From contig OY762721.1 in assembly GCA_963666345.1 (NCBI GenBank), forward strand, positions 992,001 to 1,056,000: a stretch of 64,000 nucleotides of DNA, written 5' to 3'. The notes beneath the pieces were generated by a model. The model saw only the letters and a list, made by a program, of their open reading frames with translations. It made no database searches and had not been told where the DNA came from. Both the position numbers and the translations under genes were made by a program. Every line of letters starts with the position of its first letter. Within the stretch, counting starts at the first letter, position 1. This stretch comes from Desulfatiglandales bacterium (GTDB lineage Bacteria; Desulfobacterota; DSM-4660; Desulfatiglandales; Desulfatiglandaceae). This document shows positions 1-64,000 of this stretch, piece by piece.

Positions 1-1169
1 CGCTTGTAATCTCTTATGTGCGAAGGATCGGCCATGTAAAATACAGGCTCAATCCTGCCGAGATCAAACTCCTCGATAGAAAAGTGGGAGTCAGAGAGAA
101 ACTGGTCCGTCATTAAAATAACCGGCATCTGATACTTATCGGCCAGATTAAAAGCCCTGACGGTCTTTATGAAGGCATCCCGCGGATCGGATGGGGCAAG
201 AACCATTTTCGGGAATTCGCCGTGACCGGCATTGACTGCAAAAAGGAGATCTCCCTGTGAGGTTCTGGTCGGCAGGCCGGTGGCCGGCCCCGGGCGCTGT
301 GCCAGCACGATTACAAGGGGCGTCTCGGTCATCCCTGCCAGACTCACCCCTTCAACCATCAATGCAAAACCGCCTCCCGATGTGGCGGTCATGGCCCTTA
401 CGCCGGCATAGCTGGCGCCAATGGCCATGTTTACGGCGGAGATTTCATCCTCGGCCTGCTCGGCAAAGACACCGAACTCCTCCTGGTGTGTGGCCAAATA
501 AGTAATGACCCCTGTGGACGGGCTCATGGGATAGGCCGCGATGAAACGACAGCCTGCATACACAGATGCAAGGGGGATCGCCTCATTGACTGTCAGAAGA
601 AAATATTTTCCCGGCCGTTTGGGTAACTTCCAGGGACACATGTCCTCACAATCCTGGACAGCCTTGCGAAAGCCCTTTTCAGCCGCCAGATGATTGGATG
701 TAATTATATCTTCCCCCTTATGGGCAAATATTTTTGTAAGAATATTATTAAGCCGTTTCTGCCCTATTCCCAAAACAGCTGCCAGCGCGCCAAGGGCCAC
801 GGTATTGGCATAGATCTTTTTCCCGACCACCTCTTCTGCAATTTCCGTAAACGGAATGGCAATATTCCTCCTATCCTTGACCTCTTTTTCCGCAAGAAGT
901 GTGCCCCCTTTCTTGAGCAAAGGGCCGTATTTCTTAATGGCCCCTTCATTCAGGGCCAGAAGGACATCAGCCTCCATCAATGGAGCATTTCTAGGCGTTT
1001 CGCTTATTCGAATGGAATAACTGTTCTGTCCGCCACGTATCCGTGATTCATATTCCTTCCAGTTGAACACTGCATAACCCTGAGCAGCGGCTGTCTGAGC
1101 CAGAATATCTCCGATTGTTTGCACCCCTTGACCTGCGGCACCGGCGATGACTACATTCAAGTCTTCCAT
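1..1169 (-). CDS. 2-oxoacid:acceptor (ferredoxin) oxidoreductase subunit alpha, 3' end outside window
   Basis: Not in ORF track (no stop in window). Hand translation from ATG at 1169: MEDLNVVIAGAAGQGVQTIGDILA...KEYESRIRGGQNSYSIRI; later AAYPMSPSTG, QAEDEISAVNMAIG, MTATSGGGFALM motifs. Confidence 0.9.
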   Translation of the reverse strand, partial: MEDLNVVIAGAAGQGVQTIGDILAQTAAAQGYAVFNWKEYESRIRGGQNSYSIRISETPRNAPLMEADVLLALNEGAIKKYGPLLKKGGTLLAEKEVKDRRNIAIPFTEIAEEVVGKKIYANTVALGALAAVLGIGQKRLNNILTKIFAHKGEDIITSNHLAAEKGFRKAVQDCEDMCPWKLPKRPGKYFLLTVNEAIPLASVYAGCRFIAAYPMSPSTGVITYLATHQEEFGVFAEQAEDEISAVNMAIGASYAGVRAMTATSGGGFALMVEGVSLAGMTETPLVIVLAQRPGPATGLPTRTSQGDLLFAVNAGHGEFPKMVLAPSDPRDAFIKTVRAFNLADKYQMPVILMTDQFLSDSHFSIEEFDLGRIEPVFYMADPSHIRDYK

Positions 1170-1262
1170 GTGTATGCCCTAATTCCTCGACTCATCTTTT
1201 CATGACGGGTTTATCGATTGGATAGCTTTCATCCTTAACAAAACCGGTTGGCTTCCGGCAGA

Positions 1263-1433
1263 TCAAGCCTTATCTGCACTGCCAGACCTGCCGTCGTCGC
1301 AGGGTTCGTCTTCATCGTGCGCTCTTGCCTGTTCCGCATCAGGGGCTGTGGTGCAAAAGGGCAGATCCTCCTCAGACTTCTTCTTTTTTCGATTATTATT
1401 CTCTTCGATTTTTTCCGGCTCTGTTTTTTTCAT
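1263..1433 (-). CDS. small hypothetical protein (FCTTAPDAE...EPCDDGR motif), 56 aa
   Basis: ATG at 1433 preceded by AGGGAG; acidic C-terminus with two Cys; co-oriented with neighbours. Confidence 0.6.
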   Translation of the reverse strand: MKKTEPEKIEENNNRKKKKSEEDLPFCTTAPDAEQARAHDEDEPCDDGRSGSADKA

Positions 1434-1526
1434 AGTCTTTTTCTCCCTGTGTTCCAGTTTGGTGGAATCAATAAGCAATTCAAGTTCCATTACGTCCCTG
1501 TTCGGCAAAAATTGACAGGTCGTCAG

Positions 1527-2351
1527 TTATTGACCATTTGTTCCTGGATTTTGCCCTTTTTTGGCTCGCGCTTTTTCAAGCGCCAGGGTACACAGGAATT
1601 GAAAAACATCTATGCCTTTGAGATCGGCTGCCTTCTCATTAAGGGCATATTGCATCACCCACGCGAGGTCCAAATCGTTTTCCGGCGAAAATTCTCCTTT
1701 CTTTAGGCCCAACGCCAGGGTTTCTTCGTCGAAAAGGATAAGATGCTCAAACGTTGAAACGGCGCCATTGTTAAGTTTTGGCCGGGCGAAAATCTGCAAA
1801 TCCCGCTCCAGGACGTCAAAAAGCAAGGGCTCGAAATCCAGAATGTCAACAAATAGATCCAGCGATTCCTTTACCTGTTCGATGGATTTCCGTTCCAGAC
1901 CACTGTGTGCATCCTCCAGGAGCACCGCAAGATCATCCTGTGTAGGAGTGAGATCCAGGAGCGCCAGCGCATTTGCGTGTAGTCTCTCAAGTGACACCTT
2001 CCCCTTGCTCACGAGCACATCATGATGATTCATGATCTTCTTGATATTTCTAATGCTGAACATTTCCTGCCAGAACGGGCTTTTGCGAAGGGCTACATCG
2101 GCCACGGTCGTGTGGTAGATGGCCAATTCGTTGTCGAAAACCAAAACTTCCATGATCTCGCCCTCCAGGGGACGTATGTAGAGATGAAGGTCCCTGAATT
2201 TCATGTGCTCAAGATCGGTCATGTCGAGAAGTTCCCGTATGAGGACATCGTCCACCCACCACTTTCCGGGCGGCTCTTTCATTGTGGAAACGAGTTTCCG
2301 CAAAAGTCCGTCGGCCCTAATCTTGGCCTTAAGGTTTTCTTTAAAGGACAT
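1527..2351 (-). CDS. hypothetical protein (~274 aa)
   Basis: Long ORF; ATG at 2351 (MSFKENLKAK) has AGGAG upstream; no recognised domain. Confidence 0.7.
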   Translation of the reverse strand: MSFKENLKAKIRADGLLRKLVSTMKEPPGKWWVDDVLIRELLDMTDLEHMKFRDLHLYIRPLEGEIMEVLVFDNELAIYHTTVADVALRKSPFWQEMFSIRNIKKIMNHHDVLVSKGKVSLERLHANALALLDLTPTQDDLAVLLEDAHSGLERKSIEQVKESLDLFVDILDFEPLLFDVLERDLQIFARPKLNNGAVSTFEHLILFDEETLALGLKKGEFSPENDLDLAWVMQYALNEKAADLKGIDVFQFLCTLALEKARAKKGQNPGTNGQ

Positions 2352-2407
2352 AAAGGCGCTCCTTTCCCTGAGGTTTCTGTGGATCCATCTCGGTAAAATC
2401 AATGTAC

Positions 2408-2519
2408 TCAGGATTTGCTGAACTCGGCCGCAGCCTTTTTGTAGGCGTTAGCCAAATCCTCCATGGCCACATCAAAACCTGATTTCAGTTATTCCCACGC
2501 ATTTCCGCCGGAAGAACCC
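2408..2519 (-). pseudogene. 3' remnant of a paralogue of the 17722-18177 lipoprotein
   Basis: Translates GSSGGNAWE*LKSGFDVAMEDLANAYKKAAAEFSKS* versus SSSAGTAWEQVKSGIAEAMDDLGNAYKKAAAEFSKS*; in-frame TAA, no 5' part; downstream flank also shared. Confidence 0.85.
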
Positions 2520-2565
2520 TGCCAATCTCTGTTAATCAGCTTTCCACCATTTCGAACCTTAATTT

Positions 2566-4995
2566 TCAGGTTGTCGTTGAAAGATAATTCGGGGATTTAT
2601 CTTCTATATCTACTAACTCAAGGGTAATTTTCATTACCGAGTCGGGATTGAGAGATATCGAATTTATTCCTTCTTTCACCAGAAATTCGGCAAACTCGGG
2701 AAAATCGCTCGGCGCCTGACCGCACAGCCCAATATGGCGCTGGTTTCTTCTGGCTCCCTGGATAGCCATGGAAATCATTTTCATAACTCCGGGGTCTCGC
2801 TCGTCAAAATCGTGGGCCAACAGTGCTGAGTCACGGTCAACCCCTAATACCAATTGGGTCAGGTCATTGGAGCCGATGGAAAAGCCATCAAATAGCTTGC
2901 TGAATTCATCAACCAGGATGACATTATTTGGAATTTCGCACATGATATAGACCTGCAGGCCATTTTCTCCACGTTTCAGGCCGTTGTTTGCCATCTCCGC
3001 CAGAACTTTTTCAGCCTCGTTCACCCGCCGGCAAAAGGGGATCATTATGATGAGGTTGTTCAATCCCATCTCTTCTCGAACCCGTTTCATAGCCCTGCAC
3101 TCCAGCGCAAAGCCTTCCCTGTATCGATCATCATAGTAACGGGATGACCCGCGAAAACCTATCATGGGATTCTCTTCCACCGGTTCGAAGTAGTGTCCCC
3201 CAGTTAGATGGGCGTATTCATTAGTCTTGAAGTCACTCATGCGTACGATAACGGGTTTCGGATAGAAAGCCGCTGCGATGGTCCCGACACCATGAGCCAG
3301 TTTTTCCACAAAGTAGTCTTCTTTATCCTGATAGCCGAAAGTAAGCTCGTCTAATTGTCTCCGCTCTACCTCATCCGTTATCTTTTCAGGATGGACGAGA
3401 GCCATAGGATGCACCTTTATGTAGCTGTTGATAATAAACTCCATACGTGCCAGACCTACCCCGTCATTGGGGATTTTGGAGAGAGAAAAGGCTTGTTCGG
3501 GATTGCCAAGGTTCATCATAATCTCTGTTTTTGGCCGCCGCAGTTCTTTGAGGCTGAGCCTTTCAATATGAAATGGGAGAAGACCCTCATATACTGTACC
3601 TTCATCGCCCTCAGCGCAGCTTACCGTAACTTCCTGTCCCGTATGTATTTTTTCGGTAGCATCGCCGGCACCTACTACCGCCGGTATACCAAGCTCACGG
3701 CTGACGATGGCTGCATGGCAGGTCCTGCCTCCCCTGTTGCTTATAATTGCAGACGCCGTTTTCATTACAGGTTCCCAGTCCGGGTTGGTGCTGTCTGACA
3801 CGAGTATCTCTCCAGGCTTAAACGAAAAAAGATGAGCTACATCTGAGATTACATGGCTTTTGCCACTGGCGATCTTTTCACCCACGCCCTTACCTGTCGC
3901 CAGAATTAGGCCTTTCTTATCCAAGCGATATGTCTCCAGGATATCCATGGTTTTTTGTGACTCAACCGTTTCCGGGCGGGCCTGAACAATGAACAGATTG
4001 CCGCTTATTCCGTCTTTTGCCCATTCAATGTCCATGGGTCTGGACTCTCCGGTTTTTTTTGAATAGTGGTCTTCTATCTTAAGCGCATAGCCGGCCAGTG
4101 TCAGAATATCATCGTTTGTAATACAAAACCGTCTACTGTCCGCCTCCGGCACCGCTACGTTTCGCGTTAAAACTTTCGAGTCGCTTATGCCGTAAATCAT
4201 CTTGATGGACTTTCCTCCAAGATTTTTTCTGATTATGGCCTTGTACCCTTTTGCGTAAGTCGGTTTGAAAACATAGTATTCATCGGGGCTGACAGTCCCT
4301 TGGACAATGTTTTCTCCCAGCCCGTACGATGCAGTAATGAAAACCACATCACGGAACCCCGTCTCCGTATCCATAGTAAACATCACGCCGCTGGTGTCCA
4401 AATCTGAGCGTATCATCTTCATGATTCCTATGGACAGGGCTACCTCAAAATGATCGAAGTCGTTGTCAATACGATAGGATATTGCCCGGTTTGTAAATAG
4501 CGACGCAAAGCATTTGCTGCAGGACTCTCTCAGGGCGGGATATCCGCTTATATTTAAATAAGTTTCCTGCTGGCCTGCGAATGAAGCAGTGGGGAGGTCT
4601 TCCGCCGTGGCTGAACTACGCACCGCGACATCCGTGTCTTCGCCATATTCCTCGCAAAGCCTGTCATAGGCAGTCCTCATTTCAGCCCAGAGGTCATCTG
4701 GGATGCCGGCACCCAAAATCAAATCGCGTGCTATTTTCCCCCGTTTCATAAGGTCATCCAGGTTAGTCTTATCCAGACCCGCCATGGCATCCTTTAGTTC
4801 GTCAAGAATTCCGGCTGATTCTATTACATACCGGTATGCCTCGGCAGTTACCGCAAACCCATTCGGAATTTTGACTCCCTGGCTCGCAAGCTCACGGTAC
4901 ATCTCTCCTAGAGAGGCATTCTTACCGCCAACAATGGGAATATCTTCAATCTTGATTTCTTCAAACCAGCGGATATATCTCATATCCTTTTCCAT
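2566..4995 (-). CDS. ppsA: phosphoenolpyruvate synthase
   Basis: GGKNASLGEM, VAVRSSATAED, GGRTCHAAIVSRELG (phospho-His), MCEIPNN, GFSIGSNDLTQL motifs; start taken at MEKDMRY. Confidence 0.95.
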   Translation of the reverse strand: MEKDMRYIRWFEEIKIEDIPIVGGKNASLGEMYRELASQGVKIPNGFAVTAEAYRYVIESAGILDELKDAMAGLDKTNLDDLMKRGKIARDLILGAGIPDDLWAEMRTAYDRLCEEYGEDTDVAVRSSATAEDLPTASFAGQQETYLNISGYPALRESCSKCFASLFTNRAISYRIDNDFDHFEVALSIGIMKMIRSDLDTSGVMFTMDTETGFRDVVFITASYGLGENIVQGTVSPDEYYVFKPTYAKGYKAIIRKNLGGKSIKMIYGISDSKVLTRNVAVPEADSRRFCITNDDILTLAGYALKIEDHYSKKTGESRPMDIEWAKDGISGNLFIVQARPETVESQKTMDILETYRLDKKGLILATGKGVGEKIASGKSHVISDVAHLFSFKPGEILVSDSTNPDWEPVMKTASAIISNRGGRTCHAAIVSRELGIPAVVGAGDATEKIHTGQEVTVSCAEGDEGTVYEGLLPFHIERLSLKELRRPKTEIMMNLGNPEQAFSLSKIPNDGVGLARMEFIINSYIKVHPMALVHPEKITDEVERRQLDELTFGYQDKEDYFVEKLAHGVGTIAAAFYPKPVIVRMSDFKTNEYAHLTGGHYFEPVEENPMIGFRGSSRYYDDRYREGFALECRAMKRVREEMGLNNLIIMIPFCRRVNEAEKVLAEMANNGLKRGENGLQVYIMCEIPNNVILVDEFSKLFDGFSIGSNDLTQLVLGVDRDSALLAHDFDERDPGVMKMISMAIQGARRNQRHIGLCGQAPSDFPEFAEFLVKEGINSISLNPDSVMKITLELVDIEDKSPNYLSTTT

Positions 4996-5070
4996 ATTGC
5001 TTCCCCATTCTGTTGCGGAATTTAAAAAACCGGTCTTCCCCAAACACTCGGCGGTAACCCGTGAAACCCA

Positions 5071-6696
<1,626 letters not shown>

Positions 6697-6712
6697 TTAA
6701 GTCCTCCTTAAA

Positions 6713-7003
6713 TCACTTTTCTATGATACCCAGGATATCATCCTCTCTCATAATGAGATATTTAACCCCATCGATCTTGATTTCATTTCCCGCATATTTG
6801 CCGAAAAGCACATGCTCTCCCTTTTTGACTTCCAGCGGGATTCGTTTCCCGTTTTCATCCCATTTTCCGGGACCGACCGCCATGACTTTCCCCTCTTGCG
6901 GTTTTTCCTTGGCCGTGTCCGGTATGATGATCCCGCCGGTGGTCTTCTCCTTCTCCTCAATTCCGACAACAAGCACCCTGTCGTTTAATGGTCTTATTTT
7001 CAT
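6713..7003 (-). CDS. groS: co-chaperonin GroES
   Basis: [12 protein letters not shown]...[23 protein letters not shown] before ATG at 7003. Confidence 0.97.
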
Positions 7004-7053
7004 TTCTTTCCTCCGATTTAAAATGTCTATGGGAAACGGGAACCTTGAAATCA

Positions 7054-7394
7054 CTATGCCGCCGCACACATGCAGTCAATTAGTTCGCTTACGTTAACGG
7101 TTGCTATGCCGCACCTAACATCAGACATGCCATAGGGAATGACCAGGTCGCTATTGTGGAAAATCGCGCCGCAGGTATAAACAACATTTGGGACATACCC
7201 CTCGCGCTCTTCCTCACGCGGTGCAAGTAACGGCTCTTCAAGGCGGGGGCTCTTACCGGGTTTTCAAGATCGAGCAGCATGGTACCGATGAAATACTGCC
7301 GCATGGGTCCGACACCGTGGGTGAGCACGATCCAGCCTTTATCGGTCTCCAGGGGGGAGCCGCAGTTACCGATCTGAATAAACTCCCAGGGATG
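7054..7394 (-). pseudogene. C-terminal remnant of a GH130-family glycosidase/phosphorylase, frameshifted
   Basis: Hand translation: HPWEFIQIGNCGSPLETDKGWIVLTHGVGPMRQYFIGTMLLDLENP / frameshift near 7250 / RLEEPLLAPREEEREGYVPNVVYTCGAIFHNSDLVIPYGMSD...*; N-terminal part absent. Confidence 0.8.
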
Positions 7395-7513
7395 ACTGAT
7401 GTTGCGATTCCCGGCAGAATAAGACAGAGGTGAAACGAGTGAGGCAACCTTCCCTTTTTATTGAAAAAGGTGACCCGGCTAAAACAACCCATGAGTCACC
7501 TTTGACAACCAAC

Positions 7514-7864
7514 TTATTTTTTGACAAGGAGTTCAAGCCCATCGGCGCATGCTCTGGCTACAGCATAGTCAGCCTTTTCCTGCCCGGGCATTTTATCCCA
7601 GCCACCCTTTTCGATAAATTCAGCCCTCTTCCATGAATCTAATTCCCCTATTTCTTTGAGTTTCGCTTCATGGTTCGGGTCCTTCATAAATTGGGCCACG
7701 CAGATCGCCGCCTGACTCGCCAAAACCGCTTCTTCGGTCATCGTTTTGGTCGTGCCGGAGGTTGTCCACCCCCCCCACGCAAAACCGATGATCATTGCGA
7801 TGACGGCCCCAACAATAACACCCCAAGCGCCATACTTCAGTTTTCCTTCAGTTTCCGGTTTCAT
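7514..7864 (-). CDS. hypothetical membrane-anchored protein
   Basis: N-terminal TM helix (GAWGVIVGAVIAMIIGFAWGGW), two Cys; AGGAGG RBS. Confidence 0.8.
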   Translation of the reverse strand: MKPETEGKLKYGAWGVIVGAVIAMIIGFAWGGWTTSGTTKTMTEEAVLASQAAICVAQFMKDPNHEAKLKEIGELDSWKRAEFIEKGGWDKMPGQEKADYAVARACADGLELLVKK

Positions 7865-8077
7865 TGATAATACCTCCTTGAATTATATTGTGATATTTCT
7901 GCCTGCGATGACCTTGCTGAAAATGAGTTGAATGAGGTCATCGGCCCCGGCCAGCACTTGACCGTTTTTCCCATAATGGAGATCATTCACACGATAACCA
8001 TTTTCCGGTGGGTTCTTTTCCGTCATTGCACAAAATACTCGAACCGCAGCGACGCTCCTCGCAATCACCAACGTATT

Positions 8078-8257
8078 TTATAAAGCAAAATGAAGTCGGT
8101 CAGGCCTAATAAGGTTTTCGTCATTTGGGCAATTTGTCATTGGAACCGATCTAATCTCGATGTCGCACTCGGGAAACATGATTCCCAGGCATTCCGTCAG
8201 GACAAATTCTTCCAAGGAATCGATAAAAGACCCCCTCAGGATCACTATTTTTTTCAT
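8078..8257 (-). CDS. small hypothetical protein, 59 aa (CLGIMFPECDIEI motif)
   Basis: Below ORF-track cutoff; GGGAGGG RBS; MKKIVILRGSFIDSLEEFVLTECLGIMFPECDIEIRSV...; starts 24 bp after the radical SAM stop. Confidence 0.6.
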   Translation of the reverse strand: MKKIVILRGSFIDSLEEFVLTECLGIMFPECDIEIRSVPMTNCPNDENLIRPDRLHFAL

Positions 8258-8280
8258 GATTATCGCCCTCCCTTAAAAAC

Positions 8281-9762
8281 TTACCGAGTACTATGCATGT
8301 TGCATATTTTGCGGAAATGATGGCCATAGATCGCAAGCGTAATAGTCAGCGAGAGCAGTTGAGGCCGGCTAAAAAGAGTCCAGAACAAGATCTTCCAATA
8401 TTGGAATCGCTCCTTTCCGATAACACCCAGGCGGACGCTTGAACGCAAGACTGCCAGCAGACTTTGAAAATCCAGGGGGATCCTGACCGTTGGGCGCTTA
8501 TACTCCCGCAGAAAGGTCATCGTTCGTTTATAGTAATGCTTGGGTGAATAAATGTGCCTCATTAAGTTTCCGTATCCTTCGCGCAATACATCAAGCCCCA
8601 TTACAGGAAGGATGTTGGTTGTGCCATCTGCGTTATCTCCAGAGCTAAAGTCGAGCAGGCGGCCCTCTTCTTTCATGCGTTCATAGAGTCTTGTGCCGGC
8701 AGGAGCGTTAAGCAGGCCGACCATGGCCGTCACGATGCCGCTCTTTTGGATAAATTCAATCTGCCGCTGAAAGATGGAAGGCGTGTCACTGTCGAATCCC
8801 ACAATAAAGCCGCCCGTCACTTGCAGTCCGGCCCGCTGCATGAGCTTTACGCTCTCGAGCAGATCACGGTTCTTGTTCTGCTGTTTGTTGCATTCAGCCA
8901 GGCTTTCTTCATTGGGAGTTTCGATTCCAACGAAGACCGCATCAAAACCCGCTTCGACCATCATCTCCATCAGCGGCTCGTCATCGGCCAGATTGACCGA
9001 GGCCTCTGTGTTAAAAGGTATTTCCTTCCTGCCTTTCTGCCATTGGATGAGCGCGGGCAGAAGATGGTTTTTCAGATAGCCTTTGTTGCCGATAAAATTG
9101 TCATCCACAAAAAAGACCTGTCCTCGCCATCCCAGATTGTAAAGGTTATCCAGCTCGGCAATAATCTGCTCGGCCGTTTTGATACGGACCCGATGCCCTA
9201 ATAGCGCGGTTATGTTACAGAACTCGCAATTGAACGGACAGCCGCGGGAGAACTGGATGCTCATCGAGGCATAGTGTTTCAAATCCATCAACTCCCACAG
9301 AGGGGCAGGGGTTCTATGAATGTCGCAAAACTCGGTCGTCTCGTAGATGTGCCGGGCGCACCCCTTCTCCAGATCCTCCAGAAAGGGGGGAAGGGTAAGT
9401 TCGGCCTCATTGAGTACAAAATGGTCCACATCCTCAAATTGATCGTATTCGCTGGTGAATAGGGGCCCGCCGGCTATGACCCTGAGATTCGCCTCCTTAC
9501 ACCGGGCAATGATTTCACGTGCCGACTCTCTTTGCACAACCATGCCGCTGATAAAAGCGCAATCAGCCCACGCCAGGTCTTTTTCGGTGAGCTTTGCCAC
9601 ATTCAAATCAACCAGCTTTTTAGGCCATTCTTCGGGCAGCATCGCCCCTATTGTCAGAAGGCCCAGGGGCGGCAGGGCCGCCCTTTTGTGAATGAATTTG
9701 AGAGCGTACTTGAAACTCCAGAAGGTGGCCGGGTACTCCGGATAAATCATCAAGATTCTCAT
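8281..9762 (-). CDS. B12-binding domain radical SAM protein (DUF4070-type C-terminus)
   Basis: PPLGLLTI cobalamin-domain start, SRGCPFNCEFC CxxxCxxC motif, FFVDDNF, GFIVGFDSD. Confidence 0.9.
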   Translation of the reverse strand: MRILMIYPEYPATFWSFKYALKFIHKRAALPPLGLLTIGAMLPEEWPKKLVDLNVAKLTEKDLAWADCAFISGMVVQRESAREIIARCKEANLRVIAGGPLFTSEYDQFEDVDHFVLNEAELTLPPFLEDLEKGCARHIYETTEFCDIHRTPAPLWELMDLKHYASMSIQFSRGCPFNCEFCNITALLGHRVRIKTAEQIIAELDNLYNLGWRGQVFFVDDNFIGNKGYLKNHLLPALIQWQKGRKEIPFNTEASVNLADDEPLMEMMVEAGFDAVFVGIETPNEESLAECNKQQNKNRDLLESVKLMQRAGLQVTGGFIVGFDSDTPSIFQRQIEFIQKSGIVTAMVGLLNAPAGTRLYERMKEEGRLLDFSSGDNADGTTNILPVMGLDVLREGYGNLMRHIYSPKHYYKRTMTFLREYKRPTVRIPLDFQSLLAVLRSSVRLGVIGKERFQYWKILFWTLFSRPQLLSLTITLAIYGHHFRKICNMHSTR

Positions 9763-9796
9763 AGGCTCTCCTTTCGCATATCAAAATTATCATTGC

Positions 9797-10753
9797 TCAT
9801 TTCGGGATGGTCTTAAGGAACCGGTAATAGTCGGAGTCGGTTCCAAGGATAACAAAGGCGTTCTTATATGCGGCCCCCTTGTAGGTCTCCAGCGTCTTGA
9901 AAAAGGCGTAGAAGGCCGGATCCTGACCGTAAGCGTCTCCATAGATCATGGTCGCCTCGGCATCCGCCCCTCCGCGGATCTCCTCGGCCGTCCGGTATGC
10001 TCCCGAGATGATGGACTTCAGCTCCTTTTCCATCTGACCGAGAATCTCTGCCTTTTTGCCCTCTCCCTCCGATCGAAACTGGGCGGCCTTGCGTTTTCTT
10101 TCCGATACCATCCGCTCGTAAACCTTCTTGCGGACTTGCTCGACATAGTTAATCCGCTTGATGCGAACATCGACCAGGTCCATACCAAAGGCTGACATGG
10201 CCTTTGACGCCTCGGCCAGAATCGCCCGGGTGATCTTCTCTCTGCCCAGTCGAACGGTTTCAGGGGCGGTTGCTTCGTCCTGGAACGGGGAGAGGACCTT
10301 GCCTTCCACATTCTCCACGCTAGGCATCTCGTTGGTGGTCCGGACGAGCTCCACCAGAGGATTCGCCGAAACATAATCCCGGAGAACAGCGTCAATGATA
10401 TCATCCAGCTTGGCGTATGCCTGAGAGGCAGTGCCAAGGACCTCCAGGAATTTCTGTGCATCCACGATTCGCCACCGGGCCGTTGTATCAACGTAGATAA
10501 ACCGCTTATCCCTTGTGGGTATCTCTTTGGGGTCTCCATCCCACCTCATAATCCGTTTCTCATAACGATGGATCTCCTGAATGAAAGGAATCTTGAACCT
10601 GAGGCCCGCCTCGGTCTTTGGTTTTCCAACCGGCCTTCCAAACTGGGTGATCACCACCTGGTCCCATTCGCTGACAGTATAGAAAGCACCTGAAAACAAG
10701 AGGATCAGAAAGACAGCGACTACAACACCTATGAAAGCTCCAATTCGTCTCAT
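9797..10753 (-). CDS. hflC: FtsH modulator HflC (SPFH)
   Basis: N-terminal TM, VVITQFG, GLRFKIPFIQ, VDVRIKRINY, ERMVSERKR; overlaps hflK stop. Confidence 0.92.
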   Translation of the reverse strand: MRRIGAFIGVVVAVFLILLFSGAFYTVSEWDQVVITQFGRPVGKPKTEAGLRFKIPFIQEIHRYEKRIMRWDGDPKEIPTRDKRFIYVDTTARWRIVDAQKFLEVLGTASQAYAKLDDIIDAVLRDYVSANPLVELVRTTNEMPSVENVEGKVLSPFQDEATAPETVRLGREKITRAILAEASKAMSAFGMDLVDVRIKRINYVEQVRKKVYERMVSERKRKAAQFRSEGEGKKAEILGQMEKELKSIISGAYRTAEEIRGGADAEATMIYGDAYGQDPAFYAFFKTLETYKGAAYKNAFVILGTDSDYYRFLKTIPK

Positions 10754-11793
10754 CGGACCTCACCCCCCTTCGCGACCTGCTGATTGAGTTGGAGAAGCGG
10801 CAGCAAGCCTTTCTGCTCACTGTCGATAATGTAGATCTGCTTGGCGTTGGGCAGGACCGTCTGATAGGCCTCCAGATAAAGGCGCTGTTTGGTTACTTCT
10901 TTCGCGTTTCCGTATTCTTTGAGAACGGCCGAGAACCTGGCCGCATCACCCTTGGCGTGGTTCACCCGCTCGAGCGCGAATCCCCGGGCGCCGTTGATGG
11001 CCCTTTCCGCCTCTCCCTTGGCCTGCGGAATCTGTCTGTTGTACGTCTCCTGTGCCTCGTTAATGAGCCTCTCCTTTTCCTGCTGGGCCTCGTTTACCTC
11101 GTTAAAGGCGCCTTTTACGGGATCGGGAGGCACCACGTTCTGGAGTCTCACGTTGACAATGCGGATTCCTGTTTCATACTCATCCATAATCTTTTGAAGC
11201 TCCTCCCGAGCCATCTTGTTCACCTCTTCCCGGTTTTGGAGTACATAGTCAAAGCTCCTGTTCCCCACGATGCGCCGATTCACGGATTCGCTGATATCCC
11301 GGATTGCCATAATCGGGTCCCGTACATTAAAGAGGTATTTCCTGGGGTCTTCCCTCCGGAACTGGATGATCCACTCCACATCGATGACGTTCAGGTCCCC
11401 GGTGAGCATGAGAGATTCCCGCTCCGTCGCGGCGCCCTTTTCATACTGGGTCCGAATACCGGGACGGACGCTTTTGAAACCAAAGGTTTCCGTGTCCACC
11501 TGTTCCGTGTGCACCTTGAAAACCTTGTCGACCCCAAGGGGGATCTTGAAGTGAAGCCCCGGCAGGGCCATACCGGAATAACTGCCGAATCGCAGAAGGA
11601 CCCCCTTGTGACCGGGGGCAATGGTGTACATGGCGGTGTAAGCCAAAAGGATCGCAAGAACGACACCGATCACTACGGGCCAAAGCGGTTTTCCCATCTT
11701 TCCGAGGCCCAGTGAATCTCCCGCCTTCTTGATCATTTCGGAAAAATCTGGAAGGCCCTCTCGCTGTCCTCCCTGGTTATTATCCCAAGACAT
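10750..11793 (-). CDS. hflK: FtsH modulator HflK (SPFH)
   Basis: MSWDN start, GVLLRFG, ESLMLTGDLN, VPPDPVKGAFNEV, VTKQRLYLE. Confidence 0.92.
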   Translation of the reverse strand: MSWDNNQGGQREGLPDFSEMIKKAGDSLGLGKMGKPLWPVVIGVVLAILLAYTAMYTIAPGHKGVLLRFGSYSGMALPGLHFKIPLGVDKVFKVHTEQVDTETFGFKSVRPGIRTQYEKGAATERESLMLTGDLNVIDVEWIIQFRREDPRKYLFNVRDPIMAIRDISESVNRRIVGNRSFDYVLQNREEVNKMAREELQKIMDEYETGIRIVNVRLQNVVPPDPVKGAFNEVNEAQQEKERLINEAQETYNRQIPQAKGEAERAINGARGFALERVNHAKGDAARFSAVLKEYGNAKEVTKQRLYLEAYQTVLPNAKQIYIIDSEQKGLLPLLQLNQQVAKGGEVR

Positions 11794-11811
11794 GGATATT
11801 CTCCTTTCTTT

Positions 11812-12156
11812 TTAGAAATTCCCCTTAGAGGTTCCCTTGCCCCTGAGGGCATTGACGATCTCCACCCCTTCCGAATGTGAGACTGTGTGGATTTTCACTT
11901 CCCAAGGTTTGACCAAAAGGCTCTTTGTGCCGACTATAACGCCGAATCTTTCAGATCGTATATGATGTTCCAGATCTTCTCGGGTTTCCCACTCCTCAAT
12001 CAGATTGAAAACTGTTTTGCCGTCCATATCGCAAAAAACATCATATTGCACACATCCCTTCTCTTTTTTTACCGGCTCAATCATGGAGAAAAGTGTCTGC
12101 CTCATCTCCGTCCTTTTTTCTATGAGTGACTTCATGGTAATCCGCATGATAATCAC
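11812..12156 (-). CDS. antibiotic biosynthesis monooxygenase (ABM)-domain protein
   Basis: KEKGCVQYDVFCD...LIEEWETREDLEHHIRSERF pattern. Confidence 0.8.
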   Translation of the reverse strand: MIIMRITMKSLIEKRTEMRQTLFSMIEPVKKEKGCVQYDVFCDMDGKTVFNLIEEWETREDLEHHIRSERFGVIVGTKSLLVKPWEVKIHTVSHSEGVEIVNALRGKGTSKGNF

Positions 12157-12161
12157 GAGAG

Positions 12162-12425
12162 CCCTCCTGTCCGTAAAATCCCGTCAAAGGTTCGGGTCAC
12201 AGTATATGCCCGGATTCGAACATATCTCCGCCCTGTCCGCCGTTTAAAAAATCAAACACTGAATATTATCTATCCAAGCTTCGTGCCAGAGGGGATAAGT
12301 GCGGCCTTATTCGATCCAACACATTGATTTATCAATGAATATTCAAACTCGAAAGGTTGGTGGGGGAAGGCCGGGTTGACGTGAAATAGTGGTCATATAT
12401 GGCAAACGGTTAAATATGACCATGG
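12162..12425 (-). promoter_or_regulatory. sigma54-type promoter module, copy 1 (UAS pair + IHF site + -24/-12)
   Basis: Minus strand TGGCACGAAGCTTGG (12274-12288; -12 is TTGG, not TTGC); IHF consensus AATCAATGTGTTG (12317-12329); two imperfect GGTCATATATGACC palindromes (12391-12404, 12408-12421). Confidence 0.7.
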
Positions 12426-12437
12426 CATAACGGGAGT

Positions 12438-12959
12438 TCAGTAATTCAAGGCGATAGTCAGATCAATGTTTCGCCCGTCGTACCGGAATGTGGCGGCAGA
12501 AAACGAAGGTGCGCCGAGAAATGCTTTAGCGTCGTTTGAAAAACCGTAGCCTTCCATTGGGGCCCCCAGCCAGTTGGTGTCAAGCTTGCCGTCCATATTT
12601 TCATCATGGATGACGGCAAGCGCATACGTTCCCGGCGGGATGTCTAAAAAGTCGAAACGCGCCTGCGAATCCCGAATTTTTATTACCATGATATTAGTTG
12701 CGTAATGCAGATACTCAACAGGGAAACCAACCGCTGATTCGAAAAGCGCACAAGCCACGGTTCCCGCGCTGTTTCTGATGTTCAGAACCTTCACGTGAAT
12801 GCCTGGGCAGGATGATGATTGGGCCTGAGCCATGGCGGGAAGATTCCCAAAAACCAGCACTACAAACAATAGAAGGCACTGAACTCTCATGAGGACGCCT
12901 GTCTCCGGTTCCCTGACCGTAAAGGCCTCCGCGGAATTTGGATTGATTGACTTACTCAT
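12438..12959 (-). CDS. DUF2141 family exported protein
   Basis: PPGTYALAVIHDENMDGKLDTNWLGAPMEGYGFSNDA motif; start uncertain. Confidence 0.85.
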   Translation of the reverse strand: MSKSINPNSAEAFTVREPETGVLMRVQCLLLFVVLVFGNLPAMAQAQSSSCPGIHVKVLNIRNSAGTVACALFESAVGFPVEYLHYATNIMVIKIRDSQARFDFLDIPPGTYALAVIHDENMDGKLDTNWLGAPMEGYGFSNDAKAFLGAPSFSAATFRYDGRNIDLTIALNY

Positions 12960-13063
12960 GATCTTGCTCCCGGCTCCAATCTGCTTAGCCTGAATGGGTC
13001 GAAGCGAACCCCGGGGTCCTTCCCGATTTCGCATTGCCCCATCTGGAAGAGCATAATGCTCGC

Positions 13064-13378
13064 CTATTTAACGATCAGACTATTCTTCACGGATCTGACC
13101 CCTTTAACGCTGCCTGCGATTTCAACCGCTTTATCCGCGGCCTTTTGAGTATTAACGAAGCCGCTCAGTTGAACAGCGCCCTTGTAGGTTTCGACACTGA
13201 TCTTGAATGACTTGAGAAAATCATCCCCTGCCAGCAGGGTTTTGACCTTGGTCGTGATGACAGAATCGTCAACGTATTCCCCAGTGCTTTCCTGTTTGGA
13301 TGTCGATGCACAGGCCACAAAGGTGGCGATGAGAATAAGAAGCAATAAACAGTGGATAAAGATATTTCTCTTTTTCAT
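13064..13378 (-). CDS. BON-domain (OsmY-like) lipoprotein
   Basis: Lipobox FVAC; GEYVDDSVITTKVK, ISVETYKGAVQLSGFV, VKGVRSVKN. Confidence 0.9.
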   Translation of the reverse strand: MKKRNIFIHCLLLLILIATFVACASTSKQESTGEYVDDSVITTKVKTLLAGDDFLKSFKISVETYKGAVQLSGFVNTQKAADKAVEIAGSVKGVRSVKNSLIVK

Positions 13379-13485
13379 AGCAGTTACTCCTTTCTTTAAG
13401 TATCTCATTTTCTCCGTTTCAACGGCAATGTTCTCCTCAAACCCCTTTTTTACCTTCATAATAATGGCCTTTTTAGACACTTTTT

Positions 13486-13671
13486 TTATTTGAACGAAGA
13501 CAGAATTGCGTCCATCTGATTTTCAATTTCGCGGCGCCTTTCGAAAGGCATTGAAAAAAACTTTTCGGGATTTTCGATAAACTCAGTCACGAACTCGGCA
13601 AGCTCCGGCCCAATACCGGACAATCGAATAAATTCAGCCTTGGACCTGGCGCTATTTCTATCTTCATTCAT
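13486..13671 (-). CDS. small hypothetical protein, 61 aa
   Basis: GAGGTG RBS before ATG at 13671; LSGIGPELA segment resembles a helix-hairpin-helix turn. Confidence 0.55.
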   Translation of the reverse strand: MNEDRNSARSKAEFIRLSGIGPELAEFVTEFIENPEKFFSMPFERRREIENQMDAILSSFK

Positions 13672-13954
13672 GTTTTCACCTCGTTTTGCGATATCGTTCA
13701 TATTCCTCTGTTGCACTGTCGCATCTCTTGCAGTTGAGTTGGTCGACTACGCATGATAACCGCCATCCGGAAATGACCGCTAAAAAATCAGGCAGGTATT
13801 TCCCAGGGATAACCCGGAGGTGTTATTTGCCTGTCAATACAATTTTTGTGTATTCGGTTTGACTGATGGTACGTTGATCCATGTCATTAAGGACTCCCGC
13901 AAAAATAACCTGGAATTTTGGCATCCCTTCTATTTTCTCTGTTATTAATCACTC

Positions 13955-14129
13955 GCATAACCAGCCAAAAAGGCCGGGCCGCAAGACATGAAGACCAACA
14001 ATTATGTTAGCCCCGGCCTTTTTGGTCTGCGCTTATGCGATTGTTCGTAAGCCTTCAATTCTCGTTTTTAAATCCGGCTTACTTTTTGGTTTCTTCCTTA
14101 ATTCCTTTCTTTCCTCCAGTCATCGGACC
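13955..14129. repeat. ~175-bp direct repeat, copy 1 (contains ~88-nt hairpin)
   Basis: Near-identical to 16180-16356; hairpin tcgcataa..ccaaaaaggccggg / cccggcctttttgg..ttatgcga at 13953-14040. Confidence 0.92.
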
Positions 14130-14219
14130 TTGACCAGGGCTATTGCCCTTGCCCTTACCTTTACCATGACCGTCTTTCGGTCCCTGACCTTTTGGTCCGG
14201 TTCCATCTTTATTTGGCAT
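14079..14219 (-). CDS. small Gly/Lys-rich protein, DUF5320-like, 46 aa
   Basis: AGGAGGTG RBS; MPNKDGTGPKGQGPKDGHGKGKGKGNSPGQGPMTGGKKGIKEETKK; MPxxDGTGP...GPMTG signature. Confidence 0.75.
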   Translation of the reverse strand: MPNKDGTGPKGQGPKDGHGKGKGKGNSPGQGPMTGGKKGIKEETKK

Positions 14220-14309
14220 ATTAATCACCTCCTTCCTGCTGGCGAATGCTTGCGACAACGAGGCTATTTGCCCTCATCGGCATCTGCCTTGTTGGCTGAC
14301 ATTACCTAT

Positions 14310-15056
14310 CTATCGAGCTTTACCTTGGTTCGCTACAGCCTTCGTTGCCTGCGCCACAGATTCTGAATCCCCCAAATAGTAATGTTTGATTGCCCGCAGC
14401 TCCTTATCCAGCTCATATACCAACGGTATTCCGGTAGGAATATTCAATGTAACAATGTCTTTGTCTGAAACATTGTCGAGATACATCACCAGTGCTCTGA
14501 GGCTGTTGCCATGTGCAACGACGAGAAACCTTTTGCCTGATCTTATCTCTTTGGATAGTGTTTCGTTCCAGCACTCGATAACCCTTTGAACTGTATCTTT
14601 CAGACACTCGGTTTTGGGAAGTCTGCTTTTCTTAATGCCGGCGTATCGTGGATCGTTGCCGGGAAAACGATCGTCCTCTTCAGATACAGGCGGTGGTGAA
14701 GTATCGTAGCTTCTTCTCCAGACCAGAACCTGATCCTCGCCATATTTGGCGGCTGTCTCGGCTTTGTTACGCCCCTGCAATGCCCCGTAATGTCGCTCAT
14801 TCAGCCTCCAATCGCGGACAACTGGAATCCACATTTGGTCGAGTTGGTCAAGAATCACCCAGAGTGTGCGTATAGCCCGCTTAAGCAGCGACGTATAGGC
14901 GATATCGAACTGGAAACCTGCGTCACACAGTGCTTGCCCAGCCTTGCGTGACTCGGCTATGCCCGAGTCTGCCAGATCGACATCATGCCAGCCGGTAAAG
15001 CGATTCTGTATGTTCCATTCGCTGAGACCGTGGCGAAGCAGGACAAGTTTGTGCAT
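14310..15056 (-). CDS. gpmA: 2,3-bisphosphoglycerate-dependent phosphoglycerate mutase
   Basis: [46 protein letters not shown]. Confidence 0.97.
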
Positions 15057-15112
15057 GAAATTCCCTTTTATCCTATGGGGTGTTGGTTTTTATTACGATT
15101 AAATCATACTGA

Positions 15113-16135
15113 TTATCCAGCCGTTTCCATTACCCGGGTATACTTTCCGTCACAAGCTAGACCGTTCAACCGGCAGCGTTTCAAGAACGTCTTCTGCGCG
15201 GCAGCCATATTGGCTTCCTGACCTTTCCAGGTTGCAAGCACCGGTGCCTGCAGCGCGCGCCCATAAGAAAAACTAACTTGCCACGGATGCGTGCCCATCA
15301 TGTTTATGGCGTTCAGGTGGTCAGTGGCGTCTTCCGCACTCTGGCCACCGGACAGGAATACGATTCCAGGGACAGCCGCCGGCACGTAGCGGATCACGCA
15401 TCGAATCGTGGCCTCGGCAACCCGCTGCACGCTTTCCTGACGCGCGCATTTCATTCCGGCAATAACCATATTTGGCTTTAGCAACATACCCTCGAACAGC
15501 ACGCGGTGGGCATCAAGCTCGGTGAACACTGCATCGAGAACCCTGGATGTGACAACTTCGCAGCGTTCGATGTCGTGAGGGCCATCCATGAGTACTTCCG
15601 GTTCCACGATCGGCACGATATCCAATTCCTGGCAGAGCGCGGCATAACGCGCCAATACGTGGGCATTCGCACGAATACCGAACGCGGTAGGAACATCGCG
15701 CTCGTTGATCTCAATAACCGCCCGCCACTTCGCGAACTTAGCCCCCATTTGTTTGTACTCGACGAGCCGCTCGCGCAGGCCGTCAAGCCCCTCGGCGATT
15801 TTTTCTTCAGGGTACAACGCCAGCGCTTTAGCGCCTTTGTCCACCTTGATCCCAGGCACGATTCCCCTGCTCGATAGTAGCTCGGCAAAGGGAGTGCCGT
15901 CTCGAGTGCTTTGGCGCAGCGTTTCGTCGAAGAGAATGACACCACCGATATAGCGTTCAATCCCTTCGGTTGAAAAAAGGATTTCGCGGTACCTCCGGCG
16001 ATTTTCTTCGGTGGACTCGACCTTGATCGAATCGAAGCGCTTTTTGATCGTGGGATTGCTTTCGTCTGCCGCCAGCACACCCTTCTGTTTCGCAACGATT
16101 GCTTTTGCTACAGAACTGAGTTTATCGTTGTTCAT
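15113..16135 (-). CDS. class I fructose-bisphosphate aldolase
   Basis: GVLAADES, PGIKVDKG, FAKWRAVI, VPIVEPEV, LLKPNM (Schiff-base Lys), FSYGRALQ; start MNNDKL with GAGGAG RBS. Confidence 0.95.
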   Translation of the reverse strand: MNNDKLSSVAKAIVAKQKGVLAADESNPTIKKRFDSIKVESTEENRRRYREILFSTEGIERYIGGVILFDETLRQSTRDGTPFAELLSSRGIVPGIKVDKGAKALALYPEEKIAEGLDGLRERLVEYKQMGAKFAKWRAVIEINERDVPTAFGIRANAHVLARYAALCQELDIVPIVEPEVLMDGPHDIERCEVVTSRVLDAVFTELDAHRVLFEGMLLKPNMVIAGMKCARQESVQRVAEATIRCVIRYVPAAVPGIVFLSGGQSAEDATDHLNAINMMGTHPWQVSFSYGRALQAPVLATWKGQEANMAAAQKTFLKRCRLNGLACDGKYTRVMETAG

Positions 16136-16179
16136 TCGTAACTCCTCTTCTCGTTTTGTTGCTTGATACATTGCGCTTT

Positions 16180-16356
16180 GCATAACCAGCCAAAAAGGGC
16201 CGGGCCGCAAGACATGAGGACCAGCAATAATGTTAAGCACCGGCCTTTTTGTTCTGCGCTTATGCGATTGTTCGTAAGCCCTCAATTCTCGTATTTAAAT
16301 CCGGCTTACTTTTTGGTTTCTTCCTTAATTCCTTTCTTTCCTCCAGTCATCGGACC
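16180..16356. repeat. ~177-bp direct repeat, copy 2
   Basis: Matches 13955-14129; carries the orphan 3' end (GPMTGGKKGIKEETKK*) of the DUF5320-like gene plus the hairpin. Confidence 0.92.
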
Positions 16357-16481
16357 AACCCGAGAATTCCAAATACAATTAGATAGACGGCAACGATGTA
16401 ATTCAACAGTTTCGGGAAAAGGAGAATCGAAATTCCCGCGATTAGAGCAACCACCGGCTGTGGCGATATACTGATTTGCAT
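16347..16481 (-). CDS. DUF3096-like small membrane protein, 44 aa
   Basis: AGGAGG/AGGAG RBS; MQISISPQPVVALIAGISILLFPKLLNYIVAVYLIVFGILGLVR. Confidence 0.8.
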   Translation of the reverse strand: MQISISPQPVVALIAGISILLFPKLLNYIVAVYLIVFGILGLVR

Positions 16482-16622
16482 GTCTCCTGGCCTCCTTTGA
16501 TTGTCTTGTTCAGCTTCCCGGCCTTTTCCGACTTGATCGAGTGGAAATGAGGCTCCCCCCGGGGAAGACCGATCCGAGTGGAGCCTCGTCCATATTGGAG
16601 ATGCCCTCAGGCCACAGAGGAC

Positions 16623-17330
16623 CTATTTTACGATAACTATGTCCACGCGGCGGTTCTGGGCCCGGCCTGCACTTGTCGCGTTCGAGGCGACGGGCCTGGA
16701 TTCGCCGAAGCTCACCTTCTTGAGACGGTCGGAATCAATGCCCTTGGACTTCAGATAGTCGAACACCACCTCAGCCCTTCTCTCACCCAACTTCTTGTTA
16801 TACGCGTCGGTCCCGACAGAGTCGGTGTTGCCCTGGAGCTCGAGCACCACAGCAGGGTCATCCTGCATGATCTTCGCGGCCCGGTCCAACTCGGCCTTCA
16901 TTTCCGGTGTCAGGTCGGACTTGTCGAACTCAAAGTGCCCCGAGTGGAAGCTGACCGGTTGCCTCGCCGGCGGCGGGGTTACCCTCGGTGGAGGTGGTGG
17001 CGGCGGCGGGGTTACCATTGCAGGAGGCTGACAAGACTCGGCCTCTTTTGCCAGGTTCCTGGCCTCGGCGAGAAGGGCCATGGCCTCCTTGGTGTGACAG
17101 GTCCAATAAATCTCCGCCGCTTTTTGACCCAGTTCGTTGGCCCTGGCGATCTTTTCCGGGCAATTCTTTGCCCCTTCAGTTCTCTCGGCACTTGCAATGG
17201 CTGCCTCTGTCTCCGCGAATTGATCAGGGGCCGTCAGGGCCTTGTTGGGGACACCGAAGTGAGTGGTCGGTGCACACCCAAGCATCACGAAAAACATAAT
17301 ACAGGCCAAAAAAATCAATTTCCTTCTCAT
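16623..17330 (-). CDS. OmpA-family lipoprotein with Pro-rich linker
   Basis: Lipobox MLGC; poly-Pro linker; FEFDKSDL, GNTDSVGTDAYNKKLGERRA, GRAQNRRVDI. Confidence 0.92.
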   Translation of the reverse strand: MRRKLIFLACIMFFVMLGCAPTTHFGVPNKALTAPDQFAETEAAIASAERTEGAKNCPEKIARANELGQKAAEIYWTCHTKEAMALLAEARNLAKEAESCQPPAMVTPPPPPPPPRVTPPPARQPVSFHSGHFEFDKSDLTPEMKAELDRAAKIMQDDPAVVLELQGNTDSVGTDAYNKKLGERRAEVVFDYLKSKGIDSDRLKKVSFGESRPVASNATSAGRAQNRRVDIVIVK

Positions 17331-17721
17331 AACTCTATCCTCCCTTTGAATGAAATGAATAGTTGTTTCCAAAACAGGGGAACCCTCTTCTTACTGTCCC
17401 CCCTCTACTGCGCCCTTATCACGAACTCATTGGTCAACACTGCTGTCCTCATAATGTATGATCCTCTCCCTTCTGCAAAAGCCTTTCCGCAATTTCCGGC
17501 CCTTCTGAGAAGCGCCAAGACGGTAACCTACCCCCACGCTTCCATGTTCTTCTTCTCCGGATGCCAGCGCTCCTTGGTTGCGGGATCCGTAGCAAAGAGC
17601 CAAGCATCACTTCTCCTAAGCGACCCGTCATCGCCCTGGGCTCAGTCATGGGCGCCTGTCGCCATTCCTCCCCGTGTTTCCATGCGGTGCAGTTTGGCGA
17701 AGGCGGGTAAAATCAATGTTC

Positions 17722-18177
17722 TCAGGATTTGCTGAACTCGGCCGCCGCCTTTTTGTAGGCGTTACCCAAATCGTCCATGGCCTCAGCAATGCCGGATTTC
17801 ACTTGTTCCCATGCAGTTCCGGCGGACGAACTGAGATCCTTCAGCTTTTCAGACACCTCATCCCTTTTTTGACGCAATGCCGTCAGCTGTTGTTCGGCTT
17901 TCGCTTTACCGTCCTCTCCCAGTTTTTCAGCCTTCGCCTGCAGTTGATCAATTTTCTCCCCGTACTCATTGAGTTTAATTTCCATTTGTTTTCGAAAGTC
18001 CTGCATCTGCTCCTGGGTATAGGCCTTGGTTGCGTCATAGGCTTCTTTGGCCTCCTTCTTGACATCTTCCTTGGACACGGCTGCGGGCTTGCTCTGGGTT
18101 TGTTCCTTCTCACCGCAACCCGGCAAAGCCCCTAGGGCCAGAAGCAGCATTATTGCCAATAACCCCCTTACGAACAT
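17722..18177 (-). CDS. coiled-coil lipoprotein (stress-protein-like)
   Basis: Lipobox LPGC; Lys/Glu/Ala-rich helical body ending AWEQVKSG...AEFSKS. Confidence 0.8.
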   Translation of the reverse strand: MFVRGLLAIMLLLALGALPGCGEKEQTQSKPAAVSKEDVKKEAKEAYDATKAYTQEQMQDFRKQMEIKLNEYGEKIDQLQAKAEKLGEDGKAKAEQQLTALRQKRDEVSEKLKDLSSSAGTAWEQVKSGIAEAMDDLGNAYKKAAAEFSKS

Positions 18178-18308
18178 AACGCCTTCCACCACTCAAGCCT
18201 CCATTTCCGGGTTATCGTTGAAAAAATTCTTATCTTCTATACCCTGCCAAGAATTGCAGAAACGACATCCGTCTAAAAATCCAACCGTCCATACCTCTCA
18301 AGGGAGGG

Positions 18309-18602
18309 TTATTCTAAGTCAGGACCACCGGCATGCTCTTTTCCCATCACTATCATATTTTCTTTCATCTTATGGATCTCCCGTTTCAACCTCTTGACAT
18401 CAAGGGATTTTGTCGCCAGCTTTGGTAAGGTCAAAATTGCCACGATTGCTCCACCCATTAGAGAGGAATAAACAATCAAGGCCGTAATGGATAGCTGAAA
18501 GGTCCAGATGAAAAACTTGAAATCCAGAGGCATGCTGTTTTGTACAGCGGCGATGATAATTACCATGAGAAAGAAAAAGGTGATGATTAATGAAAGGTGC
18601 AT
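18309..18602 (-). CDS. LapA/DUF1049-like membrane protein
   Basis: Two TM helices with AVQN...FFIWTF linker followed by a coiled coil; GGGAGG RBS. Confidence 0.8.
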   Translation of the reverse strand: MHLSLIITFFFLMVIIIAAVQNSMPLDFKFFIWTFQLSITALIVYSSLMGGAIVAILTLPKLATKSLDVKRLKREIHKMKENMIVMGKEHAGGPDLE

Positions 18603-18730
18603 GATTATCCTCCCTCAGAGCCCTGGCAGAGCCGCTGCAATAAGGAATACGTTCAAAAACAGACGGATGACAAGGATAAATGTAGTATTTCACATGTTAT
18701 TGGAATTTAATGCCTTTTATATGGTTTCGG

Positions 18731-18910
18731 TTATTGCTGCGCTTTCTTTTTCTCCACTTTAGATGCTTCTTCTTCTCGCATCCTTTTTTCCATTTTGGCC
18801 AGAAGCTCGGCTGTGCTTTTTCGCAGATCTTTAGTCCCCCCGGTTCGCTGAAATGCCATAACTGCAATGATCAACGCAACAATAGCCACGACAAAATTTA
18901 AAATTTCCAT
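18731..18910 (-). CDS. small membrane protein, 59 aa
   Basis: AAGGAG RBS; MEILNFVVAIVALIIAVMAFQRTGG followed by a charged helix. Confidence 0.7.
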   Translation of the reverse strand: MEILNFVVAIVALIIAVMAFQRTGGTKDLRKSTAELLAKMEKRMREEEASKVEKKKAQQ

Positions 18911-18914
18911 AATC

Positions 18915-18997
18915 AATTCTCCTTTCTTTTTAGAGGTTCCCTTGCCCCTGAGGGTATTGACGACCTCCACCCCTTCCGAATGGGAGACCGTGCGGAA
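18915..18997 (-). pseudogene. 3' remnant of an ABM gene paralogous to 11812-12156
   Basis: RTVSHSEGVEVVNTLRGKGTSK versus HTVSHSEGVEIVNALRGKGTSK; joined directly to the old RBS, so the rest of the gene is deleted. Confidence 0.85.
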
Positions 18998-19263
18998 TCC
19001 CTCCTCTCAGGGAAAGTCCCATCAAAGGTTTAGGTCACGGCATATTGCCAAATTCAGAAATCTCCCCGTCCTGTCTGCCGTCTAAAAAAATCAAACGGTG
19101 CATTATTATATACCCAAGATTCGTGCCAGACTGGATAAGTGCACCCTTATCTGATCCAACATATTGATTTATCAATGAATATTTAAACTCGAAAGGTTGG
19201 TGCGGGAGGGCGGGTGAAACGAAATAGCGGTCATATATAGCAAATGGTCAAATATAACCATGC
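18998..19263 (-). promoter_or_regulatory. sigma54-type promoter module, copy 2
   Basis: TGGCACGAATCTTGG (19114-19128), IHF AATCAATATGTTG (19157-19169), UAS pair (19229-19242, 19246-19259); colinear with 12162-12425. Confidence 0.7.
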
Positions 19264-19590
19264 CCATGTTTAAGTAAAGTGAGTGATATTTGGAGAGGGT
19301 ATATGAACGGACACAAAATGGCTTGAAACCGATCACAAAAAAACAGACGCGCATTCAGAGTCAGGGCGTCTCCGGCTTACTATCTTCGGAAGCCGGTGTC
19401 AGACCTGGTAGCATGTAACAGAAATACCTTGCATGAATGTAGTTTCGAGTGAAGCGAGAAATCTTAACTAAAATAACAAGTTAAAAGATCTCTCCCTCCG
19501 GTCGAGATGACAAATTAATTGCGTTACACAACACTATTTTTATGTTTCCACGTAGATCATGGACCGGATGGATAACAGAATTCCCAGGCT

Positions 19591-21153
19591 CTATGGCTTG
19601 AGGATACCGAGTTTTCGCATCCGGGCCCGCAGGGTGCTGCGGTTGAGCCCAAGTATCTCGGCCGCACCGTTTTTCCCGCTGACTTTCCATTGAGTCTGCT
19701 CAAGGATCCGTACTATATGTTCGTGCTCAACCGCTTCCATCGTTTTTTGTGTAGTCGATAAATCCTTTTGCGGTTTCTTCAGTTCATCCACCAGGTGCAG
19801 CTTGGACCCCGAGGAGTTAATCACCGCCCGTTCAAGGACGTTTTCCAGCTCCCGGACATTGCCGGGCCAATGGTAATTCTGCAAGGTATTCATAGCACTA
19901 GTCGGGATGATCTCGATGGATTTTCCCATTCGTTTGGAGATGTTTTTGACGTAAAAGTCCACCAGAAGCGGAATGTCATCCAACCGGTCCCGGAGCGGCG
20001 GCATGGTGACAGGGAAAACATTTATGCGGTACCAGAGATCTTCACGGAACAGACCCCTGCGGACCTCCTCTTCCAGATTGCGATTTGTGGCCGCAATAAT
20101 CCGCACATCGACCTTGATCGTATGGGAGCCGCCCAGCCTTTCAAATTCACCGTCCTGCAGCACCCTGAGCAGCTTGGGTTGCAGTTCCAGGGGCAATTCT
20201 CCGATTTCATCCAGGAAAAGGGTGGTCCCGTCGGCAATTTCAAATCGCCCCAGCTGTCTGGTATGGGCGCCGGTGAAGGCGCCTTTTTCATGCCCGAAGA
20301 GTTCGCTCTCGATGAGGTTTGCAGGCAGTGTAGCACAGTTTATCTTAACCAATGCACGGTCTTTGCGCTGGCTAAGGCTGTGAATAGCCCTAGCCACAAG
20401 CTCTTTGCCGGTTCCGGTCTCGCCGAGAACAAGGACGATCGTATCTGTAGGGGCAATCTGTTCGACCTTATAGAGCACGTAATGGATCCCGTCACTCTCG
20501 CCCAGAATGTTTTCATGGTTGTATTCCAGTTTAATTTCTTCCTGGAGATACGCTCTCTCCGCTTCGAGCTGTTCTTTTAACTTCTTGATTTCAAAAAGCG
20601 CGGCTTCTGCGACTTGTTTGCCTTTTTCCGCCTCTTCCCTTGCTAGCCTGATTTCGGCAGTTCGCTTTTCAACAAGTTCCTCGAGATGTCTTTTATAATA
20701 TTCACGCTCAGTCACATCCTCTATGGACAGGAGGATCATCCGGGTCTGCTTTGGCTCTCTGTATATCCGTCTGGCGTTCAGATGCATTATCTTTCGGCCT
20801 ATGGTCTCAAAGTTATGTTCCACCTCAAAGTCGTTGAATGTGGTATTCTGAGGGAGGATGTCTTCAAGTAACTCTCTGAGCTTTGGGATGTCCCACTGCC
20901 GGTTGCCGAGATTATATATCAATGCCCCCTCTGTTCCCTCCGGTTTGACCTTGAAGGTCCGGTAAAATGAATGGTTGGCCTTTATAACCTTCAGATCCGA
21001 ATCAAGCACCACCAAGGGTCCACGGACCGAACCCAGGATTTTATCAAAAATTTCCATAAAGGCGTGTAACTCCTGTTTATCATATCCTAACGCCTTCACT
21101 GTTTGTTCAAATTCTTTAAATGATTGCTTGTTATCCATTGGGGAAATCCGCAT
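19591..21153 (-). CDS. PAS-domain sigma54-dependent transcriptional activator (FhlA/NtrC-type AAA+, Fis HTH)
   Basis: GETGTGKE Walker [46 protein letters not shown]-terminal PAS-like segment. Confidence 0.95.
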
Positions 21154-21628
21154 TTTAATTTGGCTTTATTGGGAATATGGAAAAATAAATATAAGGTAAT
21201 TATACGCCTGTGGGAGGTGAAACGCAAGCCCGGACCCGTCGCCTGAATCCACCGTCAAATTCTACATCATCAATTAGGACAAGGGATTTACATCCCCGGG
21301 CACCAGTAAGGTATGAGATGCAAGGCGCCGAGGAGTGACGACTGAGGCGTATGAGAAATACGCCTCAGATGATGCCTTGATGGTGAACCGGGGCGTTGCC
21401 AATGCCCCGACCATACCTGCCCGTGCATGGCCGCACGCCCCTGTTTCAGCTTAAAGCGATTTTCTAAAACAATACTCATGAAATACCGGGCAACGGTTCC
21501 CATGAATCTCTCCAAACTGGTTTCAGGCTTCAAACGGGAGAATGCGGATTGGAACTGCTCGGCGGCAAAGGCTCGACCGGCATGTGCTTTAAGTAATTCT
21601 TGAAAGACGTCCGCTTTCTTAAGGTAGC

Positions 21629-21662
21629 AAAAAGCCGTGGACATGACAAAATTCCACGGCTT
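21629..21662 (-). terminator. Rho-independent terminator downstream of iclR
   Basis: aagccgtgga-N11-tccacggctt stem followed by a T-run on the minus strand. Confidence 0.65.
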
Positions 21663-21742
21663 GAATCTGAATGTGAATTTTAATTGGCGGGGGACCACTG
21701 AATTACCACCAAAAGTCCATTAAAATTAATTGGTTATATATT

Positions 21743-22501
21743 TTACATTCTGAAAAGCCTGCTTATCTCCTGCGCGGCCAGCCCTGTCTCATCTATCACA
21801 GAGGCCATCTTTTGATCATCAAGGCTTGCCTTGAAACCCACGACCCATATTGCGGTTGAAAAATGGGTCTGCCCGTCTACCGGGTAAACGACCGCGCGTA
21901 CGCCCGGCAGATATTCCTCGTAATCGGTTGCATATCCAAGCTTTCTTACCTTTTTTAGTTCCTCCAGATAGAGACCGGGATCGGTGATGGTGTTTTCCGT
22001 GTAACTTCTGAGACCCCTTTTTCTTATAAGCTCCTCCACCCTCTCTTTTTCCACCCGCGACAGAAACACCTTTCCTGTCGCACCCGCTAGAAGCGGCATG
22101 GTGGTTCCTACGGGTGATGTTATCTTCACGTCCTGGCGTGATTCCACCACATCTATTATAGTTACCCGGTCCCCGTTTTTTGCTCCAAGAAAAACCGATT
22201 CTTCCACCTTTTCCATCAGATCTTCCATCACGGGTCTTGCAAGGCCTGCGAGACTTGCCCGGCTGAAGGAGGCCTTTCCAAGTTCAAAAAGTGTGAGGCC
22301 CAGGGAAAATCTCTTTGAATCGAGATTTCTTACAAGGACGCCTTCCTCCTCGAGCCCTGCCGTGATTCCAGCGACCGTGCCCTTGCTCAGATCAAGGGCC
22401 CTTGAAATGTCGCTTATTCCAAGGCCGTTTTCAGAATCGGATATGAGCCTTAATATCTGAAACGCCTTTTTTACGGTGGGTGCCTGATAGGTCTTTTTCA
22501 T
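21743..22501 (-). CDS. IclR family transcriptional regulator
   Basis: APTVKKAFQIL HTH start, AGATGKVFL, VRKLGYATDYEEYLPGVRAV. Confidence 0.93.
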   Translation of the reverse strand: MKKTYQAPTVKKAFQILRLISDSENGLGISDISRALDLSKGTVAGITAGLEEEGVLVRNLDSKRFSLGLTLFELGKASFSRASLAGLARPVMEDLMEKVEESVFLGAKNGDRVTIIDVVESRQDVKITSPVGTTMPLLAGATGKVFLSRVEKERVEELIRKRGLRSYTENTITDPGLYLEELKKVRKLGYATDYEEYLPGVRAVVYPVDGQTHFSTAIWVVGFKASLDDQKMASVIDETGLAAQEISRLFRM

Positions 22502-22612
22502 CGTTCACCATGCTATACTTACGTCATAATCTAAGCGGGTTTTTAGTTCACCGCCCACCTATCTACCTTATGTCACAACGACAATAACTACTTATTTATA
22601 TGTATTTTTCGG

Positions 22613-22672
22613 TTGACATGCCCATTTTTTTCTGTATCATAGGCATCAATATTACTGTTCATTATAATGAAC
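22613..22672 (+). promoter_or_regulatory. sigma70 promoter plus palindromic operator (probable IclR site) for the hdr-aor cluster
   Basis: TTGACA(22613)-N16-TATCAT(22635); perfect 16-bp palindrome GTTCATTATAATGAAC at 22657-22672. Confidence 0.7.
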
Positions 22673-22806
22673 TGTATTTCCTTTTGCAACAAAAAAGCGA
22701 CCACAAAACCAATCACATCAGGGGCGGCGAAGAAAAAGGTCCCGGATAAAAGGCCCTACATGATGCGCAGGCCGGACCTTTTACGAGCCGTCTAAAGAGG
22801 GCGACA

Positions 22807-25506
22807 TTGTCCACAAAGGCCGCACTTGTCATCGGCGGGGGGATAGCAGGCATTCAGGCATCGATTGATCTTGCCAACATGGGGATCAAGGTCTTTCTGC
22901 TTGAAAAGACCCCCAGCATAGGCGGGAGGATGGCCCAGCTCGACAAGACCTTTCCCACGAACGACTGCGCCATGTGCATCCTTGCACCCAAGATGATCGA
23001 GTGCGCAACTCACGAAAACATTGAGCTACTCACCTACTCGGAGCTTGTTGGTCTTACGGGTGAGGCGGGTGATTTCACGGCCACCGTGCTCAGGAAGGCC
23101 CGTTTTATCGATGAGGAAAAATGCGTGGGTTGCGGCGACTGCATAGAAGGCTGCCCCATCATCGTTTCCGACTCATTCAACGCGGGTCTTGGAGACAGAA
23201 AGGCCATATACAAATACTTTCCCCAGGCGGTTCCCTCAACATTCGCCATAGACAGGCGTGGCACCGCTCCCTGCAAGGCCGCCTGCCCTGCCCACATAAG
23301 CGTGCAGGGCTATGTCGCGCTCACGGCCCAGGGAAGGTACAGGGATGCGCTCAAGCTCATCAAAAAAGACAACCCGCTTCCCGCCATATGCGGCAGGGTG
23401 TGCCATCACCCGTGCGAATCGGTCTGCACAAGGGGGAACCTTGATGAGCCGGTTGCAATCGATTTCATAAAGCGCTTTGTGGCGGACCTTGATCTAAATT
23501 CGGAAACCCGCCATGTCCCACAGATAAAGGAACCTAGGGAGGAGCAAGTGGCCGTAATAGGCGCAGGGCCCGCAGGGCTTACCTGCGCCTATTACCTCGC
23601 CATCGAAGGTTACAGGGTCACGATCTTTGAGAAGCTCCCCGTTTCAGGAGGAATGCTCGCGGCAGGCATCCCCGAGTACCGGCTTCCCCGCAGCACAATA
23701 AACGCGGAAATAGAAGTCATAAAGGACCTGGGTGTGGAGATAAAAACGGGGGTCGAGATCGGAAAGGACGTCCAAATCCAGGAACTCAGGGAAAAGGGAT
23801 TCAAGGCCTTTTTTCTAGGCATTGGCTCACACCTCTGCCGCCTCCTCAATATCGAAGGTGAGGACCTTGAAGGCGTGACACCGGGGGTCGATTTTTTAAG
23901 GGATGTAAACCTGGGAAACAGGGTCGCCCTGGGAGATCACATCGCCGTGATCGGCGGCGGAAACGTTGCCATGGATGCCGTGCGCACGGCCAAACGCCTG
24001 GGCGCAAAAGACCCCTTTATCCTCTACAGAAGAAGCATGGAGGAGATGCCCGCAAACGAAGAGGAAATCGAGGAGTGCCTGGAGGAAGGAATTCGGATAA
24101 ACACCCTTACAAACCCTGTGCGGATTATCGGCAAACAGGGAAAGGCTACCGCGGTCGAGTGCGTAAAGATGGAGCTTGGGGAACCTGATGAAAGCGGCAG
24201 AAGGCGGCCGGCACCTATAGAGGGCTCAAACTTCACCATCCCTGTCGACGGTGTGATCCAGGCGATAGGCCAGCAGAGCGACTGGTCATGCCTCGGTCCT
24301 GAGTGCGCGTGCACGCTCAGCGAGCGGGGCACCATGAATGTTGATCCAGTGACCCTTCAAAGTGAAGACCCGGACATATTTGCGGGAGGGGATGCGGTAA
24401 CGGGACCCAGGACCGTAATAGAGGCGATCGCCGCCGGAAAGGATGCGGCAGTCTCCATCGACCGTTTCTTAAAGGGTACCGACTTGAGTGAAGGCCGGAT
24501 AAAACAGTGGAGCCCTGTCGAGGATATCGATCTTGAGGGATATGCAAAATCCCCCCGCCGGATAATGCCGAGGCTTTCTCCCCGGAAAAGGATAAAAAAC
24601 TTCAAGGAGGTGCAGCTCGGTTTTACCGAAGAGCAGGCACAGGAGGAGGCAAGGCGCTGCGTTTCCTGCGGAATATGCTCCGAGTGCTACTCCTGTATCA
24701 CGGCATGTAACGCCGGGGCCGTTGATTTTTCGCAGAAGGACCGTGAAATAGAGCTCAAGGTGGGATCGGTCGTGATGGCCACAGGCTTTGACCTCTATGA
24801 TGTGGCCCCACTTAAGGAGTACGGCTGGGGCACATACAGAAACGTCCTGACCGCCATGCAATTCGAAAGGATGATCTGCGCCTCAGGCCCCACGGGAGGC
24901 CACATAAAAAGACCCTCCGACGGTAAGGAGCCCAAGAGGCTTGCCTTTATCCAGTGCGTGGGCTCAAGGGACATAAGGCACAAAAACTACTGCTCTGCCG
25001 TCTGCTGCATGCACGCGACAAAAGAGGCGATCCTGGCCCATGAGCACTGCCCGGATCTTGAATCCACCATCTTTTACATGGACATGAGGGCGGTCGGCAA
25101 AGGCTTTCAGGAGTACGTTACAAGGGCAAAGGAGCAGTACGAAGTCAAATACATAAGGGCAAGGCCGGGCAAGGTAACAATCATTGAGCAGACCGAAAAT
25201 CCGGTCATCCACTATGACGACACGGTAAACAGGCAGTTAATAAAAGAGGAGTTCGACATGGTGATCCTTGCCCAGGCGCTCATCCCCTCGGAGAGTAACG
25301 CGGATATCGCTCAAAGTATGGGGGTCGAGCTTGACGATTCAGGTTTTGTCGCGACTCCGCAAAAGATCATCAACCCCTTCGGGACAAGCAGGGAGGGCAT
25401 CCTGGGGTGCGGGTTCTGCCAGTCGCCCATGGATGTGCCCGATTCCGTGGTAAGGGCGTCAGCCGCGGCATCAAAGGCGGCGGAGGTCCTCGCGGGCATC
25501 AAGTAG
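22807..25506 (+). CDS. HdrL-like flavoprotein: HdrA FAD domain with inserted GltD-type NAD(P)H oxidoreductase module
   Basis: VIGGGIAG, GGRMAQLDKTFPTNDC, APCKAACP/ICGRVCHHPCE, VIGAGPAG, VIGGGNVAMD, FIQCVGSRD..YCSAVCC; lacks the N-terminal CHCG domain. Confidence 0.88.
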   Translation: MSTKAALVIGGGIAGIQASIDLANMGIKVFLLEKTPSIGGRMAQLDKTFPTNDCAMCILAPKMIECATHENIELLTYSELVGLTGEAGDFTATVLRKARFIDEEKCVGCGDCIEGCPIIVSDSFNAGLGDRKAIYKYFPQAVPSTFAIDRRGTAPCKAACPAHISVQGYVALTAQGRYRDALKLIKKDNPLPAICGRVCHHPCESVCTRGNLDEPVAIDFIKRFVADLDLNSETRHVPQIKEPREEQVAVIGAGPAGLTCAYYLAIEGYRVTIFEKLPVSGGMLAAGIPEYRLPRSTINAEIEVIKDLGVEIKTGVEIGKDVQIQELREKGFKAFFLGIGSHLCRLLNIEGEDLEGVTPGVDFLRDVNLGNRVALGDHIAVIGGGNVAMDAVRTAKRLGAKDPFILYRRSMEEMPANEEEIEECLEEGIRINTLTNPVRIIGKQGKATAVECVKMELGEPDESGRRRPAPIEGSNFTIPVDGVIQAIGQQSDWSCLGPECACTLSERGTMNVDPVTLQSEDPDIFAGGDAVTGPRTVIEAIAAGKDAAVSIDRFLKGTDLSEGRIKQWSPVEDIDLEGYAKSPRRIMPRLSPRKRIKNFKEVQLGFTEEQAQEEARRCVSCGICSECYSCITACNAGAVDFSQKDREIELKVGSVVMATGFDLYDVAPLKEYGWGTYRNVLTAMQFERMICASGPTGGHIKRPSDGKEPKRLAFIQCVGSRDIRHKNYCSAVCCMHATKEAILAHEHCPDLESTIFYMDMRAVGKGFQEYVTRAKEQYEVKYIRARPGKVTIIEQTENPVIHYDDTVNRQLIKEEFDMVILAQALIPSESNADIAQSMGVELDDSGFVATPQKIINPFGTSREGILGCGFCQSPMDVPDSVVRASAAASKAAEVLAGIK

Positions 25507-25520
25507 AGGGAAGCTTAATC

Positions 25521-27224
25521 ATGGCCATACGGATAGGCGTATTTGTCTGCCACTGCGGCACCAACATAGGGGGCACGGTAAACGTGCCCGATGTGGTGGA
25601 ATACGCCCGCACCATCCCCAACGTGGCATGGGCCGAGGGGAACCTCTACACCTGCTCCGAAGACGGCCTTTCCTCCATAAGGCAGCAGATAAGGGAAAAG
25701 GATCTTAACCGGGTGGTGGTCGCCTCATGCACCCCGCGAACCCATGAACCCCTTTTCAGGGGAAACTGCGAGGCGGGAGGGCTCAACAAGTACCTGTTCG
25801 AGTTCGTAAACTTAAGGGAGCACTGCTCCTGGGTCCACATGGGGAAAAAGGAAGATGCCACAGAAAAGGCAAAAGACCTTGTGCGCATGGGTGTCGCCAA
25901 GGTGGCCCTTTTAAGCCCGCTTGAGGATATCTCATCCGATGTGATCCCGGCGGTCCTTGTGCTCGGAGGCGGTATCACCGGTCTTTCATCCGCCATCACA
26001 CTGGCCAACCAGGGCTACCGCGTGGAACTCGTGGATAAGGCGGAAAGGCTCGGAGGCCTTTTAAGGGATGTAAACAGGATATTTCCGACCGATGATCCGA
26101 CATCAATGCTCCTTGACCCGCTTATAGAATCAGCCGTGAATCATGAAAACATCAACCTCCACCTTGAAACGGAACTTTCGGATGTAAAGGGCTTTATAGG
26201 AAACTTTGAGGTCGGGCTTAAAAAAAAGGGAACGGAAAAAGAGGCAAAGGTCGGGACCATAATCATCGCGACAGGGGCTCAGGAGCTCACCCCCACCGGC
26301 ATGTTTGGATATGACGAATTCGCAAACGTCATGCCCCAGCTTGAGTTTGAAAAAATGTCCAGGCACGGCCTTGAAGGAACCGGGCATGTAGTGATGATTA
26401 ACTGCGTGGGCGCGCGCATTGAGGAGAGAAGCTACTGCGGGAGGTTCTGCTGCATTACGGGGATGAAAAACGCAATGCTGATAAAGGATAAAACCGGGGC
26501 CGAGGTCACCATACTTCAAAGGGACATAATGGCCTGCGGAAAGACCTTTGAAGAATATTACCGGAAGGCGCTCAAGGCGGGCATAAGGTTTCTGAGATAC
26601 AGCCCTGACAGACCGCCGAAGGTAAAGGGCGCAAAAGGCAGGGCGTCTTCGGTTCATGTCTATCACGAGCTCATGGGAAAAGACATGGAACTTCCCGTGG
26701 ACCTTGTGGTCCTTACCACACCCCTTGTACCGAGAAAGGAAAACCTGCAGTTATCGCGCATGCTCAAGGTCCCTGTGGGAGGTGAAGGCTTTTTCCTTGA
26801 GGCCCACCAGAAGCTGAGGCCAGTCGAGTTTCCCACGGACGGAATCTATCTTGCCGGATGCGCGAGATACCCCGCCGAGATCGCCGAGTGCGTCGCCCAG
26901 GGCTACGCGGCCGCCGCAAAGGCCGCGGCCCCCATGTCAAAGGGGGTCGTGATAAGTGACGCCTTCACCTCCGAGATAACGCCTCAGCTCTGCTCTGCCT
27001 GCGGAAGGTGCATAGAGCTGTGCCCGTTCAAGGCGGTGGACTGGGCCGAGGCAAAAACCGCGGCGGGAGTAACGCGGAAGGTGGCCGTGATAAATCAGAC
27101 CGAGTGCAAGGGCTGCGGGCTCTGTGTTTCCTCCTGCTTAAGCGGGGCCATACAGCTCAAGGGTTTTACCGACCGGGAGATCCTGGCCATGGTGGACAAC
27201 GTCATGAATCTGAGCATGGGCTGA
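25521..27224 (+). CDS. hdrA: heterodisulfide reductase subunit A-like protein
   Basis: RIGVFVCHCGTNI, VVASCTPRTHE, NLREHCSWVH, VLGGGITG, EAHQKLRPV, C-terminal 2x[4Fe-4S]; no fused MvhD. Confidence 0.9.
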   Translation: MAIRIGVFVCHCGTNIGGTVNVPDVVEYARTIPNVAWAEGNLYTCSEDGLSSIRQQIREKDLNRVVVASCTPRTHEPLFRGNCEAGGLNKYLFEFVNLREHCSWVHMGKKEDATEKAKDLVRMGVAKVALLSPLEDISSDVIPAVLVLGGGITGLSSAITLANQGYRVELVDKAERLGGLLRDVNRIFPTDDPTSMLLDPLIESAVNHENINLHLETELSDVKGFIGNFEVGLKKKGTEKEAKVGTIIIATGAQELTPTGMFGYDEFANVMPQLEFEKMSRHGLEGTGHVVMINCVGARIEERSYCGRFCCITGMKNAMLIKDKTGAEVTILQRDIMACGKTFEEYYRKALKAGIRFLRYSPDRPPKVKGAKGRASSVHVYHELMGKDMELPVDLVVLTTPLVPRKENLQLSRMLKVPVGGEGFFLEAHQKLRPVEFPTDGIYLAGCARYPAEIAECVAQGYAAAAKAAAPMSKGVVISDAFTSEITPQLCSACGRCIELCPFKAVDWAEAKTAAGVTRKVAVINQTECKGCGLCVSSCLSGAIQLKGFTDREILAMVDNVMNLSMG

Positions 27225-27259
27225 TAAGACCTTGTATCGAAGAACCGGGTTGTGGCTTT

Positions 27260-27390
27260 ATCCCCCTCCCCTTTATACCCTCCCGCCGGGGGAGGGTAAT
27301 AAAAGTGGTCCCCCACAATGGGGAGGGGAATAAAAGTTGCCGTCCCGGCGGGAGACGAGGATATAAACTCTTCTCCTGCCGGGGAGAAAA
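27260..27390. repeat. cluster of short GC-rich palindromes (REP/BIME-like)
   Basis: Four hairpins (ccctcccgccggggaggg, ccccacaatgggg, cgtcccggcgggagacg, ttctcctgccggggagaa) separated by aataaaagt-like spacers. Confidence 0.6.
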
Positions 27391-27448
27391 GCAGGAAGCA
27401 AGATAAGGATTCTTTTTGATCCGCTTGAGGTAATCATCAGACTTAACC

Positions 27449-27973
27449 ATGGAAAAGCTCGAAAAAACAGACAGGCCGGATAAAAACGCCATATCAGAGG
27501 AACTCAAGGGGATAGTAGAAAGGCGGGGCCTGCACCTCTGTCTTGAGTGCGGCAAGTGCTCGGCCGTCTGCCCCATGCTCGATTTCTACGGAGAGTACAA
27601 CTACGAGCGCTCGCCAAGGGGAGTGGTGGAACGGATCCTGTTTGATCCTGAAGTCTTCAGCGGGGAGGCCCTTTGGTACTGTCTCACATGCAGGGAGTGC
27701 ACGGCACTGTGTCCGTCCGGGATAGACTTTCAGGACTTCATGATGGAGCTGAGGCAGCTCCTCATAAGGCACGGGCACACGGAGCACGCCTTATTCTGCG
27801 ATATCTGCGGCGCGTACATAATGCCAAAAAGGGAACTGGAACAGCTTGAGAAAATGCCTGAAGGTAAAAACACTGGGGAACTTATCAGGGTCTGCGAGAA
27901 ATGCAAGAAGGACAGACACGCAAGGCTGCTTCGCAGGGTGGCGCATGCGTCCAAGAGCAAAGGCGAACTTTAA
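27449..27973 (+). CDS. HdrC-like 2x[4Fe-4S] protein with extra C-terminal CxxC..CxxC
   Basis: CLECGKCSAVCP, LWYCLTCRECTALCPSG, CDIC...CEKC. Confidence 0.8.
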   Translation: MEKLEKTDRPDKNAISEELKGIVERRGLHLCLECGKCSAVCPMLDFYGEYNYERSPRGVVERILFDPEVFSGEALWYCLTCRECTALCPSGIDFQDFMMELRQLLIRHGHTEHALFCDICGAYIMPKRELEQLEKMPEGKNTGELIRVCEKCKKDRHARLLRRVAHASKSKGEL

Positions 27974-28127
27974 GAGGTCATATGAAAAATTGTATTACGG
28001 ACACCTGTGTGTCCAAGTCGGGAATGAGAAATTATGTCCAGGATCAGCGAGTTCAAACGATTGTGCAGATTGACGAAGATATTGGGCAAAATGGCCGTTT
28101 CCGAATAGCTACAACAAGGAGGATCTC

Positions 28128-28400
28128 ATGGTAATTGAAAAGGACAAGGCTTCAGCCGCCGAAACACTTCGAAAGACAAGAACTTACGGCAAGTTCAGGT
28201 GCCACAACCCGAGCTGCATGGGAAGACTTCAGCCCACGGCGGGCGCGGAACAGGTCAAATGCCCCATATGCGGCATGGAATTCCGGGTCCACTGGATAAA
28301 GCCCGATTTTCCCAGGATAAGGGGGCCGGTATGGGAGACGAACAAAAAACTTGCCGAGGCAGCCCTGGCCAAACTGGAAAAGGAGTCATCTTCTGAATAA
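28128..28400 (+). CDS. small zinc-ribbon-like protein
   Basis: AAGGAGG RBS; CHNPSC...CPICG. Confidence 0.75.
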   Translation: MVIEKDKASAAETLRKTRTYGKFRCHNPSCMGRLQPTAGAEQVKCPICGMEFRVHWIKPDFPRIRGPVWETNKKLAEAALAKLEKESSSE

Positions 28401-28512
28401 GGATTCTCCATCACGGCTCAATAATGAGTTTTTATTTATTTGAGCAGATGCGAATCCACAGGGTTTGAGAGACCGGACACAGGGAATAAAGGCAAAATTC
28501 TCAAATAATCGC

Positions 28513-28568
28513 CTGAATCCTAGACCCCTTGAATCCTTGGCCCCTTGGCTCTTTAAACCCTTGCCCCC
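28513..28568. repeat. degenerate 8-bp tandem repeat x7 (TTGRNCCC-like)
   Basis: ctgaatcc tagacccc ttgaatcc ttggcccc ttggctct ttaaaccc ttgccccc. Confidence 0.75.
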
Positions 28569-28617
28569 TCTTCTTCAACCCAGTTGAAGAAGAACCCAAC
28601 AAAAGGAGGTAAATGAT

Positions 28618-30558
28618 ATGGCCTTAAACAGAAAGATCGCCTATATCGATCTTACCACAGGTAAGATCGAAACCCGACCGATACCGCTTGAAGTGAGAAA
28701 AAAATTCCTCGGAGGAAGGGGCCTTGATGCCTACCTCCTCTACAATCATACCAAAAAGGGGTGCGACCCCTTAGGTCCCGACAACACACTCCTTGTAAGC
28801 GGAGGGATACTTACCGCAACCTGCGCCTCGGCAACGGCAAGAACCCATGTCATGGCCAAGAGTCCTCTTACCGGGCTGCTCGGAAGCGCCAACATGGGGG
28901 GATTTTTCGCACCCGAGCTGGCATGGGCGGGTTTTCATCATCTGGTCATAAAAGGTAAGGCCGAAAAGCCCGTATACCTGTTCATTCATGACGGTGAGAT
29001 AGAGATAAGGGACGCGGCGGCTCTTATGGGCAAAACCACGACCGAGACCCAGTGGGCGATAAGGAAGGAGCTGGGAGACGAGGACATAAAGAGCATGGTG
29101 ATAGGGCCTGCCGGAGAAAACCTTGTGCGATTTGCGAACGTCATGACGGGCATAAAGAACTCCGGGGGAAGGACCGGCATGGGTGCCGTGATGGGTTCAA
29201 AGAACCTCAAGGCCGTATCGGTCCGCGGCACCATGGATATAAAAATCGCGCACCCGGTGGACGCGCTGGAATTCAACAAGAAATTCATAGACCAGATAAC
29301 GAGCGCCAAGGTCAATCAGACCCAGGGCACACTCGGGACCCCCTTTATCTGGGGTGCCACCAACTCCTGGGGCGGGATAAGGACAAGGAACTTTCAATAC
29401 AATCAGTGCGAATATGCAGACGACATAGAGCCTGAGAGGATAGACGAGATCTGCGAAGAAACCATGGGGCCCTATCACATGACAGGCTGCTTCGGCTGTC
29501 AGGTCCACTGCAGGGCCCAGTACAAGATCCCCTCGGGACCGTACGCGGGAAAATATGACGAAGGCCCCGAATACACCTCCCAGGGGGCCTTCGGCGGGGA
29601 GCCAGACTGCAAAAGCGCGGTTACCGTGCTTACCGGTAACCACCTGGTGGACCAGTTCGGCATGGACAACCTGGAAACGGGCAGCATCATATCGTGGGCC
29701 ATGGAACTCTACGAGCTGGGGATACTCACGAGCAAGGAGACCGACGGCCTGGATCTCAAGTTCGGAAACGACGAGGCCCTGCTCGAGATGGTGGAACGCA
29801 TCTGCTACAGAAAGGGCTGGCTCGGCGACACCCTGGCCGACGGGGGCATCCCGGCCTCGGAGAAGATAGGTAAAAAATCCTTTGATTACCTCATACAGGT
29901 AAAGGGTATGAGCAATCTCCACTCCGATGAAAGGGGCACCCCGGCCCTGGCGCTCAATATCGCCACCTCATCCAGGGGATCGGATCACTTGAGGAGCAGG
30001 CCCGCCATCGATCTCTATCACCTGCCGGAGGAGGTCTTAAGAAAGATCTACGGAAACCCCGTTCCCTATGACGGCCCGCTCAGCAGCGAGCATACCTCAT
30101 ACGAAGGAAAGGCCTGGGAGGTATTCTGGCAGGAAAACTGCTACATGGGGGTCGACTGCCTCGGCATATGCAAGTACCACACAACGTTTCTGGGCGCCAC
30201 ACTTCCGAACTTCGAGGACTGGTCAAAGGTGATCTATTACAACACCGGCCTTGAGATGACGCCCAGGGAGATATGGGATGTGGCTGAAAGGTGCAACAAC
30301 CTGGAAAGGCTCTTCAACCTGAGAGAAGGACTCACCAGGGACGACCTCAAAAAGGGAGACACCCTCAACCACAGGTATTTTGACGAGCCGTGCAGAAGGG
30401 GTGCCCCGGATGTGATAGGCGCCCACATAGACAGGGAAAAATTCACCAGGATGGTGGACGAGTTCTACGAGCACCACGGCTGGGATGAAAACGGCGTGCC
30501 CACCGCCGGGACATTAGAAAGGATGGGGCTTGAAAAAGAGCCCTCCCATCTGATTTAA
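28618..30558 (+). CDS. aldehyde:ferredoxin oxidoreductase family (tungstopterin) protein
   Basis: FLGGRG, KSPLTG, IGPAGENLVRFA, GRTGMGAVMGSKNLKA, CFGCQVHC, EGPEY, DCLGIC, GWDENGVP. Confidence 0.93.
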   Translation: MALNRKIAYIDLTTGKIETRPIPLEVRKKFLGGRGLDAYLLYNHTKKGCDPLGPDNTLLVSGGILTATCASATARTHVMAKSPLTGLLGSANMGGFFAPELAWAGFHHLVIKGKAEKPVYLFIHDGEIEIRDAAALMGKTTTETQWAIRKELGDEDIKSMVIGPAGENLVRFANVMTGIKNSGGRTGMGAVMGSKNLKAVSVRGTMDIKIAHPVDALEFNKKFIDQITSAKVNQTQGTLGTPFIWGATNSWGGIRTRNFQYNQCEYADDIEPERIDEICEETMGPYHMTGCFGCQVHCRAQYKIPSGPYAGKYDEGPEYTSQGAFGGEPDCKSAVTVLTGNHLVDQFGMDNLETGSIISWAMELYELGILTSKETDGLDLKFGNDEALLEMVERICYRKGWLGDTLADGGIPASEKIGKKSFDYLIQVKGMSNLHSDERGTPALALNIATSSRGSDHLRSRPAIDLYHLPEEVLRKIYGNPVPYDGPLSSEHTSYEGKAWEVFWQENCYMGVDCLGICKYHTTFLGATLPNFEDWSKVIYYNTGLEMTPREIWDVAERCNNLERLFNLREGLTRDDLKKGDTLNHRYFDEPCRRGAPDVIGAHIDREKFTRMVDEFYEHHGWDENGVPTAGTLERMGLEKEPSHLI

Positions 30559-30580
30559 ACAGGCTTCAAGGAGACAGAAC

Positions 30581-31081
30581 ATGGAAAAGATCCTGATGAT
30601 AAATTATGAAAAATGCACCGGCTGCCGTCTCTGCGAACTGGTCTGCTCGGTGATGCATGACGGCATATCAAATCCCGCCAGAAGCAGGATAAAGGTTATG
30701 AAATGGGAGCAGGAGGGCCTCTACATCCCCATGACATGCCAGCAGTGCGAAGACGCCCCCTGCATGAATGTGTGTCCTGTCAAGGCGATAAGCCGCGACG
30801 GGGATCTGGGATTCGTGATGGTGGACTATGACGTGTGCATAGGCTGCCGCACCTGCGTTGCCGTGTGCCCCTTCGGGGCCATGAACTACAACAGGACAGA
30901 CAAGAAGGTCTTCAAATGCGACCTGTGCGGAGGGGACCCTCAGTGCGTGAGGTTCTGCGAGGTAAAGGCCATAGAATATGTAAAGGCTGACGACATCAGC
31001 ATATACAAAAAAAAGGGCGCGGCCGAAAGGCTTCACGCCGCCCAGAAGACCGCGTCGGCACTTCAGACGGCAGCTGCATAG
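30581..31081 (+). CDS. 4x[4Fe-4S] DmsB-like electron-transfer subunit
   Basis: CTGCRLCELVC, CQQCEDAPCMNVCP, CIGCRTCVAVCP, KCDLC..PQCVRFC. Confidence 0.92.
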   Translation: MEKILMINYEKCTGCRLCELVCSVMHDGISNPARSRIKVMKWEQEGLYIPMTCQQCEDAPCMNVCPVKAISRDGDLGFVMVDYDVCIGCRTCVAVCPFGAMNYNRTDKKVFKCDLCGGDPQCVRFCEVKAIEYVKADDISIYKKKGAAERLHAAQKTASALQTAAA

Positions 31082-31094
31082 GCAGGGCTTATAA

Positions 31095-31217
31095 TGCCTG
31101 AAGTGAGCTAAAGCGACTCCACAATTTCAGGCACCTTTAACTTTAGTCACTTTCAACTCTAGGCACTTTAGTCACTTTTAACTCTAGGCACTTTAGTCAC
31201 TTTCAACTTTAGGCACT
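31095..31217. repeat. 3 x 25-bp tandem repeat with an upstream inverted partner
   Basis: ctttagtcactttyaactytaggca at 31141, 31166, 31191; tgcctgaagtgagctaaag (31095) is a degenerate reverse complement; lies between convergent genes. Confidence 0.85.
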
Positions 31218-31224
31218 CATGTCC

Positions 31225-31497
31225 CTATCCCCCTGCGATCATGAGGGTCAGATGTATCTCATCGCCCTCTTTTACCGCCTTGCTCAGTTCGTCCGGATAG
31301 GCGCTTTCAAGGTTGAGATATACCTCTATCACCTTCTTGAGGCCCCCCTTGTCGTCAAAAAGGGCCTTTTTAAGCCCTGGATAAAGGCAGACAAGATACT
31401 GGAGGCACTGGCCGACAGTGCCTCCTTCCGCATATACATCCTTTTTCCCATCCGTATGCTGCCTGTGTGTCTTGTGGATATGGACCTTGACACTCAC
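31225..31497 (-). CDS. MoaD/ThiS family sulfur carrier
   Basis: Beta-grasp size, VKEGDEI, C-terminal IAGG. Confidence 0.9.
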   Translation of the reverse strand: MSVKVHIHKTHRQHTDGKKDVYAEGGTVGQCLQYLVCLYPGLKKALFDDKGGLKKVIEVYLNLESAYPDELSKAVKEGDEIHLTLMIAGG

Positions 31498-32027
31498 CTG
31501 AAGTTCCTCCTGCCGTCCTGCTCAAAATGATGTTGGAAAATTCATCTATTGCGCTATACTTTAAGATAGCAACAATCGGGGAAAACTCAAGAATCCGATA
31601 CACGCTCCCCCGCCGGTCAAGGCAGAGGGGAGTATTTTACGCGACGGGCTGTGGGGCGTAAATCAAGGGAACGAGTACATGAAAAAGCTTGAAACAGGTC
31701 TAAAGGGGGAAAACTCCTCTTTCATGTCACGGCCAGTGACGCCCGGGGCAAGATAAGTGAAGGAGTAAACGAGCAGCGTATAATAGGCCTTTACCTTTTC
31801 TTGAAAAGGTAAAGGAAAAAGCCTACGATAAAAAGCAATGAGAATAATAAGCAGGCATTGACAGGTTCTCTTTTTAGGGATATGCAGACATGTCTTAAGC
31901 AGGGAGGTCATCTCAAACACAGGAGGTGCCGCGACCACAGATCTCTCACAGAGGTCACAGGGGACACAGAGAAAACGCAGGGGGGGCCCGCTTTTTCAAC
32001 ATGGATCAGAAAACGAGGCGTTCCATA

Positions 32028-32495
32028 ATGGACCATGACAGAGATAAATTTGAAAAATCCTTTGAAATATTGTCCGCCCAGGGATATTCGGACACGGTCA
32101 TAAGGCACTGGTTGAATCCTAAGAACTTCGGCATAAAGGACAGCGGGCTCTGTGACGGCTACTCCGGGTGGAACGGGTGCCCTTACGGGGATTCAATGGC
32201 GATCTGTATCAAGGTAACCGACGACCTGATTAAGGAAGCCACCTTTATGAGCGATATCTGCATAGGATCCGTATCCGCGGCAAGCCTGCTCACGGAAAAA
32301 GTAAGATCCATGACCCCGGCCGAGGCGAGCGGGATTTCCGCTGCCAGGATAATAGATGAACTGGGAGGTCTGCCCGAGCAGTTTATCCACTGCGCGGATA
32401 TGGCAAAAGACACATTGACCAAGGCTATTTTGGACTACTACGATAAGGGATACAGACAGGCCCCATGGAAGAAGATGTACAGGCCAGGGGGTTAG
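32028..32495 (+). CDS. NifU/IscU N-terminal-like Fe-S scaffold protein
   Basis: HWLNPKNFG, CPYGDSM, DICIGS, ELGGLPEQFIHCA; start uncertain (32001 or 32028). Confidence 0.8.
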   Translation: MDHDRDKFEKSFEILSAQGYSDTVIRHWLNPKNFGIKDSGLCDGYSGWNGCPYGDSMAICIKVTDDLIKEATFMSDICIGSVSAASLLTEKVRSMTPAEASGISAARIIDELGGLPEQFIHCADMAKDTLTKAILDYYDKGYRQAPWKKMYRPGG

Positions 32496-32613
32496 ATGCT
32501 GAAAGGGCCCATGAAATCGATCACCCTGGCTGACGGATAGCAAGGCTTTTCCATGTTTGGTTCTTCTCCGATTTAGTTGTGTAAAAAGGGTTCAAGTGAT
32601 TGGTATTTAATCA

Positions 32614-32772
32614 GTGTTCGTCCATAAATCAGGATTTATGGACTCACGCTATCGGAAACCGGCTCTCAGCTGTCAGCAAAACATTCGGAATGTCAACTTA
32701 TTGGCTGCTTGCTGATAGCTGACGGCTGAAAGCAGTATCCGGAAGTGAGCAATTTCCGGATGGGCACTAACT
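32614..32772. repeat. nested short palindromic elements (MITE-end-like), copy 1
   Basis: gtccataaatc-ag-gatttatggac; ctctcagctgtcagc/gctgatagctgacggctga heptamer IR; atccggaa..ttccggat; 32614-32685 matches 52063-52127. Confidence 0.6.
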
Positions 32773-32837
32773 AACCAACTAATCGGGAGAAAATCCCTGT
32801 CTTTTAACATAAAAGTCAATACCCGGGAAATAAGCAG

Positions 32838-33074
32838 ATGGATATGCAACCGAAAAAGGAATTTGCCCTGATTGACTATGATCTGTGCAGACCGCAGGGG
32901 TGCGACCCTGACCAAGGGATCTGCGCTTCTTCAAAGGCATGCACACACAAGGTCCTCAAGCAGATAGACGGGAGGTTTGAACCTCCGATGATATTTCAGG
33001 ACATGTGCATGGGATGCTGGGACTGCATTGAGGCATGTCCACTTGATGCGGTCAAAAGAAGACATATAAACTGA
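32838..33074 (+). CDS. small ferredoxin-like protein
   Basis: CMGCWDCIEACP plus N-terminal Cys cluster. Confidence 0.75.
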   Translation: MDMQPKKEFALIDYDLCRPQGCDPDQGICASSKACTHKVLKQIDGRFEPPMIFQDMCMGCWDCIEACPLDAVKRRHIN

Positions 33075-33107
33075 GGCATCCCAGGCCTTTAAAAAAAACG
33101 ACAACAG

Positions 33108-33533
33108 ATGACACCACCAATAGGCGGGGCAAGGCCCCGCAACAACAGAAGGGGCGGAGGACGAAGGCGTCTTCGTCCTTCGGTAAACAGACTTCCACAC
33201 ACGGAGTGGCAGGCAGCGGCTCAATATAAAGCCGGTTCCCGGAAGGCAGAGGGCGAGGTTGAATCCATCAGAAGGCAGGCAAGCGAGCTTATCAGCAGCC
33301 TGAACAACCTGATGACCCGCATCAGCCGGATGGAGAGGGGAGAGAGTCTCTCGGCAATGGTCGCGGTTGTCGACCAGCAGCAGTGCATCGGTTGCGGCCT
33401 GTGCCTCGAGGCCTGCAGCTACGGGGCGATAACCCTCAAAGGAACCTCCAGCATAGATCCGCTTAAATGCAAGGGATGCGGCGACTGCCTGAACTTCTGC
33501 CGCAAGGGGGCAATATCCCTGAGCCCCGTTTGA
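33108..33533 (+). CDS. 2x[4Fe-4S] ferredoxin-domain protein with Arg/Gly-rich N-terminus and coiled coil
   Basis: CIGCGLCLEAC, CKGCGDCLNFC. Confidence 0.8.
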   Translation: MTPPIGGARPRNNRRGGGRRRLRPSVNRLPHTEWQAAAQYKAGSRKAEGEVESIRRQASELISSLNNLMTRISRMERGESLSAMVAVVDQQQCIGCGLCLEACSYGAITLKGTSSIDPLKCKGCGDCLNFCRKGAISLSPV

Positions 33534-33575
33534 TCGAATACCCGGATGGACCGCTAGCAGTAAGAGGAAAGAGAA

Positions 33576-34045
33576 GAGGCAACGAAAGGCTATTACAAGG
33601 TTTTAAAGATAAGTCCTCAAACAACCGATGAGGAGATAAAAAAGTCCTATCTAAACCTCGCCATGCGATATCACCCTGACAGAAATCGTGATGATCCTGA
33701 ATGCGAAGAACGACTCAAGGAGATCAATGATGCCCACAATGTACTTGGAGATGAAGGTAAAAGGCGGCAGTACGATCTTTTATGCTCTCATCGTTTGGGG
33801 AGGGTCAGACCTTTTTTGAAGGAGATCTCAGCGAGGATATCGTCGCAATCCTCAGACAGTTTATGAGCGGAGGGCTTCCCGTAAGAAGAAAGGGGGCCTG
33901 CAGGGGTGCAGGTTTTCGGAAAAAGGGATGCAGGCCGCTGGAATCGCAACTTTTGAGCGCAAGGGATAGGGATTACAAGAAGAGAGGGGTCCTTCCGGGC
34001 CCCTCTCTTAATTTTGAACATTCTGCCGCGTCGTCTCAACCCTGA
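33576..34045 (+). pseudogene. J-domain (DnaJ-like) gene, no start codon and apparently frameshifted
   Basis: ATKGYYKVLKISPQTTDEEIKKSYLNLAMRYHPDRN...KRRQYD (HPD motif) is preceded by GAG and in-frame stops; C-terminus appears to continue in another frame (33782-34045). Confidence 0.65.
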
Positions 34046-34081
34046 CTTTTCCCGAATTTATCGAACCTGCATGGCACTATA

Positions 34082-35605
34082 TCAGATAGTGGAGCAGACC
34101 TTTTCAATGGCTTCCGCCATGGCCGCATCCTCTTTTCTTATATCTTCCATGGTCTTGGGAAGCACCTCGGGAGGCCTTTGCTCAAGCCCGTATTTCCATT
34201 TGAGAAACTTCACTCCGGTAGTCGGATAAAGCGCCACGATAAGAAGATCAAAGTCGTCTTTTGCAAGATCACCCGCCTTTTTCCGTGCCCCGTCAAGTTC
34301 AGGCTCCAGATAATCGGCCGGACGCCCGGTGACGGGGGTCTCACCCCTAGCATATCCCTTGAGCACCTTTTTCCTGATATCGGGATCAGGCTCCGCCGGT
34401 GTCTTTCCGTACAACCCGTAGGCAAGGGCCTTGACCTCGTTTGTCACGATCTTGTATCTGCCGAAAAGGACATTCAGGACCGCCTGAACCCCCACGATCT
34501 GGCTTGTCGGCGTGACCAGAGGCGGCATGCCAAGGTCCTTTCTTGTCCTTGCCACCTCCTCGTATACCTCGGGAAGACGGTCCAGCGCGTTTGCCTCCTT
34601 GAGCTGGCTTACCAGGTTGGAGATCATTCCTCCCGGCACCTGGTGGATTAAAACGCCCGTGTCTATGACCGACATTCTGTGTCTTGCAAGATAATCCCTG
34701 TATTTGGGGGCTATGGTCTCTATGTAGTCTCCCAGCTCGAGAAGGGTCGCCAGATCAAAGCCCGGGTCCCTGACAGTCCCTACGAGGGTGGCGGCAATCG
34801 GCTCGACAGCCGGCTGAGATGTCCTGAGAGCGAAGGGGGCGAGACAGGTATCTACTATGTCCACACCTGCCTTGATCGCCTCGAGATATATCATTGATGC
34901 CATTCCGCTGGTATAATGGGTATGCAGATGTATCGGGATGGAGGTCTTCTCTTTCAGTGCGGTGATCAGCTTTGCGATATCAAATGGCGACATTATTCCC
35001 GCCATATCCTTGAGACATATGGTATCGGCACCCATCTCTTCCAGCTCGCGGGCCTTGTCCATATAATAGTCGAGGTTGAATATTTCACCCCCCATCCTTC
35101 TCTCTGTAAGGGTGTAGCATATCGTCCCCTGAAAGTGCCTGCCGTTTGCCTTGATCCGCTCTACGACCGTCTCGAAATTTCTGTAATCATTCAGGGCGTC
35201 AAAGACCCTGAACACATCCATTCCCGCCTCACAGCTCTTGTCCACAAAGAGTCTTGCCACATCATCGGCGTAATTTCTGTAACCGACCAGGTTCTGACCT
35301 CTTAAAAGCATGGATAGAGGGGTCTTTTTGATATACCTTTTAAGCGTTCTCAACCGCTCAAAGGGATCTTCCCCCAGGAATCTGTGGGTGGTGTCGAATG
35401 TGGCTCCACCCCATACCTCCATTGCCCAGAAGCCCACTTCATCCATCTTTTCCGCTATGGGAAGCATGTCCTCGGTCCTCATCCTTGTGGCAAGGAGGGA
35501 CTGGTGACCGTCCCTGAATGTGTTATCCTGGATCTTGACCGGGTTTTTGGGCCCATCTTCCAGAAATCTGTCCATTATGCCTACCTCCTTTTCTGCATAC
35601 GTCAT
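34082..35605 (-). CDS. pyruvate/oxaloacetate carboxyltransferase (PycB/OadA/5S-type) without biotin-carrier domain
   Basis: FRDGHQSLLATRM, EVWGGATFD, KDMAG, HLHTH, VPGGMISN, PPLVTPTSQIVG; no AMKM. Confidence 0.9.
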   Translation of the reverse strand: MTYAEKEVGIMDRFLEDGPKNPVKIQDNTFRDGHQSLLATRMRTEDMLPIAEKMDEVGFWAMEVWGGATFDTTHRFLGEDPFERLRTLKRYIKKTPLSMLLRGQNLVGYRNYADDVARLFVDKSCEAGMDVFRVFDALNDYRNFETVVERIKANGRHFQGTICYTLTERRMGGEIFNLDYYMDKARELEEMGADTICLKDMAGIMSPFDIAKLITALKEKTSIPIHLHTHYTSGMASMIYLEAIKAGVDIVDTCLAPFALRTSQPAVEPIAATLVGTVRDPGFDLATLLELGDYIETIAPKYRDYLARHRMSVIDTGVLIHQVPGGMISNLVSQLKEANALDRLPEVYEEVARTRKDLGMPPLVTPTSQIVGVQAVLNVLFGRYKIVTNEVKALAYGLYGKTPAEPDPDIRKKVLKGYARGETPVTGRPADYLEPELDGARKKAGDLAKDDFDLLIVALYPTTGVKFLKWKYGLEQRPPEVLPKTMEDIRKEDAAMAEAIEKVCSTI

Positions 35606-35774
35606 GATAATCCTCGCGCCAAAAACGACGCGGCCCGCTGAGGGGAAGGCGCCTTAGGGCGCCCTTGATGCAGGACTAAACCGGGGGTACTGAAAACGCG
35701 ACTCTTTCAGCACCCCTTCACAAAATAAAGACCGGCTGATTGGATTGGTAAAATTTAAGTCGGAAACCGGGCAA

Positions 35775-36380
35775 TCAGATATTAGCGGACCCCGCCTTTC
35801 GTGCCGCCTGAAGACAGGGGAATGACGATAGGACATGATCCATGAACTTCACTTCAACACGATTAACGATGAGATCGCCTTGTCTTGTTATCCTGAATGT
35901 CTCTCTTACATCAAGCTCGGAGTCGGAGGGAGAAAAATCTTCCTCAACCTGATCTCCTACCTTAACCATAAGTTCGAAGTCCTCCGGCCTTAATTTGTCT
36001 TTCTGCAGCTGCCGGATTCCCTGCGGCATATAATACCTGAGATAAAGCATATCCGCTTCCGGGTCAAACCTTGAAAAGACAACAGGAAGATCCACGCAGT
36101 AGCTTTGCTCGGTGAATCTGTTCAATTCGATCTCAGCATCCGTAAGCCTTTTTCTGAAATGGCCGTATGACTCTGAAGGCTGCCTGCCTGCGGCTGTCTG
36201 ATCTATTAGCTGGGCATATCGTTTGGGAAAGTATCCTGCCGGATAGTTCTCGTTTGTATCAAGTGCCTTTACGCATACATTGAGCCCCATTTGATCGATT
36301 CTTACATTTGCGAAAAAAACCAGGGCAGTGAAACCGGCAAGCGCAATGATATAGATATTTTTTCTTATAGCCCTTAACAA
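35775..36380 (-). CDS. hypothetical protein with N-terminal membrane anchor
   Basis: AGGAGG RBS before TTG; one TM segment; own promoter. Confidence 0.7.
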   Translation of the reverse strand: MLRAIRKNIYIIALAGFTALVFFANVRIDQMGLNVCVKALDTNENYPAGYFPKRYAQLIDQTAAGRQPSESYGHFRKRLTDAEIELNRFTEQSYCVDLPVVFSRFDPEADMLYLRYYMPQGIRQLQKDKLRPEDFELMVKVGDQVEEDFSPSDSELDVRETFRITRQGDLIVNRVEVKFMDHVLSSFPCLQAARKAGSANI

Positions 36381-36422
36381 CGCTCAATTTCCTCCTAATT
36401 CGTTATAATAAAAAAAGTACGG

Positions 36423-36451
36423 AATTTATTGAAATAACGGGGCATTGTCAA
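36423..36451 (-). promoter_or_regulatory. sigma70 promoter for 35775-36380
   Basis: TTGACA-N17-TAAATT on the minus strand. Confidence 0.5.
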
Positions 36452-36497
36452 GACAAAAATGTGCCTGCCGCTCAAGGTCTGAAAAAAATCCCCTTTT

Positions 36498-37373
36498 TCA
36501 GGATTTTTCACTCAGGGCCTTCAAGGCCAGATAAAGGGCCTGGGTGCCTGAGCGGCCGTGTCCCTGTGCCTTTACCGCCACATAAAGCTGCTGAACAAGG
36601 GCCAGCCCCGGCAGGGAGACTCCGGCCGCAGAGGCCTCTTCCAGGGCGATCCCCATGTCCTTTATGAAATGTTCGACGAAAAAACCGGTATCATACTCCC
36701 CTCTGACGATCCGGGGCCCCAGATTATTTATACTCCACGAACTTGCAGCACCCTTTCCTATAACCTCGATAACCGCCTCACGGTCCAGCCCCAGCCCGGC
36801 CGCGTAGATAAGCGATTCACACACACCTATCATGGTTCCGGCGACAAGAATCTGATTGCACATCTTCGTATGCTGGCCAGCTCCCGGCCCACCCATATAG
36901 AAGATATTCTTTCCCATCAACCTGAATATGGGGACCACCTCATTGAAAACCGACTCTTTTCCCCCCACCATTATGGCAAGAGAGGCGTCTCTTGCACCTA
37001 TATCTCCCCCTGAGACCGGTGCGTCAAGGCTTTCAAGTCCCAACTCGACGGCCTTACGCGATATGGCCCTGGATAGCCCCGGCCTTGTAGTGGTCATATC
37101 CACGACAATGGAGCAGGCGGGTCTTGATGAAAGTATCCCCTTTTCTCCGAAATAGACCTCTTCAACATCACTCGGAAGCCCGATTATCGTAAACAGTATG
37201 TCAGTGGAGAAAGCGACATCAAAGGGGGAGTCACACCATATTGCGCCTCTCGCCAAAAGGCCCTCCGCCTTTTCCTTTGTCCTGTTGAATACATAAATGT
37301 CATGGCCTCCGTCAATCAAATGTCCTGCCATGGAAAAACCCATGACACCGGTACCGATCCATCCTATCTTCAT
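36498..37373 (-). CDS. beta-hydroxyacid dehydrogenase (3-hydroxyisobutyrate dehydrogenase / tartronate semialdehyde reductase family)
   Basis: IGWIGTGVMG, LDAPVSGGDIGA, GAGQHTKMCNQI, FIKDMGIA. Confidence 0.9.
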   Translation of the reverse strand: MKIGWIGTGVMGFSMAGHLIDGGHDIYVFNRTKEKAEGLLARGAIWCDSPFDVAFSTDILFTIIGLPSDVEEVYFGEKGILSSRPACSIVVDMTTTRPGLSRAISRKAVELGLESLDAPVSGGDIGARDASLAIMVGGKESVFNEVVPIFRLMGKNIFYMGGPGAGQHTKMCNQILVAGTMIGVCESLIYAAGLGLDREAVIEVIGKGAASSWSINNLGPRIVRGEYDTGFFVEHFIKDMGIALEEASAAGVSLPGLALVQQLYVAVKAQGHGRSGTQALYLALKALSEKS

Positions 37374-37778
37374 GACTTCCTCCTCCATATTATTCTGATA
37401 CGGCCCTTTAAATTCTCTTATGCCACTGTTTCAGAAGCTGCAGCCTCCCCCGAAGGCCTCAAAAAAACGACCCGGGGTTTCACGTTTTAATGAAATAATG
37501 CTTGAAAAGACAAGACTCTTGTGTATAGCTATATGGTTTATTTTCAAAAAAATTATTTATTGAAGAGACGGCTCGAGAAGTTCTCGACACCGATTCCCGA
37601 CGGATCAGGCCGCTATCTGAAAATCGGATGCAGTGAACCACCTTTGAGAAAACAGCAATCATAAAATCCACTGGCATTTCTCTTCGACTGAACCGGATAA
37701 AGATCTGATCCAAAGAGTAAGAGTATAATCATTCACACGGCAAAAAAACAAGCAAAACAGGCCTTACAGGAGAAAGAC

Positions 37779-39371
37779 ATGTACAGAGTTATGATAAGAG
37801 ACGGGATGGACCCGCTTGCAAAAGAGATTCTTGAGCAGACAGGGGAGATTGAGGTTGTAATTGATAATGACAAGGAGACAAATAAGCCTGAGGTCCTGGC
37901 CGGTATCATAAAAGACTTTGACGGTCTGGCAGTAAGAAGCGGCACCAAGGTGACCGGAGAAGTCCTGGCCGCAGCTACCCGCCTCAAGGTAATAGGCAGG
38001 GCCGGGATAGGCGTCGACAACATCGACGTGAGATCGGCCACCGATTCGGGAATAGTGGTCATGAACGCCCCCGGCGGCAACACTGTCACAACGGGAGAGC
38101 ACGCAGTGTCCATGATGATGTCTCTTGCCCGCAACATTCCTCAGGCTACGGCCTCACTAAGGGCAGGCAGGTGGGACAAAAAGAAATACATGGGGGTCGA
38201 AATCACAGGCAAGAGTCTCGGGATAGTCGGACTGGGTCACATAGGAAGAGAGGTGGCGGCCAGGGCGCTCGGCCTCAAGATGCAGGTACTGGCCTCGGAT
38301 CCTTACATAACAAAAGAGGCCGCCACTGAGCTTGGCGTCGAATTGATGCCGCTTGATGAACTCCTTGGTAAGGCCGATTTTATTTCCCTTCACGTTCCAC
38401 GCATGGACGAGACCAGGAACATGATAAACAGGGATTCAATCGCCAGGATGAAAAAGGGTGTGCGAATCATCAACTGTGCAAGGGGAGAGATATTAAATAT
38501 CGACGATCTCTATGACGCAATTGAAGAAGGTACCGTGGCCGGTGCCGCTCTGGACGTGTTTCCCAAAGAGCCTCCAGATTATTCGCTGCCTATCTTTTCT
38601 CATCCCAATGTTATCTTTACCCCCCATCTGGGTGCCAGCACGGGAGAAGCGCAAAAAAAGGTGGCCGAGATGATCGCCAGACAGATGGTCGATTACCTCA
38701 CCAACGGCGTCATCACCAACGCGGTCAACTTTCCTTCCATTCCGCTTAAGATTATGCCCCGGCTCAAGCCTTTTCTGGAGTTGGCCGAACGTCTCGGCTC
38801 CATGACCGGACAACTGACGAGACAACCCCATGATATCAGGATTACCTACAGCGGGGACGTTACCAAGTTTGATACCCATGTACTCACCCATGCGGTCTTA
38901 AAGGGGCTCCTGGATTCTTTTACCGATAAACCGGTAAACTATGTGAACGCCCATCATCTTGCCAGAGACAGGGGTATCGGCGTTGAAGAGACGATAAGCA
39001 ATGAAACTAAAGATTATACCAATCTTATCCAGATAAAGATGCCCGGGATCAATGAAGAGTTAAATGAGATCTGGGGGACCATATTCGCCAAAAACACCCA
39101 GAGGATAGTGCGCCTGGGCCGGATACATATGGATGCGGAACCGGAAGGCTGGATGATAGTCATTCAGAACCATGACAAGCCCGGAGTAATCGGAAACCTG
39201 GGGAACATGCTGGCGGGACACGGGATAAACATCGCCCGCTTTCATCTGGGCAGGCTGGAAGGCCGCGCCATATGTCTCGTAAATATAGATTCTCCGGCCA
39301 AAGAAGAGATTATAGATGATATCCGCTCCCTGCCTAATATAATAAGCGCTCAGGGCATCATGCTGAAGTGA
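37779..39371 (+). CDS. serA: D-3-phosphoglycerate dehydrogenase (type I, ASB+ACT)
   Basis: GRAGIGVDNID, GLGHIG, INCARG, TPHLGAST, C-terminal DKPGVIG ACT domain. Confidence 0.93.
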   Translation: MYRVMIRDGMDPLAKEILEQTGEIEVVIDNDKETNKPEVLAGIIKDFDGLAVRSGTKVTGEVLAAATRLKVIGRAGIGVDNIDVRSATDSGIVVMNAPGGNTVTTGEHAVSMMMSLARNIPQATASLRAGRWDKKKYMGVEITGKSLGIVGLGHIGREVAARALGLKMQVLASDPYITKEAATELGVELMPLDELLGKADFISLHVPRMDETRNMINRDSIARMKKGVRIINCARGEILNIDDLYDAIEEGTVAGAALDVFPKEPPDYSLPIFSHPNVIFTPHLGASTGEAQKKVAEMIARQMVDYLTNGVITNAVNFPSIPLKIMPRLKPFLELAERLGSMTGQLTRQPHDIRITYSGDVTKFDTHVLTHAVLKGLLDSFTDKPVNYVNAHHLARDRGIGVEETISNETKDYTNLIQIKMPGINEELNEIWGTIFAKNTQRIVRLGRIHMDAEPEGWMIVIQNHDKPGVIGNLGNMLAGHGINIARFHLGRLEGRAICLVNIDSPAKEEIIDDIRSLPNIISAQGIMLK

Positions 39372-39421
39372 GTAGACATCGACCACACTCGACAACCCCA
39401 GGACCGACAAGGACAGGCTGA

Positions 39422-40333
39422 ATGAATCGTCCTGACCGATTCCCTTCAAAAGATATAAGAGACATACCCGCTCCTGACCATTCGGATATCCTGGGGCTTA
39501 ATTTTATCAGGACACCGGGGATATACCACTTCAGAAGACATTACCGTTCGGGACTTCGTTCTCACATAATGGAACTGTTGAGACCCGGGGACCTTAGGAT
39601 CGAAAGAAAAGGAACACTCGACAAAGGGGGCATGCGGCTTTTTCCCAGGGCGCGGCCGGTCAGGATACTCAGGATATTCAAGAGGAGATTCAGGTCCCGA
39701 AAAGAGATTGAGTCGGAACTGAAGAGGGTCAAGATAATAAGTGCCTATCTCGGTCCGGACAATGTCGCCAGATCAGATGAATTTCTTGTCAGCTACCTGG
39801 CAGGCAAAAGATGCGAACATGTCCTTTGCGGTCTTCAGGAATATGTAGAGGGAGAAATCCTTGATCCCTGGGCCGGGCTTCATGATAAAATGCTTAAAAC
39901 GCTTTTATTACGCATGGCTTCTGAAAAGGCGGAAGCAGGAGAGCAATCGGTTGATAAACGGCTCTTTGATGCGAAACAAAAGGCCGGGGTCTTTATCAAA
40001 AAGTTAAAGGCCCTGGTGTATGAGGCAGGTTATGTACCCGATCTGGCAGGGATGGGGAATCTGCTGATAACGCGTGCCGGCGACATCAAACTGGTAGATA
40101 TAAACAATATCTCCAGGGTGGATTTTTCCCCGCGGATCGCTGTCGATGAAAAGGGCTATCCTGTCTGCGACAAGAGCATACAGGGGCTCGCCCTTCTCGA
40201 AGAACAGCTGAGCGGACAAATCGATAAAAAAGAAAAAATCTACGAAGTTTACACCGCTTCAAAAAGGGTCAAAGACGCAAGAAAGTTGGAAAGGCGGTTT
40301 CACCTCTCACTTGACACATCAAGTTACCCGTAG
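39422..40333 (+). CDS. hypothetical protein, possible protein-kinase-like fold
   Basis: LQEYVEG, VPDLAGMGNLL, IKLVDIN resemble hinge, catalytic loop and Mg-binding motifs. Confidence 0.6.
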   Translation: MNRPDRFPSKDIRDIPAPDHSDILGLNFIRTPGIYHFRRHYRSGLRSHIMELLRPGDLRIERKGTLDKGGMRLFPRARPVRILRIFKRRFRSRKEIESELKRVKIISAYLGPDNVARSDEFLVSYLAGKRCEHVLCGLQEYVEGEILDPWAGLHDKMLKTLLLRMASEKAEAGEQSVDKRLFDAKQKAGVFIKKLKALVYEAGYVPDLAGMGNLLITRAGDIKLVDINNISRVDFSPRIAVDEKGYPVCDKSIQGLALLEEQLSGQIDKKEKIYEVYTASKRVKDARKLERRFHLSLDTSSYP

Positions 40334-40345
40334 CCCTGCATCACA

Positions 40346-41638
40346 CTATTCCTGCATATTCTTGATTATATCCAAATCACCTTCCCAGGCGGATTCAAGA
40401 ATCGGCCGCATGTAGGTATCGACCATCTTCGCGTTCAGGGGAACGGGCATGTTCCTCAACTTCATGTCAAGCTGGGGATTTTTAGCGGCTGCGAGGCATC
40501 TTTCCATATGCCCCGAAGTCACGCCCGGGACCTCCCTTAGGCATGTCGGAAACCCCAGGAATCTGCTGAAATCAACCATCCCCCTGGCAACTGCCATACC
40601 AAGATCCCTTCCGCTCAGTGAATCGACCTTCTCATCCAGATAGCCGTAGCGTTTATAGATGTTACCGATCGTCCTTAACTGATCCTCTATGGCTGGGGCA
40701 AAAAATACGGTATAGTAGGGATTCATAAGGGCACATGCGCGGCCGTGGCTTAAGACATCGACGAGAGAGAAACTGGTCAGATGTGCGCCTGAGGTTCCTC
40801 CCACCATTATGGCGTATCCGCCCAGGTCGGTTCCAAGTCCAAGAAAGGTCCTGGCTTCCATGCTATTGGGGTCTTTCTTCATCTCGGTTAGACCTTTTAT
40901 TATAAGCTCAATGCCCACGGTTGCTATCTCCTTTGTCCTTTCCCGGCTTTCCGGTCCTGATCCGAAATAGACTTCCAGGCAATGGGCGATCCCGTCGAGC
41001 CCCCCGTCAAGGGTAAGACTCATCGGCTGAGTCGCAGTCACGTCATAGTCGAATATCGCGCGGGGAGGGATAACGGCCTCATCCACAATCAATTTTTTCT
41101 GACCCTGAACCGGGTCGGTTATATTCGAATATTTTGTAAGGTGGGCGCCGGAGCTCGATGCCATCATGACGGCAAGTACAGGTATAACGGTTCGTTCGGC
41201 CTTTTCGCATATCTTTGAGACCTGTCCTACCCCGAAAAAAGGATCTATTTCAGGTTCCATATCACCAAGGGTAGCCAAAGTCGCCGCCGCCTTCACGGAA
41301 TCGATCCCTGAACCACCGTCGGCTACAACAATGAAATCTGGCCTTTTGTGCATGATGTGACTGTGGATACGGTAAACATCCACAAAAGGGGCGTTCGGCG
41401 CCGCAGACCTTGCGATACCCACGACATTAACCCCTGCATCTTCAATAGAGTTAATGATCCTGAGCTGGAGCGGCTTGAACCACTCCAATTCGATGGGGCC
41501 TACAAACAAGGCCTTTTTACCCAGCTGGGAAGAGAATCTGCCGGCGGCCTCATCCAGTACACCGCTTCCGAAAGAGTAATTGTCGCCCTTAAATTCTCTG
41601 AGCATTGAAGCGGCACGATTCTTAAGATCTTTCATCAC
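40346..41638 (-). CDS. iron-containing alcohol dehydrogenase family protein
   Basis: DGGSGIDSVK, GLDGIAHCLE, GAHLTS, LSHGRACA. Confidence 0.85.
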   Translation of the reverse strand: MMKDLKNRAASMLREFKGDNYSFGSGVLDEAAGRFSSQLGKKALFVGPIELEWFKPLQLRIINSIEDAGVNVVGIARSAAPNAPFVDVYRIHSHIMHKRPDFIVVADGGSGIDSVKAAATLATLGDMEPEIDPFFGVGQVSKICEKAERTVIPVLAVMMASSSGAHLTKYSNITDPVQGQKKLIVDEAVIPPRAIFDYDVTATQPMSLTLDGGLDGIAHCLEVYFGSGPESRERTKEIATVGIELIIKGLTEMKKDPNSMEARTFLGLGTDLGGYAIMVGGTSGAHLTSFSLVDVLSHGRACALMNPYYTVFFAPAIEDQLRTIGNIYKRYGYLDEKVDSLSGRDLGMAVARGMVDFSRFLGFPTCLREVPGVTSGHMERCLAAAKNPQLDMKLRNMPVPLNAKMVDTYMRPILESAWEGDLDIIKNMQE

Positions 41639-41770
41639 CTGACTCCTCTCACAAAATATTTCATTCGCCTTCGCCCGAATACCCTGCAGCTTGATTTCAT
41701 TCTATTTATTCGGATTCCACTGAAAGATCAACCTGACCGTAGATTTGAATATTCTATTTATGAATATAGA

Positions 41771-41807
41771 ATAAAGGCCTGTCCCTTCTGAAAGGACAGA
41801 CCTTTAT
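41771..41807 (-). terminator. terminator after the glcF-like gene
   Basis: ataaaggcctgtcc...ggacagacctttat stem. Confidence 0.6.
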
Positions 41808-41841
41808 AGCTTATGTTTGTTTCATTTTTTTCGCAGGAATG

Positions 41842-42987
41842 TTATTCCATTGATTCAACGACTATTTCAGTCAGATCCTTTACCGCAAGGTCGGTATTGG
41901 TCCTTTTGGCCCTTGTCTGCATCGTCCTTACACACTGCTGACACGCCGTGATAACGGTCTGGGCGCCGACCCCCTTGATGCTGTCAAGCTTCATCTGGGC
42001 GACCTGGGCCGAGATCTCCGGCGCGGTCATCTCCACATTTCCACCGCCGCCGCAGCAGACCGAAAGATTCCGGTTAAGGGGAAGTTCGGTGAAATCGATC
42101 CCGGGCACAGCCTTGATTACCTCGCGGGGTTCCTCAAAAACGCCGCTGTTCCGCCCCAGGTCACATGGGTCATGATATGTGACCTTTCCTTCGATCGGCT
42201 TTGTAAGCTTGATGCGGCCTTCCTTTATCAGTTCCGCAATAACCTGACTGGCATGCATAAGCTCGACATCGGTATTATAGAGATGTTTCCATGTGTGGTA
42301 GCAGGACGGGCATGTAAACACCACCTTTTTGGCGCCCACATCGGCGACCTTTTTCAGGTTGTGCTCTTTCATGGCCTCCAGTTTGTCAGGCATGCCCGCT
42401 CCGATCAGGGGAAACCCGCAGCACCATTCGTCTCCGCCCAGGATGGTGAAGTTCACGCCTGCCTTGGTGAGGATCTTGGCCATATTGGCGGGTATCTTCT
42501 GGACCATCGGGAAAAATGACGCGACACACCCGACAAAGAAAACTATATCGGCCTTTTCTTTTTCAAAGCTCTCTTCCGGCAGATCCTTTATCAGTTCCTG
42601 CCATTCAGCCCTGTCTTCCTGATCGTCGTCGGAGATATTGTGAGTTCCTTCAAGGGTCTTGACCAGCCTGTCGGCGATCTTGGGATAAAAACCCTCATCC
42701 ACCTGGCATTCCCGGTTCTGAAAAATGAGGTCCTTGGTCTGTACGCTTGAAAGGCACACTGCCGTACAGGCACCGCACCCCAGACAAGTGAATATGGCCC
42801 TTTCGGTATCATCGCTCAAGGGCAGTTTGTTTTCGATGGCGAATCGTACTATGGCATTTCGCCCCCTGGAAGAATAGGCTTCTTCTTTCATCACCAGATA
42901 GGTGGGGCAGCTCGGCAAGCAGAATCCGCATTTATTGCACTTTGCAACCTCGTCATATGACAACTTCTTTAATTGAACAAGATTCAT
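41842..42987 (-). CDS. GlcF-like Fe-S subunit (2x[4Fe-4S] + CCG domains)
   Basis: CNKCGFCLPSCPTY, CLGCGACTAVC, EWCCG, YHDPCDLGR, CCGGGG. Confidence 0.88.
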   Translation of the reverse strand: MNLVQLKKLSYDEVAKCNKCGFCLPSCPTYLVMKEEAYSSRGRNAIVRFAIENKLPLSDDTERAIFTCLGCGACTAVCLSSVQTKDLIFQNRECQVDEGFYPKIADRLVKTLEGTHNISDDDQEDRAEWQELIKDLPEESFEKEKADIVFFVGCVASFFPMVQKIPANMAKILTKAGVNFTILGGDEWCCGFPLIGAGMPDKLEAMKEHNLKKVADVGAKKVVFTCPSCYHTWKHLYNTDVELMHASQVIAELIKEGRIKLTKPIEGKVTYHDPCDLGRNSGVFEEPREVIKAVPGIDFTELPLNRNLSVCCGGGGNVEMTAPEISAQVAQMKLDSIKGVGAQTVITACQQCVRTMQTRAKRTNTDLAVKDLTEIVVESME

Positions 42988-43030
42988 AAGAGTTTACCTC
43001 TTCGCGTCTACTCTGATTATGGATAATTGA

Positions 43031-44500
43031 TTAAAGACCTCCGATATAGCGCCCCTTGGACATGATACCCGCAGGATCGATCTCCTCCTTGATCCTCTTC
43101 ATGGCAACAAAATCGGAACCCGGTTTCCCCCACACCTTGAGTTTGTTTTTCAGCTCAACCGGTGCGTTTTGAACTACCATATTGCCTTCAACGCTGAGAC
43201 ATTTTTCAAGGAGTTGATCAAGGGCCTTGACGCCCTTTTCAACGGCATCTGAATCGTCTTTTGCAAGGAGAAGGTTGATATGGGAAATCCCGTTACCGGA
43301 ATGGGCCTGAACGGAAAACTCAAGTCCACTCTTGTCTAAGGTATCCTTTGCAAATTCCAGGAGCCCCTTCCACTCGGATATGGGATAGTTGTATTTAACC
43401 CCGATAAGCCCGGGGGATTTTGTCTTAAGCGTAGAATTGATATCGCTTACCTTCAACCAGAAAACCCTGTGGTCATCCTCTGAAAAGACTGCGTCATCGT
43501 CCGAACCAATGGCCTTTCCCATCTCCAGGATCTCTTTTTTCATTCGCTCCACCGCAGGGGTGAAGGCCTCAAAGGCTGCGGCAAGCAGACATCCGCCTTT
43601 TGCCACCTTAGGCACATCCTGCATGCCCAGAGCTTCGCAAGCCGTATCGTTCATCACCTCGACTGCAGCCGGAAGCAGTGTGGTTTCAAATATCTTTTCC
43701 GCACATGCCGCCGCATCTGCAAAAGATCCGAAGGATATTGCCACTGTTTCCATCTTCTCCGGAAGAGGAAGCAGGCGCAGGGTTATCTCGGTTATAACGC
43801 CCAGGGAGCCGAAGCTACCCAGCATCAGCTTGGAGATGTCGTAGCCTGATACGTTTTTGACCGTCTTTCCCCCGCTTCCGATTATATCGCCCTGGGGAGT
43901 TACAAAACGCACCCCAAGAATCTGATCCCTGGGCAGGTTGTAAAGCAGCCTCCTGGGGCCTGTCGAATTGGCAGCGATAATTCCGCCGATGGTCGCCTTC
44001 TCCGCATAGAGAGGGTCGATCGGAAGAAAACAACCGCTGTGTGACCTGTCCGAACAGATGAACTCATCGGCCTCGGTTTCCAGGTCCTCAATTGGAAGGT
44101 AGCATCTGTCTTCCTGGGTGCCGAGCCGGGCCTGGATGTCCCGGAATTTTACTCCGGCCTCAACGGTTATCGTCAGATTTGCCACATCCACATCCAGCAT
44201 ATGGTTCATACGCTTGGTGCACAGCACCAGGTCAAGATTCTTCGGCGGATTTCCCATGCCCATCTTTGTACCGCTTCCCCATACGACCATGGAGATATCG
44301 TTTTTATGGGCACAGCGCATCACCTCGGAAACCTCTTTAGTGTTTGCGGGAAATACCACTGCCCTGGGAGTCAAATCATCAACAGAATATTTGGCAACGG
44401 CATCCGGTTCTGATTTTATTTGCTCCCGGCCTATTATGCCGGAGAGCTCGTTAATAATCTCTGTGAAGTTTGCCACGTGAAAACTCCTTGGTTTCGGCAT
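43031..44500 (-). CDS. GlcE-like FAD-binding oxidoreductase subunit
   Basis: ATIGGIIAAN..GPRRLLY, GGKTVKNVSGYDISKLMLGSFGSLG; lacks the GEHG motif. Confidence 0.85.
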   Translation of the reverse strand: MPKPRSFHVANFTEIINELSGIIGREQIKSEPDAVAKYSVDDLTPRAVVFPANTKEVSEVMRCAHKNDISMVVWGSGTKMGMGNPPKNLDLVLCTKRMNHMLDVDVANLTITVEAGVKFRDIQARLGTQEDRCYLPIEDLETEADEFICSDRSHSGCFLPIDPLYAEKATIGGIIAANSTGPRRLLYNLPRDQILGVRFVTPQGDIIGSGGKTVKNVSGYDISKLMLGSFGSLGVITEITLRLLPLPEKMETVAISFGSFADAAACAEKIFETTLLPAAVEVMNDTACEALGMQDVPKVAKGGCLLAAAFEAFTPAVERMKKEILEMGKAIGSDDDAVFSEDDHRVFWLKVSDINSTLKTKSPGLIGVKYNYPISEWKGLLEFAKDTLDKSGLEFSVQAHSGNGISHINLLLAKDDSDAVEKGVKALDQLLEKCLSVEGNMVVQNAPVELKNKLKVWGKPGSDFVAMKRIKEEIDPAGIMSKGRYIGGL

Positions 44501-44534
44501 TAATTGAATAGCCGTTTAAAGTGTTCTTATACAA

Positions 44535-45929
44535 TTATGCCCCCTGGCATGGTTGATCCGGAATCATCTTACCGGGGTTGATAAAATCATCAGGATCAAA
44601 GGCATTTTTGATTCTACGCTCGAATTCAAGATCGGTATTTGAAAAAATGAAGCATGTCTCACCGAGCTTTTCCAGACCCACGCCATGTTCGCCGCTGATA
44701 GTTCCCCCTGCGTCCGCACAGAGCTTAAGGATTTCCGTAGATGCCTTGCGAACCCGTCTCAACTCATCCTCATCCCTTTCATCAAACATTATGAGGGGAT
44801 GCAGGTTACCGTCACCTGCGTGGAAGACGTTTCCTATCGGCAGGTCATACTTTTCCCCTATCCCGATAACGCCGCTGAGCACCTCGGGTAATTTTGTTCT
44901 CGGGACCGTGCCGTCACAGCAAAGGTAGCTGGGACGGACCTGACCTACCGCGCCGAAAGCGCCCTTTCTGCCGGCCCAGAGGATCGCCCTTTCCGCTTCA
45001 TCCTTTGCGAGCTTGACCTCACGGACATTGTTCTTTTTGCAGACCTCCATTACCTTGGCCGCGTTCTCATCCATACCTTCCGGCATTCCGTCAAGTTCGA
45101 TAATCAGCACGGCCGCTGCGTCCAGGGGATAACCTACCTTGACGGTTTCCTCAACGGCACGCATCACCGTGTTATCCATCATCTCCAGTGTCGCTGGTAC
45201 TATACCTTCGCTGATTACGGCTGAAACGGTGTTTGCACCGTCTTCAATAGTCTCGTATATGCAGAGCATGGTCTTTACGGCCTCAGGCACCTTCTCCAGC
45301 TTGAGGATCATCTTTGTCACGAGTCCCAAAGTACCCTCACTGCCCACGATTATTCCGGTGAGATCATATCCCGCGTTGTCCCTCGCCTTGCCGCCCGTCT
45401 GGATAACTGTGCCGTCATTCAGCACTACTTCCAGACCCTGAATATGATTTGTAGTAGTCCCGTATTTTAGACAGTGAGGACCTCCGGAGTTCTCGCCCAC
45501 ATTACCGCCGAGTGTTGAAACCTTCTGACTGGCCGGGTCCGGCTGATAGACATAACCCAGCTTGAGCATCTCATTTTGAAGATCCAGGGTGATGATGCCC
45601 GGCTGCACAGTTACGGTACGGTTTTTTAGATCTACATCCAGGATATTGTTCATCCGGGAAAAATGCACGACGATTCCCCCCTCAATGGGTATCGTACCGC
45701 CTGTAAGGTTCGTTCCGGAACCCCTTCCCAGGATGGGAACCTTTTCCTTGTATGCCAGCGCCATGATCTTTGAGACTTCCTCGGTTGAATTGGGCAGTAC
45801 CACGACATCGGGCATACCCTTATCAAGAGAAGCATCATAGCTGTAAAGCATACGGTCCATCTCCGAAGTCAATACGAACTCGGGATCGACTATTTCCTTC
45901 AGGCTCTCAATAAGCTTTTCTATTTCCAT
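44535..45929 (-). CDS. glcD: GlcD-like FAD-linked 2-hydroxyacid dehydrogenase subunit
   Basis: RGSGTNLTGG, PDPASQKVSTLGGNVGENSGGPHCLKYG, NVFHAGDGNLHP, ISGEHGVG. Confidence 0.88.
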   Translation of the reverse strand: MEIEKLIESLKEIVDPEFVLTSEMDRMLYSYDASLDKGMPDVVVLPNSTEEVSKIMALAYKEKVPILGRGSGTNLTGGTIPIEGGIVVHFSRMNNILDVDLKNRTVTVQPGIITLDLQNEMLKLGYVYQPDPASQKVSTLGGNVGENSGGPHCLKYGTTTNHIQGLEVVLNDGTVIQTGGKARDNAGYDLTGIIVGSEGTLGLVTKMILKLEKVPEAVKTMLCIYETIEDGANTVSAVISEGIVPATLEMMDNTVMRAVEETVKVGYPLDAAAVLIIELDGMPEGMDENAAKVMEVCKKNNVREVKLAKDEAERAILWAGRKGAFGAVGQVRPSYLCCDGTVPRTKLPEVLSGVIGIGEKYDLPIGNVFHAGDGNLHPLIMFDERDEDELRRVRKASTEILKLCADAGGTISGEHGVGLEKLGETCFIFSNTDLEFERRIKNAFDPDDFINPGKMIPDQPCQGA

Positions 45930-46051
45930 AAATCAATCCTCTTCAGAATAGAGTAAAAGGAGGCACCGGAATTTTCGGATTCCTGCGCCTCCTCAAGAAG
46001 TTCATTTACCCCTTTGAATCACAAAGGGTTTTTTTCATCTAAAGTATCTGC

Positions 46052-46951
46052 CTATTTTCCGATCTTGGCCTCGGCAGCCTTGATTTCTTCCATGGTCCTG
46101 AGGATCTGCAGTGCATTTTCATACACGGGTGTGTCAACCATTTTGCCCTTATAGGCCACGGCTGCGGCACCCTTTGCAATGCCTTCTTCCTCAAATACCT
46201 TCTTTACGCCCTCAGCCCATTCCACATCGTCTGGTGAAGGTGTGTAAAGTTCGTGTGAAGGCTCGATCTGACCCGGGTGGATAAGCATGCGGCCTTCATA
46301 ACCCATCTGGCAGCCGTCATTGGTGCTCTTGATAAAGGCGTCCTTGTCGGTGAAATTGACAAAGGGACAGTCTATTGCGACGCATCCCGCGGCACGCGCA
46401 GCAACGGGCACGCGATAGCGGCCGTAGAGCTGCTCTACCGCTTCGTCGGTCAGGGTTACGCGCATGTCCTTGCAGTAATCAACGGCGCCGAAGATAAGGG
46501 AGTTACAGCGCGGGCTTGCGCTTGCACACTCGTAGGCGTGAACCATACCCAGGGCGGTTTCGATGAGCATCTGGATCTTCACCGTACCCACTTTCATCCC
46601 CCTTCTCTGCTCCAGTTCTTCCAGTTTCCAGTCCAGACGCTGCACATGCTCGGGCAGACCTGTCTTGGCAAGGCATACGCCGTCCAGTCCGGGATATACT
46701 ATCGCCTCGAGGTCGTCGTTGGTCATAAGGGTTTCCCAGTTGTTGATCCTTACATAAAGATTGGGAGCCGCCTGGTCCGCCCTGCTGGTCTTGAGGTATT
46801 CCCGGATCATCTCCCTGCCTTTGGCTTTTTCAGCGGGGGGAACCGAGTCTTCAAGGTCGAGAGTCAAAACATCACAGGCGATGCTCGGCGCCTTGCCGAC
46901 CATCTTCTCATTGTTGCTTGGTACGTAAAAAACGGATCTCATAACAGTCAT
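46052..46951 (-). CDS. CitE/malyl-CoA lyase family CoA-ester lyase
   Basis: MRSVFYVP, LDLEDSV, VRIN, LIETALG, FGAVDY, IHPGQI, GKMVD. Confidence 0.9.
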   Translation of the reverse strand: MTVMRSVFYVPSNNEKMVGKAPSIACDVLTLDLEDSVPPAEKAKGREMIREYLKTSRADQAAPNLYVRINNWETLMTNDDLEAIVYPGLDGVCLAKTGLPEHVQRLDWKLEELEQRRGMKVGTVKIQMLIETALGMVHAYECASASPRCNSLIFGAVDYCKDMRVTLTDEAVEQLYGRYRVPVAARAAGCVAIDCPFVNFTDKDAFIKSTNDGCQMGYEGRMLIHPGQIEPSHELYTPSPDDVEWAEGVKKVFEEEGIAKGAAAVAYKGKMVDTPVYENALQILRTMEEIKAAEAKIGK

Positions 46952-46963
46952 GGTAAATCCTCC

Positions 46964-47860
46964 TTACATGTTAAGTAATTTTTTGATGGTTGGTGCTATT
47001 TCTTCCGGGCTGTCGACAACGCTTACTCCGGCATCATTAAAGGCTGCGATCTTGCTCTTTGCAGACCCTTTTCCCCTCTCCACGATGCTGCTCGCATGGG
47101 AAAATCTCATGCCCTCAGGCGCCCACGCGCCTGCAATAAATGCCACCAAAGGTTTGGTGTATTCGCCCTTTGCTACTGTTTCCGCGGCTTCTTCTTCAAG
47201 AGTACCACCGATCTCTCCGAATATTGCAACCGCCTTTGTCTGTTCATCCTTTTCATACTCTTTCAGGACATCTGCCATTGACAGACCCAGGACCGGTTCG
47301 GTTCCGATATGCATGGCCGTGCTTATTCCAAGGCCCGCGACCTTCAGTGCCCAGGGAACAGTTCCCGACTGACCGCCACTTCTGGAAATGACGCCTATCG
47401 GACCCGGCTCGAAAAGCATATTAGCCCAGTCGGCACTTCCTCCAAGCCATCCCATTGCGGCCTTTCCTGGGCTTATAAGGCCGAGGCTTCCTGGCCCAAG
47501 CAGTTTAACTCCGTTTTTAAGGGCGTAGTTTACCATATCCATAACATCCTGAACCGGGATTCTTTCCACAGGGGACCCGATAAACTTTACCCCCGCATCT
47601 ACGGCCTCATATACCGCGGTCTTGAGACCGGGGCCGGGAATAAAGGTCACGCTGGCATCGACCTCGCCGACGTGTCTGATCGCTTCCTTCATGGAGTCGA
47701 ACACCGGGATGCCAAGGACCTCCTGACCTCCCCGGCCAGGGGTTACGCCTGCCACGACCTTGGTCCCATATCCTTTCATAAAGGCAGTACGGAGGGAGCC
47801 TTCCCTGCCTGTCATGCCCTGGACAATTACTCTGGTATTTTCATCTAACAGTATCGACAT
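46964..47860 (-). CDS. acyl-CoA ligase (ADP-forming) alpha subunit, SucD/MtkB-like
   Basis: VQGMTGREG, GVTPGRGG, ISRSGG, FGEIGG, RFSHA (phospho-His); divergent from canonical SucD (GPGSLG for GPNCPG). Confidence 0.85.
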   Translation of the reverse strand: MSILLDENTRVIVQGMTGREGSLRTAFMKGYGTKVVAGVTPGRGGQEVLGIPVFDSMKEAIRHVGEVDASVTFIPGPGLKTAVYEAVDAGVKFIGSPVERIPVQDVMDMVNYALKNGVKLLGPGSLGLISPGKAAMGWLGGSADWANMLFEPGPIGVISRSGGQSGTVPWALKVAGLGISTAMHIGTEPVLGLSMADVLKEYEKDEQTKAVAIFGEIGGTLEEEAAETVAKGEYTKPLVAFIAGAWAPEGMRFSHASSIVERGKGSAKSKIAAFNDAGVSVVDSPEEIAPTIKKLLNM

Positions 47861-47871
47861 ATTATCCCCCG

Positions 47872-48156
47872 TTATTCTGTTCCGTGCTTTTTCCTGTATT
47901 CAGCCAAGCCCTCAATGGGCACCTCTATGGTGATTGCCGAATTACCCCTGAACCAGCACTCATATTCACAGGCAAAGCATTCCGTGCCCTTCCTTGCAAG
48001 TTCGCTTTCGCTCAGCTCAACCGTAGGCTTTCCATCCTTCAGCACGAGAATCCCGCGGCTGTATGTCTTGCACGCCTCTATACAGGCATGGGTAGTACAG
48101 CCTTCGCATTTATCTTCATCGATTATAACTTTTATCGTTCTTTCGTTGAATTCCAT
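47872..48156 (-). CDS. small ferredoxin-like protein
   Basis: CEGCTTHACIEAC and CFACEYEC; tightly spaced between the ligase subunits, with RBS. Confidence 0.8.
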   Translation of the reverse strand: MEFNERTIKVIIDEDKCEGCTTHACIEACKTYSRGILVLKDGKPTVELSESELARKGTECFACEYECWFRGNSAITIEVPIEGLAEYRKKHGTE

Positions 48157-48170
48157 AAGAATCCTCCCCT

Positions 48171-49427
48171 TTATGCTACTCCTCGTTCTTTTCTATACTC
48201 CTCTACGAGCGCTTTCATCCTGCCTCCGATAAAAGATGCGTCATAGACATGCTCTCTGTCATAAATCTCTATGCGGCTACCGAAACCAGCGAGACCTTCC
48301 TTGAGGATCTCCTGAGACTCTTTCTCTTTGTTGCCGCAGAGGAGGATTACCACGGGAAATCCCGGTTTCTTAGGTAATTCCTCACGAAGTGCCTTGACAA
48401 GACCGTGGGCGTGATGCCACTGCTCCTGATTGGCCATCATGAAACCTGCGAGGATATAGCCTTCTATTCCGGGCTGCGAAAGGATAAGCTTGACAACGCG
48501 GTATACCTTCGATGCCGTGGGGTTACCGCTTGTATCGGCAAAGTCGGCGACCTTGAGTCCCACCCTGTTCATTGCGTCCATGCCGAGCATGGCGGCACCG
48601 CCACCGATTCCGTGGAATCCGACATAACCGCCCTTGCTTACTTCTTCGGGGGAGGCCATCTCAGCCACATAACTTGTACCGCGAAAATCCGTTTCCTCGA
48701 AAGACCATCCCATGAGGTCGAAATCGGTAGGTTCCTTCAGGAATTCACGTCCGATCTTGATACCCAGTTCAGGATGCCTGAACAGGGCCTGATCGTCAAC
48801 CGCCATACGGCAGTCCGCAGCCAGCACCCGGCCGTCTTCAGTCAGCACCAGCGGGTTTATCTCCAGTGAGCGACAGTCATATTCCTGGAACATCTTAAAG
48901 AGTTTGAATACGACATCCGAGAACTGGCGGATAAGCTTGCCCTTGACTCCCATGGAAAGGACCATGTCGATCGTGTCATAGGGCATAAGGCCCTTGATAA
49001 CGTCCACATTCAGGAGGGCCATCTTGTCTTCGGATACCGATTCGATTTCCACACCCCCTTCAGGGCTGAACATGATAACCGGAGCCCTGACATCCTGGGC
49101 GGAGTTGATGATCACACCGGCGTAAAACTCCTGCTTGATGGCCAGCTTTTCTTCAACAAGCACCATCTTTACCTCCAGCCCGCGGTGCACCTTTCCGATA
49201 ATGGATTCCGCCGCCTGAGCCGCTTCTTCGGGAGTATCGGCAAATTTGACGAAACCGCCTTTACCTCTTCCTCCCGCCCATACCTGGGCCTTTACCACGA
49301 CAGGTTTGCCGATCTTCTCGGCGGCCTGCTTAGCTTCTTCGGGTGACTTTGCCACAATTCCTTCAGGGATAGGAATACCGGACTTTTTGAAAAGCTCTTT
49401 TCCCTGATATTCGTAAAATTTTGCCAT
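48171..49427 (-). CDS. acyl-CoA ligase (ADP-forming) beta subunit, SucC/MtkA-like ATP-grasp
   Basis: EYQGKELF, VVKAQVWAGGRGKGG, EGGVEIE, LEINPL; GGGAAMLGMD/ADFADTSG replace SucC NGAGLAMATMD/ANFLDVGG. Confidence 0.87.
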   Translation of the reverse strand: MAKFYEYQGKELFKKSGIPIPEGIVAKSPEEAKQAAEKIGKPVVVKAQVWAGGRGKGGFVKFADTPEEAAQAAESIIGKVHRGLEVKMVLVEEKLAIKQEFYAGVIINSAQDVRAPVIMFSPEGGVEIESVSEDKMALLNVDVIKGLMPYDTIDMVLSMGVKGKLIRQFSDVVFKLFKMFQEYDCRSLEINPLVLTEDGRVLAADCRMAVDDQALFRHPELGIKIGREFLKEPTDFDLMGWSFEETDFRGTSYVAEMASPEEVSKGGYVGFHGIGGGAAMLGMDAMNRVGLKVADFADTSGNPTASKVYRVVKLILSQPGIEGYILAGFMMANQEQWHHAHGLVKALREELPKKPGFPVVILLCGNKEKESQEILKEGLAGFGSRIEIYDREHVYDASFIGGRMKALVEEYRKERGVA

Positions 49428-49482
49428 TTTGCCTCCCTTAACTAAAATAATCGTGTTATTTGTTTACCATTGAAGATGTTTC

Positions 49483-49500
49483 ATGGTAATACCATTTGAC
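49483..49500 (-). promoter_or_regulatory. FadR-type operator
   Basis: Minus strand GTCAAATGGTATTACCAT; palindromic core ATGGT-N3-ACCAT; repeated at 55736 and 55865. Confidence 0.7.
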
Positions 49501-49659
49501 GTTTTATGATTAGCAATAAATATTAAAGGGTGTCAAGCACTTTCTTCCAAACATATAAGGGGTTTCAAATAATAAAAAACGGATAGAACAAGGCCTTGAT
49601 TTCGGAAATAAATGTTTTATAGGCCGATCAGGGTGATGGCCCGTGGTTATATTTTTTAG

Positions 49660-49794
49660 GCAAGTAGCATGCCAAAAGTGTAAATTATTTTATAGTTTTC
49701 CAACCTATTGATATAACAGGACTATATCTAATGAAAGGCCTCACCTGAGTCACAGGATCAGGATTATTTGTCAACTTTATTTACATATTGTAAA
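49660..49794 (-). promoter_or_regulatory. sigma54 promoter + IHF site + upstream element for the ligase-lyase-glc operon
   Basis: TGGCATGCTACTTGC (49660-49674), TATCAATAGGTTG (49701-49713), tgtcaactttatttacatattgtaaa (49769-49794). Confidence 0.75.
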
Positions 49795-50068
49795 AATATT
49801 GGCCAGACTCTTGCCAAACATGAGGGTCAAAAAAAATTATAAACGATAACCGCCTTTTTCTTTTGCAATAAAAGAAGAAATTTTAGTAGAATATTCTATT
49901 ATTAACTTACGCTTAAAGATCGACTCCCTTTTATATCGCCCTCGTCCAGGTATCAGCTATTTTCTTCATTAATTTAGGTGCGGCAGAGATTGAAGAAGCC
50001 TTTTTTAATTGACAATGGACAAGCGACCCTGCTAGTAGAACTTCTTAAACACGAGGTATAATGGTAAT

Positions 50069-50860
50069 ATGGTCAGTCCACTATTTAAACCGATTAAACA
50101 GGAAAAGCTATCCGCAAAGATAGCTAATCAGATCAAAAAACTTATCGTTGACGGCAAGCTGAAGCCGGGAGACCCTCTTCCACCTGAAAGAAAACTGATC
50201 AGTCTTCTGAATGTGAGCCGGCCTTCCCTGCGAGAGGCGCTCAAATCACTTGTCGGCATGGGATTTCTGGAAGTAACCCAGGGCAACCGCACGATTGTCA
50301 AATCACTTGCATCGGGACGGATACTCGAGCCGCTCGATTACCTGCTCAAGGATGATATACAAACGGCCTTTGAGATTATTGAAGTACGCAAGGCCATTGA
50401 GGCATGGAACGCCTTTTACGCGGCGAGAAGGGCCTCGAATCATGACATTGCAAGGCTTGAAGAGAATATTTCTTCAATGAAAGAGCTGATGCAGGATAAA
50501 GATTTTACACTTGGAAAGGTGGATGCAGACTTTCATCTGTCCATCAGCGAGGCGACCCATAATAAGATTCAGACCCATATAATGTTTACCATCTACGATA
50601 CCCTGAAGACATTCATCGGAAAATATTACGGCAACATCGATTTCACCGATATCTATGAACAGCACTGTAATGTATTCCATGCCATAAGGGACAAAAATCC
50701 GGATAGGGCCAGAATGGCGATACTGGAACATCTCAATTATGTTGAATCCCGCATAAAGGACGCGGTCCGGTTTAGTGATAATGAGAAAGGCAGGGAACAG
50801 GAAGAGGCGGATAATCCGAACGGCAAAGGTGTTGAAGGGCTGTTCACCCCTGAACACTGA
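50069..50860 (+). CDS. FadR/GntR family regulator (GlcC/LldR-like)
   Basis: LKPGDPLPPERKL, VSRPSLREAL, DADFHLSI..ATHN FCD domain. Confidence 0.92.
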   Translation: MVSPLFKPIKQEKLSAKIANQIKKLIVDGKLKPGDPLPPERKLISLLNVSRPSLREALKSLVGMGFLEVTQGNRTIVKSLASGRILEPLDYLLKDDIQTAFEIIEVRKAIEAWNAFYAARRASNHDIARLEENISSMKELMQDKDFTLGKVDADFHLSISEATHNKIQTHIMFTIYDTLKTFIGKYYGNIDFTDIYEQHCNVFHAIRDKNPDRARMAILEHLNYVESRIKDAVRFSDNEKGREQEEADNPNGKGVEGLFTPEH

Positions 50861-50976
50861 TAGACTCGCATTTTTAATATGCCGTAACTCCGTAGCACTC
50901 TTCGTCTTAGGAAAAACGACCTGATAATTCAAAAAATCTAATTTTTAGATGAAATTCAAATGAAAGGAGAAATAAG

Positions 50977-51915
50977 ATGAAAAAGAAGGCAGCCGTTATC
51001 GGAGCGGGTAATGTGGGAGCCACTGCTGCAATGCGTTTGGCTGAAAAAGAACTGGCCGACGTCGCTATCATAGATATACTGGAGGGGGTACCGGCCGGAA
51101 AGGCCCTCGACATGATGGAAGCGGCCCCTATTGAGAAACACGATTCCAAGGTAATAGGGTCAACAGCTGATTACAGCCCCGCAAAGGATTCAGACGTCGT
51201 AATAATTACCGCCGGAATTCCCAGAAAACCTGGTATGAGCCGGGACGATCTTCTGGCCACCAACATGGGAATAATGGAGACGGTTACAAAGGAGGTTGCG
51301 GCAGTTGCACCTGATTCCATCATTATTATTGTAAGCAATCCATTGGATGCCATGTGCCATGTTGCATATGAGGCCAGCGGATTCCCTAAAAACCGCATAC
51401 TCGGCATGGCCGGAGTACTTGATTCGGCAAGGTTTCGCGCCTTTATCTCAATGGAACTGGATGTATCTGTTGAAAATACCCACGCGTTCGTGCTTGGCGG
51501 TCATGGAGATACCATGGTTCCGCTTCCCCGCTATTCGACCGTAGCGGGGATTCCCATAACCGAGCTTATGTCACAGGAAAGGATTGACGTCCTGGTAGAC
51601 AGGACAAGAAACGGCGGTGCGGAAATTGTCGGCCTTCTCAAGACCGGAAGCGCCTTCTATGCACCATCCTCCGGCGCGGTAGCCATGGCCGAGGCGATAC
51701 TGAAGGACCAGAAGAAGATCCTTCCTTGCGCGGCAATGCTCTCAGGTGAATATGGCATCAATGACCTGTTCATCGGAGTTCCCGTTAAGCTGGGAGAAAA
51801 CGGCGCTGAAGAAATAATTGAAATCAACCTTACCGAAGAGGAGAAAAAGGGCCTTGATCACTCTGCTGACGCGGTAAGGGGTCTTGTTGAAGACATGAAG
51901 AGACTCAAGGGATAA
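50977..51915 (+). CDS. mdh: malate dehydrogenase (LDH-like)
   Basis: [51 protein letters not shown]. Confidence 0.96.
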
Positions 51916-51945
51916 AAGGCGTATATTCCCCCTTTAACTCTCACA

Positions 51946-51980
51946 CCCCCGGCGATTATTTCGCCGGGGGTTTTTTATTT
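51946..51980 (+). terminator. Rho-independent terminator after mdh
   Basis: cccccggcga-ttatt-tcgccggggg followed by tttttt. Confidence 0.85.
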
Positions 51981-52062
51981 TAAAAGGACCCAAGTGTTCA
52001 ATCGAATGACAGCAGACCAAAGAAAGACCCTGCCCGTTCATACACCCTCTGATTGCTAACTC

Positions 52063-52127
52063 GTGTTCATCCATAAATCAAGATTTATGCACTCATGCTA
52101 TCAGCTCTCAGCTGTCAGTAAAACATT
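52063..52127. repeat. short palindromic element, copy 2
   Basis: gtgttcatccataaatcaagatttatgcactcatgctatcagctctcagctgtcagtaaaacatt, matching 32614-32685. Confidence 0.65.
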
Positions 52128-52228
52128 ATATATGCGGCCACTTTTCCGTTAAAACCAGAGAAGGCAGGAGAGGGTAGAGTACCTATCTTCAAATGACCCG
52201 GGTCAGGACCGTGATGACTGAGAACGGC

Positions 52229-52269
52229 AAAAAAAAGGCCGGTCCCCTTTTCCAAGGACACCGGCCTTT
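52229..52269 (-). terminator. Rho-independent terminator after oadB
   Basis: aaaggccggt...accggccttt stem with T-run on the minus strand. Confidence 0.75.
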
Positions 52270-52290
52270 CACCAATCAATCGTCAATATA

Positions 52291-53418
52291 TTAACCGAGA
52301 ATAGCCAAAAAAACCCCGGCAGCAACTGCCGAACCTATTACACCGGCCACATTCGGTCCCATGGCCGCCATGAGCGGATTGACCCTTCCCTTTGTACTAC
52401 CCGACACATAAACCTGAACCACCCTTGCCGCCATGGGCACGGCAGACACACCGGCCGCCCCTATGCATGGGTTTATCTTTTTACCGGAAGGCAGAAAGAC
52501 GTTCATAAGCTTTGCGAACAGCACACCGCCCGCCGTACTGAAACCAAAGGCGACACCGCCCATGACAAGTATGCTTATGGTATCAAAGGTGAGAAAATGT
52601 TCGGCATCCATTGTCGCGCCTACCACAAGACCCAGGAATATGGTTACGATATCGATCAGGGCACCGCCGGCCGTCTTCTTGAGCCTCTCGGTAACAGTAC
52701 ACTCTCTGAGAAGATTCCCAAACATAAGCATCCCGATAAGAGGTGCGCTTGAGGGAATTGCCAGAGAGGCGAGGATACCGGTTGTGATCGGGAAAATAAT
52801 CACTGCCCTTTTAGATACAGGCCTTGCCTGGGGCATGTCTATTTCCCTCTCTTTTTGGGTTGTAAAAAGCCTCATTATGGGAGGTTGTATGATAGGAACC
52901 AGCGACATATAGCTGTAGGCCGCAACCGCTATCGGTCCCAGAAGATGAGGCGCCAGTTTGCTCGACAGAAATATGGAGGTAGGCCCGTCAGCTCCGCCGA
53001 TGATGCCGATAGCGGCCGCCTCTTCAGGCGTGAACCCGAAGATATAGGCTGCTCCAAGGGCCGCTGTAAATATCCCCAGTTGTGCGGCGGCACCAAGCAG
53101 AAATGTCATGGGTCTGCCCAGAAGGGGCCTGAAATCTGTAAGCACCCCGACTCCCATGAAAATAACAGGGGGAAGCAGTTCGGTCTTTATTCCCATCCTG
53201 TAGATGAGATTCATGAGACCGTCCATATGCGCCCCCATCTCCCCAAGAGGCAGGTTGGCCAGGATAGTACCGAATCCGATAGGAATCAGCAGAAGAGGTT
53301 CATATCCTTTTCTTATGGCGAGGAAAATGAGAATCCCCGCCACTATGAACATTGCTATGTTGCCCCAGGTCAGATTGGCAAATCCGGATTTCGTTATAAG
53401 CTGAACGATAGTTTCCAT
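52291..53418 (-). CDS. oadB: Na+-translocating decarboxylase beta subunit
   Basis: YEPLLLIPIGFG, IGIIGGADGPT, IAVAAYSYM, AGVSAVPMAARV, MGPNVAGVIGS. Confidence 0.93.
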   Translation of the reverse strand: METIVQLITKSGFANLTWGNIAMFIVAGILIFLAIRKGYEPLLLIPIGFGTILANLPLGEMGAHMDGLMNLIYRMGIKTELLPPVIFMGVGVLTDFRPLLGRPMTFLLGAAAQLGIFTAALGAAYIFGFTPEEAAAIGIIGGADGPTSIFLSSKLAPHLLGPIAVAAYSYMSLVPIIQPPIMRLFTTQKEREIDMPQARPVSKRAVIIFPITTGILASLAIPSSAPLIGMLMFGNLLRECTVTERLKKTAGGALIDIVTIFLGLVVGATMDAEHFLTFDTISILVMGGVAFGFSTAGGVLFAKLMNVFLPSGKKINPCIGAAGVSAVPMAARVVQVYVSGSTKGRVNPLMAAMGPNVAGVIGSAVAAGVFLAILG

Positions 53419-53421
53419 GAA

Positions 53422-55287
53422 TTATGCCTTTTTTGAAATAGTAACAATCGGAGTTGTAGCATCCACTTCATCGCCAATTTTCGCATTCACCGCACTTACA
53501 ACACCTTCAACAAGGGTCTTTATGTCATGGGTCGCCTTCATGGCCTCGACCTGTGCAACGGCCTGCCCCTCGGTAACCGTGTCTCCCACCGCCACGAGTA
53601 TGTCTACCAGATCGACTGAACCTGCGAACGAAGAGTAAACAGCCTCTTCCTCACCGCCTGCAGGAGCCGCCGCAGGTGCTGCTGCCGCTGCGGCAGGGGC
53701 CGCGGATGCTGCTGCTCCGGATGCCTCGATGGTTACCATGAAAGTCCTTGTGGCCTTGCCTTCCTTTACAATGCACTTGGAGGTAACCGGCCCTGTAATA
53801 GCCTGGACTGCTGCAGGAGCCGCCGCCTTTACTTCGGCAGCCTTGGGTTCTTCTTTCTTCTTGAGAGGGACATCCACCTTGCCGTTTCCAAGGAGGAACT
53901 TGAGTCCTTCATTTGCCGCCATCTTCTTGCCTGGCACCATCGCGGAGACCACGAAGAAGATGTTTTCCTCTGTGAGGGGAAGGTTGTTTTCCTCAAGGGC
54001 CTTCTTTGCCTCCGGGATCGGGTCGGAAACCTCGGCAAGAGGATCACCTTCAAAGGGTTCGATCCCCAGTTGATCCGCCGCCTTTTTGACGACATCGGGA
54101 TCAGGCGGCAGAGGCGGCCTTCCGTAATAACCAAGCACTGCCCTTCCGTAACCAGCCTCTATCTTCTCCCATCTGCCGTACATGACATTGTTGAATGCCT
54201 GCACCCAGTACTGCTGACTTCCGGGAGTAACGCTCGTCCATGCGCCGCCCGCCTCCACAACAACGGGGAACTCGGCCAGCACCTGGCTGTATTTGTCAAG
54301 AAGTCCAGCCTTCACCATCATATGGACGTTAGGTCCGATTGCTCCTCCCGGCATTGGAAAACCAACCACGCGGGCATCTGCGCTCGTGGTTACCGGATTG
54401 AAGGCATAGTCCTTCATCAGGTCGTTCAGCATATCCTCGATCATCTGCATCTTGGACACATTGATATTAAGGGAATAACCGGTTCCCCTGAGCGCGTGAG
54501 CCATTGAGCGTACGTCAGGCTGACAGGTCCCGCTTGCCAGAGGACGCACGGAAAGATCCACGGCATTTACCCCGCCTTCGATGCCAGCCACCATCTGTGA
54601 TACGGCCATGCTCGCGGTATCGTGAGTGTGCAGCCACAGATCCATATCAGCAGGCATATATTTTCTTATTGCTATGGCGGTTTCGTAACATGTCCTGGGA
54701 TCGGTTGTTCCACTTGCATCCTTCATACAGATGCTGTCGACCTGGATATCTGATTCAAAGAGCCTTTTCACGATATTTGAATAGAATTCGGCGTTATGCA
54801 CCTTGTCCGAATGAAATGGCAGTCCCATCATGGACACGCACACCTGATGATGCATTCCTGCCTTGACAATGGGCCGGCCTGTCTTGACCAGGTTCTCGAC
54901 ATCGTTCATGTAGTCGAAATTCCTGTCATAGGTCGTACCGTATTTGGCCATCAGCTTTGCCTGCAGTTCCAGGACCTCAGGGGTCTGCATGGTCAATGTT
55001 ACACCGGATACCGACCTGGTAAGGATCTGAAGATCGATCCCGGGCCCCACGGCGTCCTTCATCGCCTGCATGGTCTCAAAAGGGCTCTCGTTAAGGTAGA
55101 AAAGGGGTGCCTGATATCTTGCACCGCCACCGAATTCAAAGTGTTTTACCCCCGCCTCCTTGGCAGAGGCGATCATGGCCGGCAGATAATCGTTGAGTCT
55201 TACCTTCCCGCCGAAAGCACTCTGAAGACCGTCTCGGAAGGGCATGAATTGCGTCTTTATTTCCTTGGGCTTTTTCGTATAAATCAT
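53422..55287 (-). CDS. oadA: oxaloacetate decarboxylase alpha-like subunit (carboxyltransferase + biotin carrier)
   Basis: FRDGLQS, KDASG, LHTH, MPGG, SVTPGSQ; Ala/Pro linker; EAMK biotinylation site. Confidence 0.85.
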   Translation of the reverse strand: MIYTKKPKEIKTQFMPFRDGLQSAFGGKVRLNDYLPAMIASAKEAGVKHFEFGGGARYQAPLFYLNESPFETMQAMKDAVGPGIDLQILTRSVSGVTLTMQTPEVLELQAKLMAKYGTTYDRNFDYMNDVENLVKTGRPIVKAGMHHQVCVSMMGLPFHSDKVHNAEFYSNIVKRLFESDIQVDSICMKDASGTTDPRTCYETAIAIRKYMPADMDLWLHTHDTASMAVSQMVAGIEGGVNAVDLSVRPLASGTCQPDVRSMAHALRGTGYSLNINVSKMQMIEDMLNDLMKDYAFNPVTTSADARVVGFPMPGGAIGPNVHMMVKAGLLDKYSQVLAEFPVVVEAGGAWTSVTPGSQQYWVQAFNNVMYGRWEKIEAGYGRAVLGYYGRPPLPPDPDVVKKAADQLGIEPFEGDPLAEVSDPIPEAKKALEENNLPLTEENIFFVVSAMVPGKKMAANEGLKFLLGNGKVDVPLKKKEEPKAAEVKAAAPAAVQAITGPVTSKCIVKEGKATRTFMVTIEASGAAASAAPAAAAAAPAAAPAGGEEEAVYSSFAGSVDLVDILVAVGDTVTEGQAVAQVEAMKATHDIKTLVEGVVSAVNAKIGDEVDATTPIVTISKKA

Positions 55288-55289
55288 TT

Positions 55290-55511
55290 TTACCTCTTAC
55301 CTCCTCCTACTTCCTCAATCTTGGTTATTTTTGTCCCTGGATGCACATATGCATAGGCCGAGCCTATGGCGGCGACAACAGCGGGATCGGTTCCATTCTT
55401 TTTCTCGGGGAAAACGGCTATAAGCAGGCGCATCGCAACAGCCAGAAAGACAAGCACCGCAAATACCGAGACAAAAGACGAAATGCAAATCATAAAAAGA
55501 TTCGCTTCCAT
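55290..55511 (-). CDS. oadG: decarboxylase gamma/delta subunit
   Basis: Single TM helix + DPAVVAAIGSA; immediately upstream of oadA. Confidence 0.75.
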   Translation of the reverse strand: MEANLFMICISSFVSVFAVLVFLAVAMRLLIAVFPEKKNGTDPAVVAAIGSAYAYVHPGTKITKIEEVGGGKR

Positions 55512-55733
55512 TTATAACACCTCATTAAATCAATTTATTAAAAGTTACGGTAAACAGAATACTATTTTACTTTCCAGAGACTAGGCATATATTATCTAAT
55601 CAAAACCTTGTCAAGGCTAATCTCTATCACCGGCTGACGATCCGGATATGCCGCACTGTGCTACACTCCTGTAAGGGGCCGCAACACAACACCAACTGCA
55701 GGCCTTATTACTCCTAAGCCTTATTCATGTTTA

Positions 55734-55881
55734 TGGTCAAATGGTAAAACCACTTAGATTCACTACAGCAAGAAGAAATAAAAATCAAGCATTTTATATC
55801 GAATAAATCATAAAAACATGGGAGTTAAAGCTGAACATGGACAACATGGCTCTGAGGCGTTTTGGTCAAATGGTAAAACCA
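55734..55881. promoter_or_regulatory. two identical FadR-type operators
   Basis: 19-bp TGGTCAAATGGTAAAACCA at 55734-55752 and 55863-55881. Confidence 0.75.
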
Positions 55882-55903
55882 AATAGGCCGTCTCCATTTA
55901 ATG

Positions 55904-56031
55904 GCAAATATCATGCCACATTCCATTGTCTTTTTCCAATCCATTAAATTTACCAAAAAACAAGGTCTTCCCGTCAAAAAGGAAAGACCTTGAAAGGACT
56001 TTTCGTGTCAATTTTTTTTACACAATGTAAA
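55904..56031 (-). promoter_or_regulatory. sigma54 promoter + upstream element for oadGAB
   Basis: TGGCATGATATTTGC (55904-55918); tgtcaattttttttacacaatgtaaa (56006-56031), 22/26 identical to 49769-49794. Confidence 0.75.
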
Positions 56032-56053
56032 CTTTCATAACTGAAACCTTACC

Positions 56054-57916
56054 CTATGCCTGATTTTCCTCTGGAGGAAATGTCATTGCCATGGCAAATT
56101 GAGTGGGAAAATCCCTTTCTTCCGCCAGTTCCAGGAATCTTATCGATGGAACCAGCCCTTCAGCGATCTTCCTATGACTCCTGTTCAGCAGGGCCTTTAT
56201 AGCACCGACTCCTGCTGCATTTTCCACTACCTCCACCCTGGAAAAGGCCTTTGCATCAGGAAGCATCCCGATTGCCACAGCATTACGCCAGTCAAAACGG
56301 GCACCAAAGGCCCCGGTAAGGACTATCCTGTCGATATGATTCACATTCGCGTTTTTCATGAGCATCTTTATGCCGGTGGCAAGCGCCCCCTTTGCGAGCT
56401 GGATCTGCCTTATATCGGTAAGGGTGATGGAGATTTCCTTTCCCCCCTGAGATTTTTCGGCAGGTACCAGGATGAATTGCCGGCCTATTCCCTTTTCATC
56501 CGTGATAACCCCTGGCATACCCTCCTTTAACCTGCCGCTCGGAAGCATTATGCCGTTTCTGAGCATTTCGGCTACCGAATCGATAATGGCGGACCCGCAC
56601 AGGCCTCTGGGCCTGTCCCCTTCAGGCTCGCCCAGCACTTCGTAGGATACCCTTAATGAATCAGGGTCTATCCCCAGTCTGTGAATCGCACCCGAAGACG
56701 CCCTCATGCCGCACTCGATCTGGGCACCCTCAAGGGCCGGCCCGGTCGCGCAGCTTGTCACCCACAGGCCCTTTCTGTTTCCAAGCACAATTTCACCGTT
56801 TGTGCCGATATCCACAATAAGAGATATATCGTCCCTCTCATAAGGCCTTTCAGAGATAATTACGCCCATTGTATCCCCGCCCACAAAGCCGGAGATCATC
56901 GGAAAAAAATGGACATTTGTACCTGGATTCAGACCAAGCCCCAGATCAGAGGCCGTCATATCCTCGATAATTCTAGCTACAGGGAAATATGGAGCAAAAC
57001 CGAGGCCGTTAAGATGAATGCCGGCAAAGGCCTGCTGCATGGTGGTGTTTCCAACCACAGTAACCTCGTCCACATCCTCCCTTTCTGCTCCGGCCTTTTC
57101 CAGGCACCGTCCTATTATCTCGTTTATTCCCTGAGTGACCGTCTTATGGAGCATCTCCATACCCGATTCATATTCATTGGCGTAACTTATCCTGCTGATC
57201 ACATCCTCTCCGTATCTTCTCTGAGGATTTGCAGTGGCTGATGACGCCAGAAGCTCACCTTTTGCGAGATCACATAGATAGGCGGCAAGCGTGGTCGTCC
57301 CGATATCCAGGGCAACCCCGAGAGACCTCCTCCTGTCACCCTTTAAGACGGCCGTCACACCCCTTTCAAGATGGTTTACAACTGTTATGTCATGATTGCA
57401 GACAAAGGGGCTGCTTACGGACCTTAATGAGTGGACCTGCCTGAACTCGACCTCTTTACCCGTTTCTTTTTTCATTCTCCGGCGGACACGCCCGACAAGA
57501 TCCATTGCCCCGTCTTCCTGGGCTTCCCTGCTTCCTGAAGCGGGGAGAAAAAGTCTTTCAATCATCGGATCAGGGGTGAAATTACCGGATATACCGGTCT
57601 TGTAGCCAGCCTCTCCGCTGTCGATTGACCCACTCGGTATGGCAATGTTTACCGGCCCATTTACCTTTGCCTGGCACGCGAGACGATATCCGTCGTCGAC
57701 CTGTTCCTGCTTTAAAAACCGCATTTCCTGTTCCGAAAGCCTTGAGAGATTATCAGGCTGATTCACCGCTACAAGGCATTTTCCGCACAGCCCCTTTCCC
57801 CCGCAGTCGGAACGGATCGGTATGCTGTTATCAGAGGCGATTTCAAGAATAGATTTTCCAGGTTCCACATCAAGTGCAACGCCCATAGGCTCAAAGACTA
57901 CTCTACAGTTATGCAT
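56054..57916 (-). CDS. ASKHA-type reductive activator of corrinoid proteins (RACE/RACo-like) with N-terminal [2Fe-2S]
   Basis: CGGKGLCGKC...RLACQ, DIGTTT, YGEDVISRI, GFVGGD, DIGTNGE, GLCGSA, LTGAFG. Confidence 0.92.
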   Translation of the reverse strand: MHNCRVVFEPMGVALDVEPGKSILEIASDNSIPIRSDCGGKGLCGKCLVAVNQPDNLSRLSEQEMRFLKQEQVDDGYRLACQAKVNGPVNIAIPSGSIDSGEAGYKTGISGNFTPDPMIERLFLPASGSREAQEDGAMDLVGRVRRRMKKETGKEVEFRQVHSLRSVSSPFVCNHDITVVNHLERGVTAVLKGDRRRSLGVALDIGTTTLAAYLCDLAKGELLASSATANPQRRYGEDVISRISYANEYESGMEMLHKTVTQGINEIIGRCLEKAGAEREDVDEVTVVGNTTMQQAFAGIHLNGLGFAPYFPVARIIEDMTASDLGLGLNPGTNVHFFPMISGFVGGDTMGVIISERPYERDDISLIVDIGTNGEIVLGNRKGLWVTSCATGPALEGAQIECGMRASSGAIHRLGIDPDSLRVSYEVLGEPEGDRPRGLCGSAIIDSVAEMLRNGIMLPSGRLKEGMPGVITDEKGIGRQFILVPAEKSQGGKEISITLTDIRQIQLAKGALATGIKMLMKNANVNHIDRIVLTGAFGARFDWRNAVAIGMLPDAKAFSRVEVVENAAGVGAIKALLNRSHRKIAEGLVPSIRFLELAEERDFPTQFAMAMTFPPEENQA

Positions 57917-58044
57917 TTATTTATTCCCTTTAAAAACATCTTCCCTCTTACAGTATAGATGTGAAAAATTGTGGCTATCCTCTAATTTATTTGGTTAAAA
58001 TAGGTCCCAGGGCTCCAGGATTCGAAGGTTCAAGTGGATGATGT

Positions 58045-58743
58045 TCAATCCAGAAACATATCCGCGTTTATCTTCTCCCCCGGCCTGATGCGAAAAAAAT
58101 AGTCATCGCCGTAGGGTCCCCCCAGTATTTTTCTGAAATATTCAAGGCTTGTTGCGGGAATCTCTTCATATTCCTTCTGAAAAAACTCGGCGTTTTCCTT
58201 TGCCCTTCTGCGGATTCGGGCCATATCGGACAAACCGGTCTGTATCAAGCTTATGTGGGTGTAGTGTTTAAGCTGCTCCTTCATGGCCCAGACAGCCTTT
58301 TCCCTGCCCATCCTGGGGGCGTAATCATTTTCTATAAGACCTAGCGGATCCTTTTTCTCGGAAATCCATCCGGGCGTGAGATAATAGGTGCCTGGTCTTT
58401 CGGAAAATGCCTGGCTGTAAGCCCCGGGAGACCCCAAAAAAAGCCCCACGCAATCATGGCACCGCGGGACAAAAAGGTCCTGTTTTACTGCCTCAACCCC
58501 CACTATACCCATTGAGCAGAGCCCGTAGCCTAAAACGATGTATGTGGCGTATCCGGAAGAAAGATCGACCTGTTCCTGTATGAGGCCGGGCATCCTTTCA
58601 GGCGTGAGGTGCAGGTTCTGATCAAGATATCTTATCTCCACACCTTCATACTCATCAAGGAGCGCGCCAAGCTCCCTTTCAATCGACCTGCAGGCCACTA
58701 CCACAGGCCGGTATTCAGCATCAAAAGGTATTTTTTTATTCAA
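58045..58743 (-). CDS. DUF1638 family protein
   Basis: VVACRS, LGYGLCS, PRCHDCVGLFLG, GTYYLTPGW. Confidence 0.85.
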   Translation of the reverse strand: MNKKIPFDAEYRPVVVACRSIERELGALLDEYEGVEIRYLDQNLHLTPERMPGLIQEQVDLSSGYATYIVLGYGLCSMGIVGVEAVKQDLFVPRCHDCVGLFLGSPGAYSQAFSERPGTYYLTPGWISEKKDPLGLIENDYAPRMGREKAVWAMKEQLKHYTHISLIQTGLSDMARIRRRAKENAEFFQKEYEEIPATSLEYFRKILGGPYGDDYFFRIRPGEKINADMFLD

Positions 58744-58774
58744 CTTTATTTCCCAATTCTAAAACCGCTCAATC

Positions 58775-60076
58775 TTATTGTCGGTCAAGGTTTCTCTTTT
58801 TGATGATATCGGAAATCCCGGGAAGATTTCCCTTTTCGTCAAACGGCAGGTCAAATGCCCCATCATAGACTTCGATATCATCTCTATTTTTCATCTCTTT
58901 TGCCAGTGCGCCTGAAACCGCCATCAACTCCATTGAAAGGGTGTTGCTTATCCATGCGACCTTTACCGTTTCCGGGCTCCAGAGCCCGATCGTGTCGAAG
59001 GCGGCCTGAAGGGCATCCCTGTCAGAGGAAAGAACCATCGGTATGCGTGCCTTTTCAGGGGCGACCGCAGTGATACAGTTGGTGTTGACCGCCTTGAAAT
59101 CTATTTTTTCATATGCCCTTTGCGTGGTATAATCGGCAAGACCTATGCCTGTGGCGTTCCCGGCGGTCCTTTCCGTAAGATCCCTTACAACGATCCTTGT
59201 AATTCTGGGAGTCGTGCATTCCTCCTCATAGATGTTCATTATCCTGCCGATCACCTTTGTATCCATTCCCGCGCCTGAGATGTCCTTGCCGATTTCATCC
59301 ACAAGGAGAATGTCGAGGTCTTCGACAGGAAGTTTTGACCGGTACTTCTTCGACTCTTCAAGCAGCTCAGGCTCTCTTTCAAAGACCTCGGAGGCCGGAA
59401 CCACCTCCAATTTCGCCAGCCTGTTCGTATGATCCTCTATGATCGCAACACCCGCCAGGATATTGAGATTTTTGAAAAGACCTTTGCTTATCTCCTGAAT
59501 GGCCTTATAATAGGTGATGTTTACGGCAAGTTTATGCATGATCTCGGCTCCCGCATGCCTGCCTAATCCCACAACCGCCATCTTGAGAAGGCCCGATTCT
59601 GTCTCGCCGATATATTCGGTATGCACCTTTACGCGGTTTACGATCAGGATATGATCCGCCTCAGCCACGACCCTGTCCACGTAAAGGGGGACATCGTCGA
59701 GCACGGTGCCGACCCGGACTGTCTCCATATCGGAATAGACAGGGGCGCCGATACTGTCTTCCGTAATACCTAGATGTGCCAGCACCTCTACCTGAAGATT
59801 AGCCTCTCCCCTTCCGTGACTCCCCATGGCAGGGAAAAGCAGGGGCACGCCCCCCGCCTTTCGCACCTCTTTTACGCAGCCTCTGAGCACATCGACCATG
59901 CAGCTTATGCCGCGACTCCCGGCTGTTATAAGGACCTTGTCCCCCTTCTTTATCTGGTTAAGCAGGCCGGTCCGAATGAACTCCGATCCAACGGATTCTT
60001 CCGCATTCGCTTCTCTCCCCGGTTCGAACGCCTGTCTTATGATCCCGAATTCAGGATATGAATCACATTTTTCCAT
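58775..60076 (-). CDS. LarA-like (lactate racemase domain) protein
   Basis: ITAGSRGI, PAMGSHG, NRVKVHT, ESGLLKM..VGLG, IGKDISGAGMD. Confidence 0.75.
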   Translation of the reverse strand: MEKCDSYPEFGIIRQAFEPGREANAEESVGSEFIRTGLLNQIKKGDKVLITAGSRGISCMVDVLRGCVKEVRKAGGVPLLFPAMGSHGRGEANLQVEVLAHLGITEDSIGAPVYSDMETVRVGTVLDDVPLYVDRVVAEADHILIVNRVKVHTEYIGETESGLLKMAVVGLGRHAGAEIMHKLAVNITYYKAIQEISKGLFKNLNILAGVAIIEDHTNRLAKLEVVPASEVFEREPELLEESKKYRSKLPVEDLDILLVDEIGKDISGAGMDTKVIGRIMNIYEEECTTPRITRIVVRDLTERTAGNATGIGLADYTTQRAYEKIDFKAVNTNCITAVAPEKARIPMVLSSDRDALQAAFDTIGLWSPETVKVAWISNTLSMELMAVSGALAKEMKNRDDIEVYDGAFDLPFDEKGNLPGISDIIKKRNLDRQ

Positions 60077-60138
60077 TTCCTCATCCCGCCTTTCTCAAAC
60101 CTATTAATATAGAAGGTAAAAGGTCTTTTCACGTTCCT

Positions 60139-60933
60139 CTATTCCAATCTCCCGTCCCTGAACGCGGTTATGTATGCCATGCAGAAATCATCCTTTCCCA
60201 TAACCGCGAGAGCGGCCTTAAGGGACCCGAAAAGCTTCCTGTCCGTGGGATCAAGGATCGCGGAATCAAGTCCGTACGCGATAGCCGTGACAAGAAAGGT
60301 CCTGTTCACAAGCTTTCTTTCAGGTATTCCGTAAGAGACATTCGTGAGCCCGCATGTGGTATGTACGCCCGGATGATTTTCCATTATACCCTTGATCGCG
60401 GTAACCGTGTAAAGGGCGGACTGAGGATTTGTCGAAACGGGATAGACAAGCGGATCGATATAAAGATCTCCTATAGGCACCCCGGCGGCAGTAACTTTTT
60501 CCACCAGCTCGGCCGCCATTTCCGTCTTCTCTTCAACCGATTCGGCCATGGTGTCTTCCGACTGGCAAAGGCCGATTATCTTTGCCTTTTTCTCTACGAC
60601 CAGAGGAAGCATGCCTTCAAGGCGGGCTGGTTCCAGGTTGATCGAATTTATCATGGGCGGTTTTTCCACAAGGGGCAGGACCTCCCTGATTACCTCCGGG
60701 TCCGGGCTGTCAACTGAAAGGGGCTTGTCCGTAACCGCCTGTACCGCCTCTATCATCCACTTGAGATGCTCGGCCTCCTGTCCCACAAAGGTGCCCGCAT
60801 TAACATCTATATAGTCGCCTCCTGCGGCGTCCTGTGCCTTTGCCTCATTCTGGATAAACTCCACATCGTGAGCCTCTATGGCCCTGGCTATTGATTTACG
60901 TGATGAATTGATTCTTTCCGCTATGATAAGCAT
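60139..60933 (-). CDS. methyltetrahydrofolate:corrinoid methyltransferase (AcsE-like, pterin-binding)
   Basis: MLIIAERINSSRK, IDVNAG, SVDS, INS, IDPL, GLTNVSYG, SAILDP. Confidence 0.92.
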   Translation of the reverse strand: MLIIAERINSSRKSIARAIEAHDVEFIQNEAKAQDAAGGDYIDVNAGTFVGQEAEHLKWMIEAVQAVTDKPLSVDSPDPEVIREVLPLVEKPPMINSINLEPARLEGMLPLVVEKKAKIIGLCQSEDTMAESVEEKTEMAAELVEKVTAAGVPIGDLYIDPLVYPVSTNPQSALYTVTAIKGIMENHPGVHTTCGLTNVSYGIPERKLVNRTFLVTAIAYGLDSAILDPTDRKLFGSLKAALAVMGKDDFCMAYITAFRDGRLE

Positions 60934-60971
60934 TACCTTCCTCCTGATAGATCCTTGTTTTTAATAAATTC

Positions 60972-61982
60972 TCAATAACCGTCCCTGCATGCGGCAACTA
61001 TCGCCTTGAGATTCTCGATAGGGGTTGCAAGAGGGATGGCGCACTCAGGGCCTATGATATCCACACCAGCATCGATTGCGTATCTCGCCTGTTCATAGGC
61101 CTGATCAGGTGTGCCGTCATAGAGGACCTGGGCGTTATTTACGCAGCCTGCAAGCGATATCCTGTGGCCCACCTTTTCGACGGCCAGTTTCGCGTCCACC
61201 TGCCACTCAAAGTGATACGCGTCGAAACCCGCGTCCGCGAAAAGCTCGATTCGATCGGCACAGTTGCCGCACACATGGAGGATGAGCGGCCCCTGAATCT
61301 GCGCGGTCATCTCCTTATGGATCGGGAGAAGTATTTCCTCATAATGTTTCGCGCTTACCAGATTCCCGGTAGCGTGATCCGCGAACACGACCATATCCGC
61401 CCCTGCCTGAAACTGTGCGTTTATCGAGGCTATGGTGGCAGGCATGAGCTGTCTGAGCATCCTGTCCACCTTCTCAAGCTCACCCATGCCTATCTGAAGC
61501 AAAAAATTCTGGGTACCGGCCATGTGATATGACAGGGTCCAGGGTCCCATCGCCTTACCTATAATCGCTACCCTGCCCCCTACATGCCTCCGCAGTATGG
61601 AAATGGCGTCCAGCACCACCCTCATTGAGGGCCTTTCAAGGAAATCTTCAGGGACCTCTATGTCCGAGAAATCCTCGTAAAGGAAATTCTTGCAGTCAGG
61701 CATCTTGTCCCTGTCGCCCCAGTCCACTTCCGCGCCAAGGGCAGAGGCCTCCTGGTCAACACTGTATTCGGGCATTACGCTGTCAAATCCGATCAATTCG
61801 TGTCCGGCCAGGGCAAGTTCAGCCATGGCTTCAGGATTCAGATGGGCCTCGGGAAAGGAAATGCCCGTTGCATCCATGAGGTCATGGCATGCTATCGAGG
61901 TTGGATTGCCCGCAGGCGGTCTTTCGCCCTTTCTTCCACCATAAAGGGCCGACATCATCAGATTATAGGGTGTGGATTTCAT
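60972..61982 (-). CDS. MtaA/CmuA family corrinoid methyltransferase (URO-D fold)
   Basis: FPEAH, MGPWTL, Zn ligands LHVCG and GPEC. Confidence 0.88.
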   Translation of the reverse strand: MKSTPYNLMMSALYGGRKGERPPAGNPTSIACHDLMDATGISFPEAHLNPEAMAELALAGHELIGFDSVMPEYSVDQEASALGAEVDWGDRDKMPDCKNFLYEDFSDIEVPEDFLERPSMRVVLDAISILRRHVGGRVAIIGKAMGPWTLSYHMAGTQNFLLQIGMGELEKVDRMLRQLMPATIASINAQFQAGADMVVFADHATGNLVSAKHYEEILLPIHKEMTAQIQGPLILHVCGNCADRIELFADAGFDAYHFEWQVDAKLAVEKVGHRISLAGCVNNAQVLYDGTPDQAYEQARYAIDAGVDIIGPECAIPLATPIENLKAIVAACRDGY

Positions 61983-62027
61983 CTATGTTTCCTCCTGACT
62001 TCACTTTGCAAATGTATCATTTTATAC

Positions 62028-62771
62028 TTACTTCCTGACCATCTCGAATAACGGGTCTTTTGCGAGGTCTATATCAGTGCTCCTGGCAATAGTGTTAACA
62101 ACATCCGAAAGATGGTTGACCATACTGATTTCGGCCTTTTCAACATCGTGAGCGATTAGACTCTCGACAATCTTTTCGTGAAAGTGCATGGCATTGTCAA
62201 TCGATCCGGGCAATACTGCCACCTCCAGAATAAACTGATTAAGCATCTCCCACACGGTTTCCAGAAATTTCGTAAGAACCGAATTTTTACACGCCTGTGC
62301 AAGCTTCATATGAAACCGGGCATCCAGGCGGCTGAACCCGGCTATATCACCTTTTTTAAAGGCATTCTTCTGCTGACGAATAATATCTTTCAATGCCTTG
62401 ATATCCTCCGAAGTCGCCCTTTTGGCGGCCAGACAGACAGTGGTCTTTTCGACAAAAACCCTTGCCTCCAGAAACTCCCTTACGGTTGAAGGCCTGAGAA
62501 GCAGATGATCTGAAAGAGAGGAGACATAGCTAGCGGCACTTGTAACATTTATGACGGTTCCGACACCCTGTCTTGTTGTCACAAGGCCCATCACGGTCAG
62601 TTTGTTTATCGCCTCCCGCAAGGTATTTCTGCTCACCCCGAACTGCCTCGCAAGTTCATCCTGAGAGGGCAGTCTGTCACCCGGAGTAAGCCGTTCAGAC
62701 ATTATCCATTCATGAAGCGTCTTGAATATCTCTTCAGCGGCAGAAGTACGTTTTATTCCTGAAAACTGCAT
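62028..62771 (-). CDS. FadR/GntR family regulator
   Basis: PGDRLPSQDELARQFGVSRNTLREA, DARFH..CKN. Confidence 0.92.
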   Translation of the reverse strand: MQFSGIKRTSAAEEIFKTLHEWIMSERLTPGDRLPSQDELARQFGVSRNTLREAINKLTVMGLVTTRQGVGTVINVTSAASYVSSLSDHLLLRPSTVREFLEARVFVEKTTVCLAAKRATSEDIKALKDIIRQQKNAFKKGDIAGFSRLDARFHMKLAQACKNSVLTKFLETVWEMLNQFILEVAVLPGSIDNAMHFHEKIVESLIAHDVEKAEISMVNHLSDVVNTIARSTDIDLAKDPLFEMVRK

Positions 62772-62823
62772 TGAGTCACCTATCTTCCTGAAAACACTTG
62801 TTTTACATTTATGCCCATAGAGG

Positions 62824-64000
62824 TCAGTTCCCCATCAGGGAAGGAAGCCATAATGAAAGACCCGGGAAGGCCATGGTTAAAGCCAGAGCTACGATCGTCA
62901 AGGCCAGATAGGGCATATTTGCCTTATACACATCAGTCATGGTTATATAATCAGGTGCGACGCTTCCCATATAAAAACAGGACGGCCCGAAGGGAGGCGA
63001 AAGGTATGACACATGCATATTCATGCAAAACAAAACTCCGAACCAGATATTACTGAACTCCAGCTCAAGGACAATCGGTACAAAAAGCGGCATGGTAAGA
63101 AGTAGGATGCCTATCCAGTCCAGGAACATCCCCAGAAATATCAGTATAAGCTGCATAACTATGATGATGCCCCAGCGGCCGAGAGGCAGTGAGGTGATGG
63201 TGTTTTGCACAAAGTCCGATCCGCCTGCCAGCGTATAGACCCCTATAATAGTCTGAGCCCCGAAAAAAAGCCAGGTCAGCATGCAGCTAACCTTAAGGGT
63301 CTCATAACAGGCCTGTTTCATGCTTTCCCAGTGCAGCCTGCGGTTCACTGCGGCACTCAATATCGCCCCGAAGCATCCTATTCCGGCGGCCTCGGTCGGG
63401 GTTGCAACACCGGCGTAGATGGTGCCGAGAACGGTAGCGGCGAGGATACCGGGCATGATCAGGCCCTTCAACAGGGAAAGCTTTTTCTTCAAAGGCACGT
63501 CTCTTTCCTCAGGAGGAGCAATCGGAGCGGTGCTGGGATCTATCCATGTGACGACCACGATATAACCGATGAATAAGGCGCCAAGCAGAAGGCCGGGGAT
63601 TATCCCGGCGATGAAAAGTTCTCCTACCGGGCACCCTGCGGTCATGGCATATACGATGAAAACAACGCTCGGCGGAATCAGGGTGGCCATACCGCCACCC
63701 GATGTAATACTTCCAAGTGCTATGCTCTTTGAGTAACCCCTTTCGAGCATCTGAGGCAGTGCTATAAGGCCGAATGTAACGATCTCCGCTCCCACGATAC
63801 CGACCATGGCCGCCATAATCACACAGGCGATTATTGTTCCTATAGCAAGCCCCCCGCGCAGGGGACCTGACCACACATATACCGCCTTGAACAGCTGCTC
63901 CGCGACTCCCGCCTTTTCAAGTATACAGGCCATGAACACGAAAAGAGGAACAGCCACAAGGGTATAATTCAACATCATATGGTAAACCCGGGTCATGGAC
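62824..64000 (-). CDS. dctM: TRAP transporter large permease DctM, 5' end outside window
   Basis: AVPLFVFM, LIPPS, ATPTEAAG, LSPPFG; highly hydrophobic. Confidence 0.92.
   Translation of the reverse strand, partial: SMTRVYHMMLNYTLVAVPLFVFMACILEKAGVAEQLFKAVYVWSGPLRGGLAIGTIIACVIMAAMVGIVGAEIVTFGLIALPQMLERGYSKSIALGSITSGGGMATLIPPSVVFIVYAMTAGCPVGELFIAGIIPGLLLGALFIGYIVVVTWIDPSTAPIAPPEERDVPLKKKLSLLKGLIMPGILAATVLGTIYAGVATPTEAAGIGCFGAILSAAVNRRLHWESMKQACYETLKVSCMLTWLFFGAQTIIGVYTLAGGSDFVQNTITSLPLGRWGIIIVMQLILIFLGMFLDWIGILLLTMPLFVPIVLELEFSNIWFGVLFCMNMHVSYLSPPFGPSCFYMGSVAPDYITMTDVYKANMPYLALTIVALALTMAFPGLSLWLPSLMGN

Follow-up and report, generated by a model that had tools for sequence, protein, structure and literature searches.

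The window, a 64,000-nucleotide stretch of contig OY762721.1 from a Desulfatiglandales bacterium, carries a cluster of twelve genes, all of which were recovered as open reading frames where the initial annotation had placed them. Seven lie on the minus strand in a single operon with intergenic gaps of 11 to 122 nt. The first, ligB (48171-49427), encodes a 418-aa SucC-like β subunit (ATP-grasp_2, 182 bits). It is followed by a gene for a 94-aa ferredoxin-like protein with seven cysteines and no Pfam family (47872-48156), by ligA (46964-47860), encoding a 298-aa SucD-like α subunit (CoA_binding, 85 bits; Succ_CoA_lig; Ligase_CoA), and by a gene for a 299-aa CitE/CLYBL-type acyl-CoA lyase (46052-46951; HpcH_HpaI, 141 bits). 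The operon ends with glcD (44535-45929), for an FAD-linked 2-hydroxyacid dehydrogenase subunit (FAD_binding_4 plus FAD-oxidase_C), a glcE-like gene (43031-44500) for a second FAD_binding_4 subunit of 489 aa (FAD_binding_4 in two stretches plus FAD-oxidase_C), and a glcF-like gene (41842-42987) for an iron-sulfur subunit (Fer4_8 plus two CCG domains). A terminator-like hairpin with a 17-pair stem lies 3′ of glcF (41771-41807, minus strand). An operator-like site, GTCAAATGGTATTACCA, containing TGGT-N3-ACCA, lies on the minus strand at 49484-49500, 57 to 73 nt 5′ of the ligB ATG. Divergent from this operon, the plus strand encodes a GntR/FCD regulator of the FadR subfamily (50069-50860; GntR and FCD domains) and then mdh (50977-51915), an NAD-dependent malate dehydrogenase (TIGR01763, 453 bits against a cut-off of 352), after which a second terminator-like hairpin occurs (51945-51971). 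On the minus strand again, a 73-aa OadG-like small subunit (55290-55511; weak MmdD match, E = 1.5e-4) is encoded directly upstream of oadA (53422-55287), a divergent 621-aa carboxyltransferase with a C-terminal biotinyl domain (HMGL-like, PYC_OADA, Biotin_lipoyl), and oadB (52291-53418), the β subunit of a Na+-translocating decarboxylase (OAD_beta, 487 bits; TIGR01109, 455 against 191). Two copies of the operator-like 19-mer TGGTCAAATGGTAAAACCA, 129 nt apart, lie upstream of oadG on the plus strand (55734-55752 and 55863-55881). RNA-library contigs of 95 to 99% identity cover 41815-49537, 50625-51944 and 52316-55624, and so all three units; they derive from metatranscriptomes (four runs of one marine-sediment study), and the presence of a contig is no proof of transcription. 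All four catalytic proteins score below the curated cut-offs of the families that give them their names (SucC, SucD, MtkA, CitE, GlcD/E/F and OadA).

We propose that LigB and LigA, together with the ferredoxin-like protein, form an ADP-forming acyl-CoA ligase that would act as an ATP-forming malyl-CoA synthetase. Like SucCD, the ligase comprises an ATP-grasp β subunit and a CoA-binding α subunit with a phosphohistidine, but LigB (SucC model, 261 bits; cut-off 370) and LigA (SucD model, 286 bits; cut-off 336) fall below both NCBIfam equivalog thresholds, whereas a second, canonical SucCD encoded elsewhere in the genome exceeds them (526 > 370, 456 > 336). The initial annotation had noted that the ligase motifs depart from canonical SucCD, and had listed, among possible refutations, that this could be the only SucCD in the genome; the departure is borne out, and the canonical enzyme is a separate one, with 32% identity between its SucC and LigB and 45% between its SucD and LigA. 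A Pfam search found no PF00549 domain in LigB, which carries a clade-invariant motif, G328-FMMANQEQWHHAH-341, in place of the canonical FGGILRCD stretch and an insertion of roughly 30 residues at 222-262 relative to SucC. In LigA, SHASS occupies the position of GHAGA in the genome's own SucD, and phosphohistidine His255, invariant in 35 sequences, aligns with the His of GHAGA. The closest solved relative of LigB is the Thermus SCS β subunit (234 bits). In the ligase phylogeny that had been suggested as a check, LigB falls in a separate 76-row clade apart from SucC (SH-aLRT of 100).

The "ferredoxin" of the initial annotation is present as a gene, but its product is probably a third subunit of the ligase and not a free electron carrier, as judged from gene fusions and a predicted complex. 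Among 150 homologue representatives, 12 have the ferredoxin-like protein fused to the C-terminus of the β subunit, and all 11 of the fusions placed in the tree fall within a 45- to 47-row clade that contains the core clade. Complex prediction for the ferredoxin-like protein with the ligase scored 0.86 in three runs (among solved complexes 116 of 157 attain this level, among mismatched pairs 2 of 215), against 0.00 for the best of three controls; contacts agreed by at least 94% between runs and the pLDDT of the partner was at least 88. In the predicted arrangement the seven-cysteine subunit would dock on the C-terminal domain of β. Cys17, 20, 25, 29, 60, 63 and 67 are conserved without exception across 75 sequences, and the subunit presumably holds an iron-sulfur centre.

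The lyase was initially described as CitE/Mcl-like. Its membership of the CitE superfamily stands (CitE is the best NCBIfam match, at 184 bits against a cut-off of 443), but it is CLYBL-like and lacks the insertion typical of Mcl. Among solved structures it matches human CLYBL (126 bits) and Methylobacterium extorquens Mcl (123 bits) best; it aligns to CLYBL without a break and keeps the catalytic Arg, the Mg ligands and the lid Asp. CLYBL is also active on citramalyl-CoA. In an alignment to solved structures, the 30- to 40-residue insertion of known malyl-CoA lyases, described as specific to these enzymes (PMC3832036), was absent. We propose that the protein serves as a malyl-CoA lyase.

Like Escherichia coli GlcDEF, the putative dehydrogenase combines an FAD-linked oxidase, a second FAD_binding_4 subunit and a subunit with Fer4 and CCG domains, and a GntR/FCD regulator accompanies it, here divergently. 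Unlike in E. coli, every subunit falls below its equivalog cut-off: GlcD scores 517 bits against 568 (TIGR00387), the GlcE-like protein 133 against 284, and the GlcF-like protein 93 against 333, with TfrB and LdhH as the top matches of the latter. The genome holds at least six GlcD-like and at least eight CCG-type paralogues, and in relatives such GlcD-like/CCG-type pairs serve D-lactate. The regulator scores higher as LldR (163 bits) and PdhR (149) than as GlcC (124), and also matches NanR, all below cut-off. E. coli disposes of glyoxylate through malate synthase, an enzyme missing from the source genome.

A synteny search, another check that the initial annotation had suggested, showed that the order β subunit, ferredoxin-like protein, α subunit, lyase recurs at 66 of 80 related loci, with at least three phyla represented; this conservation is far beyond chance. 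LigB is 72 to 88% identical in loci of Desulfobacterota, including the sulfate reducer and glycolate oxidizer Desulfofustis glycolicus DSM 9705, and 56 to 58% identical in Moorella/Neomoorella, Bilophila, Dehalobacter, Desulfosporosinus, Desulfitobacterium and Actinomycetota metagenome-assembled genomes (MAGs). GlcD-type dehydrogenase genes lie next to the core in 45 of the 80 loci. A malic enzyme gene lies directly 3′ of the lyase gene in 17 of the 19 Firmicutes/Bilophila-type loci (LigB identity below 70%), the remaining two of which end at a contig edge. In the Bilophila copy (L065), malic enzyme and GlcD/CCG genes occur together with the ferredoxin-like gene and the lyase. Three loci (L012, L047, L049) have the ligase and no lyase in the remaining flank.

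We consider it likely, from gene content and comparison across genomes, that the locus encodes a malyl-CoA pathway of anaerobic glycolate/glyoxylate oxidation, cyclic on acetyl-CoA, with Mdh and Oad in its regulon. The GlcDEF-like flavo-iron-sulfur dehydrogenase would oxidize glycolate to glyoxylate, which the lyase would join to acetyl-CoA to give malyl-CoA. The three-subunit ligase, with its SucD-like α subunit bearing the phosphohistidine, its SucC-like β subunit with a remodelled acid site and its seven-cysteine subunit, would then release malate and CoA from malyl-CoA while forming ATP from ADP and Pi. Malate would be oxidized to oxaloacetate by Mdh, and membrane-bound OadGAB would release pyruvate and CO2 while exporting Na+. 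A pyruvate:ferredoxin oxidoreductase (PFOR) would regenerate acetyl-CoA, and the nifJ-type PFOR found outside the locus (1920 bits) agrees with the initial assumption that this enzyme is encoded elsewhere. Every step of the pathway first sketched for this locus thus has a matching gene, and the comparative evidence agrees with it in silico. The substrates of all the enzymes and the direction of flux are inferences from this in silico evidence.

The proposed chemistry is that of MtkAB and Mcl (serine-cycle methylotrophs, with Mcl also from Rhodobacter and Chloroflexus; PDB 5ugr, 4l9y, 4l80), which likewise pair a SucCD-like ligase with a lyase of the CitE superfamily. In contrast to MtkAB, the direction proposed here is the opposite one (ATP would be produced, not consumed), the ligase includes a probable ferredoxin-like third subunit, and LigB scores 187 bits against an MtkA cut-off of 604; the lyase differs from Mcl in the insertion described above. 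The malyl-CoA glycolate pathway is not new biochemistry. D. glycolicus and Moorella are among the few anaerobes that use glycolate by the malyl-CoA route, and work cited in the same two papers (PMC6313629, PMC8092247) demonstrated it through enzyme activities in several isolates, among them Syntrophobotulus glycolicus and Moorella sp. HUC22-1. Our literature search found no paper that names genes for this pathway, and "malyl" does not occur in the available part of the S. glycolicus genome paper, which does describe ATP synthesis coupled to H2-dependent glyoxylate reduction (PMC3156405). As proposed here, the locus shares with the S. glycolicus/Moorella pathway a dehydrogenase, a lyase, an ATP-forming synthetase, malate decarboxylation and pyruvate oxidation. 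While the known pathway consists of activities that include malic enzyme, Mdh and Oad would take that place here, and the ligase has an additional Fe-S-type subunit. A long-known and hitherto gene-less anaerobic route for glycolate, an algal waste product, thus likely has its genes at one locus. The ATP-making CoA ligase has an unexpected, predicted iron-sulfur subunit, and a putative sodium pump would do the work of malic enzyme.

An alternative is that only the seven-gene operon is a glycolate/malyl-CoA module, and that mdh and oadGAB belong to general metabolism and adjoin it by chance, which would imply that a dedicated second energy-conserving step is absent. Both mdh (a single tblastn match) and oadB (one match) are the sole copies in the genome and may therefore be housekeeping genes that are merely located here. 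Oad adjoins the module in just 6 of the 80 loci and mdh in 3, and an OAD_beta gene occurs somewhere in all five comparison genomes. We nonetheless regard chance adjacency as unlikely, since the ligase and oad units share a predicted operator. The pattern GTCAAATGGTNNNACCA has only three matches in the 4.16-Mb genome, one before ligB and two before oadG, and the two exact copies of TGGTCAAATGGTAAAACCA in the window compare with 0.02 expected by chance. Of the 57 loci whose LigB is at least 70% identical, 48 have a TGGT-N3-ACCA site in the 300 nt before ligB; the background density is 0.078 sites per kb. The locus L001 repeats the arrangement, with two TGGT-N3-ACCA sites upstream of its own oadG, and in three further loci (L028, L048, L053) oad genes and gntR stand divergent from ligB. 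A homologue of the regulator (48 to 76% identity) adjoins the module in 22 of the 80 loci, and one of OadG (54 to 56% identity) occurs in L001, L006 and L048. Malic enzyme and module-linked Oad are, by gene content, complementary across module genomes: the malic-enzyme family occurs in none of five genomes with module-adjacent Oad and in four of five without it (counts that draw on MAGs, which may be incomplete), and neither malic enzyme nor malate synthase was found in the source genome. Since operators stand before both ligB and oadG, we propose that the units form one regulon, as had been suggested initially; the GntR/FCD protein would bind TGGT-N3-ACCA at both promoters.

A second alternative, which we judge very unlikely, is that the ligase and lyase are a citryl-CoA (or citramalyl-CoA) synthetase and its matching lyase, a two-enzyme system resembling ATP-citrate lyase. 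Oxaloacetate would then pass to Oad, as in Klebsiella, or the system would run in reverse for ATP, with the GlcDEF-like enzyme acting on another 2-hydroxyacid. The two-step logic of ligase and lyase is indeed that of ATP-citrate lyase and of citryl-CoA synthetase CcsAB with citryl-CoA lyase in Hydrogenobacter. Below threshold, LigB weakly matches Citrate_bind (E = 9.6e-5) as well as the ATP-grasp domain of ATP-citrate synthase, and it scores as high against citryl-CoA synthetase (PDB 6hxq; 163 bits) as against E. coli SucC (164 bits). CitE heads the lyase's NCBIfam matches, and an oxaloacetate decarboxylase adjoins. Against citrate stand the low CitE score, the absence of a citrate transporter, CitD/CitF and aconitase from the locus, and the presence of the module in glycolate specialists. 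The partners also differ from those of CcsAB: GlcD-type dehydrogenases are co-operonic with the module, and in the Firmicutes/Bilophila-type loci the enzyme encoded after the lyase is a malic enzyme and not one specific to oxaloacetate. The Hydrogenobacter citryl-CoA lyase is of the citrate-synthase type, in contrast to the CitE type here. Klebsiella-type citrate fermentation likewise places a CitE-family lyase beside a Na+-pumping OadGAB-type decarboxylase (known here from its genes), but CitD, CitF and a citrate carrier are lacking at this locus, OadA is divergent (271 bits against an oadA cut-off of 757; top solved relatives PycB at 172, transcarboxylase 5S at 169 and Vibrio cholerae OadA at 163), and oxaloacetate would arise from malate through Mdh.

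We find it highly improbable that D-lactate or a different 2-hydroxyacid is the substrate of the dehydrogenase, with the ligase and lyase handling, for example, β-methylmalyl-CoA or a sulfonated acid. The sub-cut-off scores of the three dehydrogenase subunits and their many paralogues would fit such a switch, as would the sulfolactate synthesis genes for ComA and ComB that immediately precede ligB in Neomoorella carbonis (L069). There is a precedent in SauCD, another SucCD-like ligase of anaerobes with a substrate other than succinate, namely sulfoacetate; the available part of its description (PMC10413351) reports a purified 1:1 two-subunit enzyme, does not mention ferredoxin, and gives SauS, SauXYZ, TauF and IseG as the gene context. 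Here, however, SauS, SauXYZ and IseG are missing, pyruvate derived from lactate requires neither ligase nor lyase, and malic enzyme and Mdh as partners suggest that the product is malate.

Equally improbable is a reverse run of the malyl-CoA pathway, from malate, ATP and CoA through malyl-CoA to glyoxylate and acetyl-CoA, with the glyoxylate either assimilated or, in glyoxylate respiration, reduced to glycolate. In the serine cycle the ligase and lyase steps can both proceed in either direction, S. glycolicus makes ATP on glyoxylate reduction, and a tartronate-semialdehyde-reductase-like gene (36498-37388) and a PGDH gene (37779-39371) lie nearby, but the partners Oad and malic enzyme are catabolic and decarboxylating, the host, whose genome encodes DsrA (574 bits), is by its gene content a sulfate/sulfite reducer with PFOR, and spending ATP on glyoxylate production would bring no evident benefit here.

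No transporter is encoded at the locus; in D. glycolicus a TRAP system adjoins the module, and its best homologue in the source genome lies about 35 kb away from the locus.

The seven-gene operon runs on the reverse strand from 49427 to 41842 and encodes, in order, the SucC-like ligase beta subunit LigB (418 aa), a 94-aa Cys-rich protein, the SucD-like alpha subunit LigA (298 aa), a lyase of the HpcH/HpaI fold (299 aa), and GlcD-, GlcE-, and GlcF-like proteins. Gaps between its genes are 11 to 122 nt, and a 17-pair terminator-like hairpin (41807-41771) stands at its end. Divergent from it lie a GntR/FCD regulator gene (50069-50860) and mdh, encoding malate dehydrogenase (50977-51915) and followed by a hairpin at 51945-51971, while an oadG-oadA-oadB unit occupies 55511 to 52291 on the reverse strand. 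The coordinates that the initial annotation gave for 12 genes matched the window exactly, and all of its family labels were backed by Pfam and NCBIfam. Only two locus proteins passed a curated NCBIfam cut-off, Mdh (453 against 352) and OadB (455 against 191); the remaining catalytic proteins score under theirs, which makes them relatives of the named enzymes that stand outside the equivalog families. A scan for sigma-70 promoters was uninformative (21 sites against 16.3 expected).

Our tentative proposal is that anaerobic glycolate oxidation has its ATP-forming malyl-CoA synthetase in the SucCD-like enzyme, and that this enzyme founds an unrecognized class among the ADP-forming acyl-CoA synthetases, one in which an Fe-S third subunit (seven Cys here, eight in fused relatives) is obligatory. 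As part of the same tentative proposal, one GntR-type operator would, in this lineage, wire the module to Mdh and the Na+-pumping Oad, each glycolate giving substrate-level ATP and a sodium gradient. The GlcDEF-like enzyme would oxidize glycolate to glyoxylate, with electrons probably passing to the quinone pool or the sulfate reduction chain; the lyase would join glyoxylate and acetyl-CoA to malyl-CoA; and the three-subunit ligase would convert malyl-CoA, ADP, and Pi to malate, CoA, and ATP. Mdh would then form oxaloacetate from malate, Oad would decarboxylate oxaloacetate to pyruvate and CO2 with export of Na+, and pyruvate:ferredoxin oxidoreductase (PFOR) would return pyruvate to acetyl-CoA with release of CO2. 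Overall, each glycolate would be converted to two CO2, yielding six reducing equivalents, one ATP by substrate-level phosphorylation, and the sodium gradient. We infer all of the pathway substrates and the direction of flux.

LigB carries an ATP-grasp domain (PF08442; 182 bits, residues 4-194) and LigA a CoA_binding domain (85 bits). The C-terminal Ligase_CoA domain (PF00549) had no match in LigB at E <= 0.001, and the alignment of LigB with Thermus SCS beta extends to residue 376. His255 of LigA, invariant in 35 sequences, is the counterpart of the His in the GHAGA motif of the genome's own SucD. Scores fall below the cut-offs for SucC (NF001913; 261 against 370), SucD (NF004230; 286 against 336), and MtkA (NF010647; 187 against 604), the last of which was passed by none of 60 scanned representatives. 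A separate canonical SucCD elsewhere on the contig passes its cut-offs (526 and 456 bits) and is 32% identical to LigB and 45% identical to LigA, so the locus ligase is not the cell's succinyl-CoA synthetase, and the concern that it might be the only SucCD in the genome falls away. Gene context points instead to a putative role in interconverting malate and malyl-CoA with ATP/ADP. A quick maximum-likelihood tree (142 sequences) unites the module-linked LigB proteins in one clade (SH-aLRT 100), nested in a clade of 45 to 47 rows (94 and 98) that holds all 11 placed fusions of the beta subunit to the ferredoxin-like domain, itself within a 76-row clade (100) apart from sequences passing the SucC cut-off. 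The references in this tree are of the SucC type only, because no scanned representative passes the MtkA cut-off.

The 94-aa protein matched no family in a Pfam search, and a protein-atlas search returned nothing beyond unnamed clusters and generic look-alikes of Fer4 (under 0.9). Seven Cys (C17-x2-C20-x4-C25-x3-C29 and C60-x2-C63-x3-C67) are invariant in 75 homologues. A homologous domain is fused to the beta C terminus in 12 of the best 150 cluster representatives of LigB homologues (E values of 4e-20 to 3e-4), and these fused forms have Cys at the position of the window clade's invariant Gly57, giving eight Cys versus seven. The pattern suggests two [4Fe-4S] clusters in the fused relatives and a 4Fe plus 3Fe arrangement here. 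When the complex of LigB and LigA was predicted with the 94-aa protein as partner, the score was 0.86 in each of three runs (contact agreement of at least 94%, partner pLDDT of at least 88), and the best of three controls scored 0.00. In the calibration set, 116 of the 157 solved complexes attained a score of 0.86, compared with 2 of the 215 mismatched pairs; this calibration holds only roughly because the alignments were our own. The predicted interface on LigB (residues 235-249, 304-319, 337-345, and 374-378) takes in an insertion specific to the clade and the invariant segment G328-FMMANQEQWHHAH-341, which stands in place of FGGILRCD, a stretch of canonical SucC that presumably belongs to the succinate site. 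The model speaks for binding, short of demonstrating it, and the ferredoxin-like protein probably belongs to the ligase as a subunit; our best guess is that its cluster serves as a structural or redox-sensing cap beside the acid-binding site. The SucCD-type family is not known to require a metal cluster. To find an Fe-S subunit attached to an enzyme of the succinyl-CoA synthetase type would be unexpected, and it raises a testable question of redox control or substrate gating.

The lyase (HpcH_HpaI domain, 141 bits) aligns without a break to human CLYBL. According to Zarzycki and Kerfeld, the conserved residues of the CitE-like superfamily are an Arg, two Mg ligands (Glu/Asp), a Glu-Asp pair, and a lid Asp, and malyl-CoA lyases (Mcl) have a specific insertion of 30 to 40 residues (PMC3832036). 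All of these conserved residues have counterparts in the alignment with CLYBL (LDLED/LDCED, VRIN/VRVN, IETALG/VETAMG, FGAVDY/FGGEDF, and MVDTP/MIDMP). The insertion is missing: the alignment with Methylobacterium extorquens Mcl splits into two blocks (query 5-166/target 15-175 and query 174-280/target 206-311), so that about 30 Mcl residues are without a counterpart, and the protein falls outside the malyl-CoA lyase clade of both the Rhodobacter and the Chloroflexus type. It also scores 184 against the cut-off of 443 for the CitE equivalog (TIGR01588). As far as its residues indicate, the enzyme can act like a malyl-CoA lyase, yet outside the two known Mcl clades. A second HpcH-type lyase on the window genome's contig (C1:2500364-2501116) lies beside an MFS transporter with no ligase and was for that reason judged unrelated.

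The LigB scan of species-representative genomes yielded 151 relatives, the best 80 of which were used. The core order (beta subunit, ferredoxin-like protein, alpha subunit, lyase) is the same in 66 of these 80 loci, with median gaps within the core of 12 to 24 nt. Three loci (L012, L047, and L049) have the ligase genes with no lyase in the remaining flank, and the other 11 are cut by a contig end or have one gene under the 70% coverage filter. Holders at 72 to 88% LigB identity are Desulfobacterota, including Desulfofustis glycolicus DSM 9705 and Desulfospira joergensenii; those at 56 to 58% comprise Moorella mulderi, several Neomoorella, Bilophila wadsworthia, Dehalobacter, Desulfosporosinus, Desulfitobacterium, and two Actinomycetota metagenome-assembled genomes (MAGs). 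The module is also carried by dozens of Desulfobacterota MAGs from sediment. The core has GlcD-type neighbors in 45 of the best 80 loci; D. glycolicus has an 860-aa GlcD-GlcE fusion and a 446-aa Fer4/CCG protein. Among the 19 loci with LigB below 70% identity, 17 have malic enzyme immediately behind the lyase, and the contigs of the other two end at the lyase. Malic enzyme is reportedly the step after malyl-CoA synthetase in the biochemically defined pathway, and both kinds of neighbor, as annotated, would fit the malyl-CoA route. Two reviews list the few anaerobes known to use glycolate, namely D. glycolicus, Syntrophobotulus glycolicus, Moorella sp. HUC22-1, M. thermoacetica, and Lachnospiraceae strain 19gly4, and have the anaerobic route run via malyl-CoA (PMC6313629, PMC8092247).

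Other genes accompany the module in individual genomes. In D. glycolicus (L019, 13409-14508), genes for a class I methyltransferase and a protein of the Thiamine_BP family separate the lyase gene from the GlcD-GlcE fusion, and a TRAP DctP/DctM pair lies divergently upstream, homologues of which flank the module in 26 to 31 of the best 80 loci. In the window genome, the best homologue of this pair (46 to 48% identity) is about 35 kb from the locus, near a GlcD/CCG/GcvH cluster. Neomoorella carbonis has genes for ComA (phosphosulfolactate synthase) and ComB (2-phosphosulfolactate phosphatase) just upstream of ligB (L069:7589-9264), and in one locus each of Dehalobacter (L071:15691-17088) and Desulfosporosinus (L073:15323-16732) the malic enzyme gene is immediately followed by a group II intron reverse transcriptase/maturase.

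The assignment of GlcDEF in the initial annotation holds for the domain content of the three subunits (an FAD-linked oxidase, a second FAD_binding_4 protein, and a Fer4 plus 2 x CCG protein), but all three score under the GlcD, GlcE, and GlcF equivalog cut-offs (517 against 568 for TIGR00387, 133 against 284, and 93 against 333). The window genome has at least six GlcD-like and at least eight CCG-type paralogues, so the dehydrogenase family alone cannot name the substrate. OadB, which passes TIGR01109 and matches PF03977 with 487 bits, belongs to the membrane beta subunits of the Na+-pumping decarboxylase family. The OadA-like protein has HMGL-like, PYC_OADA, and Biotin_lipoyl domains, with the AMKA-motif Lys present, and scores 271 against 757 for the oadA model (TIGR01108). 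It matches PycB (172 bits), transcarboxylase 5S (169 bits), and Vibrio cholerae OadA (163 bits) about equally, all of which act on pyruvate or oxaloacetate, and by its domain composition is a divergent protein that appears to keep the 5S-type carboxyltransferase and biotinyl domains. A second, much more canonical 5S-type carboxyltransferase without a biotinyl domain is encoded at 34082-35605 on the reverse strand; it is 28% identical to the OadA-like protein and scores 647 against 402 for the PycB domain model and 616 against 757 for the oadA model.

The window genome, a single 4.16-Mb contig of 96.7% estimated completeness, contains DsrA (574 bits) and one copy each of mdh and the OAD_beta gene. 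The PFOR that the initial annotation assumed to lie elsewhere is present as a nifJ-type enzyme (1920 bits). Neither malate synthase nor malic enzyme was found in this genome, the control for the latter being positive in 13 of 14 reference genomes. Oad genes (at least 66% identity) lie beside the module in 6 of the best 80 loci (L001, L004, L006, L028, L048, and L053) and mdh in 3 (L001, L004, and L005). A family search, in MAGs that may be incomplete, found malic enzyme in none of five genomes with module-linked Oad and in four of five Desulfobacterota genomes without Oad beside the module, including D. glycolicus. Somewhere in the genome, each of these last five carries an OAD_beta gene, so the Na+ pump itself is not rare. 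What we propose as new in the window is the replacement of malic enzyme by Mdh plus the Na+-pumping Oad, which would offer a testable case of extra energy from a low-yield substrate. Further additions are the locus-restricted candidate operator that would link the units, the canonical SucCD elsewhere in the genome, and presence in RNA libraries.

The motif GTCAAATGGTNNNACCA, which holds the palindrome TGGT-N3-ACCA, occurs three times genome-wide, always at this locus: once 57 to 73 nt upstream of the ligB start codon (49484-49500) and twice upstream of oadG (55734-55752 and 55863-55881), where the copies are an exact 19-mer, 129 nt apart (0.02 expected by chance). Of the 57 loci at 70% LigB identity or more, 48 have TGGT-N3-ACCA in the 300 nt upstream of ligB, as do 2 of 19 more distant loci, against a background over all loci of 0.078 sites per kb, and the closest relative (L001) likewise has one site before ligB and two before oadG. 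Palindromes of this type are the usual operator of the FadR (FCD) subfamily of GntR regulators. The locus regulator has a GntR winged helix-turn-helix (64 bits) and an FCD domain (86 bits), belongs to that subfamily, and has homologues beside the module in 22 of the best 80 loci; we infer that it binds the candidate sites. That mdh and oad are housekeeping genes that happen to neighbor the module is an explanation we consider unlikely.

Four metatranscriptome runs from one marine-sediment study contained 37 to 44% of the locus's sampled words; runs with small shares were left out of the habitat reading. RNA-library contigs of 95 to 99% identity cover the seven-gene operon (41815-49537), mdh (50625-51944), and oadGAB (52316-55624), and single contigs span lyase-ligA-ferredoxin-ligB (46050-48824) and glcD-lyase-ligA (45765-47119). 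There is little or no cover at 40000-41800 (iron-type alcohol dehydrogenase), 49616-50216, most of gntR, and 55626-58000 (RACo gene). Because neither transcript ends nor silence can be read from contigs, we give no weight to cover that stops near predicted unit borders. The contigs, which give no levels, ends, or strand and may include DNA carried into RNA libraries, provide no more than a hint of in situ transcription of all three units in a close relative. The relative's contigs have an in-frame 12-nt insertion (53671) and a 3-nt deletion (53819) in the Ala/Pro-rich linker of the OadA-like protein.

A citryl- or citramalyl-CoA system, comparable to citrate fermentation or ATP-citrate lyase, would account for Oad as a neighbor and for the weak Citrate_bind (22 bits, below the threshold of 27) and ATP-citrate-synthase matches of LigB, but it leaves the GlcD-type and malic-enzyme partners and the presence of the module in glycolate specialists unexplained, and we regard it as very unlikely. 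Another 2-hydroxyacid or acyl-CoA as substrate is scarcely plausible: SauCD of Bilophila is a SucCD-like ligase of changed substrate class, but one in a different gene context and without a ferredoxin (PMC10413351). Operation of the module in the reverse direction we find hardly credible.

The anaerobic malyl-CoA pathway of glycolate breakdown is old biochemistry. A full-text literature search, which missed most subscription journals and the primary papers, found no gene assignment for it, and a printed assignment is possible. Algae and other autotrophs exude glycolate in large amounts (PMC3156405), yet its anaerobic breakdown is known from enzyme activities only, measured in a handful of isolates (PMC6313629). 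The word "malyl" is absent from the S. glycolicus genome paper (PMC3156405). If our tentative assignment is true, marine sulfate reducers would be an efficient anoxic sink for algal glycolate, and genes for the route would make anaerobic glycolate breakdown, a carbon flux so far without marker genes, traceable in genomes and metatranscriptomes. An ATP-forming malyl-CoA synthetase would also be of interest for synthetic glyoxylate/C1 pathways, which now use the ATP-consuming MtkAB.

Several further genes in the window and genome were noted. An iron-type alcohol dehydrogenase (Fe-ADH) of 430 aa, whose weak best match is lactaldehyde reductase, is encoded directly past the glcF terminator (40346-41638, reverse strand), and homologues of 70 to 73% identity lie beside or within the module in L001 and L028; it could supply glycolaldehyde or ethylene glycol to the pathway. 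A forward-strand cluster at 22807-33533 encodes two large flavin/Fe-S oxidoreductases, small ferredoxins, and a tungsten-type aldehyde:ferredoxin oxidoreductase (28618-30558), with an IclR regulator at 21743-22501, and we speculate that it acts with the Fe-ADH to convert C2 aldehydes to glycolate. A tartronate-semialdehyde-reductase-like gene (36498-37388, reverse strand; 239 against 341 bits) and a full-length phosphoglycerate dehydrogenase gene (37779-39371, forward strand; 617 against 454), which has a second copy elsewhere in the genome and also adjoins the module in L001, may provide a link to glyoxylate or serine assimilation. Between the latter and the Fe-ADH lies a 303-aa open reading frame (39422-40333, forward strand) with no Pfam or NCBIfam match. 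About 40 kb off (L104, G000:C1:1092133-1096259), a GlcD-like gene (40% identical) and two CCG proteins cluster with a GcvH-like protein, two lipoate-protein-ligase-like genes, radical SAM genes, and a multihaem cytochrome, adjoining TRAP DctPQM. On the other side of oadG, a corrinoid methyltransferase-type cluster (56054-63996, reverse strand) encodes a RACo-like activase, a DUF1638 protein, a pterin-binding protein, a URO-D/MtaA-like protein, a nickel-pincer (LarA-like) isomerase passing the group 22 model, a second GntR/FCD regulator, and TRAP DctM.
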